Shown here one piece after another: positions 1-47,590 of a stretch of DNA of 47,590 nt. The DNA lies in the NCBI GenBank assembly GCA_008632985.1, contig QPGO01000167.1:124001-171590 (forward strand). The letters run 5' to 3'. The notes beneath the pieces are model-generated. The model did no database searches, had not been told where the DNA came from, and saw only the letters and a list, made by a program, of their open reading frames with translations. The stretch comes from Psammoneis japonica (Eukaryota). Made by a program: the position numbers and the translations under genes. How positions within the stretch are numbered: position 1 is the stretch's first letter; each line of letters opens with the position of its first letter.

Positions 1-3000
1 CGGCATTTTTGATGTCTTCGTTTCTCTTGTTCAGATTTCATTGGGATTCTTCACAAACCATGCGTCTGCAGACTTGAGGCTGAATCCTCGCAGCAACACA
101 TTATGATCTGATGTCACATTGAGGTGGTTCTTTGGTGTGTGCTCAAGGTCACTTGATTGACGGCCAAGAGTCAAGAGTGCAACATTTTGGTCACTTCAAC
201 AACAACAGGAAGGCTTGTTGTGACAGAATGTGACTGTGAAGAAGGCTGTGTGCTCTTGTTTCATCAATCTTGTCGGAAGTTAGGACAATGATGCCGGTGG
301 GGGTCAACGTTTTGTGCAACATCGTCGGCATTGTGCCTCACAGTGCCTCACTCTGCTGTCTGGAGGCCTTCTCTGCGACTTGCTCTTTGTCACTTTGCTC
401 TTTGTTGCTTTGCTCTTTGAAATGGATTTGGGCCAATGGCAAACCGCAAGAGTTGACAATGGTGCCTTTTAGTGCCTCACATTCTGTAGAAATTATGTCC
501 AGCAGTTTTGCGTGCTGCAGTCTCACTGCGCGCCATTGTTTCGTGCATCTTTCTGATCTCTCTGCAACTCTTGCCAGTGGATTGAATGTTGGGCACATTT
601 CTTCTGACCTTCACTGGTGTCACCCTGAGTCTTGGGTTGCCGCAGAGCAATCGCAAAATGGACAACGATTGTCACTGACAATGTTGTGGTGTCTCTCTAG
701 CTGGCAGCTCTAGCCAGTGCTGTGGCGTGTGGCGTCCTCACCGAGCTCGACATGAGATTTTGATCTTTTTTGCCGATCGAATTCGTTCCCAGCCTGATGC
801 CCGTAAATGCGCAAATTTGGCCAAATTGCATTCATTTTACGGCCGAAATTGTCAGGGTGGGAACGTGCCTCAGTGTCTCTTGTCACCCCCCGAAACAATC
901 CGAGCAAGTCATGCAAATTGGACGCTTCTCAGAATGGCTGTGCCTCATTGTCTGCACAAACAAAGAGCTGAGACAAAACATTCGATGCTTCAATGACTGA
1001 CAATGTTGCACCACTTGACAATCTTGGGGAGAATGATGTCCCTGCTGCCTGCTCTTGGGCTTCGTTTGGATGTTCAAGAACACCGGCAACCTCTCTGACC
1101 AAAACTCTTGACTGCGGTGCTTGCCGCTCATGAATGGTCGGGTGCAGTGGACAGAGAGTGCGCAATGTTGCACAGTCTGTCGTTGTCAGAGCAACATGCT
1201 TTGTCTTGTGTTTGTTGTCTTTGTGCTCAACTTTGTTGCCCAACTCTTGACAAACTTGCAAAGTTGAAGACGCAAGAACTCGGCAGCATTTTCAACCACA
1301 GCGATGATCCAACAAGTCCTGGCAGGCCAGCTTTTTTCCTCTTGATTTTTGTCATTGGTGAAGCCAACTCTCACAGCAATGTCTGCAAGTCAAGTTTCTT
1401 GATCTGCCAGCAATCCATTTCTCACATCCTTGTTCAGGGCACTCAGAGAATTGGGCCTCATTTTTCCTGCCCACAAAGCCATGAGGTGAGCAACATTGCC
1501 CACTGAAGTGCCAGTTCAAATTTTCAAGATGAGCTGTTCAAGAACATTTTGTTTGTGGCCTGTCCAGATGCTCATGTCAAGCAAGCTGGGGATGAATCAA
1601 GGCACATGCTGGGCCCACTTCTCAAGCTTTGCAATGGCCACTTTCAATGAGGTTGTAGAGAAAAAGAAGGCCAGCGGCGCACTGTTGGCCATTTTGAGGG
1701 AGTTGAGTTGAAAAAAGGTGTTTCTGATGATGGTCCAGAGTTGATGAGGATTGATGGTTGTTGGGTGAGGTCAGCCTGTGGTGTTTCACAAGCTGAGTCC
1801 ACTGTCTTCAGGCACAAGGAAAATGAGACAATGGGAGGTCTGTTCCATGTGGCTCCAAGGAGAGAGACGTGTGTTGTCAACTTTCCTGTCAAGAACTCCA
1901 AAAGTCAGTCAGAAAATGCTGATGACCCAGTTCCCAGTTTTGTGCAACAGCGCAACAACTGCGCACAAGCTCCAGGGGGGGGGGGGCAGCTGAGAGACCC
2001 TGGCTGTCAACAACTTTGGCCTCAGAAACAACAACTGGGTGGGGTTGTGCAGTTTGATGGCAGGAAAACAAAGGGCATGTTGCTGGCATTGAATGAACTC
2101 TTTGGTTGCTTCAGGCACATCAGAGGGCTCTCCAAGAAGGCTCTCAGAGGCTCGCCCTGCTGCAAATGACTGTGAAAGGCACAACAGCCAAAGATTGCAA
2201 TCATTGGACATTGATTTTTGTCAACAAAGCAACAACCCAGGCTTGCATTGTGTGATTGTCCTTGTCAGGCATGGAAACAAGGGGTTGAGTTCTTGTTTGT
2301 GTGTGCATGATCCTTGGTTTACAACAAAGCACAAAATCCAAAAATTCATCTCAACAGAAAATGTGGTGGGCTCACAATTGTCACAGCAACAGCTTGAAGT
2401 GGGGTTGCTTCTTTGAGGCAGGCAACTTCCTTGGTCTGTCTTGTTTGTGAGCTCAGGACTCTGTCATGGTGCAGAAATCAGCTGATCTGGTCCTGACTGG
2501 GGGTGGGTCAAAAGCAGATGGGAGACACACAAGGTCAGGACTTTGCTCTTCATCAAGGTCCAGGTCAGAATTTTCAACTGAGTTTTTCAAGTGCATGGAG
2601 TGCCAGAACAATGCTGCACACCTCATCTGTTGTGAGGGGATGGTGGAGAGGGCTCAAATTTGTGTCTGAGACCTGCAAGGCATTTGGTTGCTTTCATTTT
2701 GCCCCAAGGAGGTTGGCCATGATGTTGTTCCAAGGCGTCTTGTCTTGGTCAGGTGCGCATGAAGCCACAGACTCTCAGGCAGCACACTTGGCCATCTCTC
2801 AGGCCGCTGCACATTGCAGTGGAGTGGGTGCATGAGAAAGTGCAGCCTTGCCTGCAGCACTGCTTCATCACATTTTACAGTGTGTTTTTTCTCCTGCATT
2901 GTACCATCCTTCTCCTTGGCTTGTTTGCTCTTTTTGCTTTTTGGCTCACTGGGCTGGGCCTCTGATTCTTGTAAACTTGACACAGGAGGGCTTTGGGGTT

Positions 3001-3650
3001 GTGCTTTTGATTTCCTTGCTTTTCCTTTTTTTGCTCTGCTTTGGCAGCAATGTCTTTTGTGAATGTCCCCAGCAAACCTTGGAGTTTTTTTCGCTCATTT
3101 TGCAAGCTGTTGCTCGATGCAATCAGGCCCAACCTTTCTCCTGAACTTTGTGCACAGTCCACTCCTCAACAGGAGATGGCACAATTGGCTCATCTTTGAG
3201 GGCAGAGAGCAGCAGCAGCAGCATTTGCAGCCTTGAGTGGCTCATGCTTCTTCAACATGGCAGCTGTCTTGGCATTTGCAGATTTCAGCTGCTCTTGCTT
3301 GTGCAGCGAGCTCTGGAAACCAGGTGAGACAGCCTCAAAATTGACTCATTTTTGGAGTGTGGCTGTTTCCATCTGCTTCTGGTTGCTTTGGGCATGCAGG
3401 TTGCTGTGCTGTCTTCAGGCTTTGACGTCAAGAGAAGCTCCTGAGAATCTTGGGGCAGAGCTCTTCTTGGGATGGGGGTTCTTCTGGCACTGCTTGGCAG
3501 TCAAGCTGGTGTGAAATTTCTCAGATGACTTGGTTGTGATAGCAACACTGAGGCAGACATTGCAGAAGTTGTTGACACCCAATCTGGTCAAGTGCTTGTA
3601 GCAAAGAACATCCCTCCAAGGCATCTTTTGGGGCAATGGTCAGTGGTGCT
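1..3650. mobile_element. TpA-depleted decayed repeat/transposon block, family not identified (runs off left edge)
   Basis: Very few TA dinucleotides in 3.6 kb, strong TG/CA excess, many short Cys/His-rich Tyr-free ORFs in all frames. Same signature as the recognisable TEs elsewhere in the window. No transposase motif confidently recognised. Confidence 0.5.
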
Positions 3651-3996
3651 TTTCTTTTCATTTTCAGCCACATGGTGTGGTAGACCATGCCATCTCGAAA
3701 ACGCGACTTTAAATGTTCATTTTTATTATTTATGGAGAGCGGAAAACCAATAATCCCCCCCGCTAATCACCCTTTTGTCCGTCAATAGCCCCAACTGTCA
3801 TTCTTTGATTTCAGACATTTTTCCACTCACAAACCGCACTCGAAAACGCGAAGCGCAAGAGAGAAGACGAAAGGCAACACGAATACAAATCAGGAAACAA
3901 CAGATCATCAAGTGATACAAACCAAAAAGTCTACAAATAGATTAACAGGAATATTAGAGCAATCTCGATATCGTAAGACCGTGGGACCAAGGAATC

Positions 3997-5859
3997 ATGA
4001 TTATGTCCAGGTGTTTCACTTTGACATTCGTCGCGGCATTCATCGCTTCTTCCTTAGCACAAAACGCGACGAAGCCAAATTTCATCCTCATCATGACGGA
4101 TGATCAGGGTATGGATGATTATGGCTTTCGCCAGCCGCCGCTGGAGACGCCAAACTTGGACAAGCTAATGAAAGATGGAGTGCAATTCGCCCGATTCTAC
4201 ACGGGAACCGCATGCGCTCCGACCCGGTCTCAGCTAATGACAGGAAGGCACTTTCTGCGTACGGGAACAGTTGGAGTAGGTTTCGGGAGAGATGCACCAC
4301 ATCTGAATGAGTATATGCTTGGAGAGGCCCTTCAGGATGCCGGATATGTTACTGGCATGGTCGGCAAGTGGAATCTCGGAACCTCAGATGCTGAATTGCC
4401 CCATCGACGTGGCTTCAACGAAACATGGGAACTGACAGAAGCAGAAGTTCGTAAGCGCGGCAAATACGAACACTTCAATGCACCTTTTGCTCAAAACGGT
4501 GTACCTCGTGGTATTGAGCCAGGCTGGCAGGTTGAGCGCGTCACAGACAAAGCACTCCGTTTCATTAGCCGCAACAAGGAAGAACCATTTTTTCTTTACA
4601 TTCCTTACGCACAGCCACATGAACCGTGGCTATGCCGAAAGGAACTTCAAGAAAAATACATTGAAAAAGGCATCGGAGAATCGTATGCTATGCTCCTTGG
4701 TATGCTAGAGCAAATGGATATCCAAGTTGGGCGAATTCTTGATGCACTGGAGCGGTATCGTCTCTCTCACAAAACCATGCTAATCTACTTTGGCGACAAC
4801 GGTCCCACTCCAGAGACAAGACTCCTCGCTCAGGATTCAGATGGTAACTTCAAGCCAACTGGCGAAACATATGAAATGAACGACACAGAATGGGCGGCAC
4901 GCAATCCGACAGGTTTGCGATCCAAGAAGGCAACCTGTTGGGAGAACGCTGTTCGCAACCGGCTCTCCTTTTATTGTCCGGCAAGACTTAACGCCAAAAT
5001 TGTCCAAGACATGACCATTGTATATGACATTTTTCCGACGTTACTAGATTTGGCCGGACAATACCAACGTTACAAGAGCAAAAGTGGTGTGCCACACTTG
5101 GATGGCCAAAGTTTCCGGCGCTTGCTTTTTCAAGACAACCCCGGCTGGACGCAAGACCGTGAATACCTTGTTGCAAGACTCGGACAACCTGCTAAACATC
5201 TAGCTCCGGATGGCTGGTACTACCGCTTCACTAAGGAGTATTCTTTTCGATTAGGAAAGTCGGAATGCGCACTCGTTTCAGGTCCCTGGGTGGTCGTCAA
5301 CGAAGAAGGTGCATGGAGTTTGTACGACCTTTCGAGTGATCCCGGTCAGGAGAACGACCTCAAAACGGTCCTGCCTGAAAAGTTTCTTCAAATGGCAAAC
5401 AGATTTTATTCTGTGCTGCATGATGTAAGCCACGATACCCATTCGTGGTCGAACCCAATCCAAGTAATTGGACTTCCAGGCATTGAACAGCCATACTTGG
5501 AGATGTGTTATGTGTATCGCTTCAAGGGTAGGAACAAAGTCGATTGGTTTTATACGTTCTTCGAAGAGGTTGGGGCCAGTCAGGATCTGGCAGTTCGTGT
5601 GCTCGAGTCCGGCACATACAATGTGATGCTTCGCACAGTGCGTGCTCCTTTGCGTACCATGGTTCAGTTCCATGTCGGGGAACAGAAAAAGATTTCCTTT
5701 CTCAACAAGTACGGCCGCATGCATCACCTTGGTAAGTTTGACTTTGAAAAGGGAAGCTATAACATTGGAATGACCATTGTTGAGTCGGGAAACCTTGCAC
5801 AACTCCAGAGAATGGCTGTCTTCAGTGTCCTCTTGAACAAAGTGACCGGGGAGACGTAA
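3997..5859 (+). CDS. Secreted formylglycine-dependent (S1) arylsulfatase, intronless, 620 aa
   Basis: Signal peptide, PNFILIMTDDQG, catalytic CAPTR (CxPxR) followed by LMTGR, GYVTGMVGKWNLG, PHEP, GDNG, K-x-x-x-WE and LYDLSSDPGQENDL motifs. Normal TA/Tyr content. Confidence 0.95.
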   Translation: MIMSRCFTLTFVAAFIASSLAQNATKPNFILIMTDDQGMDDYGFRQPPLETPNLDKLMKDGVQFARFYTGTACAPTRSQLMTGRHFLRTGTVGVGFGRDAPHLNEYMLGEALQDAGYVTGMVGKWNLGTSDAELPHRRGFNETWELTEAEVRKRGKYEHFNAPFAQNGVPRGIEPGWQVERVTDKALRFISRNKEEPFFLYIPYAQPHEPWLCRKELQEKYIEKGIGESYAMLLGMLEQMDIQVGRILDALERYRLSHKTMLIYFGDNGPTPETRLLAQDSDGNFKPTGETYEMNDTEWAARNPTGLRSKKATCWENAVRNRLSFYCPARLNAKIVQDMTIVYDIFPTLLDLAGQYQRYKSKSGVPHLDGQSFRRLLFQDNPGWTQDREYLVARLGQPAKHLAPDGWYYRFTKEYSFRLGKSECALVSGPWVVVNEEGAWSLYDLSSDPGQENDLKTVLPEKFLQMANRFYSVLHDVSHDTHSWSNPIQVIGLPGIEQPYLEMCYVYRFKGRNKVDWFYTFFEEVGASQDLAVRVLESGTYNVMLRTVRAPLRTMVQFHVGEQKKISFLNKYGRMHHLGKFDFEKGSYNIGMTIVESGNLAQLQRMAVFSVLLNKVTGET

Positions 5860-6929
5860 TCATTACTGCAGCATAGAATGGATAGTGTCACATGCCTTCA
5901 TTCGCTTTAGTCGCCATTACTTCATATCAAAATTTACATAAACTCCTACTTTCAAACACCATGAACTTTCTTTTCCTTGGGAGGAGCCGGAGTACCTTGT
6001 GCGCTTGTGGTTATCACGATCGAGACTTTGTTTGCACCTCTTTTGACGTGCCACATTAAAAGGGGCCGTGTCTAGCTACTAGGCCCTATTATTGATAGTC
6101 ACAATTCGTCAATCCCAACAATCCCGTGACTGCACAGGCGCTTCGGACAACATCAACCGGAACCATCCTGGGCCTGGAGATCCTGTCCCCTTTCTAACAG
6201 CCAACACTTTATCAAAATGTGTCGGCAGCTTTCAAAAATTGTGAGTGACTCGTAAGTTTCTTTCCAGCAAAAAAGACAAACTTGTGTCACCATTTGAGCA
6301 GGAAAACGGGCAAATCAATATATGGAAAGGAATATGTTGGCGAAACATCACCCCTGTTGCTCCTCGACGTTCGATGTCAGATCGGTGTCAACATGCCATA
6401 CCAAAGTAGCACCAACCGACGGGCAAGCATGATGTTCCGGTTCAAACCGTTACAGTTCGTGTGCGGTTGCGTTGTGTTGGGGACGTCTTCGGAAGTGAGA
6501 CTGTCGAAGAAAGTTACGTAGAATTTGTACTAAAACAGTCTGTCAATCAGTGCGATAGGGGTATTTGGGATGCGCTGGACAGATCCTACGTGTTTTTTTG
6601 TGCGTACAAATTGTACTGGGAAAACCCCCAAACGCACTGGCGATCAGACCGCCTTCGTCGATCTCACTTCCAAAGACGCCCCCCAGTGTTGTGGCTGGTG
6701 TTTTATTGCAAAAGAAGGCTCGATCGGCATCTTCTGCGCGAGCGCACTCCATGCGACGCACGACGATCGAGCGCTCATGCACTCCATCCACTCTAATCTA
6801 ACAAAAATGGAAACGCACTTCACCAAGTGATCTCATCGAGCCATCATCTGAGCCTTTGGTGTCTCGCACCGCTGCCCTTCTGAACCCCGAACCCCCACTC
6901 ATGTTGAACATGAAGTCTTCTGGAATTGT

Positions 6930-7140
6930 TCACACTTGGCACACACAGAGTGCGCTGCAGCTCTCCTCATGCTGGGCCTTTTCAGAAGTGCTGGGCAAGG
7001 GATGCTTCTGTGTGCATGTCTCACCAGGGCAGCACAGTTGCTCATGATGCCACTCAGTCAGAGGTTTTTTTTGCACCTTTGGCACAATGATTTTGTCCCA
7101 ACAGCACATCAGCTGTCGTGATGGATCTCCCCCAGGAAGT
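6930..7140 (-). pseudogene. Ty3/Gypsy integrase zinc-binding (H2C2) fragment
   Basis: Minus strand reads GG..RQLMCCWDKIIVPKVQKKPLTEWHHEQLCCPGET, then after a frameshift TEASLAQHF, matching the KIVVP..LQ..I.EWYH..LCHPGETRTE.TI.QHF pattern recalled for Gypsy pol; WYH has become WHH. Confidence 0.6.
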
Positions 7141-7908
7141 GCGTTGCTGTTGTGGACAGAGTGTGCTGCTGTCGTGCGCTCAGCAACGCGTGCTTGCCTT
7201 TCTGCTGCTCCAGCTTTGTTTGCTGTTTGAAGCTTGCCAGTGGAGCTGAAATGCATCCAAAGCAAATGCTTCATGCAGAAGATGCAGAAGATGTGTGTCT
7301 GGCATCTTGAAGACAGCAGGATTGCACTCGGAACCCAAACTTGGTTCCAGCACCCAGATGACTGAAGGGCATCTGCAACCAGGCCACACAGAAAACACAT
7401 CCCCCCCAAGTTGGGGCCCATCTTGGGGGACCCTTTTCACCCTCAACATGTCCTGCCCCTGCACCCCTCCGCTGCCACATGTTGAGGGGTCATGCCACAA
7501 CTTGAGGGTTTCCCGCCCCATTTGCACCATCTTGAGTGTCCCCGTGTCAAGGCATGTCACTTGCCCTGTGTCTCCATTGCATCATTCTGCAATGTAAGAT
7601 TTTCCTTGTGCATGACTGTGCAACATCATCCCATGACATCATTCTGCAATGTCAGATTTCTTTTGCATGACAGCATGATGTCACATCACAAATGCCAGAT
7701 TTGCCGCTCCTCAAGAACTGACCCAGCCAGATTGAGTGTTTGTGCTTTTTTCTCCATGGAACAACCACCTCCTGGCTCAAATCTGACATTGCGCAACACA
7801 GTGCATGTCCACTGGAGAGAGATTGTCAGCCTCACCATTTTGTTTTTTGGCAACACCACACACACCGTTGCACCGCCATCACAACCACTCTTTGCAGCTG
7901 ACACCACA

Positions 7909-8304
7909 GACGCGTTCCAGCCCTAGGTGGGAGCTCGTAGTACTGACGTGTGACAACAATAATTTTTATCATCCGTCGTATGTTTCGTACGTAGATTTCT
8001 ACGTGTGATATTTAAAAAAAATTGTCCAGACTCGCTGTTTTGCGAAGCCCCAGACGTTTTATATAACAAATTTATAGAAACAATAATGCGCCAGTTACAT
8101 TCTTCAATGTCTGAAGAATGTAACTGGCTAAGTAAAAAATGATGTACTTCAATCATGTGCGAGTTTGTGCGTTCGCAAAATTGCCTCATTTTCTGTTGGC
8201 GATCATTGACATTTTAATTACCGTATAATTTTACTACGGAGCTCGCACGTAGAAGTCTACGGGCCCAATGTCACACGGATTCCCACCTACGTCTGGAACG
8301 CGTC
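7909..8304. mobile_element. 396-bp MITE, copy 1 (unmutated)
   Basis: TIRs GACGCGTTCCAG...CTGGAACGCGTC extending imperfectly to about 24 bp; 4-bp TSD CACA (7905-7908 / 8305-8308); central 17-bp-arm hairpin at 8090-8128; second copy at 40833-41228. Confidence 0.92.
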
Positions 8305-9690
8305 CACATGCCTTTGATTGCACTCTTTCTTGCTCTTCACTCACTCAGATTGATCCTCACAGTTGGACTCTGCAGGGCACACTTTGAAGAGTTCTGGGTG
8401 AACAACATTGAGCACTTCTCCATGCTGCTGTCTCTGTGCACTGCACCCATCTTTGCTTGCTGAACAAACATCTGCTGCTCATTCTTCTTCATTTCTGTCA
8501 AAGCCTCACCTGCTGCACCTCTTTTCTTTTCCCGCACCATCTTCATCAATGTTGCCCTTGCTTTCTTGGTTGCCTGCGTGAACAACATTTGCAACAAAAG
8601 GAAGCGACAATGCAAGGCACACATGTGGCACACACTTGCCTCTTCAGTGTCATTGTCCTCCTCCACCAGCTTGGTTTCCCATTCTGCATCATGAAGCAAA
8701 CCTTGCAGCTTCAATCTTGATCATTTCTCTTGTCTGTGGTGTCCAGCCCATTCATTGTCCATGTTTTGATCTGGCCATGATGGTTTGGGGGTTCTGGTTG
8801 TTGGTGCCGTTCATGCAGGAAGGATGACTGAGTCTGCCCCAAACAGCACTCCACTGCAGTTGTTCATGCTTTGTGTCCAATGTTCAGTGGAAAAGTTGAT
8901 TTGTGTGTTGGTTGCAGCTCCATCGGATGTGTCCTTGGCAGTTTTCAAAGTTTTCACGGTTGCTGTTTGCAGGTGCTGGAAATGTTCATCGTTGAAGTTC
9001 TCAATTTTAAATTTGAACAATGACAGGGGGTGTTTATGTTCCTGATCCTTTTGAAGGACCATTGCCTCAAGAGTTCATCATCAATCTTGTTCAAAGCCGG
9101 CCCAATCTTCGTTGGCTTAGAAGTGATCTGCTATTGGCTGAAAACCAGGCCATGTTGCAGAATAAGAGAACCGACATCGAGTTTGTGTCGAAATAATAAG
9201 GATGTAGCGTACGGCAGGCGTAAAGTGGGTGTAGTGTGTGGAATAGATATTTTATGACACAAACCAGTGTCTATACACCTCTACAAATAATCATGTTTTC
9301 TTTTTTAACCGTGTGTGCAATAAGATGATTAGCTGGATACAATCGAGCCAAACGTTTTTGAGACGTTCGATCGACTCCTCGTCCCATCATCAGACACATA
9401 CAGTATACCACAAACTTTTTTTCGGCATTATGAGAGAAGGTGGATATATAGGAAGAGAGGAATGTTTCTGGGGAAAGCCTGTTTTGTAAACAAAAACATG
9501 GTTGCGTGAGTGCAAATGTTCAGTTTCTCTGGCGGTTCCTTATTGCGTGTCTCTTTCGTCTATCGTGTTGTGCGCCGCCGGCTCCCTCGTCGCGCACTCG
9601 TGTGCTGTTTATGTTCTGGACGCGATTGGTTCTCTTTGTGCTGCTCCTCGGTGGACAGTGTTCTAATGGTCACACACACACTTGTGCTTT

Positions 9691-10917
9691 TTACAAACAA
9701 AAATCTTGAAATCGTTCATTCAAGAGTTCGGAAATGTAACTTGCCGTTTCTTCCACGGCTCGTCCCGTGACATCAATTTCCGTCCAACCATGTTTGGTTG
9801 CCAAGTCTCGTGCGTGTTGCAAATCCTTTTGCAAATAGGCCCGATCGGCATAATTGGAAGAATGCGATGATTCATCTTGTGCAGCACTGCCCATGCGTTC
9901 CAACCGACTCGTGCGTATTTTACGCAAGGCCGACGGTGCAATGGTTAAACAAAAGACACGTTGTGAATCAATACTGTCTTGAAAGAGTTCCTGGGGCGGC
10001 ATGCATTCCACTACGAGCGGTACATTGGCTACCTTGAATCCCATGGTTTGCGATAACACGACGGAAAGGGGCGTCTTGCCCGTGCGACTCACGCCGACCA
10101 AGACAACGTGCGCTTCTCTCAACAACCACGGACGTTGACCGTCATCCGTTTTCAAGGTGAATTCGACCGCCTGAATGCGACGAAAGTACAAGTCAGTCAG
10201 GGTATTTTTGGACTTTTGTACATTTTCTCCTCGTGGTATTCCAATCGGCGTCGCTTCGAGATAATTGGAAAGAGCCATTAACGTGGGTCCCAACAAGTCA
10301 ATCACGGGCACGCTGTTGGATTCACACGTTTCCACAACGTAATCCCTCAAGGTTGGATCCACCATGGTAAACACCACGAGCGCCTTCTTTTCAACGGCGG
10401 CTTGGACAATTTGTGCCACCGCTGCAGGGCCCTTGATGAATGTAAAGGAACGAATCGATATAATGCAGCTTGCTTTACCACTTTCTTTAAAATCATTGGT
10501 GCAATTGTCATCAAATTGTGTCAATGTCTTTTCCACAGCAGCCTTGGCGGTGACGCCCGTCGAATCGGAAATGATAAAGATAAATTTTGTAGCCTTGTTG
10601 TAATTTCCATATTTGAGCAACAAATCACACGGAATGTCATCGTCTTCATCATCATCCTCGTCTTGATCCATATAGAGTGGAGCGAGATTGCTATAGTCCG
10701 TATTGTCTGCTGCTAAAATATCAACATCATTCTCATTTGCTGCTTCGTGTTGTCCCAAAGTTGTGAGACGACGAGTATCATGATGACTTGGTGTCCGCAG
10801 AAAAGACAACGGAGAAAAACCATGGACAGTATTTAAGTGTTCCACCACTAGCCAGAGCCATACAAAATACGTGGTTTGGCGTTTCTTCGAGTGGCTGCTG
10901 CAAGAAAACATCATCAT
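9691..10917 (-). CDS. PDRP: Pyruvate phosphate dikinase regulatory protein (bifunctional kinase/pyrophosphorylase, DUF299), probably plastid-targeted
   Basis: IISDSTGVTA, YFRRIQAVEFTLKTDDG, LVGVSRTGKTPLS P-loop, KVANVPL and IDVTGRAVEETA motifs. Likely start MMMFSC at 10917, with hydrophobic stretch then VHG-FSP (ASAF-like). Confidence 0.93.
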   Translation of the reverse strand: MMMFSCSSHSKKRQTTYFVWLWLVVEHLNTVHGFSPLSFLRTPSHHDTRRLTTLGQHEAANENDVDILAADNTDYSNLAPLYMDQDEDDDEDDDIPCDLLLKYGNYNKATKFIFIISDSTGVTAKAAVEKTLTQFDDNCTNDFKESGKASCIISIRSFTFIKGPAAVAQIVQAAVEKKALVVFTMVDPTLRDYVVETCESNSVPVIDLLGPTLMALSNYLEATPIGIPRGENVQKSKNTLTDLYFRRIQAVEFTLKTDDGQRPWLLREAHVVLVGVSRTGKTPLSVVLSQTMGFKVANVPLVVECMPPQELFQDSIDSQRVFCLTIAPSALRKIRTSRLERMGSAAQDESSHSSNYADRAYLQKDLQHARDLATKHGWTEIDVTGRAVEETASYISELLNERFQDFCL

Positions 10918-11285
10918 GGCGAAAGTTCGTTGAAGCAGGTCAGAAGTGCGTGGTGTCGCGATTCGCGATCTTATTTTTTCGAAAAGATCTTGTCGCGCGA
11001 CTTGATGCGCGGTTGAACGCGTCACGATTCTGCTCTTGACACCGATCTTCTGTCGAATCAACGAATGCTTTAAGGATAGTGACGTCATCTTTCAGATTAC
11101 GTCATTATGATGTCACAAGATCATATGGATTTCTTCGTCACTGAGTACATTGGATGGACACGTCAGTCGGTGTCAATCCATCAAAAAAGAAGATCGGCAC
11201 TTTTGTTTTGTTCTCGTGCTTTCGGTCATTGTTTTTAGAAAAAATAGAAAACCCATCAGCCATCATCAACGATTGTAGTTTCACC

Positions 11286-14200
11286 ATGAAGTTTTCGTCT
11301 CTTGCACTCCTCGGCCTCTTGGTGATCGAGTCTGTGCAGTCCTTTCAAGTTCCAGCCAGTACGTGGGGTATCACAAATCAACGAGTCTCCACGACAACAC
11401 GTCGTTTCGTCGCGTCTCTTGATAAAGAAACTTCTGCTGCTACTACAACAGATTTACAGTATCCACCCATTTCTCTTTTTGGTAAAGACTGTACTGCGTC
11501 CATCCATGATGATTCTTCTAATCAGTATTCCACCAAGGACTTGTTGGGAGGCAAGGGTGCCAATTTAGCCTGCATGAGTCGTTTGGGATTGTCGGTACCA
11601 CCGGGATTTACCATTACGACCGAATGTTGTTCCAAGTTTTGTAGTAATTGGAATCAAGATTTGCCCGAAGAATTGTGGAGCGAAATTGTAAAGTCCATAA
11701 AACATATTGAAATGCCATGGAGTGTCATTTGGCAATGCCGAAAATCCACTCTTGCTCAGTGTGCGATCCGGAGCCGCCATTAGCATGCCGGGTGAGTGTA
11801 GTGAAGAAGAGTTGTGTGTGTTGTTTGTATATGTTGCTTATGGTATTGCACGCATTCTAAACTTTACTATTATTCATTTGCACCACTATTGTTCTTTTCT
11901 ATAATATAGGCATGATGGACACTGTGTTGAATCTCGGCATGAACGATGAGGTATGCGAGGGACTGGCTCGAAAAACACAAAATCCCCGCTTTGCGTACGA
12001 TTCCTATCGTCGTTTTTTGGAAATGTTTGGCAATGTCGTGTTGGAAATTCCACGATCTCTCTTTGAAGACGTCATGGACGATGTCAAATTTGAAAAGAAT
12101 GTCCAAAGTGATGCGGAATTGAGTGTAGACGATTTAAAGGAAATTGTTGAACAATTCAAACTCGTCTACAAGGAGGCGGGACACGACTTTTCACAAGATG
12201 TTTTGCAACAATTAAGACTCAGTATTGGTGCCGTCTTTCAGGGATGGATCTGACCCCGTGCCATCAAGTACCGCGAGGTGGAGAATATTCGTAACTTGCT
12301 CGGAACCGCCGTCAATGTCCAAGCCATGGTGTTTGGCAACATGGGCGACACGTCGGGGACGGGTGTTTGCTTTACACGAAACCCCAATGACGGATCCAAG
12401 GAGCTGTTTGGGGAATTTCTAATCAATGCGCAGGGTGAAGATGTTGTGGCGGGAATCCGAACGCCCAATCCCATTTCGGAATTACAAGATGTCATGCCCG
12501 GTATGTAAGAGTACTACTTTTTGTCATTGTTGTTTACGCTTTCATGTAACTTATTCCCCAAATCCTTTCCATTACTTTTTCTTCTTGTACAGACGTGTAC
12601 AAGGAATTCCAGAAAAATACGGCAATTCTCGAAGAACAAAACGGGGACATGCAAGATATTGAATTTACCATTCAAGAGGGAAAACTCTACATGCTTCAAA
12701 CCCGCAGCGGCAAGCGTGGTGGACAAGCCGCGGTGCAAATCGCTGTGGATTTGGTAGAGGAAGGACTCGTCACCAAAGAACAAGTCATGCACAAGGTGTT
12801 GCCCGAGCATTTGGATCAATTACTTCATCCACGGTTTGATGACACGACGAGCGACCAATACACGTCGTCCGTGTTGGCCACGGGATTGCCGGCATCGCCC
12901 GGTGCTGCCGTAGGACAAGTGGTCTTTACCAATGAAGGCGTCGTGGAGAATCAGAAAAGGGGCATTCCCTCCATTTTGGTGCGAGATGAAACGTCACCCG
13001 ATGACATTGAAGGCATGTACGGATCCGAGGGTATTTTGACGGCACGGGGTGGCATGACGTCTCATGCTGCCGTTGTGGCGAGAGGATGGGGACGGTATGT
13101 GTTTTTTGCGCCGCTATCAATGTGAATTTGGTTTTTAAAACTACTGCACTGCCTTGTTATCATTAACACATTCGACTCGGATTCCGCTTCTTATGTGTAG
13201 ACCGTGCATTTGTGGCTGTACCGCTCTCAATGTCGACGAGGAGAATGGTATTCTAACCGTGACACTACAAGACGGTTTGCAAAAGACATTCAAGGAGGGC
13301 GACTATATCAGTTTGAATGGAAACACGGGACAAGTCTTGGAGGGCCAACAGCTCGTGTCACCCCCCGCCATTACCGGTACTCTCAAGACCTTTATGGATT
13401 GGGTCGATGAGATTCGCGAGGTGGACGTCTTGGCCAATGCCGACACACCGGCCGATGCGGCCGAAGCACGCAAAAACGGTGCCAACGGAATTGGTCTTTG
13501 CCGCACCGAGCACATGTTTTTCCAACCCGAGCGTATTAGTCAAGTTCGTCAATTGATTTTGGGCAATGACCAACAGTCGGCCGCGGCATTGAAGGAATTG
13601 CTGGAGTATCAGCGTGCCGACTTTGAAGGTATTTTCAAAGAAATGGACGGCACGCCCGTGACGATTCGCTTGTTGGACCCACCCCTCCATGAATTCTTGC
13701 CGTCTCTGGACGATGAGGAGATTTTGACGGGACTGGCAGACCAGTTGGATTCGACGGTCGCTCAAGTCAAGGAACAAGTCAAGGCAACCGAAGAGGTGAA
13801 TCCCATGCTGGGACTCCGTGGTTGCCGTCTTGGTATTACTAGACCTGAAATCATTGAAATGCAAACGCGAGCCATTCTGGAAGCCGCACTGAATGCTATC
13901 GACAATGGAATTGATGCTCAAGCCGACATTATGGTGCCACTGGTTGGAAAAGTAGAAGAGTTTCGTGACCAGGCCCAATTGATTAGGTCCGTGGCTGATA
14001 AAGTGTTTGACGAGCGCGGCAAGACGTGCAAATTCAAGGTTGGAACAATGATTGAGATCCCTCGTGCCGCTCTGACAGCTCATGAGATTGCCAAGGAAGC
14101 CGAGTTCTTCTCGTTTGGGTGAGTATCTTGTTTGTATGCAAAAGAAGGAGGAGGGAATATTTTCCAAGCCGTAAACGCTGACTATTTTCTTGCCTCTCGC

Positions 14201-14551
14201 CTCAAACGTAGATCCAACGACTTGACACAAATGACTTTTGGTTACTCCCGCGACGACGTCGGCACCTTTGTCCCGTCCTATCTGCAACGCGGCATTTTAC
14301 TCGATGACCCATTCGTTACAATCGACACGGAAGGAGTCGGTCAACTCATCAAAATGTCTGTCGAAAAGGGACGCGCTGTAAATCCCAATTTAAAAATTGG
14401 CGTGTGTGGCGAACACGGTGGGGATCCTCGATCGGTTCACTTTTTCAGCAATGAGGCTGGCTTGACCTATGTCAGTTGTTCGCCCTTTCGGGTTCCAATC
14501 GCTAGACTGGCGGCTGCTCAAGCGGCAGTTGAAAAGAACAACAACAAGTAA
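11286..14551 (+). CDS. PPDK: Pyruvate phosphate dikinase, plastid-targeted; exons 11286-11791, 11910-12500, 12593-13094, 13201-14118, 14212-14551; apparent frameshift near 11710 and in-frame TGA at 12251-12253
   Basis: [103 protein letters not shown]. Four GT-AG introns that keep frame. Signal peptide then VQS-FQV. Confidence 0.95.
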
Positions 14552-14649
14552 ATAAATAGAAGTAAGGAGTTGTGGAAAACGCACACGTGGGAGTAGAGGT
14601 TATGTAATAATTTTGTACATCAAAACGACTATTGGTATTATTCTCTCTC

Positions 14650-15470
14650 TCAAACGCTATACCACAATATTGTACTGCCTTGTTGTTCCACATTGTAGTT
14701 TTCTCGTGGCCCATCTAAAAGAACCGACAAGACTCCTCCCGATTTGCCACCACCTACAGACAAACCACCGAGTGCTTGAGCACAAGCATCCACAACCTTG
14801 GCATCCTCGGCATTGTTTTGCGTTGCAATGGGACCGACAATGAGGGTATCACCATCGTTAGAAATACTGGATAGGACCGAAACAACGTCCTTGACGGGGT
14901 CCCTGACAACGTTTGTTGTATCCAATCCCAAATTGCTTGCCATGGATTGAGTGTCTTTATCTGTGGCTGCAACATGGATTGTACCCGGCGTGACACCAGG
15001 ACCTTGGTCGGCTTTGCGTTTGGTCGTCAATTCCAGTACTTCTTTTAAAAAATCCTGCTTGATGGAATCGCCACAAAAGAAGTACACAACACGAGCATTG
15101 GTAAGGTATCTTGTTGCGTCGTTTTCTCGAAGAGGTTTTGGAGGAGCAGAACCGCCTGATGATGATGTGATAAAGGTATGAGCCAAGGGTGTCACTTTTA
15201 TATCCACAGCGGCAGCAGCACTGGCAGGAGAGGAAGCAACAGCAACAACCGAAAGTGCTACATGCTCTAGAAGAGTCCTTCTACTATTGCAAACACTGTC
15301 CTCGACCAGCAGTGTCGCGAAGAATGTTGAGCTAGCAGTATTAGTGTGCTTGACGCTCGTTGCTCTTCTGAGAGGCGGGATCATCATCAACGGTTGAAGG
15401 GCTTCTAAACGCCCAGTTGCAAGGAGAACCCAAACGCAATAGATGCAATAGAAGGATAGCGGCTCATCAT
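14650..15470 (-). CDS. Probable thylakoid lumen protein with tripartite presequence; one-base frameshift near 15432
   Basis: ORF 14650-15390 with twin-arginine NSRRTLL, hydrophobic stretch and PASAAA cleavage site. Restoring one T in GCGTTT(T)GGG joins it to ATG 15470, giving the signal peptide MMSRYPSIASIAFWVLLATGRLEAL. Confidence 0.65.
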
Positions 15471-15561
15471 TACGAGAAACTGTACAAGCACAACAGGTGT
15501 ATGCAAGAGTAAAGGTGGTGTGCTGGAGTGCGTTGTGATTGATGACGGCCTTTGCTTTGAT

Positions 15562-15645
15562 GCGTGCGCCAAGTCGAAGTTGACATCGGCACCCGGAATA
15601 AAGATACCGAACATTCGACAGTATTCAGGAATGATTGTATGAATT
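15562..15645 (+). repeat. Diverged ~85-95 bp direct repeat, copy 1 (copy 2 at ~17342-17439), flanking the EF-hand pseudogene
   Basis: Shared core ACCCGGAA(T/A)AAAGATACCGAACATTC plus flanking GTGCGCCA..GAAGTT and GTAT.CAG..TGAATT similarity. Confidence 0.65.
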
Positions 15646-15799
15646 CTCTTGTCGGCCGATGATTCCTCAACAAGTAAAACCAGTAAAACCGACGCCCATG
15701 ATGACGCTCGTTCGACGACTCGGGTGTAGCCGCCGTCGGGCTGCTGGCTGCTGTCCTCAATTCATGGATCGCTGGCCGCATCCTGCGGCAACACGTTTA

Positions 15800-17240
15800 C
15801 GAGCGATTGTCTTGGTGACAGTGACGTTCGCTGCGATTCAGACTGCCCCAACGACATTGTTGGGGGCAGGATCCACGACAATGGCAAAAGTTCCAAGGTC
15901 TTTTTCGGACGTCGATCCTGAGTTTTCAAGGGGACGGCAAGTCTGTGGAGACAGCCCCACTCGAACCTGGATGACCAAGTGCCGATCCTCCTTGTGATGA
16001 CACGGAGGTGGTGGCGTTTTACAACAATGCAGTTGTTGGTTCCAACCTGATTGTTCACCGCATGTGCACGCACCGCCCTGCCACCCCGGAGTTTTGCCTT
16101 CAAAACGTGACTCTGCTGCTCCTTCATTCTTTTTCACCGGGAGTCTGCGGTGAAAATGGCTGTGCTCAACCTGCAACATTCCATGGAACGTCGACATGCG
16201 AAAACAACGGAGGTGTTGACGCACTCCACTTCACTGGCAGTCATTCGGCTTCTGGACCTGCTGTGCCCCTCAATCTGCCAAAAACGCTGCTGCCTGTCTG
16301 TTTGTTGATGACCAGACTCCATGGGGAGTGACTGTTGTTCCAGGTGTCATCAGCCAGAATGATGCGCACGTGTCTGTTGACAAAGACACGGCTGAGCTTC
16401 ATCGAACCGTCATCAGTCTCTCATTGCCAAGCAGAGACTAAACTTTAGAGTCGCAACCATGACTCGTCTTCAAGAAGAAGAATTTCAAGCCGAAGCACCC
16501 AATGCGTGCAAGTCTTTTAATGTCCCACAAGAACAAAGGGTGCAGGTGCCCCTCATTGTCCTTTCTTTCTGTCGGAAAAAGAATGGTGCAGGGGGCTTGC
16601 CAATGATCCCTTTTGCACAGACTCTCCTCACCAAGAGCCAGAAGCTGCGGTTGACGCGGGTGCGATTGCAGGCTTTGCAATCCCAGGTTGTGCTTTGGTC
16701 TTTCTTGCATTTTACATTCACTGCCATTGCAAACTCAGGGAACAAAAGCACCCGCACAAGAAAATGTTTGCACGTCATGTGGCGCGAAACATCTCGATGG
16801 CACCATCGCCAGGAGGTCTTGGCCCCGAGAAGCCAGCCAAAGAGTTTTCTCACATTGACAAAGACAAGGGTGGTTGCATTGAGAAGGACAAGTTGAAGGC
16901 TTTTCTGTAAGATGGAAAGGCTGGCCAGTTGTCGGACCCCGATTTCCAAGCCTTGTGGAACTCTGTGGATCTCAAAGGCAATGGAAAAGTCAATTTTTTG
17001 TCGACTTCTGCACGTTTCTCAGTGGGTGTGGAGATGAGTTTGACGAAATGCATGCAGAGAAGGAGAAAATGTCATGTTCACAAAAGATCGAATTTGCTGC
17101 GAACCGTTTGTCCATGTGCTCCAGTGCGAAACCAGCAGGAGCTGACATTGTTGAAGAACAAGAAAGAAGACAAACCAGTGGCTGCAGCTCACAATGTTGA
17201 TTTGGCGCCATTGAATGCGGCGGAAGAGTCAGACGTGTGA
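15800..17240 (+). pseudogene. TpA-mutated pseudogene of a single-pass membrane protein with C-terminal EF-hand pair
   Basis: From 16611: FCTDSPHQEPEAAVDAGAIAGFAIPGCALVFLAFYIH (TM), then EFSHIDKDKGGCIEKDKLKAFL* and DFQALWNSVDLKGNGKVNF/VDFCTFL (EF-hand loops). Stops and frameshifts present. 5' limit uncertain. Confidence 0.65.
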
Positions 17241-17464
17241 AGCCATTTGGTTGGCAGATTAAAAAGGTTTGGAAAGATGTATTTAAAAAAAGTTTCTTGC
17301 CTGCAGTGAAACAGTTTCGACTGTGCTTTACTGCAAAGAAGGCGTGTGCGCCAGTAAAGTAGAAGTTTACGTGGGGTACCCGGAAAAAAAGATACCGAAC
17401 ATTCAATGGTATCCAGCATAAAAATGATATTTGTGAATTATCTAGTCGGATGCGTCAAGGAAAA

Positions 17465-19610
17465 GGCAGCTCGTCAAACAGTGTGGGGAAAGCTACATAA
17501 TGACACCATTGAAGTAGACGGTCATTCGTTGAGTAAGTTCCCCTTATGTAGCTTATAACTTTATAAGCTACATAAGGGAAGTTTATAAGCTACATAACGC
17601 AATGATTCAACAACCTGCTCTATGTAGCTTATAACTTTATAAGCTACATAAGGGGAGTTTATAAGCTACATAAAGCGATGCATTATACACTACATAACGA
17701 CAATCGATCAATTACTTAACAAGAGTCATTGTTGTCAGTATAGTGAATTCAGACGCACGACGTCCAGACGATTGAAGCACCTACGAAATAAAGAACGAAC
17801 GAACGTGAAGCCCTCCATCAAAACAACACAGGAAAAAGACCACATGATGGCAGCAACAGCCAATGCTAGATTGTGCCACCAAACCTTTTCCAATGCCAAT
17901 GCATTGCATGCCACATTTTGCTCTGACAAGCAGCACATCCATGAAAAGAGACAGGTTGGACAAAGTCCAAAAATGAGCGAGAAAACTCCTTCTGTGATTT
18001 TGTTGTCATCCACAATCTGGAATCTCACAACTTCAACAGCTGATGTTGCTTTGCCACCAAACTTTTCCCACCAACAATGCTGACACATGACATGCTTCAT
18101 TGCACTCGGAAAAGTGCACACACATGAGAAAAAAGAGAGGTGAGAGAGAAAGAGCCCGAAAATTGACAAACATTCCTTCTGAGTTTTTTTGCTGATGTTC
18201 AGGCTCTTTTCTCAAAACTGTGATGTTTCAATTTGCTCATTCTTGACAGATTGAAGAGTGCAAAATTTGTTCTTCAGACAGCATTTCAAGAGGGGAGACA
18301 AGGGGCGACTCAAGGGCACAGAGCATTCGTTGTGGCAATCTGCAATCTGCCACTTTTGGAAAAGTCTGGGAACAGCTGGCAAATGAGGTTGCTTTTGCCT
18401 CTGAACATTTGAGTGACTGCATGGGATGTTGCTCACTCTGGCTGCAGTGGCCGGCACCCAGGCGCAACTTCTTCTTGCAAAGATGTTCACGTGGCTTGGG
18501 TCCCCCCCACCTCTGAACATCAAGTGGAGCCAAAAAAGGTTGCTCCCTGGTGAGACATTGATTGACACTTCCAAGGAAGGGAGTGTCTTTCAATGCTGTG
18601 GGCACAAAATCTCGGCCGCAGCAGGAGGGCTGCACACTGACCTAAAAAGCTGGCGTGTGTGGGTTGACTGCTCTTGGCATCATGACTGCCACCACCACTG
18701 CCATTTTGACTGCCACCATTGCAACTTCTGCCATTGAAATTGCTGCTGTTGTGACTGCTGCAATTTCAACCACTGCTGTTGTGACTGCTGCCGTTTGCCG
18801 CTGGCGCCATTGCGGCTGCTGCCACTCGGACTGCACTGCAGCTGCTGCCGCTGCAGCCACTGCCATTGCAGCTGCCACTGTGGCAACCACCATTGTGGAA
18901 ACTGTGATTGTTGCAACTGCCATCATTGTGACTGCTGGCGCCATTTGGACTTCTGCTGTTGTGACCACTGTTCGGCTGCAGGGTTGGCTGCGAGGAGCTG
19001 CGACTGCACCACTGTTTGGACTGCTGCTGTTGAAGCTTGAGTGTGCTTTTGCTTTTTGCCTTGATTGGCAATGCTCTCTGCATCTTGCTTGTTCTGGAAA
19101 CATCCTGTTTTGCCTGACTGTGCCCTTCCTCTGTTTTTGGTCCCCCCACACAAATGCTCTTTTGCACAGCTGCCTTGAGATTTTCCAAGGACTGCTGAGT
19201 TTGTTTTTCCTCATCTCTTTTTTGCTTGTCAATCAATTCTTGCTCTAAAGCCTCTTGCCTTTCCCTTGCTCTGGCCACTTGCTGCTCTGCCATGACTGCT
19301 TTCTGATGCTTGCTTTCTTGTCTGGAGTGTGCTTCCACAATGGCCAAGGCCAACCAGGCACTTGGCTTTCATGCCAGCTCTTCTTTGGCATCACACTTGG
19401 CCCCAATGGAATTCCTTGTCCTTTGATGTGGGCCACTCTTCTGCCAGAGCCCTTTCTGCTGCCACCACTGCCGGCTCCGCCCATGGTCATTGATGCTGTT
19501 TTGTGTTCCTTCCAAAACTTTGACACCCGGGCTGCTTTGGCGTGTTGACTCTCGCTTCGCTCGAGTCGAGTTAATCAAAACGCTCTGCCCACACCAGGTG
19601 AAAAATTGCC
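17465..19610. mobile_element. Non-autonomous DNA-transposon-like element E1 with imperfect ~29-bp TIRs and subterminal palindromic repeats
   Basis: Left end GGCAGCTCGTCAAACAGTGTGGGGAAAGC vs right end reverse complement GGCAATTTTTCACCTGGTGTGGGCAGAGC (19/29 by hand). Motif TTATAAGCTACATAA repeated in both orientations at 17541-17675. Decayed minus-strand ORF remnants inside. Confidence 0.7.
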
Positions 19611-19616
19611 GGAAAA

Positions 19617-20071
19617 GGCAGCTCATCAAACAGTGTGGGGAAAGCTGCACAACAACACCATTGATGCAGACGGTCATTCGTTGAGCAAGTTCCCCTTGTG
19701 CAGCTCATAACTTCACAAGCCACGTGAGGGAAGTTCACAAGCTGCATGACGCAATGATTCAACAACTTGCTCTGTGCAGCTTGTGACTTTATGAGCCACA
19801 CAAGGGGAGTTTACAAGCCACACAAAGCGATGCATCACACACTGCATAATGACAATCGATCAATTGCTTGACAAGAGTCATTGTTGTCAGCACAGTGAAT
19901 TCAGACGCACGACGTCCAGACGATTGAAGCACCTACGAAATAAAGAACGAACGATGCTGTTTTGTGTTCCTTCCAAAACTTTAACATCCGGGTTACTTTG
20001 GCGTGTTGACTCTCGCTTCGCTCGAGTCGAGTTAATCAAAACGCTCTGCCCACACCAGGTGAAAAATTGCC
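19617..20071. mobile_element. Internally deleted 455-bp derivative E2 in tandem with E1
   Basis: 19617-19953 matches 17465-17801 and 19952-20071 matches 19492-19610, joined at GA microhomology. AAGGAAAA flanks the pair (17457-17464, 20072-20079) and GGAAAA separates the two elements. Confidence 0.8.
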
Positions 20072-20309
20072 AAGGAAAAATCCAATGTTGGATGGAAACT
20101 CTTGCAAACAGTTAACAGCACAATACAGCAGCGAAGCGCAAATTTTTCTCTACAGTAGAGTAGAGAAAAGAGATGAGCAATAACTGCTCTCTACTCTAGA
20201 GTAGCTGCTAGCTAGCAGAGAGTGACAGCACATCACTCTCTGATTGCTCTGTGTTGATTGTTTGGCGACGAAATGAACAAGCGCATCGCGTCGCGTCCCG
20301 CAAACAACT

Positions 20310-23300
20310 TTATTGCTGGATTTGAAAGGACGAATGCGCATACACAGCTCCGCCACCTGGCAGGGAAATCTTGAACTCTACTGTGAAACACCCCACGCCA
20401 AGCTCACTGTCATGATTCCGCACTTTGAACACCCATTTTCCACTGCTTCTGACAAGTCGCATGGAACCATCACGAATGCGGATTTCCTCGAGGGAGCTGG
20501 TAACGCCTCCAAACTTCAATGTCCCATTCACCCTTGGCTCTTGCCCTGTCTTAACCAGAGCCTCTGTCACCATGTTTCCGCTACAATCCTTCAGTTGAAT
20601 CTTGAGGAAAAGATGCTTCTGTGTGATTTTAAATGCTCTCTTTTCCAAGTAGGAAGGGCAAGTAAAGTCTCTGCCCTTGGCCGGTGCCGGGTGAACAAAA
20701 ACCTTACCCATTGGTCTTCTGGTCGTAATGTCACAGGGGACAAGAACCGTGCGTTTCACATGGTTCTTGTTGCCACACCCATCCTTCGCATGCATGTTGC
20801 TTTTGCATGTTCCAACGACGCCCACGTCAACGTCGACAGAGCGATTGATGTGTAAAATTGGTTTTTCGCCGCCGCTTTGATGTGGGTCGATGCCTGCATT
20901 TAGATCAGCTGTGCTGTTGCAGACAAGGGCAACAGACAGTTGAAGCGGCTCGCTTGTATTTCTTTCGCATTTTTCAGCTGTGGCGATCCATCTACGCCAG
21001 ATTGATTCGCTTGATTCGCAGCCTACCCGAACAGTAGAGCCGTCCTGTACTTTGTCAACATCTCTGCAAACGGTTCCACTTGTTGCAAAAGAAGCTGAGT
21101 CGGTGCTGGGACCACAGGCGGCGGGCTCCTCTTCCATCGTAGCACTTGAGTTGCTGCTCAACTGGTGGACTTGGGCACGGCCGGAGTTGTCCCACTTTTG
21201 TGATCCCACAACGATGCGATTGCCGTCTCCAGACATGGCGACGGTCGATCCCCACCGCACTCTAGACTCGGGATTCAAGCCCTGCTGAGCACCAAGCTTT
21301 GTCCACTTGTTTTGATTCTCGTCATGTTGGAGAACCATGACGCATCCTTGCTCATTGTATGTCTTGTCCCCAAAAATTTCACAACCCGGATTATGCAATT
21401 TACCCTCACATGCAATCTGGATGCACCCAACGGCGATGCGCAAACCATCATCCGAGAGAGAAACGGAAGTTCCGCATGCGTCACACTTTAATGCACCTTC
21501 GACAAATCCCCCCAAGAGCCTGTAAGTTGAAGTCTTGCTGTCCCATTTGTACACATGAACACGTCCTCGCCCTGTGTTGGGCTCCCCAACCGCCACAATC
21601 TTCCCGTCGCCAGAAATTGACAAGGTGCTTCCAAATTTTGTCTCACGGTCTACACCGCTCGACAATTTATCCCGCAGCTCCCACGTCGGCGTTGTGCCTG
21701 ATTCATTGAGGTAACAAACATGCAACTCTGATCGCCCAGCAGCCGCAATTAGCACCTTCCCATCTCCAGATAATTTGTGTGCCACAGAGAAACCCAATGT
21801 GTTCAGTGTTTGTCCAATTTGCTTCCATCGGCCACTGGTCCATTCGAACACGCGGCAACCATTGGCGTCAGGGTCTCGTGACTCTGGTGCGCACGAAAGG
21901 AACCTCGTTCCATCGTCTGAAATTGAGACTCCTGTACCAAAATACAAATCAAACGAATAGTCTCGCCCCCAAATGTCCTCTCCAACCTGTTCCCAAAGCA
22001 TTTTAACGGCATTCATCTTGAACACTCGAACCAAGCCATGTTTGTTGTTGGGGCTGTCATTGTCATCCGAGCCAACGGCAATGCATTCACAATTGGACGA
22101 CATTGAAACCCCTTGGCGGTCTCCAAGGCGGTGGCCTCGCTCTTCATTAATGATTGCGTTTCCAAAAGCGACAAGTTTTCCGTTAGACGTGACTCTTCTG
22201 ACTTCGACTTTGCCGGCCGTTCGTCTTCCGTGTCTGGGATGCTCCTCACCTCCTAGAGCGTCAGGAAATGAAGCCGCCACACACTTGCCATCCCTAGACA
22301 TTGAAACTGTCTGGGGGAATCTTTCATCGCGTTCAACGTTATTGTCACCCTCCCAGAACTTTCCAAGAGGCATCCAACTCAGCTCAGCACTTTTTTCATT
22401 TTTTGTTTCCTGTGCCGAAACAAACGCCCAAGTTGATTTCCGACCACAAAGACTTGCTGTCCGTCTCCTGAAATGTGAACGCTCGTACCCCAATGAGAGG
22501 AGGGGTTTGCTCGAATCTTGTCTTGATTTCCAACATGAATCCACTTGCCGAGGGTACCATCAAAGTCAAGTATGATTACATCACCTGAGCATCCCATGGC
22601 TAATCTCGTACCGTCGGATGAGATCGTCACGGACTTCCCACAAAAGCCATGTTCAAAGTTTCCAATGTGCCCGTATCCCGCAATCGGTTCACTGGCTCTC
22701 TTATATGTTGCTTCTTCAGACATCCACTTGTACACATTTACACGCCCGGTGTACCCTGCATCAATGACGTTTTCCACCTCAACATCGACTTCATGTCGTG
22801 TTGACCCAATGGCAATAACATCCCCGTTGAATGAGAGGGACATGGCATCCCCTAAATGAGGGCTACTGCCTTTTTCGTAAGCAGGTTGAAATGTGTTTCG
22901 CAGCTTCCACCTAGGTGGAGCAACAGATTTGTCGAGCTGATACACAAATGCTTTGCCCTTCGTATGGGGAACATCTGGAGCTCCAACAGCCAATGTTTCT
23001 CCATCACCAGACAGCACGGCGCTTTCACGAAACCTCGTCTTCTTCAGATTAAATGTTTCAAGGCTTTGTCCGAGTTGTTTCCATTTGCTGCTAGTCCATT
23101 CATAGGCGCGGCAGACTCCTAGTTCACATGAGGCAATCTTCTTGCCATCGTCAGATGTGGACAACTGTCGCCCGAACAACTCGTGGGAAGGTTCCTCTGC
23201 CTGAATGTCGAGTCCAACCTGTTTCCAATTATTTGAGGCATCGTCATTCTTGAAGACGCGGAGAATGGCCTTGGAGCTCATGCCTGTTCCAATGTGCTTA

Positions 23301-23818
23301 CAGTCAGACGAGAGCGCAATGCCAGTGGCTTGTTCAGAAAGGATTATCTCGTCTGCCGCTTGCACTTCCGCTAGCTTTACTTTCCCTTTGGGTTTTACCC
23401 GTCTAATTAAGACCTTTGTATCCGACGACACAGCAATGCATTCGCCATTCCTGGACATTGACGTGGCTCCTGCAAAAGGAATGTTCTTTGTTCCTCTCCA
23501 GACGCCTCCAACAGGACTCCATTCCATCATCCCTCTGCTGTTTGTGCTGCAGGATGTGACATCTTGGGAGTGGCCCAGGAAACGGGCCAGTTGATAATTA
23601 CCATTATTCGCTTTCTTCGCATTCAAGAGACGATAACGGAGAGGAACGACACGTTAGTTAGTTGAGAAATAACGAAGAGCATCCTTCGATTTCTATCGCA
23701 CAGGCTGACACACCTGATGGTTTTGTCTATTCCCATAAGTTGCAATTGCGAATATGGCCCAAATTAAGTACGATGCGGCAACAGGTTGCCTCTTCCTTGT
23801 TTCCATGGTCGTTTTCAT
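20310..23818 (-). CDS. FG-GAP/integrin-type beta-propeller repeat protein, tandem copy 1 (one frameshift ~22400, probable intron ~23615-23713; partly TpA-mutated, possibly pseudogene)
   Basis: Repeated FG.(S/T)(V/L)S(I/L)S.DG..(L/V)AVG.P and W.Q(V/I/L)G motifs across ORFs 22379-23626 and 20310-22544; colinear with copy 2. Confidence 0.75.
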
Positions 23819-24275
23819 TGTCTTTGATGTTCCGGATGTTTTTTTATGCGTTGTTGGTTGTTGGTCTGGGGTCTTGGGTCTTGAGACTCGTCCGGTAGTT
23901 GAGATAAAGTCATTGTTCTCGAATTTTTTCAATAAGTCTTTCATCGTGTACTGTACGGTACTTTCAGATATCCTCACGTGGATGAGACAAAATTTCTGTC
24001 TCGTGTGACTCAATGATGGGTTCGCATTGCATCATTTATAAATAATTTATTGCCCTCCGGTCATGAACCTCGTTAAATGAAAAAAGGCCTGCACGATTCG
24101 TCGATTTGAAGATTATTCCACTGGGATGCAGAGAAGACAACAACATCATCTATCAGTCACTAAAAACATAGACATCGTACTAAAGCACTTTGCATAGTAT
24201 TCATAGCTCTACTTTGATTCGAATTTCGCGTCTTAACGAAATGGATCGATCTCGTGCGCTCCGCTTTCTTATTTT

Positions 24276-27200
24276 CTACTTCTTGATTTGAAATGATGAA
24301 TGCGCATAAACGGCTCCGCCACCTGGTAGGGAAATCTTGAACTCTACAACGAAGCACCCTACACCAAGCTCACTCTGGTGATTCCGCACTTTGAATACCC
24401 ATTTTCCATTGCTTTTTGCAAGTCGCATGGCACCATTTTGAATGCGGATTTCCTCGAGGGCGTCACGGTTGTTAATACCACCAAATTTCAATACCCGGTT
24501 CACCTTTGGCTCGAGTCCTGTCTTAACCAGAGCCTCCGTTACCGTACTGCCACTGCAATCCTTCAGTTGAATCTTGAGGAAAAGATGCTTCTGTGTGATT
24601 TTGAATGCTTTCTTTTCCAAGTAGGAAGGGCAACTAAAGTCTCTGTCCTTGGCCGGTGCCGGGTGAACGAATACCTTACTCATTGGTCTTCTGGTCGTAA
24701 TGTCGTACGGAACAAGAACCGTGCGTTCCACTTTGTTCTTCTTGCCACAACCATCATTTACATGCACATTGCTAGTGTATGTTCCAATGACACCCACGTC
24801 AACTGCACCAGTAGCATCAATGTAGGCTCTTGGTTTTTCACCGACCGCATGATATGGCTCGATGCCTACCAATTGATCAATTGTGCTGTTGCACCCAATG
24901 GCAATCGCTATTTGAGCGGCTCATTTGTGCTGCTTTCGCATTTATCCATTGTGGCGGTCCATCTGCGCCAAATGTATTTGCTAGCTTCGCAGCCTACGCG
25001 AATCATGGCTGCATCGTCGTCGCCCTCTACCTTGATGTCGGCATCTCTACAAACAGTGTCACTCGTGGCGAACGCAGCTGGATCAGTGAGGGAAGGACAG
25101 GGTTCCTCATCCTCTGTGGCACTAGAGTTGCTGCTTAACTGATAGACTTGGGCTCGGCCAGTGTAGTCCCATTCTTGTGAACCGACAACGACGCGATTGC
25201 CATTTCCAGACATGGCGACGGTCGATCCCCAACGCACTCGAGACTCGGGATTCAAACCCTGTTGAGAACCAAGATTTGTCCATTTATTTTGGTTCCTGTC
25301 GTATTGGAGAACCATGACGAATCCTCGCTCATTCAACGTCATTTTCTTTCGAGCGCAACCAACAGCATTCAAGTTACCCTCGCATACAATCTGGTTGCAC
25401 CCCACGACAATGCGCAAACCATCGTCGGCTGAGAGAGAAATGGACGATCCACAGGCATCATATTTCAATACTCCTTCAATTGGCTCCCCCAAGAGCTTGT
25501 ACGTTGAAGCCTCTTTGTTCCACTGGTACACGTGAACCCGTCCACGCTTGGTGTTAGGCTCACCAACCGCCACAAGCTCCCCGTTGCCAGAAATTGATAA
25601 GGTGCTTCCATATTTTGTTTCAGGGTCTTCACCGCTCAAGAGTCGATCGCGTAACTCCCATGTCGGTGTTGCACCCGATTCATTCAGGTAATACACGTGT
25701 ACCTCCGGACCAGCGGCAGTCGCAACAAGCACCTTTCCGTCGCCAGACAACTCATGTTCCACGGAAAACCCCAAGTCATTTAGTGTCTGTCCGATTTGTT
25801 TCCATCGACTACCAGCCCATTTGTACATTCGGCAGCCATTTGTTTCGAGTTCGAGGTTTCGTGACTCTTGTTCGCAAGAAACAAATTTCCTTCCGTCGTC
25901 TGATATAGACACTCCGGCACCGAAGTATAAACGATACGAGTTCTCATGCCCCCAAACGTTTTGGCCAACCTGTTCCCAACTCATTTTGTCGGTGTTCATC
26001 TTATATACTCGAACCATACCATCTTTGTTTGAGCCTTCGTTGTCGTCCGAACCAATGGCAACATATTCACAATTGGACGATAGCGACACACCTTGGTGAT
26101 CTCCAAGGCGAAAGCCTCTCTCACTGTTGATGATTGCATTTCCATAAGGAACCAGCTTTCCACTGGACGTGATCCTTCGGATTTCGACTTTGCCCGCCAC
26201 TCGCCTACCGTGTACAGGATGCGCCTCTGCCAGAAAGTCAGGAAACGCAGCTGCAATACACTCGCCATTCCTGGATATTGAAACGCTCTGGGGGACCCCT
26301 GATCGTTGTCAGTCTTGCTTCCTCCCTCCCAGAAATTTCCAAGGGGACGCCAACTCAGCTCTGTGGGTGTGTCAACCTTTTGTTTCCTATACCGAAACAA
26401 ACGCCCAAGCTGGCTTCCCTTCACAAACACTCGTTTTCCGTTTCCTGAAATAAGAACACTGGTGCCCCACTGGTTTGAGGGGCTGGTTCGAATTTCGTCT
26501 TGGTTACCTACTTGAGTCCACTTGCCGAGGGTACTGTCAAACTCAAGTATGAGAACGTCGCCTGAGCATCCCATGGCTAATCTCGTACCGTCGGATGAGA
26601 GAGCCACAGACTTCCCACAACCATTGACATACTGTCCAATATGCCCGTATGCCGTGATCGGCTCGCCGACCCTCTCATAAGATGATTCTTTAGCCGACCA
26701 CTTATACACGTCTACTCTCCCGGTGTAACTGTAACCATATACCTTCTCCACGTTGAACTCTAGCTCATGTGCAGGTGACCCTATTGCCAAAACATCTCCG
26801 TTGAGTGAAAAGGATAGAGCATCACCTAAATATGGGTTTCCTCCTTCCTCACAGGCAGGCTGAAATTTGTTTCGCAGCTTCCACAGAGGAGGACTAACAG
26901 ATTTGTCCAGTTCGTACACAAAGCTGTGCCCTTCGTATCACGAACTAGAGGAGCTCCAATAGCTATTTTTTCTCCATCGCCAGACAAGATCGCGCTCTCA
27001 CGAAACCTGATCTTTTTGTCATTGAAAGTTTTAAGGCTTTGTCCAAGTTGTTTCCATTTACTGCCAGTCCATTCATACGCTCGGCAGACGCCTAATTCAC
27101 ATGATGCAACCTTGCTCCCATCGTCAGATATGGAGAGCTGTAGCCCGAACAAATTGTGAATAGGTTTCTCGGCCTGAATGTCGAGTCCAACCTGTTTCCA

Positions 27201-27762
27201 ACTATTTGAGACGTCGTCATGCTTGAAGACACGGAGTGACGACTTGGAGCTCATTCCTATTCCGATGTGTTTACAGTCGGATGAGAGTGCAATGCTTGCG
27301 ATGTTTTCGAGGTGGCCTGAAAGGAGTATCTCGTCCGCCGCTTGTACTTTCTCTAGCTTTATTTTCCCATTTGCAGTGACGCGTCTAATTACTACCTTTG
27401 TAACTAGCGAGACAGCAATGCACTCGCCGTTCCTTGACATGGAAGTTGCTCTCGCAATATTTCTCCAGTAGCCTCCAACTGGAACCAACTCCATCCCGTT
27501 TTTTCTCATTTGCAGGCGGTGACATCTTCTGAGCCGCGCAGGACACGGGCCGCTGGGTAAACACCAGTAGTGGCGTCCTTCGCGTTCCAGGCAATACCAG
27601 ACAGAAAGAATGAGAGTTGAAAAAAAGTAAAGAAGATCTCCTGCTAACCAAACAATCAACTCACCTGGTTTTGTTTGCGACTAGTGCCCAAAGTTGTACT
27701 TACTGTAGGGCCCAAATCAAGTACGACAAGGCACCCAAGTGCCTCTTCTTTGTTGTGTACAT
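24276..27762 (-). CDS. FG-GAP/integrin-type beta-propeller repeat protein, tandem copy 2 (single-base frameshifts ~26925, ~26295, ~24912; probable intron from 27664)
   Basis: ORFs 26826-27659, 25996-26919, 24908-26200 and 24276-24872 align end to end with copy 1; each break is a one-base loss relative to copy 1. Confidence 0.75.
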
Positions 27763-28290
27763 GGATCTGCCTTTTTCGGTTGATTTCTTATTTCTTTGCG
27801 TTAAGCGAAGGAGTGAAGTTTTGTCTTTTGTCATCAGTTTTCATTCAGAGCGATTGCACTACTGTACTTTGTGGTGCTGTCTTTTTCTCTCTTGTGGGTT
27901 CTTGGCGGTCTTCGGTTTTCGTCCCTTCGCGACTTCTTGTGAGTTAAATCTTTCAAAACATACTGCTGGGTACGAAGTATTCACGTATTTTGGACAATTT
28001 AGATGATGTGTGACAGTTTCTGGGGTTCGCATTGCGTTTTTCCTTGAAGCATCGGTCATTATATTTTTGTCCAGTTTTTATTCTATTCCTATGGTCTAAA
28101 ATTGCTCACATTTTACGGAGAGCGATTCCATAGTTTCTTCTCCGCTGGAGATTATGAACAATCAGTAGTGCCGTCACTGCAGTTATTCATTTTTGCTCAA
28201 CTGAGGCTACAGCACTGTGGAATCGTCTCTGTCTAATCGTCTGGTCTACTCTTCATCAAAATGACATGCAAAACGCAAAATTAATTACAA

Positions 28291-30792
28291 TCAATTAAAC
28301 TGGTCTTCGTACTTTACCCAAAATCCAGTGGTGTGGTTATGGGCAATCTCACACGACATTACACGGATGTATTCGTCCGATTTTGGATGGTGCTGTTGAG
28401 AGAGACAGTTCATTTTTTGGTCCACCGGGCGAATGTCAAACTTGTGGCGCTTGAAGCTTCCAAAACCATCTCCTGGTACAAAACGCTGTTTTGACACACT
28501 GGCATTACATTTGTACATATCAACCCCAAAGTCATTGTTTCGTCGAACCCCAATACACTCGTCTGTTCCGGCCATTCTGATCATGTCGCCCTCCATATTG
28601 TCCATGTCCGACGAAAAGACGAATTCCCACTGTGTGATGTTGGGATTCTTGCACCGTTGGATTTGAATTCGTTCATTCCACCAAACAATGCAGTATTTTC
28701 TTTCATGGGGTTTTCCTTGCCAGCGGTAATCGCTTTGCCAATGAAGTTTGATAGAGTGTGGTGACACGATTTCACCGGTTGGAGCTGACGTTGAGGACAT
28801 GCTTGGAGCGAGTGATGAGGTTGGATTCATGGTACTGACTGGACTTATAGTAGGGCTCAGGGTCGTATCTTGGATGGTTCCGTCAAGTTCACCAAACACT
28901 TTAACCTCACGCAAGGCATATCCTGAGGCAGTGCTCCGCTTCACTCCCCTCACCGCAACGAACCTCGCTCTCGTTCCTGTATTCAGGATAATTTCCTCGC
29001 TCTTGGACATGCTATTTACAATGGATCGTTGTTGCGCCCAAAATTGGCCGCCAATAGATGTTTGAACGTCATAGCTCCGCCCGGGCGAGCTAGCCGCGGT
29101 CCAGTACAAGACCAATCGATTCACGGCATTTACTATCCCCAAATCTAAAATTATCCATTCATTGTCGTTTGGCTTACTTTGCCACCGCGTTTGCTTGGAT
29201 TTGTCAAAGGCATTTTCCACTGGGAATTGTTGCATCTGAGATGATGCAGTTGCACTCACGATGGTTAGAGAAGAAGTGCCTGGCTGATTCGATCCTGGTG
29301 TTGACATCGTTGTTGGAATTGGGGTAGGCGGGGAAATCACGGTTGTTGGAGCAGGGGATGGGGTGGCAGCAATATTATCGTACCCAAATATCTCGAACTC
29401 TCTCATCGAGTATCGAGAAGCACCTCCTCCGTCGAGTCCTTTCATTCGGACATATCTTGCCATGACCGCTGTGGCAAAGTCGATGACTTCAATATTCGAG
29501 CTGGTCTTGACCATTGATTGCTGCGGGGTCCAAGTTACCGTGTCATTAGACGTCTCAATGTCGTAGGTTCTGGCTGGGCCGGTCACTGGAGTCCAGTGTA
29601 AGATCACCCTCGTCACAGAGTACGCTGCACCCATGTCTACGTAGATCCACTGGCTATCCCCCAGCTTACTTTGCCAGCGCGTTGTCACAATTCCATCGAC
29701 AGCGTTGGCGGCGGGGCCTGATATTGATTCTGTTGACGCCGCCGATGCGACGCGTGGGAGCATAGAAAGGCCAGAAGATACGACCTTGCTGTTGATGTCC
29801 CCTTGGATACTGAATTCTCTTAGTGAGTACCCTTTTCTACCACCACGTGCTATTCCTTTCATTCGCACGTATCTGGCTTTCACTGGAGTCGAAAAAAGAA
29901 TGAATTGTGTCTTGGCCTTGTTGTTGACGAACCACCTCTCAGTTTTCCAAGGCGTGTTCAGATCAGATGATGTGTCGATGGTAAACGTTCTTCCCGTCCC
30001 CTGAACGGGAGTCCAGATAAGTATTACCCTAGATATTAAATAGATTGCGCCCAAGTCCACGTAGATCCATTCTTCGTCAGAGGCAAAGCTTTGCCATCGA
30101 GTGTTTCTCATTTGGTCGATTGCATTTGACGCTGGAAGAATCGAGATCTCTGACGATGCCACTGCTCGAACCAGAGGTAGTGGGGATCTCATGTTGGTTG
30201 GTGATCCGCCCTGGGTTACGGTTGATACAGGTGGAGTGACACTTGGAGTAGAAGCCGTAGGAGCAGGTGTTGAAGAAGAACCCAAAGTAGAATCTCGTCC
30301 TGTCATTTCGATCTCTCGGAGCGAATACCCTAATCGCGACCCTCGCTTTTCGCCCCGAATGCGAACATACCTAGCATTCGGACCAAGGGGTAGATCAACT
30401 GCAACAGTTTTTAGCAAACTTTCTGACACCTTTTCTTGAAACTCCCAGACACTAGCATCTGTCGAAGTTTCAATGGCAAACGTTCTTCCGGGACTTTGCA
30501 CAGGCGTCCAATGCAGCACCACTTGTGTCACAGAATACGTATCACCCATGTCAACATAAATCCACTCAGTGTCGTGTGAATCACTTTGCCATCGGGTGCT
30601 TTTGTCCCCGTCAATTGAATATTCCGTTGGAAACTGAGCCGTCTCAGAAGAAGCCACCGCGTTAACACGGGGTAACGAGAATTCAACGAGCGCTCGTCCA
30701 GGGTTTTTCTCTGTTCCCACGCTTAGTCCATTTACAATGACCAGAGTCCATATTGCAACTACCAGGAACAGAAAGCAAGGTAGCTGTGTCAT
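28291..30792 (-). CDS. Secreted protein: 4x F5/8 type C (discoidin/CBM32-like) domains, S/T/P linkers, C-terminal ricin-B-like domain
   Basis: Four repeats of ASS...NA.DG...TRWQS....EWIYVD(M/L)G....(S/T)RV.L.W...ARYVRM.G..RG...YSLRE; signal peptide from MTQLPC (30792); Cys-containing C-terminal domain with KLHW...RWQ and HHPK. Confidence 0.88.
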   Translation of the reverse strand: MTQLPCFLFLVVAIWTLVIVNGLSVGTEKNPGRALVEFSLPRVNAVASSETAQFPTEYSIDGDKSTRWQSDSHDTEWIYVDMGDTYSVTQVVLHWTPVQSPGRTFAIETSTDASVWEFQEKVSESLLKTVAVDLPLGPNARYVRIRGEKRGSRLGYSLREIEMTGRDSTLGSSSTPAPTASTPSVTPPVSTVTQGGSPTNMRSPLPLVRAVASSEISILPASNAIDQMRNTRWQSFASDEEWIYVDLGAIYLISRVILIWTPVQGTGRTFTIDTSSDLNTPWKTERWFVNNKAKTQFILFSTPVKARYVRMKGIARGGRKGYSLREFSIQGDINSKVVSSGLSMLPRVASAASTESISGPAANAVDGIVTTRWQSKLGDSQWIYVDMGAAYSVTRVILHWTPVTGPARTYDIETSNDTVTWTPQQSMVKTSSNIEVIDFATAVMARYVRMKGLDGGGASRYSMREFEIFGYDNIAATPSPAPTTVISPPTPIPTTMSTPGSNQPGTSSLTIVSATASSQMQQFPVENAFDKSKQTRWQSKPNDNEWIILDLGIVNAVNRLVLYWTAASSPGRSYDVQTSIGGQFWAQQRSIVNSMSKSEEIILNTGTRARFVAVRGVKRSTASGYALREVKVFGELDGTIQDTTLSPTISPVSTMNPTSSLAPSMSSTSAPTGEIVSPHSIKLHWQSDYRWQGKPHERKYCIVWWNERIQIQRCKNPNITQWEFVFSSDMDNMEGDMIRMAGTDECIGVRRNNDFGVDMYKCNASVSKQRFVPGDGFGSFKRHKFDIRPVDQKMNCLSQQHHPKSDEYIRVMSCEIAHNHTTGFWVKYEDQFN

Positions 30793-31429
30793 ATCTGCAT
30801 TCTGATCCAGGGACACACGAAGTGACGCGACTGCAGACTCTGGGGTACGACAATTTTCGATTTCCTTGTCAGAGTTCGAGGGCAGATAGAGGTTATGATC
30901 GGCGTTTGTGGTGAGTGATCGATCTGAGCTGAGATTGCGCGGGAAATTGAGATGTAAATGACAAATTCAAAATTGTCATTTTTTCTAAGTAAATAAAATT
31001 GTTGTTAAATACAGTTCAGCACTTCACTTAGTACAGTATGAGACATCTCATGCGACATATTGCACACACGGCACAAAACAAAACATTTCTGGACGGATTT
31101 GCCATCACCTTCTTTTCTTTTATCTCATATGCACACGAATACAATCAACGTAGAATTGTAGACATAGTGCGGCCATCGCCGACATCGCGGCGTCGTTGCA
31201 GTGTGGCGCACCCTATGTATATGTTAATGATTGTATTAGCTATTCAAGAGAACCGTTGTAACGGGCTTCGCTGATTGCGACCTCGTTCCTTCGGTCAGGG
31301 TCATTTCTGGCTCGTAGAAATCAACGCGTTGTCTGGTATTGAAATTCAAAAAGTAATGTTGAACCAACAGCAGTTCCCGATCCATTCAAAAAAACCGAAA
31401 CATCACTCCCTCATTCATTTCGTTCGTCA

Positions 31430-33400
31430 AGACATGGAGAGCATGCGGCATGGAACCATGTCCAAACAAGCTATGTTCTATTCTTCTGTCTCTTCTCACT
31501 TGAAAGGCATGTTTGCATTGAAGGTGGCATTGACACATCATGCATTTGCAGCACCAGTGTGAGGATTTTCAAACCGACAATGTCATTCTCCGTCTCCATC
31601 TTTCCCATCTGACATGCAACACTGTACCTCAAGACACACAGTGCCTCAAGACACTCCACAAAGTGTGTTTTAGTTTTTGTTTCTTGTTGCCTTCTAATCT
31701 GCAGATGAGGTTTGAGACACGACCTGAGCAACTTTGGGTCGCTGTCGGGAACGACTTGTGTGCCTTGTCAGCTCAGGGTTGTCATCAGAAGACCGTGTGC
31801 TTTGTGGTGACGAGGTGTCAACGAGTTTTGCAAACTTAAGACACACAGCACAGTGCCTCAAGAAATGCAGTGCCTCAAGACACCATCACGGAACACAGTG
31901 TGTTGCACCTCAAGCTCGTCTCATTTCTTGCCAAGTGGTGCATGACTGTCCTCTCTGCACTGCAGTGAGGTTGCGGTGTGCGCTGGATGACTTGAGACAG
32001 TGCCTCAAGAAATGCAGCACCTCAAGACACCATCACGGAACACGGCACATTGCATCGCAAGAAGCAAAACAACCCATTTTGTTCGTTGACGACAATGTGC
32101 TGGTGTGACCTGTTGAGTTCTCGCGATTGTTTTTAGAGCAAGTGACATTCATCCATGACACTGTCTGGCCATCTGCTGAATGTTGCAGGACGGTCCTTTG
32201 TTTTGCATGTTGAGTTCCTTGATCACCTGCTTCCAAATCGTCTCTCGCTCTTTCTCGCACAGAGCGAAGTGAGCTCTCAAATGGGAAAATTGCAGAACCA
32301 CATGCCACAGACACGGCAGGTGACACGGTGTTGGTCGGACACATGGATAAAAACAGCATTCTCGATTCATCAAGCGATGCACAAGAAGCATCTCAGTGCA
32401 CAATGAAGTGTTGCGAGAACACTCGGCTCACAATGTTGAGTGTGAAGTCATTGATCACCGTGGTTGTGATGATGGGGTGGCTTTGTCACTGAAGCATGGA
32501 AAGGAACAATTAAAATTAGTGAAGGTTGGAAAGACTGAACATGTGAGTTGATCCGATTTGAGCTGTTCTGCTCTCACTTCTGTTTCCATCTCTCTCATTG
32601 CTCCTTGTCCTTTTCAGTCTTTCAATTTGGATGTGATTCATGTTGGACTTGCAGCGAGACAGGCTGTTGGTCTTGGTTGCGGATCACGCACGTAAAGTCT
32701 GTAAGAATGGTGCCGCGCATGGGTGCACATTCTTGAGTGTCGAATGTCTGTCTGTCATCATGATTGCACAGTGGAATGCGCGATTTTTACAGAGCATTCA
32801 CTCATGAATGTCGTTGCATCTTCGCAATTCAAAAATCCCGCCGCCACCAAAGATTGCGTTGTTTCTGCGCCCATTGGTGCAGACCTGATCATGGTGTGTT
32901 TTTCTACAAGATCTTCTGCGGCGTCCATTTGGCCAACACAACAAGACACGCTGCACAACACCGCCATTGTCATCGCTCTCAACACCTCTTGAACCTCTCC
33001 AGGGGATGTTGACACTCAACATCCACATCAGTGTTGTCTTCGTTTCACTCTTCTGCTTCGTGGCAGCTCGTCGCGACCTAAGTTGCTTTCCTGCATTCCA
33101 TGAGTGAGGCGTCACTGCCCCACCAAAGAATCGCAATTCCGCGGATGTGTCAATCCATGCAACAAGTGACGTGCCGGTTGTTGGTGCTGCAAGTGTGACT
33201 GCGTGTGCACTGCATTGCATCATGCTGTCATGGTGGACTCATGATGCGTCTCGCATCATCATCTCCATTGTACATTTGAATCAGTCCATTGCCGGCAACA
33301 CCTTCCACCACTGCACAAAAGCCCCTGCCACTGTTGCGTGTGGATCCACGAGACAAGCAGCAACACAAAAGGTCCCGCCGCAACGACGGTTGCTTGAGCC
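31430..33400. mobile_element. TpA-depleted decayed block of unknown family with six copies of a (G)TACCTCAAGA-derived motif at 31620-32030
   Basis: TA depletion; motif variants GTACCTCAAGA, GTGCCTCAAGA, GCACCTCAAGA; ~55-bp duplication 31850/31997. Confidence 0.5.
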
Positions 33401-35429
33401 ATGTCCTCGAGTGCCGAGATTTCATCTGACCATGGTGGTGGCATCAATGGCCTTGTAGAACCTCAGCCGAACAAGCTTGTGACGCAGAACGAATCCATCC
33501 AAGCTCTGCGCATGTCAAGGAAATGTGTCGGCGAGTTGGAGGAGGACACAATGACAGAGTCCAGGCAGAGTGGTTCCCTTTTGAGCAACGAGGATGATGA
33601 TGACATTGAAAGCGAAAAGCTGTTGATGGATGAGGACTTTGTGTTTGACTTTGAAGACGACTTTGATGCCACGGATGCCACGGATTTGTCAAGGTGATTG
33701 GATGGTTGCAATGAGAGTGACATTGCAGAGGAGGATTCAATGACAGAGTCCAGGCAGAGTGGTTCCCTTTTGAGCAATGAAGATGATGATGACATTGAAA
33801 GCGAAAAGCTGTTGACGGATGAGGACTTTGTACTTGACTTTGAAGACAACTTTGATGCCACGGATTCGTCAAGGCAATTGGATGGTTACAATGAGAATGA
33901 CATTGCTGAACTTGTCGTGAAGTTCAGAGATGCTGCCGACAAAAGCAAAGCTGCGCATGAACTTTTCAGCCTTGAAGAAGAACCACTCCAAGACACAACA
34001 TCAAGGAAACCAACGAAGAAAAGGAAACGAGCAAGAGGTCGTCAAGCCGCCAAATCGAAGTTGAAGAAGCGTCGCAGGCGCACTGGGAAACCTGCTGCAT
34101 CGAAAGCTCCCCCCAAAAAGGTGAGTTTGTTTGCACTCAAATTATGATGATCTTGGTTTACAACTGGCACTCACTTTTGGCTTCTCCAGTTGTCGCGAAT
34201 GACTCCATCCAGGTTGAAGACAAAGGCCGATCAACAACAAGAAATGCTTGTGAATGTCGAGTTGCCACCAAGTCTCAACCTGGAGGCATCTCCAAGAGAA
34301 GCGATCACCAAAGTTTCGGAACTGGTGGAGAAGGTTGATTCGTGCCAACAAGCAAAGGAGCTGGCAACTCGAATTGATGCCTGCATCATCCTGTTTGCCC
34401 ATGCAAGAGGGCACACGGTTCGCCCTTTGAATCTTGGCAATGGGACATCAGACAACACAAAGGGAATCGCGCTGCTGCACTGCGCACCCGACGATTGCAG
34501 TTCTTGTCTCTCAATGCTGGACAAAGCTGTTGGGAATGGCTCATCATGCCTCAGCTTCATCTCCAACTCCAGTTGTTGCATCAATGCATGCAAGTGCATT
34601 TGGGCGGCAATGCATTGCAAGGAATGGATCAAAGATGCCAAGGAATTGGCCAAACTCATTTGTGCAGTTAACTTGAATCCAGTTCTGGCGGAGAAGAAGA
34701 GCAAAAACTGACAGCATGATGAGTTTTGTAGGACGGTTGGATGGTCTAAAAAAGAATGGCATTGGTTGGCCGCATTGAGAATGGAACTGCAGGCAAAGGC
34801 AATTTGCCTTCGAGACCGAAAGGGTGGTGCACAACTCACAGCTCTCCAGTGGATGAGCAAGTGTGATGCTGTCAAGATGCCTCACTGTGATTTCGAGACA
34901 AACGATGATCATGGCGCATGTCCCGTGCTTCATCCACAAGCATGGTTTGGTGCATCCATTTGTGCAGAACTCCTCGTGCTTGAGAATGTGTCGCAGAGGG
35001 AAATCAACGACTGCAGTGCAAACTGTTTTTGTGGGAAGGTTCTTGAGCATCAACACAAGACGAAGAAGGCTGCACTGTTCTCAAAACGTTTGCAAGCTGT
35101 GGGTGCAACCAAAGAGGATGTACGAGAGTGTGAGTTAGAGGTGAAGCTCATCAAGAAGGCAATGTTGGAGCTCATGCAAAAATTCAAAAAAAGCGTTTTG
35201 ACAAGAAAGAACTCAGCTGCTGGTCAAGAAGCTTGTCAACACATGAGAGAAATTTGTTTTAAGACATTGCACAAAGAATGAATTCAAAATGATCACCTCG
35301 AGTCAGAGACGTTCCATGGAATGACGCTGCATCAACACGCTTGTTGAATTCTCAGCACAGAGTCAGGGGCTGGAACGGGCTTGACTCTTTGTCAACACAG
35401 AACGGCAATGAGGCTGTTGTGTCATGGAA

Positions 35430-38010
35430 AGGGTTGGCTCCAAAGACTCGATGACATCTGCGCATGCAAGGAAGAGCACGGTGACAGTGAGCCGCCTTGC
35501 ACTTGGATGCTGCTGTGTCGATTTGTCATCTAAACTCCCTTTTGTTTGCTTGTTGTGACTCCAGCTGCAATCAGCCACATGAAAGATCCGTCTCTCTACC
35601 ACCGATGGATCCGGAAACAATGCAACAACAAGGAGAATCTAAGCGAAATGAAGCGTCGAGAACTGGAAAAGCCAGTTGGTGATTTGGATGACTGCTCGCG
35701 ACAGTGTGACACACCCAAGTCTTTTGAAGAATGACTCGAGGACATTTGTGTGTGCAAGGAAGAGCATGGTGATGGTGAGCAGAGCCGCTTGCGTGTCTCA
35801 ATGAATGGAGTCTATTTAGAATCTAACTCTTCATTTGTGTGCTTGTTGTGTGTCTCGCTCAAGTCATCAAAGCCAAAGACAGGTCTCTCTATGAATGGAT
35901 CCAGTGTCAATGCAACAACAAGGAGAATCTAAGCGAAGTGAAGCGTCAAGAACTGGAAAAGCCAACTGGTGATTTGGACAACTGCTCGCGACAGCATGAC
36001 ACACCCAAGTCTTTTGAAGAATGACTCGAGGACATTTGTGCACACAAGGAAGAGCACGGTGATGGTGAGCAGAGCCGCTTGCGTGTCTTGATGAACAGAA
36101 TCTATTTAGAATCTAACTTTTCTTTTGTGTGCTTGTTGTGTGTCTAGCTCGAGTCAGCCAGACAAAAGACAGGTCTCTCTACGGATGGATCTGGAAACAA
36201 TGCAACAACAAGGAGAATCTAAGTGAAGTGAAGCGTCAAGAACTGGAAAAGCCAACTGGTGATTTGGACGACTGCTCGCGACAGCATGACACACCCAAGT
36301 CTTTTGAAGAACGACTCGAGGACATTCGTGTGTACAAGGAAGAGCACGGTGATGGTGAGCAGAGCTGCTTGCGTGTCTCAATGAATGGAATCTATTTAGA
36401 ATCTAACTCTTCTTTTGTGTGCTTGTTGTGTGTCTGGCTCAAGTCAGCCAGACAAAAGACAGGTCTCTCTGTGGACGGATCCGGAAACAATGCAACAACA
36501 AGGAGAATCTAAGCAAAGTGAAGCGTCGAGAACTGGAAAAGCCAGTTGGTGATTTGGACGACTGCTCGCGACAGTGCAACACACCCAAGTCTTTTGAAGA
36601 ATGACTTGAGGACATTCGTGCACACAAGGAAGAGCACGGTGATGGTGAGTAGAGCCGCTTGCGTGTCTCAATGAACAGAATCCATTTAGAATCTAACTCT
36701 TCTTTTGTGTGCTTGTTGTGTGTCTAGCTCGAGTCAGCCAGACAAAAGACAGGTCTCTCTACGAATGGATCCGGCATCAATGCAACAACAAGGAGAATCT
36801 AAGCAAAGTGAAGTGTTGAGAACTAGAAAAGCCAGTTGGTGATTTGGACGACTGCTCACGACAGTGTGACACACCCAAGTCTTTTGAAGAACAACTCGAG
36901 GACATTCGTGTGTGCAAGGAAGAGCACGGTGATGGTGAGTGGAGCCGCTTGCGTGTCTCAATGAACAGAATCTATTTAGAATCTAACTCTTTTTTTGTGT
37001 GCTTGTTGTGTGTCTGGCTCGAATCAGCCAGACAAAAGACAGGTCTCTCTGTGAATGGATCCAGCATCAATGCAACAACAAGGAGAATCCAAGCAAAGTG
37101 AGGCGTTGAGAACTGGAAAAGCCAGTTGGTGATTTGGACGACTGCTCGCGACAGTGTGACACACCCAAGTCTTTTGAAGAATGACTCGAGGACATTCGTG
37201 CATGCAAGGAAGAGCACGGTGATGGTGAGCAGAGCCGCTTGCGTGTCTCGATGAACAGAATCTATTTGGAATCTAACTCTTCTTTTGTGTGCTTGTTGTG
37301 TGTCTAGCTTGAGTCAGCCAGACAAAAAACAGGTCTCTCTGTGGATGGATCTGGTGTCAATTTCGAGACAAGGAGAATCTTGGTGAAGAAAAGCATCAAA
37401 AACTGGAAGAACTCATTGGTGATTTGGGCGACTGCCAGTGCTTCACATGCAACTCTTTTGAAGAACGACTCAAAGACATCCACGCATGCAAGGAAGAGCA
37501 TGGCGGCAGTGAGTCGAGGCTTTTTTGTCTCTTGTTTTACAGAATCTATTTGGAATCTAACTTTTCTTTTGTTTGCTTGTTGTGTGTCTAGCTCGAGTCA
37601 GTGAAGCCAAAGACAGGTCTCTCTACGAATGGATTCGGCATCAAGTTCGAGACAAGGACAACCTCAGTGAAGAAAAGCATCGAAAACCAGAAGAGCTGGT
37701 TGGTGATTTGGATCACTGGTTGCGACAGCGTGAGTCACCCAAGTCTTTTAAAGAATGACTGCAGGACATTCGTGCATGCAAGGAAGAGCACGGTGGTGGT
37801 GAGCAGAGCCGCTCACGTGTCTTGTTGAATGGAATCTGTTTAGAATCCAACTCTTTTTTTGTTTGCTTGTTGTGTGTCTAGCCATGGTCAGCTGCACGAA
37901 AGATCCGTCTCTCTACAAATGGATCCGGCGTCAACTTCGAGACAAGAAAAATCTAAACAAAAAACAGTGTCGAGAACCAGAGGGACTCATTGGCAACTCG
38001 GAAGCCCAGC
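35430..38010 (+). repeat. About nine tandem ~290-bp exon+intron units, each encoding an HA-like domain
   Basis: Period 290 bp (35839, 36129, 36419...). Each unit has G|GTGAG donor, CTAAC branch point and CTAG acceptor; spliced consensus SFEERLEDIRAYKEEHGD|ARVSQTKDRSLYEWIRKQ...NLSEVKRRELEK. Confidence 0.85.
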
Positions 38011-38262
38011 CCGGCTTGCCTCGGCCTCCTCCTCCTCCGCTTCCAGTCTGCACTCAGCTCCCAGGTCAAATGATTGCAGCACACCCGCGCTTGCTTCCAC
38101 CTCCTTTGCACCTCTCAGCGATTGCCGGTTCTCCACCCGTTGTTCTTCCTTCTGCTTCCGCCCCTTCACTCGTTCTTGCTCTTAATCCCGCCATGAAGAC
38201 AGCTGTTCAGCCCCAACAGCCTGTGCAGGTTGTGCATTCCTCCAACCCAGGGTTTGCATGCC

Positions 38263-38445
38263 CTCCGCCACCACCACAAGTGCACCCACTGCTGCCGCAA
38301 GTGCATCCGCCGCCACCGCAAGTGTGTCCGCCGCCGCCACAAGTGCACCCGCCGCCACCGCAAGTGTGTCCGCCGCCACTGCAAGTGTGTCCACCACTGC
38401 ATGTGTGTCCGCCGCTGCAAGTGCATCCGCCACTGCAAGTGCACT
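38263..38445 (+). repeat. 21/18-bp coding minisatellite PPPPQV(C/H), ancestral PPPPQVY inferred
   Basis: Units CCGCCGCCACCGCAAGTG followed by CAC, CAT or TGT. Confidence 0.8.
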
Positions 38446-39165
38446 GTCACCCCTCCTCTTGGGGGGAAAGGAGGGAAAAGCATTGCACAGCAGGAAGAGA
38501 GGGTTGTGAAAATGTTGGACTTTTGTGACTGGCGACAGCTCCGCAGAAGTGATGCCAGCATGTCGTGTAGAAATGAGAAACGAACATCCTGTTTTTTTGA
38601 CAGACTGCGACTGGCATCGCTTTGCTCACACGACTTCTTGCGGTGATCTGATTCTAGAGACAGGTGATCAGTGGGGATGGGAGGACTTCACTGGTGCAGT
38701 TGGTCCCTTTCCATTCCCAAGCTGGAGCGGCATGGCCAGAGGGAGGGAGAGGTGGGAGCGCTTTTAGACTGTCCACTCAGCTTGCTGCCAAAGCTCTTCG
38801 GAAGAATGAGCAACAGCAGCTTGCTTCCAAACACCAACTTGAACGCGTTCAATGTGGCAGATGCGGGGGGTGATTTCCCGGTGCGTCATCAACGGGCAAT
38901 GAGGTCATCTCCCCTTGTCGGTCTTTACGAGGCCAGTGACTGGCGTCGCTTTGCTCGCATGACTTCTTGCGGTGATCTGATTCTAGAGACAGGCAACCAG
39001 CAGGGATGGGAGGACTTTGCTGGCGCAGTTGGTCCCTTTCCATTCCCAAGCTGGAACGGTGTGGCCGTTCCGGCGCCACCCACGCACACTGGTGTGGGTG
39101 GTGGCGGTGCAATTGGGTGGGTGGGTGGGCCTGGCTGGAAGGCTGAGGCGTGGCCTGTGATGGAA

Positions 39166-40200
39166 TCACGGGTCGGCAGCAGCAAGGGGCACATTGGCGT
39201 TGGGGTGCAGGACAAATTGGCCACCCGCCAACATGCAGGTTGCGAAATTGCACATGACGGGTTCTGCTTGTAAGTGGAGGTAACGGAGCATCTTGTCGGA
39301 GCGCCATCGGCCTAAGAGGCGGATCACGTTGGTGTCAACATGGGCACATAGGAGGGCCATGGCACCAGCCACACGCAAACAGCAAGCGGAGACATCGGCG
39401 GGTGTGAAACCCAGCTCAGCAGGGCCGATTGCCAGAATTGCGGTGCGTGGGATGCTGGTGATGTCGGCGGGAGAGACACGGCACCAGGTGTTGTCATGCA
39501 AGTGCACACCAAGGGGCGTGTCTGGTGTGGCGCCAAAGGCGCGGAGATGTTTCACGCGACGGACAAGGGCGCGTGTCGGACAGAGGTCAGGGTGCCCGGA
39601 TGGGCCAAGACCTGTCACTTCGCCACGCACGCCATTCTTTCTGTGTGGCAAAAGTGAGCGTGCCAAAGGTGGCGGTGTCGAGGTGTTCATCAACGCAGGT
39701 GAACAAATCGAGGCAAGCACCTCCCGCGGAGAGGCGAACGTCCCCCAACCAAAATGGAGTGGTGTCGGAAGGGGTGGCGGTGCATTTGCCTGGCCGCAGG
39801 AGGAAGAAAAAGGCCAAAGCAGTCATGTCTGCGATGGCTTGGGTGCCCGGATGGTTGGTCAGGGAAGCGGCATGGGCAATCCACAAGAGGACAGCGACGG
39901 GGACCAGTTTGACCCGGTCTGGCGGAGGATCCTCTTTCTTGTAGAAACGGATTTGGCGGCTGATGCGGAAATCCATGTTGCCTTGGAGTGTGTGCCGCGG
40001 GTCCGGGGACCCCATTGCAGCAAACGTTTGGCCAATTGACCGTAAGGCACCCTCAGCGGTGCATGCGCGGATGGGATTGCCACGTGGGGCGATGGCACCT
40101 GCATGGAATCGGTGCACAAAAACTTGGAAAAAGATGACTGGGTCGTCGACGTCTTGCAAGAGAGGGTCGAGGGCCAAGTCGTTACAGAAACTTCACCAGA
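39166..40200 (-). pseudogene. Tyrosine recombinase of the Ngaro element (frameshifted)
   Basis: AFFFLLRPGKC (R-I), LCPTRAL, SACCLRVAGA (R-II), LLGRWRSDKMLRYLH (W and catalytic Y). Confidence 0.88.
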
Positions 40201-42760
40201 GGTCCCAGTGGGCATTGCTGGAGCTGGCGGGAAGAAGCGGCAACGCCGTGGGCAACGGCATGTTGCACAGCGCCGAGATCACGTAGGAACGCAGCACGGG
40301 TGGAGGGGTCCAAAGGCGCCAAGAGGGAGTCTGTGGGCAGTGAGTGTTAAAATGTTGCAAGAAGGCACGGTTGGACAATTGTTGCAAGCAAGAGGCGTCA
40401 TCTGCAGCGGTGTTTGACGGTCCCGGCAAGCAGTCGTGGAGAGACAGGCAGCAGTGGAAACGTTGGTGGTGACCTTGGTGTCGAAGGAGGGGTGCTGCGA
40501 CCTTCGCAGTCGTGGTGGAGCCCTTGCGTTGACGAAAGAGAGTGCCGGTGTTGTCCGTGCGGTCAAGCACTGTGCACTCTCGAACGTCAAAACAGTCCGC
40601 CGCTGCACAGGATTGCACAACACTGCCGACCAACTCCAAGTCGGTGTTGGCAATGGGGCTGCGGGGATTCTTAAAAGTGGACAGGCGGTCGGTGACTGCT
40701 TGAGGGAAATGCATGCGCCAGACAATGGGTCCGGCATCATGTTGTGGTCTCCGACGGCAAGCAGTGGAGTGACGCAGAGTGGTGCTGCATGCGACCGCTG
40801 ACGGTGCAGGGAGAAGGACGCCACCTGCGCCAGACGCGTTCCAGCCCCAGGTGGGAGCTCGTAGTGCTGACGTGTGACAACAACAATTTTTGTCATCCGT
40901 CGCATGTTTCGTGCGTAGATTTCTACGTGTGACATTTAAAAAAAATTGTCCAGACTCGCTGTTTTGCGAAGCCCCAGACGTTTCACATGACAAATTTATA
41001 GAAACAACAATGCACCAGTTACATTCTTCAATGTCTGAAGAATGTAACTGGCTGAGTAAAAAATGATGTGCTTCAATCATGTGCGAGTTTGTGCGTTCGC
41101 AAAATTGCCTCATTTTCTGTTGGCGATCATTGACATTTTAATTGCCGTGTGATTTTACTGCGGAGCTCGCACGCAGAAGTCTGCGGGCACAATGTCACAC
41201 GGATTCCCACCTGCATCTGGAATGCGTCGCCATGACCGGCTGCATCATGGCAGCCCGTGACAGTGGGCGACAGGGGGACAAGTTCTTGGATGCGGGTGGG
41301 GCGGAGATCGAGCCCGCGGCACAACAACCGAAAATCGTCCAACATGTCATGAAAGTTGCGGGCAAGACGAACTCGCCCATCGGGTTTGGTGTGGAGCAAG
41401 GCTTCTTGGAGTTCGGAGAACAGATTGTGAGACCTGGGAATGCCGGGCGTGAGGGATCGCAGTTCGCCAAGAAGCTTGTGCAGGTCGGTGAGCGCTGCCC
41501 GCTTGCGGTGGCGGGGAAACTCTTCGTGCGGCGTGGTGCGGAGGCGCTCGCGGCGTCGCGGCGCAAGGCTTGTGGTCATGGACAAAGTGTCAATGATCCA
41601 CCCTGGGACCTCCTTCTGCGTTGACCAAGTGGCGTTGCCTTTGCGGAGCTTTTTGACTGAGATTGGCTCCTTGCGACTTGCGTGATCTCGGTCGTCGAGT
41701 GGACGAAATGCATCGTCAATGGCGTGCATGATCGTGCGATGCATGTTGCGCAGCGATTGTTTGGAGCCTTGGGCGGCGCCGACAAAGTCATCAACGTAGA
41801 CATCAACACATTGGAGGCACCGCCGGTGGTGGTGCACGAGGTGTGGATCCGGCGTGTCTGGCACTGGGACAGCGATGGACGGATTCATGTCAGCAGCATC
41901 AGCGTGGTGCTTTGGTGGTCGGCTGTCGAGGCAAGGTTCGAGTGGGTGTTCCGGTGCCCGATGGTTGCGCACGAGCTGGCGATCCACAATGCCGGTGACT
42001 GTCTTGGTCGCTGTGCCAAATGCCAGAGGTGAGTTGGACCATCCCATGGGCAACCGAGTTGGCATGGCCACCAGGGGAGGTTCCCCGGGAAGGCGGGGAA
42101 AAACCACACCTGGTGTGGGTGCTTGCTCGGGCGCCAGCTGCATGCGGTAGAAACCATCCGCTGGGTCAATCTTCATTGGATGGATGCGGCCCTTGTTTGG
42201 ATTGGCAAGGAGAACGTGCCGAAGGATGCGGTCCAGCGTGCGCCCGAACTGCATGGATTCCATTGGCACGTTTGGCTGAGCAGAGGGATCAACACCGTGG
42301 AACGTGCAATCCACAATCGGTCGTGGTCTGCGCGCGTGTTGTGGGACAACGCCGACAGGACTCAGCCGTAGATTGGGTTCATTCTTGACGTCGTTGCATG
42401 GAACAACCACCCAGAAACCCTTGTCAACACAGTCAGACATGTCTTCGCGCAAAAACTCAATGTGTTCGTAGGCGGACTTGTGTGGTCCTCGAGCGATGCC
42501 ACCTTGGAGCTCAGCGTTGGACCATGGCTCGTCTGCAACAGTGACCGGCACCCCTCGACATTTGCAGCCGGTGAGCACTCGGTGTGCTGCATGCTGTCGC
42601 GTTGTCACCAATGGTCCCCAGTCACCTCTGCCACTGCACAGACGCAACAAGCAACTGAGGCCTCTAAGGCGCAATAATTTTGCATCGCGTGTAATTTGCT
42701 TGCCTGATTTGTCAGTCAGTGCTGATGCAGCCACATCCTGTCCACGTGTTGTGGGGAGGA
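40200..42760 (-). pseudogene. Reverse transcriptase/RNase H of the Ngaro element, interrupted by MITE copy 2
   Basis: LSPVGVVPQHARRPRPIVDCT, KIDPADGFYR, LPMGWSNSP, CVDVYVDDFVG, KEVPGWIIDT. RNase H DAAGHG|AGGVLLP is restored by removing the MITE and one TSD; then NTDLELVG, TDNT and NTAADDAS. Confidence 0.9.
40833..41228. mobile_element. 396-bp MITE, copy 2 (TpA-mutated), inserted in Ngaro RNase H
   Basis: Colinear with 7909-8304; 4-bp TSD GCCA (40829-40832 / 41229-41232). Confidence 0.93.
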
Positions 42761-42879
42761 AGTGCCATTTTCTAGACTCCACTTGTGGGGGTTGTGGATG
42801 CATGGGCTTGTGTGCCCGTGCGGGAAGTGGCTCTTGGTTCCATGTCCCCGAGCAGGAACCATTGCCAATGACCTGTTCG

Positions 42880-45142
42880 GTCTTCCAATGTTGCACACCC
42901 CACGTGAGAAGGTCGACCTGCTCCTGCTCCATGTGGCTGTGATGATGATCGGCGCGTGATCTGCAGTTGTTGTTGCACTGTCCGATGAAATGGCATGGGA
43001 GACAACGTGGCGCCCCTTGGGAATCCGTGGGCAAGGCGACATTGTCACGGGCGCAGCGCTGCTTGACGGTGCACGAACGCACATTGGGATGCTCCCGCAA
43101 GACCGCGAAGCGTTCGTCGTGCTGTTTGTTTGCGGATGATGGAATTGTCGCCAGGTGCATTGACGCAGTTTTGTCCTGGCTGTGGCTGCCCAGAAGTCTG
43201 CGAACGCGGTGTCGTGGGCGGTTGAAGGACAGACGTCGGTGGGTCGAGATGCCAACAGTGGGAGCCTTGTGCGGCCTCAGCCACCACTGGGAGCGGTTGA
43301 AATGGGACAGGGTTTTGTGAGTGCATTTGCGCCTGGAACCAATGGCACATCTTTGCCTGCGCGCAACGTTGCAGGTCCGCTGGCAACGTCGGGTGCGACA
43401 CCACTTGCACCGCCAAATCGTTCGCGCAGACATCCATTGACTGGCGCATGTGAGTCAACCACTGTGCCAGTGGATGTGCCGCGCCAAAGGCTGCTGAGAG
43501 AACGATGCACAAACTGTTGAAGGACTGCTGAACTGCCTGGATCGCAGTGGCCACCATGGCGTCGTCCAGGGCCTCCAACACACGCGCACCTGCCAAGGAT
43601 GGTGTGCCATCGCCTCCATGAATCTGTTGACACATGGAGCTGCGACAGGCGGTCTGCTTGGCTTGCTCCGGTGCAGTGATGCCGAACAAGAAGGGGGTGA
43701 TCCCCTGAGTTAATTCATCCTTGTCATGCCCAGCAAAGTCGACTTGGGTGAGTTTTGTGACCAGGTTCACGGTCACTGGCACGCTGAAGCACACGTGGTG
43801 TGCTTGACGTTGCTCATCAATTGCATTTTGGATGGCAGCAATTCGGCCGGTCTTGGGAGAGGCCGCCAGTTGCACCCAGAGTGGTGGCAGGTTCCCCGCA
43901 GAACTCCGTCAGTGTCTTGCCGCGTGATGCCGCCTGTTGGCGCGCTTCTGCATCCAAACGTTGTTGGCGCTGTTCTGCTGTCAAGCTCTCGATGGCCGTG
44001 ACCACTGGCTCGAACTGGCATGGTTGCGGCGGTTGGCCTGTGTGGTGCGGAAGATCACGCTGCACCATTGCGTCAAAGAAACAAATGAGCACTTCGTTGG
44101 GTGGCTGCACCATCGTTGGCCATGCTTGCGCTGCTTCGGATGTGTGTTGGTCCCATGCTGTCGCACAACACGCCACTTTCAAAAAGTCCAGAAGTGGCCT
44201 GCATTTGTTGACCGCATTGGCAGCTGTGACAGCCCCCAGTGCCCGGGTGAATGCTTGCTTTGGCGTCAACGGCGTTGAAAGCAAGAGATTGACACATGCA
44301 AATGGCACCATCATGGTGTTCTGCATCCTGACCTCAACCGCGTCTGGGTCGCTTGGCTGCACTTGTGGGTGCAATCCTTCCGGGGTCGTGACAATGTGAG
44401 CTTGCAGCGCTGCATCGGTCGGCACCCACGTGCCGTGTTGGGCCAGCTGAAAGGCATCGTTAGCGACGGGTGCAAGTTGGCATTGTCCCATCGTCAGGTC
44501 GCCTGCGAGCGCAAAGAATTGTCCGTCCCACGGTTGTGCTGGTCCCTGCCACCGTGATCGGGTGCTGGGTTGCGCGATGAAACACCTGCACAACTCCCGC
44601 ATTGTTGCCTCCTTGCACCCGGCAGTGCTGTGCCAGTGCCACAGGCAAATCGTGCAAAGAAGCTGCTCCAACACAGGTCCTCAGCACGTCAGGATCACAG
44701 CGGGATTGCCCTTGCAGTGGGACCATGAAGTCCTGCATGAGATTTCCGCACAGTTGCCGGCGTGCGGATCCTTTGTGGCGTGCGAGCAGTGATCCCGACA
44801 GGTCCGGATTGCTGCCGGTGGCGCTGGAACTCCCTGCCCCACGGGACCTGCTGGCAGCACGGGTGGTGCTTGAGGTGCCGGCTGTTGGGGAGCCCCTCGG
44901 TCCCGGGGCTTGTCCTCCCTGCGCTGCGGCAGGTTGTGCCGCTGCTCCTGGCACTGCCGGCGCCATGGGATGCACCAGTGCTGGCGGCACGTTCTGGGCG
45001 TTGTTGGCCGCCGGAATCGGTTGTTGGGGTTGTTGTGCCGCCGCAGCGGCGTCCGGCGGCGGATTGTTTCCGACACTTCCGTCTTGGTGCACATGACGTG
45101 TGACTGTCCTGCGAGCTTCACAGGTGCAGCGGCGGATGGCAT
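42880..45142 (-). pseudogene. Gag-like ORF1 remnant of the Ngaro element
   Basis: Position between A1 and RT; Pro/Ala/Gln-rich N-terminus; C-terminal CLPCHFIGQCNNNCRSRADH zinc-finger-like motif; several frameshifts. Confidence 0.6.
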
Positions 45143-45620
45143 CCTCCGCCGAACACAATAGCGCTTTTAGACTATCTATTCGGCTTGCTGCTAAAGCTCT
45201 TCGGAAGAATGAGCAACAGCAGCTCGCTTCCAAACGCCAACTTGAACGCGTTCAATGTGGTAGATGCGGGGGGTGATTTCCCGGTGCGTCATCACGGGGT
45301 AATGAGGTCATCTCCCCTTGTCGGTCTTTACGAGGCCAGTTATAATAAATAAGAACGCGCGCACCAGAACCAAGAACCAAACCGGTCACCCACATGTTTT
45401 GATGACTTGGTCAACAGCTTTCTACCCGAAAGGATCGTCTGGAATGGAAAATAGGAGTAGCAAGTCTCCATTCTGTAGTGGAAAAGTAGTGCCTCCGCAG
45501 TACCGACTGGCATTATACGGCGAGTGGAGGGAATGGAAGCGAAAAGCGAAGTAGTATATATGGTACACTCGCGTGTAGTAGTTACATCACATTTCACATA
45601 TAAGTGTTTAATTTGAAACC

Positions 45621-47590
45621 CTAAAACGGATCATTTTCTGTATCCTCGTATTTCTCCCAGTATCCAGTTGTGTGACTATGGGCTTGAGAGCAGGCGGTGA
45701 CAAAAAGAGGCTCCAAGGCCTTTGGATGGTGTGCTTGGGTAAGACAGTTGGTTGGCTGATCCACAGGCCGAATGTCAAACCGGTGGAATCTGAAGCTTCC
45801 AAATCCTTCCCCTGGCCTCCATCTTTGTCTTGATACACTCGGATCACAATCTAGAAGTGTGACGGCCTTTTCTCGCGTAGGTCTGACCCCAACACACCTG
45901 TTCGTCCCCACCATTCTGATCATGTCTCCCGGCAAATTGTCTACCTCGGACGTGAAGTCAAATTCCCAAAGAGTCGTGTTTTCCAACCTGCAGTGGTCAA
46001 CCCTCAGGCGACCCTCAATGAGATTCATGCACCACTTCTTTTCAATAGTCTTGTTTTGCCACCTGTAGGTGGAATTCCAGTAGAGCTTGATTGCATGGGG
46101 CGAAATAACCTGCGCAGTTGGGGCTGGAGATGAGCTCGGTGCTGCAGTCATGTCGAAATTGATCCCGACTTCATTTCCTTGGATGTCAAACTCCCGAATA
46201 GAATATCCATCGTTGGTTCCACTCTTGATTCCCTTCATGGCGACATATCGTCCAGTCGCGCCACTGTCGAGAGGGAGAAAGTCCGTTTTCGACGTGCTGT
46301 CTACGATAGATCTCCGGACAGTCCAGACATTGGCATCGTTGGAGGTTTCAATGTCGTAAGTCCTCCCTGCTGCCGGGCCGTCTTTCCAATACATTATGAT
46401 GCGGTTGATTTGGTACTCCTTACCCAAGTCGACATAAATCCACTCATCGTCCCCGGGACCACTTTGCCAGCGGGTGCTTCTTACCCCGTCGATGGCGTTA
46501 GTCGCCGGCAAACTCTCCGTCTCTGATGAAGCCGTCACTCCCACGCGCGGAAGCATAGCTCTTGGATCAAACGGAAGCGAACCTTCGGAAGTTGGAGCTG
46601 GAGTAGAGATATCTCCGGTAGTTGGAGCTGGTGTTAGAGGAGTTCTGGTTGGGCTTGGAGTAGCGACCGGCGAGGGCGTCACACCAAGGAAATCTCCAAA
46701 AATCTCAAACTCTCGAATGGAATACCGATTGGCATTTCCTCGACTGACTCCTCTCATGCGGACATACCTTGTGACAACTCCCACAAAGAAATTAACGACC
46801 TCAACCTTTCGATTACTCCGAACAACGGATTCCTGCTTGTTCCATGTGATGGCGTCGTCGGATGTTTCAATGTCGTAGCTCCTGCCAAGACCCTTCACCG
46901 GAGACCATTGTAGGATCACTCGTGTTACGGAGTACGAATCGCCCATATCGACATAGATCCACTCATTGTCTTCAAGCTTACTTTGCCAGCGTGTGTCCAC
47001 CATTCCATCGATAACGTTACTTGCAGGCAATACCTTGGTATCAGAAGAAGCCTTGGCCGCTCTTCGAGGAAGAGTCGAATAGCTTGACGTAGCTTCCGCA
47101 GTTGAAAAAATAGTGGGAGACGGCGTGGCATTCGGATCGAAAACTGTAGGACTTGGCGTAGTGGACGGCTCCGCACTATTTGGGTCACCTTCGACGATAA
47201 ACTCTCGTAGTGAGTACCCTCTGATGTTATCGAGTTTAACTCCTTGCATTCTGACGTATCGCGCCTTCGCCGTGAAGAGGATGAATATCGTCTGCTTGTT
47301 GCTATTCATGATGGACTTTGGGTTGTCCAATCTTTCAAATCCATGGAAGTATCGATGTTGTAAGTCCATCCTCGCTGTTCCGCTGCTGGCCAAAAGAGAG
47401 TTAATCGATTCACAGCATATACTGCTCCAAGTCTACGTAGATCCATTCGTCGTCGGTGGGGTCACTTTGCCAACGGGTGCTCTTCACACCATCGATCGCG
47501 TTTTTCTCTGGATATCTCGGCAACGCCGATGAAGCAGTAACTCCAACTCGTGGAGAGAGGAATCTCACTGTCGCAGTTGGAGTTGGCTCC
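45621..47590 (-). CDS. Paralog of 28291-30792: F5/8 type C repeats plus ricin-B-like domain; 5' part beyond window, frameshifts ~47300-47420
   Basis: TRWQS...EWIYVD(M/L)G and RYV.M.G...YSIREF repeats; C-terminal KLYW..YRWQ...GFGSFRFHRFDIRPVDQ...HHPK nearly matching the other copy; another RWQSDPTDDEWIYVDL at ~47430-47480 in a different frame. Confidence 0.85.

Follow-up and report, generated by a model that had tools for sequence, protein, structure and literature searches.

The window analysed here, i.e. the whole stretch of 47,590 nt from Psammoneis japonica (contig QPGO01000167.1, positions 124,001-171,590, forward strand), raises the question why the dinucleotide TpA is almost missing from several discrete blocks, while the dinucleotide composition of the genes between them is ordinary.

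TpA-poor blocks and the reality of their bases

Based on a profile of sliding 500-bp windows and its segmentation, TA-poor and TG/CA-rich segments were found at 1-3690, 6800-7906, 8311-9100, 15800-17255, from 17803 to about 20100 and at 31470-45158. Blocks nearly free of TA and rich in TG/CA had been described in the original prediction, and they were recovered with edges deviating by about 100 bp at most. Pooled over nine blocks (22,626 bp, i.e. 22.6 kb), 134 TA were counted compared to 1328 expected from the base composition, which corresponds to an observed/expected ratio (o/e) of 0.10, with an o/e of 1.61 for TG+CA and 0.60 for CG. The non-block remainder of 23,444 bp showed values of 0.55 for TA, 1.20 for TG+CA and 0.97 for CG, in line with the earlier statement that the intact genes between the blocks do not carry the signature. 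If TA were as frequent in the blocks as in this remainder, they should contain 734 TA (Poisson P of about 1e-163). AA/TT and AT were not depleted in the 500-bp profile, 157 of the 471 500-bp windows of the studied stretch were classed as stripped, and the list of TA positions revealed domain edges that are sharp on a scale of tens of bases. The depletion of CpG in the blocks had not been part of the original prediction. The blocks and repeats outside two Ngaro-type elements, together with a MITE copy inside one of these, are as follows:

1-3690: stripped block 1, 17 TA compared to 241 expected, CG 59 compared to 216
6800-7906: left part of a stripped block that is split by a MITE, TA o/e 0.02 and TG/CA 1.9 over 6870-7900
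7907-8310: high-copy MITE, unmutated, with 24-nt terminal inverted repeats, 31 TA, o/e 0.90
8311-9100: right part of the stripped block, TA o/e 0.04 and CG 0.19 over 8320-9100
15800-17255: stripped block, TA o/e 0.07
31470-35440: stripped block, TA o/e 0.10, TG/CA 1.65
35442-37990: 290-bp satellite of about 8.3 copies, partly stripped, TA o/e 0.23
37991-38608: stripped stretch, part of the 37990-45150 block with a TA o/e of 0.12
40831-41234: partly mutated second copy of the MITE, within ORF2 of the large Ngaro element, 93.6% identical to 7907-8310

Contigs of run X1, which were built from exact 31-mers at a depth of about 57x and are up to 315 kb long, matched the TA-free stretches 971-1587 and 8279-8886 without any substitution and 2254-3938 and 6660-7431 with one substitution each, at a unique depth of 55-72. 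Block edges are spanned by the contig 2254-3938 and by a single contig of 3277 nt (14048-17323), which joins a gene, the block 15800-17255 and a TA-normal island. Since the TA-free stretches are reproduced and their edges spanned by read-derived contigs of this depth, they are not an assembly artefact. X1 may share its sample with the assembly; it excludes an artefact of assembler or polisher and does not represent independent biology. Of the 20 read differences listed inside blocks, 9 correspond to a restored TA in other copies, compared to 1 of the opposite direction.

If TpA of silent chromatin carried a modified base that is misread as C or G, errors restricted to domains would also result, and a random choice of the strand would yield TG or CA. 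However, the stripped sequence is reproduced with 0-1 differences by contigs of exact 31-mers at about 57x, a depth unexpected from error-prone reads, and polymerase-based reads report 5mC, 5hmU and 6mA as the parent base. The exchange of Tyr for Cys at the protein level and the graded loss in the second MITE copy, both described below, fit true mutation as well. Such a misreading is considered highly improbable.

Block 1 belongs to a repeat family that extends beyond the left end of the window, and other copies of this family carry TA at 8 sites among those listed, within 97-355. The MITE at 7907-8310 showed a summed word depth of about 75,000 compared to about 57 in genes, and according to the read word depth the high-copy form of this MITE is the TA-bearing one. 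For the block 15800-17255, the X1 depth of 42.6-46 corresponds to about a single copy; no close copies were found in the read set, and a search for a coding frame in this block revealed none. The block 31470-35440 contains an internal 190-bp duplication at 33539-33909, gave no Pfam match, and its X-bridged reading frame comprised low complexity only. The evidence for the stripping of these two blocks is compositional. In the satellite alignment, 5 columns mix TA with TG/CA and 12 mix CG with TG/CA. Pro-coding repeats of 18-21 bp lie at 38264-38443.

Ngaro-type elements and the spared A1 repeat

The mobile and repetitive sequences affected comprise two Ngaro elements, one MITE copy and one satellite. 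Ngaro-type elements show split direct repeats in the order A1-B1-A2-B2, with internal repeats downstream of the last ORF (PMC4157794). Judged by their sequence features, i.e. split repeats in both and a reverse transcriptase in the large one, both elements are assigned to this type. The original Ngaro call is thus borne out by the A1-B1-A2-B2 repeats, the reverse transcriptase and a third ORF. The repeats were obtained by repeat detection and the ORFs by blastx against the ORFs of 80 relatives:

17459-17802, plus strand: A1 of the small Ngaro element, spared, 38 TA, o/e 1.19
17803-20079, plus strand: stripped remainder of the small element, interior TA o/e 0.04
19492-19616, plus strand: B1 of the small element
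19611-19954, plus strand: A2 of the small element
19953-20079, plus strand: B2 of the small element
38609-45159, minus strand: large Ngaro-type retroelement without A1, all parts TA-stripped
38609-38737, minus strand: B2 of the large element
38757-38937, minus strand: A2 of the large element
38938-39066, minus strand: B1 of the large element
39187-40228, minus strand: ORF3, putative tyrosine recombinase
40214-40840 and 41229-42632, minus strand: ORF2, RT/RH
42882-44717, minus strand: ORF1
45160-45340, minus strand: A1 of the large element, spared, TA o/e 0.70

In the small element B1 and B2 are 95% alike, and with no ORF match found it would be non-autonomous. In the large element, the ORF 41130-43454 (minus strand) matched 95 relatives with E down to 2e-197 and up to 61% identity, some of them with PF00078, while the reverse transcriptase frame has lost a Pfam match of its own. 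ORF3 is 44% identical to the ORF3 of a relative (E 2e-46), and no Pfam family was assigned to it, even in intact relatives (0/7 ORFs).

Within the small element, A2 has lost 32 of the 38 TA of A1, with no change in the opposite direction, and the domain edge lies at 17802/17803. In the large element, 5 of the 7 TA of A1 are converted in A2, again with none opposite; the sequence is TA-free up to 45158, and TA is back at 45159 according to the TA positions. Accordingly, A1 is spared and A2 stripped in both elements (2/2). Since A1 and A2 of one element differ in their fate, targeting follows position or chromatin state and not homology. The A1 of the large element lies at most 300 bp from the 3' end of an active gene, and this nearness could explain its sparing without any role of the element's transcription.

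Polarity, rate and context of the change

Three repeat pairs were compared, in the order small Ngaro A1/A2, MITE copies and large Ngaro A1/A2. Of the TA sites of the TA-rich copy, 32/38, 20/31 and 5/7 are now TG or CA in the partner, i.e. 57 sites compared to 0 of the reverse kind, and none of the 76 TA sites became CpG. This class comprises 32/39, 20/26 and 5/11 of all differences in the pairs (pooled 57/76), as had been noticed before for pairs with one TA-rich copy. In gene duplicates, which served as controls, it comprises 72/736 and 5/105 (pooled 77/841); a 3.3-kb gene duplicate of 76% identity was untouched by the TpA loss.

The products in the pairs were 25 TG and 32 CA (in the MITE 12 and 8, with none opposite), so that the two strands are about equally affected. 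This is difficult to reconcile with A-to-I hyperediting of transcripts by an ADAR- or ADAT-like enzyme, followed by reverse transcription and reinsertion. The best-characterised targets of such editing are retroelements, and ADAT-type mRNA editing in fungi has U at position -1 (PMC11156358), as would be required. However, a MITE with terminal inverted repeats was mutated inside its host element, the satellite is affected too, and A1 and A2 of one insertion differ at 32/38 TA sites, which leaves RNA hyperediting only a very slim chance. ADAR-type editing fixed by retrotransposition, which would affect only sequences passaged through RNA, is disfavoured on these grounds. The process reaches its targets in situ, these being a DNA transposon, one satellite and both Ngaro-type retroelements.

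Taken alone, the pair differences are symmetric, and a RIP-like change of CpA/TpG to TpA in the TA-rich copies, with the TA-poor state as the original one, would produce them as well. Furthermore, the TA-rich copies, with TpA/ApT of 0.94-1.27 and (CpA+TpG)/(ApC+GpT) of 0.85-0.91, would pass the fungal RIP index cut-offs. However, the TA o/e of 0.02-0.12 in the TA-poor copies is far below that of genes (0.55) and of 80 metagenome relatives of the Ngaro retroelement, whose o/e of 0.32-0.85 is normal and of whose 500-bp windows 3/3824 were classed as stripped, compared to 157/471 here. The high-copy form of the MITE carries TA, and it is the TA-poor element that has the broken ORF2 and altered conserved residues: 4 of 6 conserved Tyr columns read Cys (TGC), and Tyr accounts for 3 of 775 residues (0.4%) in the large element compared to a mean of 2.0% in homologues. 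The reverse polarity can therefore practically be dismissed.

The peptides named in the original prediction were located in minus-strand frames of 39782-42407. Compared to a consensus of 36 relatives and the ORF3 of one relative, IVDCT, VVPCND and RPGKC indeed carry Cys where relatives carry Tyr, and DPADGFY and KEVPGW carry Pro where relatives carry Leu. Because of the 57:0 ratio in the pairs, the composition of the outgroups and the Tyr to Cys changes, the polarity is TpA to TpG/CpA and thus opposite to RIP. The changes are A:T>G:C transitions at essentially TpA only. The earlier claim that either strand of the palindromic TpA undergoes such transitions is thereby upheld, also by the read contigs. 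Where two stripped copies differ doubly, as TG in one and CA in the other, this is no proof of a TA ancestor, since CpG also decays in these blocks. No clearly stripped relative was found among the 80 metagenome loci or 150 protein representatives, so that the signature is shown in one diatom-like genome only; both samples, however, favour intact copies.

For the three pairs, -ln of the surviving TA fraction was 1.85, 1.04 and 1.25, the same measure for CpG was 0.15, 0.12 and 0.26, and the remaining differences, neither TpA nor CpG, amounted to 4/238, 2/288 and 1/140 bases (7/666 in total). TpA thus changes roughly 100 times faster than other sites, as a relative rate estimated from the pairs and not per generation; compared to CpG of the same DNA, the factor is 5-12. 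Each TpA changes once, since the product is no longer TpA. CpG was lost at 8/53 sites in stripped copies compared to 1/47 in spared ones, i.e. the slower CpG decay occupies the same domains as the TpA loss. Regarding the choice of the strand within a site, a 3' C was favoured (17 wins, 5 losses) and a 3' G disfavoured (5 and 15) among 50 informative sites in uncorrected tests. We take the 3' C preference to recall the UAC target of TadA.

Possible origin and relation to known systems

Altogether, the observations are probably explained by a real, DNA-level hypermutation of TpA to TpG/CpA that takes place after insertion in putatively silent mobile-element DNA of an ochrophyte alga, most likely a diatom. 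The original prediction knew of no such described system, which does not hold: a preprint by Mettrop et al. (bioRxiv 10.64898/2026.01.13.699255) describes the same TpA-only signature as hypermutation of integrated NCLDV/virophage DNA in Bigelowiella natans. Of the 231 de novo mutations that two viral insertions had acquired there, 230 were A>G or T>C, all on TpA; the footprint of decreased TpA and increased CpA+TpG was enriched in reverse-transcriptase and transposase genes, and an ADAT2-like deaminase was proposed. Common to both hosts are the A:T>G:C changes at TpA only, which give TpG or CpA depending on the strand, and the confinement to discrete regions, silent and foreign-derived in B. 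natans, with a rate far above background, there by orders of magnitude; the data here comprise one assembly window and contigs of one sample. By analogy, the process would be of the same kind as in the B. natans mutation-accumulation lines. In contrast, the host of that process is a rhizarian and the host here an ochrophyte, its best named hits being from diatoms and Triparma, the targets are viral insertions there and transposons and a satellite here, and the TA o/e of 0.02-0.12 is near saturation compared to 0.45 in the B. natans NCLDV region. The co-located CpG decay, the 3'-base bias and the sparing of the 5' repeat were not found in the available part of the preprint.

A TpA lesion, for example a UV-induced TA photoproduct, could also stay unrepaired in untranscribed heterochromatin and cause mutation without a dedicated enzyme. 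Both the intergenic position of the blocks, as islands of repeats, and the UV damage to which light-exposed algae are subject would suit this explanation. However, a dipyrimidine C>T signature is missing (the non-CpG, non-TpA differences are the 7/666 bases in the pairs), and the identical sequences of A1 and A2 are separated by edges sharp to tens of bases. Furthermore, an unmutated MITE lies within a fully stripped block, and the B. natans process was active in some laboratory lines only (10.64898/2026.01.13.699255). Passive damage is accordingly regarded as very unlikely. The last two points argue for a regulated activity, and the unmutated MITE is compatible with episodic activity.

As the favoured mechanism for hypermutation of silent DNA, the adenine of TpA might be enzymatically deaminated to hypoxanthine and then read as G; taken on its own, this chemistry has slightly less than an even chance. 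A TadA/ADAT-type deaminase would be recruited to silent chromatin that is marked by 5mC or guided by transcripts, and the elements would be killed via the loss of Tyr codons, TAA/TAG stops and TA-rich signals. As stated before, no responsible enzyme is visible within the 47,590-nt window. TadA/ADAT2-ADAT3, fungal ADAT-type enzymes, ADAR and engineered TadA editors all turn A into I (read as G), but the natural substrates of adenine deaminases are RNA loops or dsRNA, whereas chromosomal DNA is changed here. We know of no natural enzyme for bulk editing of chromosomal TpA. ADAR also accepts a 5' A, but no depletion of ApA is seen here. A 5' U or T is preferred in ADAT-type editing (PMC11156358), as with TpA here. 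The ADAT2 of amphioxus can act on DNA, both in vitro and within cells, and deaminates A as well as C (PMC10354150).

Alternatively, a TET/JBP-type hydroxylase could turn the thymine of TpA into 5hmU or 5-formyluracil, which mispairs with G and leads to T>C. Since TpA is palindromic, all counts fit T>C as well as A>G, and in other protists 5hmU or base J shows a TpA bias. However, 5hmU itself pairs with A, so that an approximately 100-fold mutagenesis would need further oxidation or faulty repair. To our knowledge, neither a thymine hydroxylase nor 5hmU is known from diatoms, and nothing in the window bears on this route. It is considered rather unlikely. In dinoflagellates, a dedicated enzyme produces 5hmU, by which transposons are silenced (PMC11572971).

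RIP of ascomycetes likewise disables mobile DNA by transitions at one dinucleotide and leaves a strong footprint. However, its C>T changes, which fall chiefly at CpA, create TpA, whereas the process here destroys it, and RIP needs and mutates duplicates, whereas of two identical repeats only one is affected here, and the block 15800-17255 is stripped at about a single copy. Fungal RIP was rejected for this opposite polarity, the spared A1, the single-copy block and the untouched 3.3-kb gene duplicate. Deamination of 5mC takes place in the same domains (CG o/e of 0.60 in blocks compared to 0.97 outside) and also yields TpG/CpA, but it cannot account for any loss of TpA, and per site it proceeds 5-12 times more slowly within this DNA. 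In diatoms, DNMT5a is the enzyme that methylates elements (PMC9998398). Somatic hypermutation by AID and the action of APOBEC3 are also local, serve immunity or defence and are driven by a deaminase, but affect cytosine in other contexts. AID leaves the promoter untouched and sets in shortly after the transcription start, a pattern similar to that of the spared A1; here, the link to transcription is only inferred.

A more far-reaching and doubtful possibility would be that TpA editing is an old SAR-wide defence, shared by stramenopiles and rhizarians, in which a TadA/ADAT-derived deaminase is guided by the nascent transcripts of its targets. If true, this would be an "AID for adenine". Such a defence would explain why the transcribed body and A2 are stripped while A1, upstream of the transcript, is untouched, why a new MITE stays unmutated in an element no longer transcribed, and why a 3' C favours the strand that bears it.

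Before, the signature was reported only in the 2026 preprint on one chlorarachniophyte and viral insertions, and the TpA-erasing signature is extended here to an ochrophyte and to transposons. The process is thus not peculiar to one species or to viral DNA and may occur widely within a major group of marine primary producers. This opens a comparative route to the enzyme, via deaminases or thymine hydroxylases that are common to both hosts and absent where the footprint is missing; a natural enzyme editing chromosomal TpA would be of interest to developers of base editors. For annotation, stripped elements no longer match Pfam and, with TAA and TAG gone, contain long false ORFs; for dating by repeat divergence, the inflation at TpA is about 100-fold. 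How the target domain is defined can be approached concretely, and in a testable way, via the spared A1.

Depletion of TpA and reality of the bases

In the 500-bp sliding profile of the window, the observed/expected ratio (o/e) of TpA fell to 0.00-0.3 in several blocks and that of CpA/TpG rose up to 1.4-1.9, compared to 0.4-0.8 and 1.0-1.4, respectively, in the genes between them. From the segmentation and the individual TA positions, these stripped blocks were delimited as follows.

Stripped blocks of the window
1-3690
6800-7906
8311-9100
15800-17255
17803-~20100
31470-45158, in which the 290-bp satellite (35442-37990) is affected in part

The pooled blocks (22,626 bp) comprised 134 TA, compared to 1328 expected by base composition and 734 expected at the non-block rate of the window (Poisson P ~1e-163), while the o/e of TG+CA amounted to 1.61 inside and 1.20 outside the blocks. 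The sliding profile, the segmentation and the pooled counts bear out the original prediction, which had described TA-poor, TG/CA-rich blocks at these coordinates. A point absent from it is the depletion of CpG, with a CG o/e of 0.60 in blocks and 0.97 outside. These data cover a single window of one genome, and for three blocks the evidence is compositional. Frame scans of the blocks 1-3690, 15800-17255 and 31470-35440 revealed no coding frame; a 627-residue frame in 31470-35440, obtained by reading four TGA codons as X, is of low complexity.

A base-calling artefact as the source of the missing TA is disfavoured. Contigs were built from exact 31-mers of the read run X1 (word depth ~57 in genes), for which the record names no platform and which possibly stems from the same sample as the assembly. 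They reproduced the TA-free stretches at single-copy depth, with no difference to the window at 971-1587, one difference each at 2254-3938 and 6660-7431, and no substitution at 8279-8886. The match of these contigs to the TA-free stretches, together with two contigs (2254-3938 and 14048-17323) that extend from blocks into normal flanking DNA, excludes a chimeric join as well as errors of the assembler or polisher. Furthermore, the exact-word depth is beyond what error-prone reads yield, which makes a miscall of modified bases unlikely.

At position 2903 the assembly has TA, while the sole X1 contig there (depth 65.5) has TG. Candidate explanations are a TpA>TpG change that is recent or still segregating, two differing haplotypes, or an error of the assembly. 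In the second read run, X2, all depth at 12 listed sites within 87-355 supports a letter other than that of the window, and eight of the 12 restore TA. X2 thus carries a TA-bearing copy of this repeat from elsewhere in the genome and not the stripped copy of the window.

Repeat pairs and the polarity of the change

PMC4157794 defines PAT/Ngaro elements by the order A1-B1-A2-B2, where A2 repeats A1 and the internal repeats lie downstream of the recombinase. By repeat comparison, the split direct repeats of a large element (38609-45340, minus strand) fit this definition, and a small Ngaro-type element of 2.6 kb shows the same repeat plan. In addition, a 404-bp MITE with 24-nt terminal inverted repeats is present twice.

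Repeats of the two Ngaro-type elements and MITE copies
45160-45340, minus, A1 of the large element
38938-39066, minus, B1 of the large element
38757-38937, minus, A2 of the large element
38609-38737, minus, B2 of the large element
17459-17802, plus, A1 of the small element
19492-19616, plus, B1 of the small element
19611-19954, plus, A2 of the small element
19953-20079, plus, B2 of the small element
7907-8310, MITE copy
40831-41234, MITE copy, splitting ORF2 of the large element

ORF2 of the large element has 95 relatives (E down to 2e-197, identity up to 61%), some of which carry PF00078 and of which those with names are diatoms. A blastx comparison with the ORFs of 80 metagenome relatives placed ORF1, ORF2 and ORF3 in this order over 39187-44717, ORF3 sharing 44% identity with that of one relative. 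A Pfam search of 133 stop-to-stop frames of the blocks gave three weak sub-threshold matches and no element domain, and the same search of seven ORFs of intact relatives gave no family. For the small element no ORF match was obtained.

In each of the three pairs (A1/A2 of the small element, the two MITE copies, A1/A2 of the large element), one copy belongs to a stripped domain and the other does not. A2 of the small element has TG or CA at 32 of the 38 sites that are TA in A1; conversion affected 20 of 31 TA in the MITE pair and five of seven in the large element. The reverse arrangement was found at no site, and none of the 76 TA sites of the three pairs changed to CG. The TA class accounts for 57 of 76 differences in these pairs, compared to 77 of 841 in two gene duplicates used as controls.

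Taken alone, the pair differences could equally well be explained by a RIP-like change of CA/TG to TA in the TA-rich copies. This reverse polarity is disfavoured, since the TpA o/e of stripped DNA (0.02-0.12) lies far under that of genes and of 80 retroelement relatives (0.32-0.85). The stripped state was detected in only 3 of 3824 windows of these relatives, a sample favouring intact copies, compared to 157 of 471 in this window. The coding sequence points in the same direction: three of the 775 residues of ORF2 are Tyr, where homologues average 2.0%, and four of six conserved-Tyr columns hold Cys, encoded by TGC. In the 95-sequence alignment the window spans four of eight conserved-Tyr columns, with two Tyr and two Cys. 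Further arguments against the reverse polarity are that the high-copy form of the MITE is the TA-bearing one, that among 20 listed read differences in blocks nine show TA in other copies where the window has CA/TG and one shows the opposite, and that the broken element is the stripped one. Altogether, a targeted, TpA-specific A:T>G:C hypermutation at the level of DNA is shown.

Double differences of TG against CA were also considered as proof of a TA ancestor and were discarded, as 12 satellite columns mix CG with TG/CA and five mix TA with TG/CA. The combination of low Tyr and high Cys seen in the window's ORF was found in none of 150 protein representatives, again a sample favouring intact copies, and the 14 other lowest-Tyr rows listed from the 95-homologue alignment showed no Cys at conserved-Tyr columns.

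Rate, strand choice and sequence context

The negative logarithm of the surviving TpA fraction was 1.85, 1.04 and 1.25 in the small-element, MITE and large-element pairs, while the corresponding values for CpG in the same DNA were 0.15, 0.12 and 0.26; all other differences amounted to 4/238, 2/288 and 1/140 bases. Accordingly, the rate of change at TpA exceeds that of ordinary sites about 100-fold and that of CpG 5-12-fold.

The conversions comprise 25 TG and 32 CA, without significant strand bias. Processive single-strand bursts were rejected on the basis of runs tests of the TG/CA order, which were not significant (z of -1.5, +0.7 and -1.2). Each hit seems to be a separate event that may fall on either strand, and one hit ends further change at the site. 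Where the 3' neighbours of the two strands differ, the strand with C wins 17 times and loses five times, the strand with G loses 15 times and wins five times, and the choice between A and T is even (11:11). The excess of TGC/GCA in blocks over genes (1.95-fold) agrees with the 3' C bias but is confounded by uncertain ancestral composition. The same confounding applies to the surviving TA in blocks, none of which lie at ATAT or ATAC and most of which lie at TTAA. This block-versus-gene context is suggestive and partly at odds with the strand choice within sites. Passive UV damage as the source of the changes is disfavoured.

The MITE copy at 7907-8310 is untouched within a fully stripped block, while in the copy at 40831-41234, inside the large element, two thirds of the TA are gone. 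This indicates that resident DNA is mutated at its site once inserted, and that the process does not run everywhere all the time. RNA editing followed by retro-copying of element transcripts is likewise disfavoured.

Domain, chemistry and related systems

CpG was lost at 8 of 53 sites in stripped copies and at 1 of 47 in spared copies. This is the same asymmetry as for TpA, and the TpA domain thus coincides with the domain most simply read as methylated; methylation of diatom elements by DNMT5a is described in PMC9998398. A1 of both Ngaro elements retains a normal TpA content (o/e 1.19 in the small and 0.70 in the large element), in contrast to A2, which has the same sequence, and to the element interior, both of which are stripped (for the small element, Fisher P 2e-15). 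The boundary of the stripped domain falls on the inward-facing end of A1 (17802/17803 and 45159/45160, respectively). Targeting can therefore not follow sequence homology alone and is necessarily position-dependent. The silent chromatin domain may not extend to A1, which in the large element is located less than 300 bp from the 3' end of an active gene. Alternatively, A1 might lie upstream of the element's transcript and only transcribed DNA might be edited; AID edits transcribed DNA in this manner and spares upstream sequence. With two cases, the sparing of A1 is a lead.

As to the chemistry, we favour a TadA/ADAT-type enzyme, which would deaminate the adenine of TpA to hypoxanthine, and give this inferred route slightly less than an even chance. 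The target loop of TadA is UAC. This choice of route is based on the family reading U/T before the target A, on the 3' C bias, which fits, and on an ADAT2 reported to deaminate DNA (PMC10354150); for fungal ADAT-type editing, U is described as preferred at -1 (PMC11156358). The main rival is a mutagenic modification of thymine, in favour of which transposons of dinoflagellates are described as silenced by 5hmU (PMC11572971). Since TpA is its own complement, the sequence does not distinguish the adenine route from the thymine route.

Searches of the full main text of openly accessible papers yielded no description of TpA hypermutation for diatoms. For Bigelowiella natans, the 2026 preprint of Mettrop et al. 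(bioRxiv 10.64898/2026.01.13.699255) describes 231 of 302 nuclear mutations of 15 mutation-accumulation lines in two integrated viral regions, 230 of these 231 being A>G or T>C and all on TpA, at ~1000x the background rate and in only some lines. It also describes TpA-poor, CpA+TpG-rich clusters in the genome, enriched in reverse-transcriptase and transposase genes, and proposes an ADAT2-like deaminase. The process in the window is therefore of the same kind, in a different supergroup branch. In contrast to the viral regions described there, its targets are transposons and a satellite, and stripping is near saturation; the co-located CpG decay, the 3'-base bias and the sparing of A1 add to what is taken here from the preprint. 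The process is not RIP, as it runs in the opposite direction, does not require duplication and is not triggered by duplication alone, and it is distinct from CpG decay, which only runs alongside. Among the 80 related retroelement loci, L002, L026 and L069 showed the lowest TpA (o/e 0.32-0.37) and a raised CpA/TpG (1.33-1.62); possibly these are copies in other diatoms on which the process has acted mildly.

Genes in the window
9691-11088, minus, PPDK regulatory protein gene (Kinase-PPPase, PF03618)
11154-14122, plus, PEP-utilising enzyme domain gene (PPDK-like), head to head with the former
20316-23627 and 24282-27590, FG-GAP repeat gene, tandem 3.3-kb duplication (76% identity), ordinary substitution spectrum, control
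28291-30816 and 45621-47393, paralogous discoidin-domain (F5/8 type C) genes

The best named relatives of the PPDK regulatory protein gene are from diatoms and Triparma (identity up to 58%), which places the source of the window among the ochrophytes, probably the diatoms, and excludes Bigelowiella. In one X2 contig, three short stretches of 11154-14122 are missing; allowing a 1-nt shift, they match GT..AG introns, so that X2 behaves like RNA. Several block bins are without X2 cover, and missing cover was not counted as evidence.

Two TA-normal stretches of ~100 bp (15564-15655 and 17346-17449, 74% alike) lie on either side of the block 15800-17255; they might be terminal repeats of a third element that escaped stripping, a 74% match over this length being too weak to assign them. 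The stripped stretch directly outside B2 of the large element comprises, at 38264-38443, tandem repeats with units of 18-21 bp in which CCG/CCA is frequent; translated, they would give a proline-rich repeat. Close to the left edge of the stripped block starting at 6800, a further MITE-like unit (6479-6683, ~205 bp) with normal TpA is bounded by 31-nt terminal inverted repeats, and the summed read depth there is very high (~4350 in the bin 6004-6670, compared to ~57 in genes).

Follow-up and report, generated by a model that had tools for sequence, protein, structure and literature searches.

Two sequences 2152 bp apart in the window (the whole stretch of DNA analysed, 47,590 bp of Psammoneis japonica contig QPGO01000167.1) are duplicates that differ almost exclusively at sites where one reads TA and the other CA or TG, and they raise the question of whether TA was made in the first copy or destroyed in the second. 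Composition alone cannot tell TA made from TA destroyed, and a reader with fungal genomes in mind would call the contrast RIP.

The locus can be read as two head-to-tail copies of one element within a single 8-bp target duplication: a long copy, A-X-B (17465-19610), and a short copy, A'-B' (19617-20071), that lacks X. In the long copy, the 5' arm A (17465-17802, + strand) is TA-rich and unhit, the interior X (17803-19491), which is multi-copy in the genome, is nearly TA-free (3 TA against 105 expected, a figure also given for the whole 2.1-kb block described below), and the 3' arm B (19492-19610, + strand) lies within the same TA-erased block. A GGAAAA spacer (19611-19616), which has 6 letters in common with the 8-bp flanking repeat, separates it from the 5' arm A' (19617-19954, + strand) and the unaltered 3' arm B' (19955-20071, + strand) of the short copy. 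A' and B' join at GA, which also terminates X (2-bp microhomology). The composite is flanked by identical 8-mers, AAGGAAAA, at 17457-17464 on the left and 20072-20079 on the right; the same 8-mer occurs 8 times in the window when both strands are counted. Its outer ends form an imperfect terminal inverted repeat (GGCA...GTGTGGG, 17465-17494, + strand, pairing with 20042-20071), in which 19 of 30 positions agree once the opposite end is reverse-complemented, a match equalled by 0.011% of random 30-mers from the window. The locus thereby has the terminal inverted repeats of a TIR DNA transposon, with the target-site duplication around the composite and GGAAAA between the elements.

Within arm A, 17541-17558 and 17561-17578 are exact reverse complements separated by the 2-nt loop CT, and the perfect palindrome with 18-bp arms (17541-17578) that the first-pass annotation had claimed is thus borne out by sequence. 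It is not random, because the expected number of such palindromes in 47.6 kb is ~7e-7 (47590/4^18). The 15-mer TTATAAGCTACATAA is found on the + strand at 17561, 17583, 17637 and 17659, the fourfold identity reported earlier, and additionally in inverted orientation at 17544, as the left arm of the palindrome, and at 17620, where 14 of 15 letters match; all six copies in A are therefore identical, except one with a single mismatch. A second palindrome (17620-17651) has 15-bp arms with one mismatch, and two 76-bp sub-repeats (17536-17611 and 17612-17687, + strand) each comprise a palindrome plus a third motif copy. The 15-mer palindromes would represent repeats lying sub-terminally in a small inverted-repeat DNA transposon. 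In the duplicate, at an offset of +2152, the four forward motifs appear as TCACAAGCCACGTGA, TCACAAGCTGCATGA, TTATGAGCCACACAA and TTACAAGCCACACAA, in exact agreement with the divergent readings given in the annotation; the two inverted copies differ again and all six A' copies are mutually distinct. CA and TG, which had been claimed to occur at the same motif site, are both seen at motif positions 4-5, 9-10 and 13-14. DNA folding gave -15.4 kcal/mol for the first palindrome in A against -4.0 in the duplicate, and -9.9 against -4.7 for the second; the hairpin is predicted to be gone from A'.

The composite shares with non-autonomous inverted-repeat DNA transposons with sub-terminal repeats the imperfect terminal inverted repeats, the 8-bp flanking duplication (presumably indicating a hAT-like element), the short near-terminal motif in both orientations, and a short derivative without the interior that is joined at 2-bp microhomology. 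It differs from them in that two elements lie head to tail within one target duplication and in that no transposase is recognisable, no Pfam family being found in any ORF of X.

An alignment of 17465-17801 with 19617-19953 gave differences that are nearly all TA against CA or TG. Over the entire duplication (17459-17801 and 19611-19953), which is ungapped, 39 of 343 positions differ, and at 32 of these 39 a TA in A corresponds to CA (20) or TG (12) in A'; at no site does A have CA or TG where A' has TA, and CG never appears. Of the 38 TA in A, counted over 17459-17801, 6 are retained in A', and the altered TA sites (84%) compare with 3 of 343 positions that differ outside TA and CpG. The changes extend to 11 of the 14 TA outside the motif copies. 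Among the CpGs of A, 12 of 14 are intact in both copies, and at 17501-17502 A has TG and A' has CA.

Because the six 15-mer copies are internal replicates, the direction of change can be fixed without an outside reference, and the 76-bp sub-repeats can likewise be used as internal outgroups: at the 12 TA sites that they share, the duplicate has CA and TG discordantly at 5, the same dinucleotide at 4 and one TA kept at 3. Local sequence does not appear to set the choice of strand, because identical motifs ended differently. Together with the retained CpGs, three further repeat pairs and the outgroup proteins described below, the motif copies uphold the argument of the first-pass annotation that a TA ancestor explains both copies with single changes, and comparison of the sequences supports TA as the ancestral state at the variable sites of A and A'.

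The three further pairs together have 27 sites with TA against YR, none of them reversed. The 400-bp inverted-repeat element has an outside copy with 31 TA (7907-8310, + strand), which forms an unaltered island in a TA-poor stretch (one TA, at 7595, in 6800-7923 and none in 8289-9007), and a second copy within a TA-erased block (40831-41234, + strand), in which 20 of the 31 TA are changed with 0 reversed; its terminal repeats, used as a second palindrome test, showed little contrast. A repeat copy inside a block (38757-38937, + strand) and its partner just outside (45160-45340) have 5 TA-versus-YR sites, 0 reversed, and B and B' have 4 differences, two of which are TG in B against TA in B' and two T-to-C outside TpA. 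In every pair, it is the changed copy that lies within a TA-free block, and its TA-bearing partner lies outside.

Pooling all four pairs, we find that 32 of 79 TA are replaced by CA and 27 by TG, that 20 are unchanged and that none is replaced by CG, for which independent hits on the two strands would predict ~10.9 cases (Fisher P = 1.5e-8); CG would never arise because a site hit on one strand is no longer a target on the other. Accounting for 59 of the 80 differences, these changes are accompanied by 4 more A:T-to-G:C changes outside TpA, 8 CpG transitions, one TG/CA site, 1 C-to-T change and transversions. The 32 T-to-C and 27 A-to-G changes are interleaved (runs test z = -1.54 and +0.67), and the context of the hits is weakly non-random, with a slight preference for TAC and TAT (sites hit with 3' neighbour C 21/38, with G 6/28; chi-square P = 0.011, from counts that are not independent). 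CpG methylation decay as the sole cause was rejected, since, from outside to inside copies, CA or TG replaces 8 of 60 CpGs, compared with 59 of 79 TA.

The same polarity is supported by protein outgroups. In the 775-aa ORF of a reverse-transcriptase element within a TA-erased block (41130-43454, - strand), Tyr makes up 0.4% of residues compared to ~2% in its relatives, the named ones of which are diatoms. At 10 columns in which Tyr is the commonest residue among 41 relatives, the ORF has Cys at 4, His at 3 and Tyr at 3, and the 7 Cys and His are encoded by TGY and CAY codons; none of the 41 relatives has Cys in 11 Tyr-commonest columns. This comparison of translated sequences thus argues for TA as the earlier state in the reverse-transcriptase element as well.

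At the composite, the TA-erased block (17803-19893, 2.1 kb) spans X, B, the spacer and A' up to its 277th bp, the final 60 bp of A' being unaltered. The final altered TA is at 19891/19893 and the first TAs retained past the block are at 19934 and 19941, and the TA map places the edges with a resolution of 13-65 bp on the left and 41 bp on the right; the edges of change at this locus are sharper than ~60 bp. In the window, 35 of 95 bins of 500 bp have a TA observed/expected ratio <0.2. The TA-poor blocks contain the TIR element, the RT element, a MITE copy and a satellite, as well as a gene-like EF-hand stretch (16000-17255). In the 290-bp satellite, a consensus test gave CpG decay and TA loss mixed.

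Database searches returned little on these blocks. Of 128 stop-to-stop ORFs of >=90 aa in the TA-poor domains, 121 were searched against Pfam (7 ORFs of the 290-bp satellite were omitted), and these 121 had no credible family, with four weak matches all under the cut-offs; a protein search with one ORF of X (18769-19368, minus strand) found 0 relatives among 298 candidates, and an Rfam search of the entire window had 0 matches. Elsewhere in the window, the PPDK-regulator gene has plant and green-algal nearest Protein Atlas clusters, and the nearest clusters of the sulfatase are bacterial. When metagenomes were scanned for a conserved 19-nt piece of A, 2 loci came up, both chance matches. The public sequencing data consisted of one DNA run, as contigs, with no RNA run among the matches listed. 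These contigs show a multi-copy family with differently changed copies, and one of them (297 bp, depth 27.7) matches A' with 0 differences. Among the 40 of 346 matches listed, other contigs carry the A' letter at the TA sites 17498, 17546 and 17622 of A, and at 17498 C is found in at least 8 contigs, with 445 of 639 depth. The shared letters at these three sites can reflect a YR consensus, if the same is true of all sites, or alternatively descent from an element that had already changed.

Combining these data, we consider it highly probable that the locus is a composite transposon in which A is original and A' lies in a block of TpA-specific mutation that acted in a burst at the level of DNA, with adenine deamination as the likeliest chemistry. 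The comparisons show that A retains the original TA-rich sequence and that A' lies within 17803-19893, where a TpA-specific process turned TA into CA or TG. The counts show that the process works on DNA, on both strands and on either member of the T:A/A:T pair, and that it was burst-like, given the proportion of TA sites altered relative to other positions. Most probably, adenine preceded by T (5'-TA-3') is deaminated to hypoxanthine, and the enzyme would be TadA/ADAT2-like and targeted to silenced DNA. In ADAT/TadA substrates U33 precedes A34, with which this proposal is consistent.

The closest known system is found in Bigelowiella natans, in which integrated viral DNA undergoes TpA-specific hypermutation, A:T-to-G:C changes giving TpG or CpA (Mettrop et al. 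2026, bioRxiv 10.64898/2026.01.13.699255). In that study the same signature was observed arising de novo in culture lines, and its authors propose adenine deamination with an ADAT2-like deaminase as candidate. The likenesses to that account are that A:T-to-G:C changes fall almost solely on TpA (here 59 of 80 differences), that they stay within discrete regions whose flanks are ordinary, and that the long-term footprint is similar, with loss of TpA, gain of CpA and TpG and, in B. natans, enrichment of transposon-type domains in TpA-poor genes. B. natans differs in that it is a chlorarachniophyte, whereas the RT ORF here has diatom relatives; in that giant-virus inserts are hit there, whereas the targets here comprise transposons, a satellite and perhaps also gene-like DNA; in that Rho(TpA) is 0.45 in its NCLDV region, whereas X is near saturation; in that CpG loss accompanies the change here; and in that mutation was seen de novo there, whereas here it is read from one assembled sequence. 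We think that this locus very probably represents TpA-to-CpA/TpG hypermutation of the B. natans type in a diatom-like genome.

The alternative that survives best retains the polarity and makes the contrast historical: a TA-erased long element (e.g. a circle or tandem with GGAAAA-joined ends) would have recombined with an unchanged short element, and the block edges would be recombination joints. The length of the block is about one repeat period (2152 bp), both edges fall near the structural junctions of the repeat, in the last ~60 bp of A and A' and at or close to the position at which the long copy departs from the short one, and elsewhere in the window the border between unaltered and TA-free DNA coincides exactly with structural ends (those of the 400-bp element at 7907-8310, and the start of the repeat at 45160). 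The A/A' contrast may hence reflect later joining rather than position. A single crossover would, however, have given one copy its two last TA from the erased partner, yet both copies retain both, for which the chance is ~0.025 at 6/38 retention; the single-crossover model of the edges is not favoured, and we regard later joining as possible although unlikely. A transcript-shaped block (one repeat period + R) was also considered and rejected, the block being slightly under one period.

Thymine rather than adenine could be the base attacked, for example if T in TpA were converted to 5-hydroxymethyluracil by a TET/JBP-type enzyme and this were followed by mispairing or faulty repair. Because TpA is its own complement and T-to-C is A-to-G on the opposite strand, the two chemistries are expected to leave the same sequence. 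Thymine chemistry has no specific support here, while the authors of the B. natans study favour adenine deamination and name an ADAT2-like candidate (bioRxiv 10.64898/2026.01.13.699255), and we consider a thymine-based mechanism improbable.

Much less probable again is ADAR-like A-to-I editing of a hairpin transcript that was subsequently copied back into DNA. The palindromes would give double-stranded RNA, and ADAR hyper-editing in animals resembles the changes described here in being A-to-G with U/T before the edited A and in having repeats or hairpins as typical substrates, as the same preprint notes (bioRxiv 10.64898/2026.01.13.699255). Here, however, the changes are fixed in DNA and extend past the hairpins into TA outside the motif copies and through a 2.1-kb block that is mostly non-palindromic; both strands are affected in interleaved order in A' as in the four pairs overall, which contradicts the single-strand pattern of ADAR; and A' is the in-place end of an inverted-repeat DNA element and not a retro-copy.

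In the opposite polarity, RIP-like C-to-T changes at CpA/TpG would have turned an A'-like ancestor into the TA-rich A. Each TA-versus-CA/TG difference is formally reversible, and TA-rich repeat copies are a known product of RIP (see also PMC3318451). Moreover, as in Neurospora and other fungi, repeated mobile DNA is crippled by dense transitions at one dinucleotide, neighbouring genes are spared and composition changes in sharp blocks. In RIP, however, C:G pairs change and both copies of a duplicate are mutated, whereas here TA is destroyed, A:T pairs change, a single copy per pair is altered (0 of 59 altered sites are in outside copies), the mutated blocks have the TA deficit noted above instead of a TA excess, and nothing seen here connects the changes with duplication itself. 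RIP of the Neurospora type is pre-meiotic and needs a RID/DIM-2-type cytosine methyltransferase. The six motif copies of a RIP ancestor must have differed solely at sites that were all later turned into TA: 32 of 74 CA/TG sites would have been converted, yet these would include all 14 variable and 0 of 3 shared CA in the four forward motif copies (hypergeometric P = 3.5e-7), in keeping with the earlier claim that RIP on the TA-rich copy is very unlikely. On this reading, the original sequence would also have been as short of TA as X, and the 41 outgroup proteins retain Tyr where the window has Cys or His. The sequences thus make RIP acting on the TA-rich copy very unlikely, and we regard this reading as close to refuted.

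The parsimony argument from the motifs alone is equally compatible with a CpG ancestor, from which methylation decay would have led to CA or TG in A' and, in two steps, to TA in A. CpG decay does occur in the blocks, and the TG/CA site at 17501-17502 fits it; A would nevertheless need double hits at all 32 sites, and, among the 24 variable motif sites in A', a single one has CG next to it. We exclude a CpG ancestor, leaving it almost no probability, because 12 of 14 CpGs are intact while 32 of 38 TA sites differ. Some long-read data can contain systematic miscalls at modified adenines, but an assembly or base-calling artefact has a negligible chance, given that the 297-bp contig reproduces A' at single-copy depth (although the run may be the assembly's own data), that strand-wise miscalls would allow CG, and that neither the Tyr-to-Cys/His pattern nor the many differently changed family contigs would be expected.

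Any mechanism for TpA-specific hypermutation must account for 84% of TA sites hit over a background of <1%, nearly equal strands, no double hits and edges within <~60 bp. In a literature search the B. natans preprint was the only match, and no account of TA being lost from diatom repeats came up. Tentatively, and as a conjecture that we would not yet back, diatoms may carry a guided mutator of double-stranded chromosomal DNA that changes A:T to G:C at TpA alone, acts in bursts on >80-95% of its targets and stops within a few tens of bp, i.e. a natural adenine 'base editor' that would serve in genome defence and be shared with, or convergent on, that of Bigelowiella. If so, the 60-bp CpG-rich segment could be a barrier, because the limits of action at this locus coincide with its two copies (17742-17802 and 19894-19954). 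If the process is enzymatic, TpA-specific A:T-to-G:C mutators of DNA would be known from two lineages, and the idea of a shared old eukaryotic defence would become testable.

The differences between A, the TA-rich 5' arm of the long element (compared over 17459-17801), and A', its TA-erased copy in the short element at an offset of +2152 (compared over 19611-19953), show that TA was destroyed in A' and not made in A. Over 343 ungapped positions 39 differences were found, 32 of which read TA in A and CA (20) or TG (12) in A'; six TA are common to both, CG never stands in A' where A has TA, and none of the 343 positions holds a TA in A' with other letters in A. The remaining seven differences are two CpG sites reading CA or TG in A' (12 of the 14 CpGs of A are intact there), one two-position site with TG in A against CA in A', one C/T difference, one transversion and one CA-to-CG change adjoining a changed TA. 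Outside TA and CpG sites only 3 of the 343 positions differ, which marks the change as a burst rather than slow drift.

The 8-bp word AAGGAAAA lies on either side of the whole structure (17457-17464 and 20072-20079). Between these words are the long element, with A extending to 17802, the internal part X at 17803-19491 and the 3' arm B at 19492-19610; the spacer GGAAAA, which equals six letters of the flanking word; and the short element, in which the arms A' (19617-19954) and B' (to 20071) are directly joined. The A'/B' junction is GA, and the same GA terminates X. A and B' carry a terminal inverted repeat in their outermost 30 nt, with 19 of 30 letters matching; only 0.011% of random 30-mers from the window do equally well. 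We conclude that the locus holds a small DNA transposon with inverted and sub-terminal repeats, followed head to tail by its deletion derivative. No transposase was recognisable in the element by Pfam on the X ORFs or by a protein search with one X ORF. A minus-strand frame of X at 18700-19000 is Gly/Ser/Asn-rich and of low complexity, with His and Cys where Tyr is usual, which would fit Tyr codons rewritten through TA loss; no relatives of this frame were found.

X contains 3 TA versus 105 expected. A is unchanged through its last TA at 17789; the last changed site in A' is 19893, the next TA at 19934 and 19941 are intact, and so are all three TA of B'. From these edges, the changed interval spans almost one repeat period. 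A 60-bp CpG-rich segment, identical in both copies, bounds the interval at both sides, and the segment may itself halt the process, or DNA of the two kinds, changed and unchanged, may have been joined there at a later time. A single crossover in the segment could have made such a join, but two TA sites would then have had to survive by chance (about 0.025).

The motifs within A allow the direction of change to be rooted. The first-pass annotation described, correctly in all details, a perfect palindrome at 17541-17578 with arms of 18 bp and four identical copies of TTATAAGCTACATAA that all differ from one another in the duplicate. The forward copies lie at 17561, 17583, 17637 and 17659; the 15-mer also occurs inverted at 17544 and, with one mismatch, inverted at 17620, and at +2152 the six versions of the motif are all different. 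The copies sit in two 76-bp sub-repeats (17536-17611 and 17612-17687). Both hairpins are lost in the duplicate, the folding energies with DNA parameters being -15.4 in A versus -4.0 kcal/mol in the duplicate for hairpin 1 and -9.9 versus -4.7 kcal/mol for hairpin 2. Since A and A' each contain both sub-repeats, these are older than the A/A' duplication, and each therefore serves as an outgroup for the other. At the 12 TA sites shared by the sub-repeats of A, those of A' read CA versus TG at five, the same letter pair at four and keep one TA at three; by our own count a TA root requires 21 changes and an A'-like root 34.

A RIP-like C-to-T origin of A, in the manner of fungal repeat-induced mutation, would need an A'-like ancestor in which 32 of 74 CA/TG sites were converted. 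Among the four forward copies of the motif, every one of the 14 variable sites must then have been hit while all three shared CA sites escaped (hypergeometric P = 3.5e-7), and this origin presupposes an ancestor whose motif copies differed solely at sites that all later became TA. These data bear out the earlier proposal that TA is ancestral and that RIP acting on the TA-rich copy is very unlikely. If the ancestor had CpG, each of the 32 sites of A must have been hit twice with its other CpGs staying intact. Conversion among the motif copies is ruled out because 11 of 14 TA sites outside the motifs differ in the same manner.

In three further repeat pairs one member lies within a TA-free block and its partner outside, and no site is reversed: the 400-bp inverted-repeat element (7907-8310 versus 40831-41234) has 20 TA-versus-CA/TG sites, the repeat at 45160-45340 versus 38757-38937 has five, and B' versus B has two. 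The 400-bp element at 7907-8310 is unchanged and holds 31 TA in surroundings with one (6800-7923) and none (8289-9007); its insertion probably postdates the burst. In the inner hairpin of this element (about 8092-8128) TA is retained even where the copy as a whole is changed (40831-41234).

With the four pairs pooled, 79 TA correspond to 32 CA, 27 TG, 20 TA and no CG, although about 10.9 CG are expected if T and A are hit independently (Fisher P = 1.5e-8). A single hit thus abolishes the target on the other strand, as predicted for TpA-specific attack on either strand. Both strands take about equal numbers of hits, in interleaved order (runs z = -1.54 and +0.67); the outcome differs between identical 15-mers, and the strand is therefore not fixed by local sequence. 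C or T is weakly preferred after the edited A (C 21/38 and T 18/41 versus A 14/51 and G 6/28; P = 0.011, the counts not being independent). CpG loss accompanies TA loss at a lower level (8/60 in the copies inside blocks), and A:T-to-G:C changes outside TpA number only four in the four pairs.

An outgroup test is provided by a 775-aa minus-strand ORF (41130-43454) in the 38-45 kb block, which has 95 relatives (E up to 2e-197), some bearing the reverse-transcriptase family PF00078; the few named ones are from the diatoms Cylindrotheca, Fragilaria and Pseudo-nitzschia. In an alignment with 41 of the 95, the best full-length and the named ones, the ORF contains Tyr at 0.4%, Cys at 3.7% and His at 5.8%, versus about 2%, 0.5% and 4% in relatives. 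At the 10 columns where Tyr is commonest it carries Cys at four, His at three and Tyr at three, the Cys and His always encoded by TGY or CAY; in a second tabulation of 11 such columns none of the 41 relatives has Cys. Phe is retained at all 11 columns where it is the consensus. The ORF has Cys or His in several Arg columns, the mark of CpG decay.

The RT-bearing element (38757-45340) is about 6.6 kb long, 57-61% GC and nearly without TA, with 181-bp direct repeats at its ends. The block stops within 1-2 bases of the start of the right-hand repeat (45160-45340), which has escaped change; at the left repeat lies a P-Q-P' arrangement (38609-39066) whose two in-block copies read TG versus CA at four sites. 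Nearby, about nine 290-bp units in tandem (35315-37928) show moderate TA loss, seven columns mixing only CA/TG, four CA/CG/TG and two CA/TA/TG; within the erased block lies a GC-rich 21-bp tandem repeat of about six units (38264-38389).

The window is eukaryotic and rich in genes, whose long ORFs lack introns (sulfatase, PPDK regulator, PPDK, FG-GAP proteins and discoidin-domain proteins). Its dinucleotide composition is extreme, with TA observed/expected at 0.37 overall and 0.06-0.10 in some 2.5-kb stretches, and CA and TG at 1.4-1.8. Of 95 500-bp bins, 35 have TA below 0.2 of expectation, and the TA-poor blocks are 1-3500, 7000-7500, 8500-9000, 16000-17000, 18000-19500 and 31500-45000, a few bins of the last being depleted only to 0.2-0.4; genes between blocks have 0.4-0.7. 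A 3.3-kb FG-GAP-repeat gene is tandemly duplicated (20316-27590; copies 76% identical) with ordinary TA in both copies. The closest Atlas clusters of the sulfatase gene (3997-5859) are exclusively bacterial (Planctomycetota, Bacteroidota), which may reflect old gene transfer or merely Atlas sampling. A gene-like stretch with EF-hand-like wording (15800-17259) has six TA in about 1460 bp, with a TGA at about 17238 and TA back from 17260; it may be a host gene or pseudogene within a TA-erased block.

In one public run X, A and B are multi-copy in the contigs (summed word depth 250-2200) versus a depth of 27.7 for the contig matching A' exactly. Contigs on A differ from it by 13-16% (40/250, 26/170 and 27/206 letters), and depth is greater on A (250-420) than on A' (115-195), a pattern that fits, without proving, a star around the TA-rich copy A. 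Among the matches listed, three TA sites of A have the A' letter in other contigs, and 17790, where A and A' are both TA, reads TG there.

A full-text literature search found no account of such TA loss in diatoms. The signature is the one described in the Bigelowiella natans preprint on TpA-specific hypermutation (Mettrop et al. 2026), which reports 231 new mutations in two viral inserts, 230 of them A-to-G or T-to-C and all of these on TpA, and proposes an ADAT2-like deaminase (bioRxiv 10.64898/2026.01.13.699255).

Follow-up and report, generated by a model that had tools for sequence, protein, structure and literature searches.

RIP, known from ascomycete fungi, is a regional, dinucleotide-specific mutator of repeats. 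It converts C to T at CpA, making TpA, and it leaks into adjoining genes. A-to-I RNA hyperediting of the ADAR type leaves clusters of A>G and T>C changes, with U or T preferred before the edited A. A third process is described for the chlorarachniophyte Bigelowiella natans (Mettrop et al., bioRxiv 2026, 10.64898/2026.01.13.699255): A>G and T>C hypermutation confined to TpA and to defined regions, which arose in culture in some lines and whose targets are the DNA of integrated giant viruses and virophages. The same preprint draws the comparison with RIP, and its text nowhere mentions diatoms (Mettrop et al., 10.64898/2026.01.13.699255).

The locus described here lies in a window of 47,590 nucleotides, ie the whole stretch of DNA analysed, and was compared with contigs assembled from two public runs, X1 and X2, of one sample of the same organism. 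A further run, X3, contributed no contig to this comparison. Forty of the 91 differing places were listed, and the share of TA-type changes refers to those 40. The locus holds a tandem pair of genes, copy 1 and copy 2, and is like B. natans in several ways. Changes fall only at TpA, which becomes TpG or CpA depending on the strand, with TA depleted and CA plus TG enriched. The 12 TA-type changes listed for copy 1 all turn TA into CA or TG, and are A>G and T>C if TA is ancestral. They are confined to a region: in copy 1 the window has CA or TG where the contigs have TA at 12 of 17 listed differences and never the reverse, compared to a single TA-type difference among the 23 listed for copy 2 and the spacer (Fisher p = 1e-5), and the flanks have TA observed/expected (o/e) ratios of 0.55 and 0.64. 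They are also episodic, and so recent that separate DNA preparations from one organism differ in them. Unlike B. natans, the host here is diatom-like by its gene content and homologues, the heavily struck DNA consists of repeats without recognisable viral genes, and the lightly struck target is a host gene rather than foreign or selfish DNA. The changes are known here from the window and the contigs of one sample.

As in RIP, the pattern is regional and dinucleotide-specific, strikes repeats, and can reach an adjacent gene and alter many amino acids together. Its direction and chemistry are the opposite, TA being destroyed instead of made, and therefore no TAA or TAG stops arise. RIP also mutates both duplicates, whereas only copy 1 was struck here; copy 2 is normal in TA, and the two are 76% identical. 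ADAR hyperediting fixed by reverse transcription would likewise give A>G and T>C clusters with T before the changed A. However, copy 1, which carries an intron-like stretch, appears to be a tandem duplicate in the genome and not a retrocopy, and E2 (the altered member of a neighbouring repeat pair) and the erased blocks are struck on both strands at neighbouring sites.

The gene pair and the adjacent repeat DNA

The features of the locus are collected in Table 1. The two main exons align between 20316-23627 and 24282-27590 with 76.2% identity over 3356 columns, and 1087 codon pairs were compared, from the 1113 codons of copy 1. Each copy encodes a product of about 1100 residues, in which two propeller halves of the FG-GAP type are followed by an Ig-like part at the C terminus, and from the alignment the intron-like stretch of copy 1 has a counterpart at the matching place in copy 2. 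Copy 1 has 235 homologues at E<=1e-5, the best with 29% identity, and none of the 235 provides a closer outgroup. Judged by these homologues and its FG-GAP_2 repeats, copy 1 is a host gene and not foreign or selfish DNA.

Table 1. Coordinates of the features in the window (length 47,590 nucleotides)
Feature	Position	Strand	Evidence and remarks
Copy 1, tandem FG-GAP/beta-propeller gene (main exon)	20310..23653	-	ORFs; Pfam FG-GAP_2, E=1.2e-10; TA figures
Copy 2, tandem FG-GAP/beta-propeller gene (main exon)	24276..27680	-	ORFs; alignment; Pfam; TA figures
Apparent frameshift, copy 1, in A run	22398..22399		One X1 contig (depth 38.2/129.2) has +1 base, joining two long frames
Apparent frameshift, copy 2	24910..24916		Contigs +1 base, X1 depth 42.3/42.3
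Apparent frameshift, copy 2	26289..26296		Contigs +1 base, X1 depth 52.8/52.8
Apparent frameshift, copy 2	26922..26923		Contigs +1 base, X1 depth 57.1/57.1
Span with 12 places TA (X1 contigs) to CA/TG (window)	20734..23087		Window vs X1 contigs
Repeat copy E1, unmutated	17440..17830		39 TA; TA o/e 0.92 over 17440-17960
TA-erased block	17960..19590		TA counts, 3 vs 98 expected; no Pfam family in long frames
Repeat copy E2, TA-erased	19592..19893		6 TA; E1/E2 alignment
TA-normal spacer	19893..20312		420 bases, 17 TA, o/e 0.55; between erased repeat DNA and copy 1 3' end
Inter-copy spacer	23654..24275		TA o/e 0.64; 0/2 listed contig differences of TA type

Four apparent frameshifts interrupt the two copies. 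In seven of the 11 indel rows between the window and the contigs, a single base of the contigs is missing from the window. Six of these rows, which amount to four places because X1 and X2 put two of the places a few bases apart, remove the frameshifts. All four are thus 1-base gaps in the assembly, and both copies are probably intact. The three frameshifts in copy 2 had raised the possibility that it is a pseudogene, which was ruled out as the contigs close all of them. Pseudogene decay of either copy was also rejected: the 1087 codon pairs contain no in-frame stop in either copy, the frameshifts are closed, agreement with distant homologues is 66:61, ie the copies are equally close to them, and dN/dS between the copies is about 0.3 (0.28-0.36) at a dS of about 0.6. 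The contig comparison also contained two joints, 21995>27421 and 22401>26378, whose short sides are 24 and 30 letters.

The repeat DNA beyond the 3' end of copy 1 has lost nearly all of its TA. Among 74 substitutions between E1 and E2, TA in E1 is replaced by CA or TG in E2 at 33 places and the reverse is not seen. A second repeat pair, 7907-8310 and 40831-41234, gives 20:0 for TA-type places, and within the pairs it is the member embedded in TA-poor DNA that is without TA. None of 52 repeat-pair events had CG as its outcome, and the TG and CA outcomes in E2 alternate within a few bases, on both strands. E1 and E2 had been called transposons at the outset. The Pfam scan found no recognisable element genes, ie no family in another 12 long frames (one of them copy 1's putative first exon, the remaining 11 within or close to TA-poor DNA) or in five frames of the GC-rich, TA-poor region, and on present evidence the term cannot be applied to them.

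Asymmetry between the two copies

The original prediction was based on ten places where copy 2 has tyrosine and copy 1 has cysteine or histidine, with one case the other way. All ten were present (codons 22414, 22085, 21716, 21485, 21326, 21167, 20882, 20852, 20807 and 20735), an eleventh was found at 22858 (SPHL/NPYL), and the opposite case (PAYE/PACE) was located at 22879, giving a final ratio of 11:1 towards tyrosine in copy 2 (binomial p = 0.006). Copy 1 has 17 tyrosines in total, copy 2 has 36. Only 20735 sits among the listed recent differences between window and contigs, and at least three of the 11 sites (22858, 21485 and 21326) are older, being identical in both.

Copy 1 contains 83 TA and copy 2 contains 135 (75 and 128 in a second count). 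CA or TG in copy 1 lies opposite TA in copy 2 at 52 places, and the converse is found at 23 (p = 0.001). The TA o/e of copy 1, about 0.36-0.38, is the lowest of ten coding stretches measured in the window, and that of copy 2, about 0.57-0.59, is typical (0.46-0.62 in the eight other genes). A/G differences are in the ratio 29:10 after T, compared to 36:29, 20:20 and 15:15 after A, C and G, and T/C differences before C, G and T give 13:10, 25:33 and 13:11. GC-biased gene conversion, which would change AT to GC in all contexts, was rejected since only the after-T context is asymmetric and GC3 is 0.496 and 0.492 in the two copies. The asymmetry is 36:8 with a pyrimidine after the changed A and 14:14 with a purine there. 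The same leaning to T-A-pyrimidine is present in 10 of the 12 recent copy 1 changes and, marginally, in the repeat pairs, at 35/52 events against 15/34 unchanged strands (35:17 vs 15:19). A tandem array of 290-base units at 35442-37993 gave no signal of a flanking-base preference (p = 0.44), with only five usable columns.

Distant homologues polarised a few sites only. At 21326 tyrosine is found in 13 of 26 and histidine in none; at 21167 six of ten have tyrosine and three phenylalanine; at 23158 isoleucine, leucine or methionine is present in 47 of 53 and threonine in one. These residues support copy 1 as the derived copy at polarisable sites, the changes being TA>CA/TG. The differences had also been described as concentrated in the half nearest the repeats, with spread from a transposable element, or silencing of the redundant duplicate, proposed as the cause. 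At the DNA level the ratio is the same in both parts, 36:16 in 20310-22440 and 14:6 in the remainder, and with no gradient and with TA-normal DNA setting the erased block apart from copy 1, contiguous spread is unsupported.

The older asymmetry varies with codon phase, contrary to what a frame-blind mutator predicts. It is 11:1 in phase 1-2 and 23:3 in phase 2-3, and 16:18 across codon boundaries. Loss of synonymous TA from copy 1, proposed as a check, was seen in one form and not in the other, NTA>NTG having an excess of 17:3 and NNT-A>NNC-A, across the boundary, none (10:13). The o/e of NTA codons is 0.72 in copy 2, 0.34 in copy 1 and 0.48 in the eight other genes (range 0.27-0.60).

It may be that the contrast mostly reflects the normal divergence of paralogues that separated long ago, copy 2 having drifted towards more tyrosine and NTA codons and copy 1 towards fewer, with the recent TA>CA/TG changes as a separate, minor layer. 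We consider this unlikely. In its favour, the asymmetry exists inside codons only (34:4); the NTA value of copy 2 exceeds those of all eight other genes while that of copy 1 is inside their range; and both copies are equally conserved. Copy 1 has phenylalanine opposite tyrosine in copy 2 at six places and the converse at none, which is not a change of the TA>CA/TG type. Copy 2 itself gained tyrosine, and with it TA, at 21635 (homologue residues: phenylalanine 73/208, tyrosine 5/208), and gained a further TA at 21833. Reverting the 12 recent changes also lowers the CA/TG-TA asymmetry from 34:19 to 28:22 in the 2593 bases under listed contigs. Selection on codons does not, however, predict specificity for the position after T or for T-A-Y, nor histidine and threonine in copy 1 at core positions where homologues have tyrosine or isoleucine/leucine. 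Nor is such drift favoured by the parts of copy 1 outside the listed contigs, where the asymmetry is 18:4 (52:23 minus 34:19) and where more recent changes may therefore be hidden.

Recent differences between the window and the reads

The 12 recent changes are at 20734, 20751, 20762, 21066, 21258, 21412, 22278, 22280, 22955, 22987, 22995 and 23087. They take no account of the reading frame: by codon phase (1-2, 2-3 and 3-1) they number 2, 4 and 6; half are synonymous and half alter the protein, and on the gene strand seven are T>C and five A>G. With copy 2 as the outgroup, TA is favoured as the ancestral state, copy 2 siding with the reads at six of the 12 places (four of them nonsynonymous), with the window at three, each a synonymous third position, and with neither at three. 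Conversion of the read-derived allele by copy 2 was considered and rejected, as over all 17 listed differences copy 2 matches the reads at six, the window at seven and neither at four. For copy 2 against the contigs, the synonymous share is 6 of 13 differences. Taken together, the recent changes suggest that copy 1 carries a light dose of the TA>CA/TG change which is also seen in the adjacent repeat DNA.

X2 covers 18 of the listed rows and matches X1 in every one, and the window letters occur in neither run. The window may therefore represent another clone or time point, or it may contain consensus errors. In the latter case the CA and TG in copy 1, and perhaps those in the erased blocks as well, would be long-read miscalls, caused for example by a DNA modification borne on TpA in silent chromatin, and the real DNA would be TA. 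That the contigs of neither run show the window letters at the 12 places fits such errors, and errors in this assembly are evident from the single missing bases that mimic frameshifts at four places. We nevertheless regard this explanation as improbable. Copy 2 is richer in TA yet has one such listed difference, which excludes a general error mode, and E1 was read with its TA intact whereas E2 was not. The alternation of TG and CA in E2 and the lack of CG outcomes fit stepwise mutation requiring an intact TA, not miscalls by strand majority, and in B. natans the same pattern was found with Illumina reads.

The reverse process, a RIP-like C>T change at CpA/TpG that gave copy 2 and the read-derived copy 1 allele their TA, is very improbable. 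Two sequences alone give no direction, and copy 2 matches the window at three of the 12 recent places, but it matches the reads at six, four of them nonsynonymous, the homologues at 21326 and 21167 have tyrosine and not histidine, the 1087 codons of copy 2 contain no stop although CAA, CAG and TGG would have been turned into stops, the TA level of copy 2 is that of other genes, and in the repeat pairs TA is missing from the member in TA-poor DNA.

Proposed process and its significance

The explanation we prefer, with moderate confidence, is that copy 1 of an intact host tandem pair received a light and probably repeated dose of a TpA>TpG/CpA process, the one that has stripped the adjacent repeat DNA of almost all its TA. 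Copy 2 and the spacers are spared. Chemically, adenine at TpA sites of DNA may be deaminated to inosine, which is read as G, as proposed for B. natans. Since TA-normal DNA intervenes between the erased block and copy 1, targeting would be guided by chromatin or transcription state and not by base-by-base spread. Most of the Tyr>Cys/His sites would have been hit earlier by the same process and then become fixed. The suggestion of hypermutation in one of two tandem host genes is retained as far as copy 1 is derived, at the sites that can be polarised, and as far as neither copy 2 nor the intergenic DNA is affected; contiguous spread from a transposable element and a gradient are unsupported.

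One practical caution applies to this assembly, in which 1-base gaps can simulate frameshifts and letters differ from the contigs of the sample's own reads. If the changes are real, a TA-erasing mutator has been caught at low dose while an untouched sister copy and an untouched read-derived version of the gene survive, so that its rate, direction, strand, flanking-base preference and protein cost can be read site by site. Fully erased repeat blocks would no longer permit such a reading. The process would also have been active recently and be able to reach host genes, as in the leakage of RIP in fungi.

The results suggest that a TpA mutator, of a kind rarely described, can strike host genes. 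A wider and much more tentative proposal, doubtful as it stands, is that diatoms possess an active, regionally guided TpA->TpG/CpA mutator of DNA, probably an adenine deamination with a T-A-pyrimidine preference, which is not strictly limited to selfish DNA. It would occasionally mark a host gene, in this case one of a tandem family, and rewrite tyrosine, isoleucine, valine and leucine codons in bursts without creating stops, so that clones may come to differ by blocks of amino acids.

The tandem genes and their reading frames

The window is eukaryotic and diatom-like, with genes that include a sulfatase, a PPDK regulatory kinase, pieces of PPDK and F5/8-type-C proteins. A protein homologue search gave diatom proteins among the nearest named relatives of the tandem gene. 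Copies 1 and 2 of this beta-propeller gene are 76.2% identical over 3356 columns, and each has two FG-GAP-type propeller halves (Pfam FG-GAP_2 in copy 1, E=1.2e-10) and, at the C terminus, a weak Ig-like match. Their divergence (dS 0.55-0.66, dN/dS 0.28-0.36) indicates an old duplication with constraint on both copies. As judged from the alignment, the stretch 23713-23620 and its counterpart in copy 2 appear to hold a short first exon for a hydrophobic N-terminus and then, ahead of the long exon, a putative intron (GT...AG, with a branch site of CTAAC type).

In the window the frame changes once in copy 1 (22398/22399) and three times in copy 2 (at about 24915, 26296 and 26922). The contigs of X1, a publicly available run from this organism, have an extra base at all four, and no in-frame stop was found in either copy (1087 codon pairs). 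We conclude that the frameshifts are spurious, ie one-base gaps of the assembly, and that both genes are intact. Seven single bases absent from the assembly were present in contigs of the sample's runs, the other three at 27508, 27510 and 27706; four of these gaps falsely interrupt the frames of two genes that are otherwise open. Such gaps may also underlie calls of frameshifts or pseudogenes in other parts of the Psammoneis japonica assembly. Two contigs run from copy 1 into homologous positions of copy 2 (22401>26378 and 21995>27421), skipping 3976 and 5425 bases, with short sides of only 30 and 24 letters. They could be a fused-copy allele produced by unequal crossing-over, or an alignment artefact.

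Positions of the tandem genes, of single bases present in X1 contigs and of DNA depleted in TA
Feature	Position	Strand	Depth	TA o/e
Copy 1, tandem gene	20316-23627	minus		
Copy 2, tandem gene	24282-27590	minus		
+1 base in X1 contig (copy 1)	behind 22398		38.2/129.2	
+1 base in X1 contigs (copy 2)	behind 24910		42.3/42.3	
+1 base in X1 contigs (copy 2)	behind 26289		52.8/52.8	
+1 base in X1 contigs (copy 2)	behind 26922		57.1/57.1	
TA-erased DNA	1-3500, 7001-7500, 8501-9000, 16001-17000, 18001-19500			0-0.15
TA-erased DNA	31501-35500			mostly 0.06-0.17
TA-erased block	38001-45000			0-0.28

The TA contrast between the copies

The ten Tyr versus Cys/His pairs on which the original prediction was based were all present, with one more at 22858, so that Tyr is in copy 2 at 11 such sites and in copy 1 at one. 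Copy 1 has 17 Tyr in total and copy 2 has 36. Phe in copy 1 opposite Tyr in copy 2, a class absent from the earlier list and involving no TA>CA/TG change, was found 6:0. TA occurs 83 times in copy 1 and 135 times in copy 2; CA/TG in copy 1 faces TA in copy 2 at 52 places, and the reverse holds at 23 (ratios below are in this order). Differences of A and G ran 29:10 after T and about 1:1 after A, C or G, while those of T and C ran 23:13 before A and otherwise about 1:1. General GC drift is ruled out as the cause because GC3 is equal (0.496 and 0.492). The observed/expected TA of copy 1 (0.38) is the lowest of ten coding stretches, only modestly so, with copy 2 at 0.59 and the eight others in the window at 0.46-0.62. 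Split by codon phase, the result is mixed: the values for Tyr and NTA codons in copy 1 were low (0.28 and 0.34, compared to 0.51 and 0.48 in other genes), and NTA codons in copy 2 are high (0.72).

Recent changes in copy 1

For one sample, contigs from three runs were compared with the window over 20250-27730, and 40 of the 91 differing places were listed. Among these, the window has CA/TG and the contig TA at 12 of 17 differences in copy 1, with none the other way, against 1 of 23 in copy 2 and the spacer, with three the other way (Fisher p=1e-5 for the TA-type share). With 98.8-99.6% identity to copy 1, against only 76% to copy 2, the contigs represent a version of copy 1. Used as outgroup at the 12 places, copy 2 agrees with the reads at six (four nonsynonymous), with the window at three (all synonymous third positions) and with neither at three. 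Given dN 0.19 and dS 0.6, this pattern favours TA as the ancestral state. Codon phases 1-2, 2-3 and 3-1 hold 2, 4 and 6 of the changes; six are synonymous, and on the gene strand seven are T>C and five A>G. Position 20734 is the VPCD/VPYD site of the earlier list, with Tyr in the contigs, and at 20762 the contigs have Tyr and the window His. Restoring the 12 TA raises the count from 60 to 72 in the 2593 covered bases of copy 1 (copy 2, 95) and moves the asymmetry from 34:19 to 28:22. The roughly 720 copy 1 bases outside the listed contigs stand at 18:4, so further TA-type differences may be among the remaining 51 places.

Of the 11 Tyr sites, one (20735) is recent. Sites 22858, 21485 and 21326 are older, since they fall in contigs for which every difference was listed and are identical there and in the window; 20882, 20852 and 20807 belong to a contig that has one difference beyond those listed, and 22414, 22085, 21716 and 21167 lie outside the listed contigs.

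Where window and contigs differ, the letters of the window were in no contig of X1 or of X2, a second run of the sample, and X2 agreed with X1 in each of the 18 listed rows within its coverage. Half depth was visible in a truly heterozygous stretch (24642-24708), and so either the window derives from a different clone or time point, or it has errors in its consensus. That stretch, in copy 2, has 8 differences in 67 bases (X1, 29.2 of 57 to 92.7; X2, full depth), two of them with CA/TG in the contig against TA in the window. The contig version matches neither copy 1 nor copy 2 here, and could represent another allele or a third paralogue.

A general error mode at TA is excluded, since copy 2 is richer in TA and had one such difference listed. 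A modification-linked error confined to copy 1 and the repeats is possible, but is disfavoured: TG and CA outcomes alternate over a few bases in the repeat copy E2, CG was the outcome in none of 52 events, as expected of stepwise mutation requiring intact TA, and the same pattern is reported in Illumina reads of B. natans (Mettrop et al. 2026).

Older differences, repeat DNA and the unit affected

No close outgroup was found in the protein collection, the best match being 29% identical. At a few sites distant homologues give the direction: they place the derived state in copy 1 at 21326 (Tyr in 13 of 26, His in none), 21167 (Tyr in 6 of 10, Phe in 3) and 23158 (Ile, Leu or Met in 47 of 53, Thr in one), and indicate that TA was gained by copy 2 at 21635 and 21833 and by copy 1 at 23092. 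Overall, neither copy is closer than the other to these homologues (66:61). By codon phase the asymmetry was 11:1, 23:3 and 16:18; synonymous loss of TA in copy 1 was apparent for NTA>NTG (17:3) and lacking across the codon boundary (NNT-A>NNC-A, 10:13). A frame-blind mutator does not predict such phase dependence, and ordinary amino-acid and codon-usage divergence therefore contributes. The asymmetry lies wholly where the changed A precedes a pyrimidine (36:8) and is gone before a purine (14:14; companion count 38:14 against 8:15, p=0.002). The same leaning is seen in 35 of 52 events in repeat pairs, compared to 15 of 34 unchanged strands, and in 10 of the 12 recent changes; in this context the codon-boundary phase stands at 10:6. 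We read the older layer as probable earlier hits of the same process mixed with ordinary divergence.

Of two repeat copies on the copy 1 side, E1 (17440-17830) has TA where E2 (19592-19982) has CA/TG at 33 places, with none in reverse, and the pair 7907-8310 and 40831-41234 gave 20:0. Spreading from these repeats, with Tyr differences concentrated in the nearer half of copy 1, had been proposed. Erasure in E2 ends near 19893, and the 420 bases to the copy 1 stop codon are TA-normal (0.55). The asymmetry was 36:16 in the nearer half and 14:6 in the other, and the recent changes were 8 in 2130 bases and 4 in 1210, ie there is no gradient within copy 1 by either measure. Neither contiguous spreading nor a concentration near the repeats is therefore supported, and it seems to be the gene as such that is hit.

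E1 (here 17440-17960) is TA-rich (0.92) between erased 16000-17000 (0.10) and 17960-19590 (0.03); either it was inserted later or the process spares it. The 7-kb block at 38001-45000 (GC 0.53-0.65) has near-normal CpG (0.6-1.1) despite low TA, whereas CpG is also lost in 1-3500 and 18001-19500 (0.04-0.45, except 0.75 at 501-1000), and TA loss is thus separable from CpG loss. A 775-residue open frame in that block had no Pfam match. A tandem array in TA-poor DNA (35442-37993) is made up of about 8 units, each 290 bases long and containing 3-7 TA, which are 75-85% similar to one another.

Hypermutation of A>G/T>C at TpA only has been described in integrated viral DNA of a chlorarachniophyte (Mettrop et al. 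2026, bioRxiv 10.64898/2026.01.13.699255). There it is episodic among lines, such changes separate a 2012 reference from a 2021 culture of one strain, an ADAT2-like deaminase is the proposed candidate, and the text makes no mention of diatoms. A full-text literature search found no description of TpA hypermutation in diatoms. The observation behind the original prediction is confirmed and its interpretation partly supported: the Tyr differences are mostly older and only partly assignable to TA>CA/TG mutation, but the recent layer is well documented, and copy 1 very probably carries real hits of this process.

Follow-up and report, generated by a model that had tools for sequence, protein, structure and literature searches.

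In RIP, known from Neurospora and other Ascomycota, dense transitions ruin transposons through C:G→T:A changes at CpA that create TpA, and both partners of a duplication are mutated. A different chemistry has been described in the chlorarachniophyte Bigelowiella natans, where a single-copy, silent viral insert carries A:T→G:C hypermutation at TpA only, a signature that mutation-accumulation lines display directly (Mettrop et al., bioRxiv 10.64898/2026.01.13.699255). According to that preprint, the targets are integrated NCLDV and virophage DNA, the mutation rate is raised about 1000-fold in the mutation-accumulation lines, and ADAR/ADAT-type adenosine deaminases with a 5′ U/T preference are discussed (bioRxiv 10.64898/2026.01.13.699255). 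For the diatom P. tricornutum, CG methylation of transposable elements and DNMT5 have been reported (PMC9998398). We found no description of TpA-erasing hypermutation in diatoms in the literature searched; it has so far been published only for B. natans, as a preprint.

Here we describe a 47,590-nt stretch of Psammoneis japonica DNA (GCA_008632985.1, contig QPGO01000167.1, 124,001–171,590, forward strand), hereafter the window, in which position 1 is the first letter of the stretch. The process recorded in it is hypermutation of TpA to TpG or CpA (A:T→G:C), not RIP. The process resembles that of B. natans in that only TpA→TpG and TpA→CpA changes are made, on both strands; in that foreign or silent DNA alone is hit and nearby genes are normal; in being episodic; and in the enrichment of RT and DDE domains in TpA-poor, CpA+TpG-rich clusters. 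It may also resemble B. natans in needing no second copy, as the NCLDV region there is single copy and twin repeats here fare differently. It differs in its host, a diatom-like stramenopile rather than a chlorarachniophyte; in its targets, which are a tyrosine-recombinase (YR) retroelement, a MITE and satellites; in an erasure that is near complete (TpA observed/expected (o/e) 0.09, against 0.45 for B. natans NCLDV DNA); in the CpG decay that accompanies TA loss; and in edges that are base-sharp and lie inside elements, whereas diatoms, boundaries and edges go unmentioned in the text of the preprint.

Mapping TpA in 250-bp bins showed TA loss confined to foreign and repeat DNA, with sulfatase, FG-GAP and discoidin genes in normal bins. 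A large TA-poor tract (31500–45158, right edge 45159) contains unclassified repeats, a 290-bp satellite, 21-bp repeats and the body of a Ngaro element; beyond it lies an intact gene with F5/8 type C (discoidin) domains (45621–47393, minus strand), whose stop codon is 462 bp from the mutation edge. The satellite, the 21-bp repeats and one MITE copy (M2) are likewise TA-poor, and TA, TG and CA coexist in 3 of 10 informative satellite columns. Substitutions between the members of a 4-kb tandem gene pair (78% identical) follow an ordinary spectrum with only a mild TA skew (50 versus 21), and this pair was left out of the comparison of repeats.

The Ngaro-type tyrosine-recombinase retroelement (38609–45340, minus strand) is ordered A1, internal region, B1, A2, B2, and all of it except A1 is hypermutated. 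It has the split direct repeats (A1...B1-A2-B2) included in the Ngaro definition (PMC4157794), the internal repeats lying downstream of a candidate YR. Its reverse transcriptase region (41229–42752, minus strand) continues beyond a MITE insertion into an RNase H region (40262–40831, minus strand), and RT/RNase H has 120 homologues at E values of 1e-81 or lower; a tblastn match covers 39841–42752. Pfam searches of 69 and 48 open reading frames (ORFs) from the mutated tracts returned a weak RVT_1 hit as their sole match. The candidate YR remnant, corresponding to the C-terminal part (39169–39822, minus strand), has no Pfam match; its nearest Atlas clusters (similarity 0.96) are named 'Tyr recombinase domain-containing protein', and it contains motifs that we take to be those of a tyrosine recombinase. 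No methyltransferase domain was matched among the 69 ORFs of the degraded element. In short-read DNA contigs from one run, family depth is about 10–17 times that of unique DNA.

The outer 5′ repeat A1 (45160–45340, minus strand) and its inner twin A2 (38757–38937, minus strand) differ at 11 of 181 positions. Read on the plus strand, A1 has ACTATCTATT, GCTAAAG, GGTAG and GGTAAT, and A2 has, as the reverse complement of the alignment, ACTGTCCACT, GCCAAAG, GGCAG and GGCAAT; an earlier note had quoted these strings, and all were found where it had placed them. A1 is spared, with 7 TA and every CpG that A2 lost. In A2, two of these TA are retained and five have become TG or CA, and there are three CpG decays (CpG in A1, TpG or CpA in A2); the remaining differences are one A→G change outside TpA and two adjacent positions that represent a one-base shift. 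The inner repeat B1 (38938–39066) and the outer 3′ repeat B2 (38609–38737), also on the minus strand, are both mutated, and at four sites one copy has TG and the other CA. B2 adjoins TA-free DNA (1 TA in 38185–38608).

A second, short and non-autonomous element, E (17459–20079, plus strand, like all its repeats), has the same Ngaro-like layout, A1-internal-B1-A2-B2, and no RT match. Its outer A1 (17459–17802) is spared and carries 38 TA, whereas its inner twin A2 (19611–19954) retains 6, the other 32 reading TG or CA (last lost site 19893; TA kept at 19934 and 19941). Besides signature changes, the E A twins differ by one transversion and two or three other changes in 344 bp. At the right end, the outer B2 (19953–20079) keeps 3 TA, including those in TTTAAC and GGTTAC, against 1 in the inner B1 (19492–19616), so that both outer ends of E keep TA, as the earlier note had it.

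The fourth repeat pair consists of two copies of a 396-bp MITE with a 24-nt TIR (92% complementary) and 4-bp TSDs. Copy M1 (7909–8304; TIR GACGCGTTCCAG, TSD CACA) keeps its 31 TA inside a TA-free block, with 1 TA in 6800–7908 on one side and none in 8305–9007 on the other; an assignment of 7907–8304 to a piece of Ngaro was rejected, the sequence being a MITE with TIR and TSD. Copy M2 (40833–41228; TSD GCCA) was inserted in the RT-RNase H reading frame, has lost 20 of 31 TA and shows three CpG decays; its empty site is represented by one contig that skips 40829–41230. In short-read contigs the summed depth of the MITE is about 97,000, against 57 for unique DNA (about 1,700-fold). Since M1, a member of so abundant a family, has escaped mutation although the block around it is mutated, the existence of duplicates does not suffice for mutation; the same copy indicates that place alone is not decisive and that timing must also count.

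Across the four pairs, TA is kept in the outer or unmutated copy at 59 of 59 one-sided TA sites (5 in Ngaro A1/A2, 32 in E A1/A2, 2 in E B2/B1 and 20 in the MITE), and no pair has a site with TA solely in the inner copy (probability 2^-59 under an even split). The central claim of the earlier note, that outer repeats are spared and inner twins hit, is thus borne out, as is its statement that a twin does not suffice, given that Ngaro A1/A2 and E B2/B1 were born alike and met unlike fates and that M1 is untouched. The pairs contain 59 TA→TG/CA changes and 4 A:T→G:C changes outside TpA. The products are CA at 32 sites and TG at 27, so both strands were mutated.

The direction of change was determined in 235 conserved RT columns covered by 33 homologues. 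The element differs in 45 of these, and 6 (residues 743–760, MITE-derived) were dropped; of the 39 changes left, 9 fit TA→CA/TG, 9 fit CpG decay and none fits the RIP direction. Leucine has become proline (CCA) at residues 426, 431, 448 and 617, where leucine is present in 26, 24, 33 and 33 of the 33 homologues, and tyrosine has given way to cysteine (Tyr 0.4% versus 2.0% in homologues; Cys 3.7% versus 0.9%). TpA o/e is 0.09 in the element, computed on the internal region without the MITE, against 0.37–0.84 across 79 metagenomic relatives; TA erasure was seen in none of these 79, which hence set the range to be expected without offering another case of the asymmetry. In TA-rich copies the dinucleotide ratios are unremarkable (TpA o/e 0.7–1.2) and resemble those of surrounding genes. 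M1 retains the MITE foldback better (z = -10.0, 63 long-range pairs) than M2 does (z = -6.5, 41 pairs). The Leu→Pro changes, the low TpA o/e relative to relatives, the satellite columns and the better-kept M1 foldback together establish that TA was lost, not gained, in agreement with the earlier note. The comparison with RIP drawn there holds as a contrast, although the chemistry and direction of RIP are not those found here. Like RIP, the process ruins transposons by dense transitions at TpA and CpA/TpG; unlike RIP, it is A:T→G:C and destroys TA, treats twins unequally, leaves one copy (M1) of an abundant MITE untouched and removes stop codons instead of making them.

Mutation took place in the DNA, after insertion: Ngaro B1/B2 have four sites with TG in one copy and CA in the other, M2, a DNA transposon without an RNA stage, lost 20 of its 31 TA, and both strands were affected. 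An origin in the editing of RNA or cDNA was considered and rejected, as both strands and a DNA transposon are mutated and B1/B2 carry independent changes. The likeness to ADAR/ADAT enzymes, as discussed in the preprint, lies in A→G change next to a 5′ T; here, however, the changes were made in place and on both strands, in tandem repeats and in a DNA transposon, and RNA-intermediate editing cannot explain them.

The earlier note had expected a gradient at the edges of mutated blocks. The edges are instead abrupt steps. In Ngaro, 459 bp (44700–45158) hold 0 TA and the adjoining A1, 181 bp long, holds 7; in E, the 38 TA of A1 give way to 3 over the following 1,743 bp. Each step lies about 10–65 bp or less from the inner end of A1 (45159 versus 45160 in Ngaro; 17790–17867 versus 17802 in E), a coincidence not expected of a diffuse edge of chromatin. 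Farther right, the E tract stops 20–60 bp short of the end of A2 and leaves out B2. In the two elements, all three ends beside normal DNA are spared (Ngaro A1, E A1 and E B2), the edges sitting 130–410 bp inside them, and the one end beside mutated DNA, Ngaro B2, is mutated, so that position matters. E A1 does not face a gene; TA-rich DNA of about 200 bp (17260–17458) lies between it and a further TA-free tract (15798–17259). The resulting gap of about 600 bp without mutation (17260–17867) between two mutated tracts remained unbridged, which counts against simple spreading; tRNA and Rfam scans found no barrier element in it. Because bodies are mutated and outer repeats sharply spared, mutation appears to be aimed by chromosomal place and not by sequence likeness.

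CpG decay follows the same one-sidedness. At eight sites the spared copy still has a CpG that the mutated one has lost, and the reverse occurs once. An A→G change outside TpA in E A2 would explain that one site (17572) equally well. CpG o/e is 0.59 in 83 TA-poor 250-bp bins versus 0.95 in the other 107 (Mann-Whitney p = 2e-15). Among 40 variants listed from contigs, most are private CpG decays of the Ngaro copy in the window, and at 38833 in A2 contigs of other copies have the CpG state. This resembles 5-methylcytosine deamination in the methylated transposable elements of diatoms, CpG→TpG/CpA change being concentrated in TA-poor tracts with the same one-sidedness between twins; such deamination explains the CpG part alone, and TA→TG/CA is impossible by it. 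The asymmetry of CpG decay lends indirect support to a methylation or chromatin domain.

On balance, we think it somewhat more likely than not that bounded tracts over transposon bodies underwent in-place TpA hypermutation targeted by place, most likely by a methylated domain. Transposon DNA has undergone TpA→TpG/CpA hypermutation of the B. natans type in tracts that cover element bodies and stop abruptly 130–410 bp inside the ends adjoining unmutated DNA. Because a tract stops inside the element end, sister repeats identical at insertion have diverged, the outer one staying intact and the inner one being rewritten. As CpG decay has these edges too, the tract most likely corresponds to chromatin that is silenced and methylated at cytosine, within which a putative adenine-directed DNA mutator would act; targeting would be by place, with homology playing no role. 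The direction of change, its timing after insertion, the strand symmetry, the one-sidedness, the sharp edges and the matching asymmetry of CpG decay are read from the sequence itself; the mutator enzyme, and the mark of chromatin or methylation that would guide it, are presumed from this pattern.

The alternative that survives best, though we judge it unlikely, is that the mutated tract is the element's transcribed unit, the mutator being recruited via nascent or antisense transcript as in RNA-guided co-transcriptional silencing, so that the 5′ repeat, lying ahead of the start site, would never be covered even though it equals A2 in sequence. It would account for a spared A1 with a step at its inner end in two unrelated elements, for an E tract that ends before the end of A2 and excludes B2, and for the 600-bp gap beside another mutated tract, which suggests element-by-element aiming; RNA guidance is also raised by the B. 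natans authors in their Discussion (bioRxiv 10.64898/2026.01.13.699255). However, Ngaro B2 is mutated and E B2 spared, so a second rule on neighbours would be needed; the strands are equally affected (32 to 27); TA is scarce in M2, in the satellite and in the 21-bp repeats as well; and one contig, which joins Ngaro internal sequence (to 45154) to an A repeat placed on A2 and not on A1, hints that A1 is mutated in another Ngaro copy.

It is less likely still that the outer repeats were mutated and then replaced, whether by gene conversion or recombination with an unmutated copy, by integration into a pre-existing solo A-B or by an assembly join of different copies. The steps do fall at structural junctions of the elements, and unmutated A copies exist elsewhere, as in one contig the Ngaro B side (to 38759) continues into an A that maps to A1. 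The multicopy family depth also leaves room for such a join, and short-read contigs break inside Ngaro A1 (one starts at 45311), none of those listed running from A1 into the internal region. Replacement would nevertheless require one type of event at three ends of two unrelated elements, and the right edge of E lies inside A2, not at a junction. The E A and Ngaro A twins are nearly identical apart from signature changes, and Ngaro A1 has a private base at 45295 that is absent from A2 and from 3 of 3 contigs. Classical RIP-like C→T change (CpA→TpA) in the outer copies, with TA-poor inner copies ancestral, would suit differences that all oppose TpA to CpA/TpG, the RIP dinucleotide pair, but is hardly credible and is refuted for the Ngaro body by the conserved leucines and tyrosines turned to proline and cysteine with 0 of 39 codon changes fitting, by the lack of a TA-poor relative among the 79, by the ordinary ratios of TA-rich copies, and by the split TG/CA sites of B1/B2 and three-state satellite columns, which need a TA ancestor.

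The twin repeats of an element control for each other, being alike in sequence, age and copy number and differing in place alone. Their unequal fate counts against homology sensing of the RIP type and points to a sharp-edged mark, of chromatin or methylation, or to a transcribed unit; through such repeat pairs the targeting of TpA hypermutation becomes a testable question. Mutated tracts also lose stop codons, which yields long false ORFs (the 69 in and around the 6.7-kb Ngaro element, at 38400–45500, are of 70 amino acids or more) and hides domains from Pfam. More tentatively, and as a broader proposal of which we are doubtful, an adenine-directed DNA mutator may be common to distant SAR algae (diatoms and chlorarachniophytes), acting with near-nucleosome precision on the silenced body of each invader, without homology targeting, and sparing the 5′ repeat, which bears the promoter, along with short stretches beside active genes. 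Were this so, the sister repeats of YR and LTR elements would serve as a built-in ruler and clock of the defence.

The window (GC ~49%) consists of two kinds of DNA, separated by TpA content on a 250-bp map. Normal stretches have an observed/expected TpA ratio (TpA o/e) of 0.4–0.9 and contain intact genes for a sulfatase (3958–5856), an FG-GAP protein (20313–22559) and an F5/8 type C protein (45621–47393). TA-poor tracts (1–3500, 6800–9007, 15798–17259, 17868–19893 and 31500–45158) hold 0–3 TA per 250 bp together with a surplus of TG and CA. An FG-GAP tandem gene pair (20316–23469 and 24282–27451; 78% identity) has an ordinary overall substitution spectrum; copy 1 is the TA-poorer, with TG or CA against TA in copy 2 at 50 sites and the opposite at 21. 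Paralogous discoidin-type repeat genes (28382–30615 and 45721–47496) flank the large TA-poor tract, and the transposons appear to have accumulated between these two tandem paralogues. Also inside this tract are a 290-bp satellite (~8.7 units, 78–91% alike) and a 21-bp GC-rich repeat (35442–37981 and 38264–38441); the satellite is erased in part (3–6 TA per 250 bp), and within single columns its units vary between TA, TG and CA.

The locus of the earlier note is a 6.7-kb Ngaro-type element, a tyrosine-recombinase retroelement on the minus strand with repeat A1 (45340–45160), an internal region between A1 and B1, and repeats B1 (39066–38938), A2 (38937–38757) and B2 (38737–38609). Its long ORF has at least 120 relatives at E ≤ 1e-81, two of them named from Chaetoceros and Cyclostephanos. 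Reverse transcriptase (RT; 41229–42752) and RNase H (40262–40831), both on the minus strand, were placed by tblastn with 60 of 120 fetched homologues, and a putative tyrosine-recombinase remnant comes after RNase H. In and around the element (38400–45500) there are 69 ORFs of at least 70 aa, nearly all without a Pfam match; long ORFs overlap on both strands at 37500–45500 because TAA and TAG stops have been lost, and gene callers would be misled there. Element E (17459–20079, plus strand) is short and has the same repeat layout; tblastn with 60 Ngaro RT homologues found no RT in it. A ~110-bp direct repeat (15550–15665 and 17340–17458, ~80% identity), TA-rich in both copies, brackets the TA-free tract at 15798–17259, and its right copy stops exactly where E A1 starts; tract and repeats may together form a third element, one whose body is mutated and whose ends are spared.

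All strings quoted in the earlier note were found in the sequence, and its observation is real. Ngaro A1 has seven TA, of which A2 keeps two and reads TG or CA at five; for E A1 and A2 the figures are 38, six and 32, for E B2 and B1 three, one and two, and for two copies of a MITE, M1 (7909–8304) and M2 (40833–41228), 31, 11 and 20. No site in the four pairs has TA in the inner copy alone, and the split is therefore 59 to 0. Outside TpA, A:T→G:C changes (45179, 17572, 19518–19535) number four in mutated copies and none in spared ones; three of the four adjoin an erased TA on its 5' side (ATA→GTG, TTA→CTG), which hints at clustered or processive action.

This hypermutation process destroys TA, as shown by coding, relatives, satellite and MITE foldback tests, which bear out the earlier reading that TA was lost in the inner copies. 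RIP in the reversed direction, with the outer, TA-rich copies mutated, is overturned by the same four. Aligned with 33 homologues, the RT ORF deviates in 45 of 235 columns conserved at ≥70%; six (residues 743–760) are read from the inserted MITE and were left out. Among the remaining 39 changes, TA→CA/TG fits nine, including Leu→Pro CCA at four positions (Leu in 24–33 of the 33 homologues), and CpG decay fits nine; the others are transversions (9), two-change (8) and other A:T→G:C (4), and none runs in the CpA/TpG→TpA direction. Tyr makes up 0.4% of the ORF versus 2.0% in homologues, and Cys 3.7% versus 0.9%. TpA o/e is 0.09 in the Ngaro interior without the MITE versus 0.37–0.84 in 79 metagenomic related elements. 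TA, TG and CA occur together in 3 of 10 informative satellite columns, with a TG/CA mix in three more, and the MITE foldback is stronger in TA-rich M1 than in M2 (z −10.0 versus −6.5; 63 versus 41 long-range pairs).

The hypermutation acts in place, on DNA. Products on the plus strand are CA at 32 sites and TG at 27; therefore both strands are hit. At four sites Ngaro B1 and B2 differ as TG against CA, a pattern that fits an original TA hit independently in each copy. The sequence shared by 7907–8304 and 40831–41228 is a MITE of 396 bp and not a piece of the Ngaro. Its inverted ends are 24 nt long (GACGCGTTCCAG...), its target duplications 4 bp (CACA and GCCA), and it contains a perfect inner hairpin of 17 nt. 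M2 interrupts the RT–RNase H frame, with ...HDAAGHG on one side and AGGV... on the other, and a contig from another Ngaro copy omits 40829–41230. Although a DNA transposon without an RNA stage, M2 has lost 20 of 31 TA. The family is high-copy, with a summed contig depth of ~97,000 versus 57 for unique flank (~1,700×). M1 retains its 31 TA and its CpG inside a mutated block, with one TA in 1,109 bp to its left and none in 703 bp to its right; since it is untouched there, place alone does not decide. M1 may be younger than the last mutation bout.

Tract borders are steps, not gradients. At the right edge of Ngaro, 44700–45158 has no TA, a TA stands at 45159, and A1 follows with 7 TA in 181 bp. 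On the left side of E, 17260–17789 is TA-rich, a single TA lies at 17867 and the next 1,743 bp have three; on its right side the final lost site is 19893, and TA at 19934, 19941 and three in B2 are kept. Ngaro B2 adjoins TA-free DNA and is hit. Position, to which the earlier note ascribed the pattern, is thus supported by four ends: those beside normal DNA are spared (3/3, over 181, ~345–410 and ~150–190 bp) and the one beside mutated DNA is not (1/1). Two of the edges are gene-side, 462 and 379–420 bp off the neighbouring ORF's end; E A1 is not next to a gene, and another mutated tract lies ~200 bp away. There is good support for the claim that duplication does not govern the pattern, insofar as having a duplicate does not suffice: A1, E A1 and E B2 are all spared despite a twin inside their own element, as is M1.

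The edges would also be explained if the mutated tract were the element's transcribed unit, and in both elements the step does coincide with the inner boundary of the 5' repeat; Ngaro B2, however, is hit, so that a second rule would be needed. Replaced termini or an assembly mis-join would likewise account for steps at structural junctions, but must then hold for three ends in two elements whose twins are otherwise almost identical, and the right edge of E lies inside A2, away from a junction. Breaks of short-read contigs lie inside A1. Two contig joints, in placements chosen by the mapper, hint that in other copies a 5' A can be mutated, or a 3' A unmutated, and so favour context over structure.

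At eight sites (Ngaro A three, E A two, MITE three) the spared copy still has its CpG and the hit copy no longer does; the reverse holds at one, 17572, for which an A→G change in A2 is an alternative reading. In contigs from other copies, 38833 and 38960 are CpG, confirming that these two losses are private to this copy. Across 190 bins, CpG o/e is 0.59 in the 83 TA-poor ones versus 0.95 in the rest (p = 2e-15), and diatom transposons are CG-methylated (PMC9998398). Together, these observations support, only indirectly, a methylated or silenced domain underlying the tracts, and we infer a chromatin or methylation cause of the targeting. The end repeats of a metagenomic relative, L026 (1–329 and 6078–6406), differ at 24 sites, 17 of them CpG in one repeat versus TpG/CpA in the other, and keep all 16 TA, a one-sided CpG decay without TA erasure; L026 could be two copies joined together.

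The same signature has been seen directly in Bigelowiella natans, at TpA only and on both strands, where the target is a silent single-copy viral insert and the process is episodic and active in some lines only (bioRxiv 10.64898/2026.01.13.699255). The text of that preprint makes no mention of diatoms, boundaries or edges, and the literature searched gave no description of TpA hypermutation in diatoms. Here the signature is the same but lies in transposons of a diatom-like genome. The case is a new example of a type of hypermutation that was described recently, and adds informative detail on how it is targeted.
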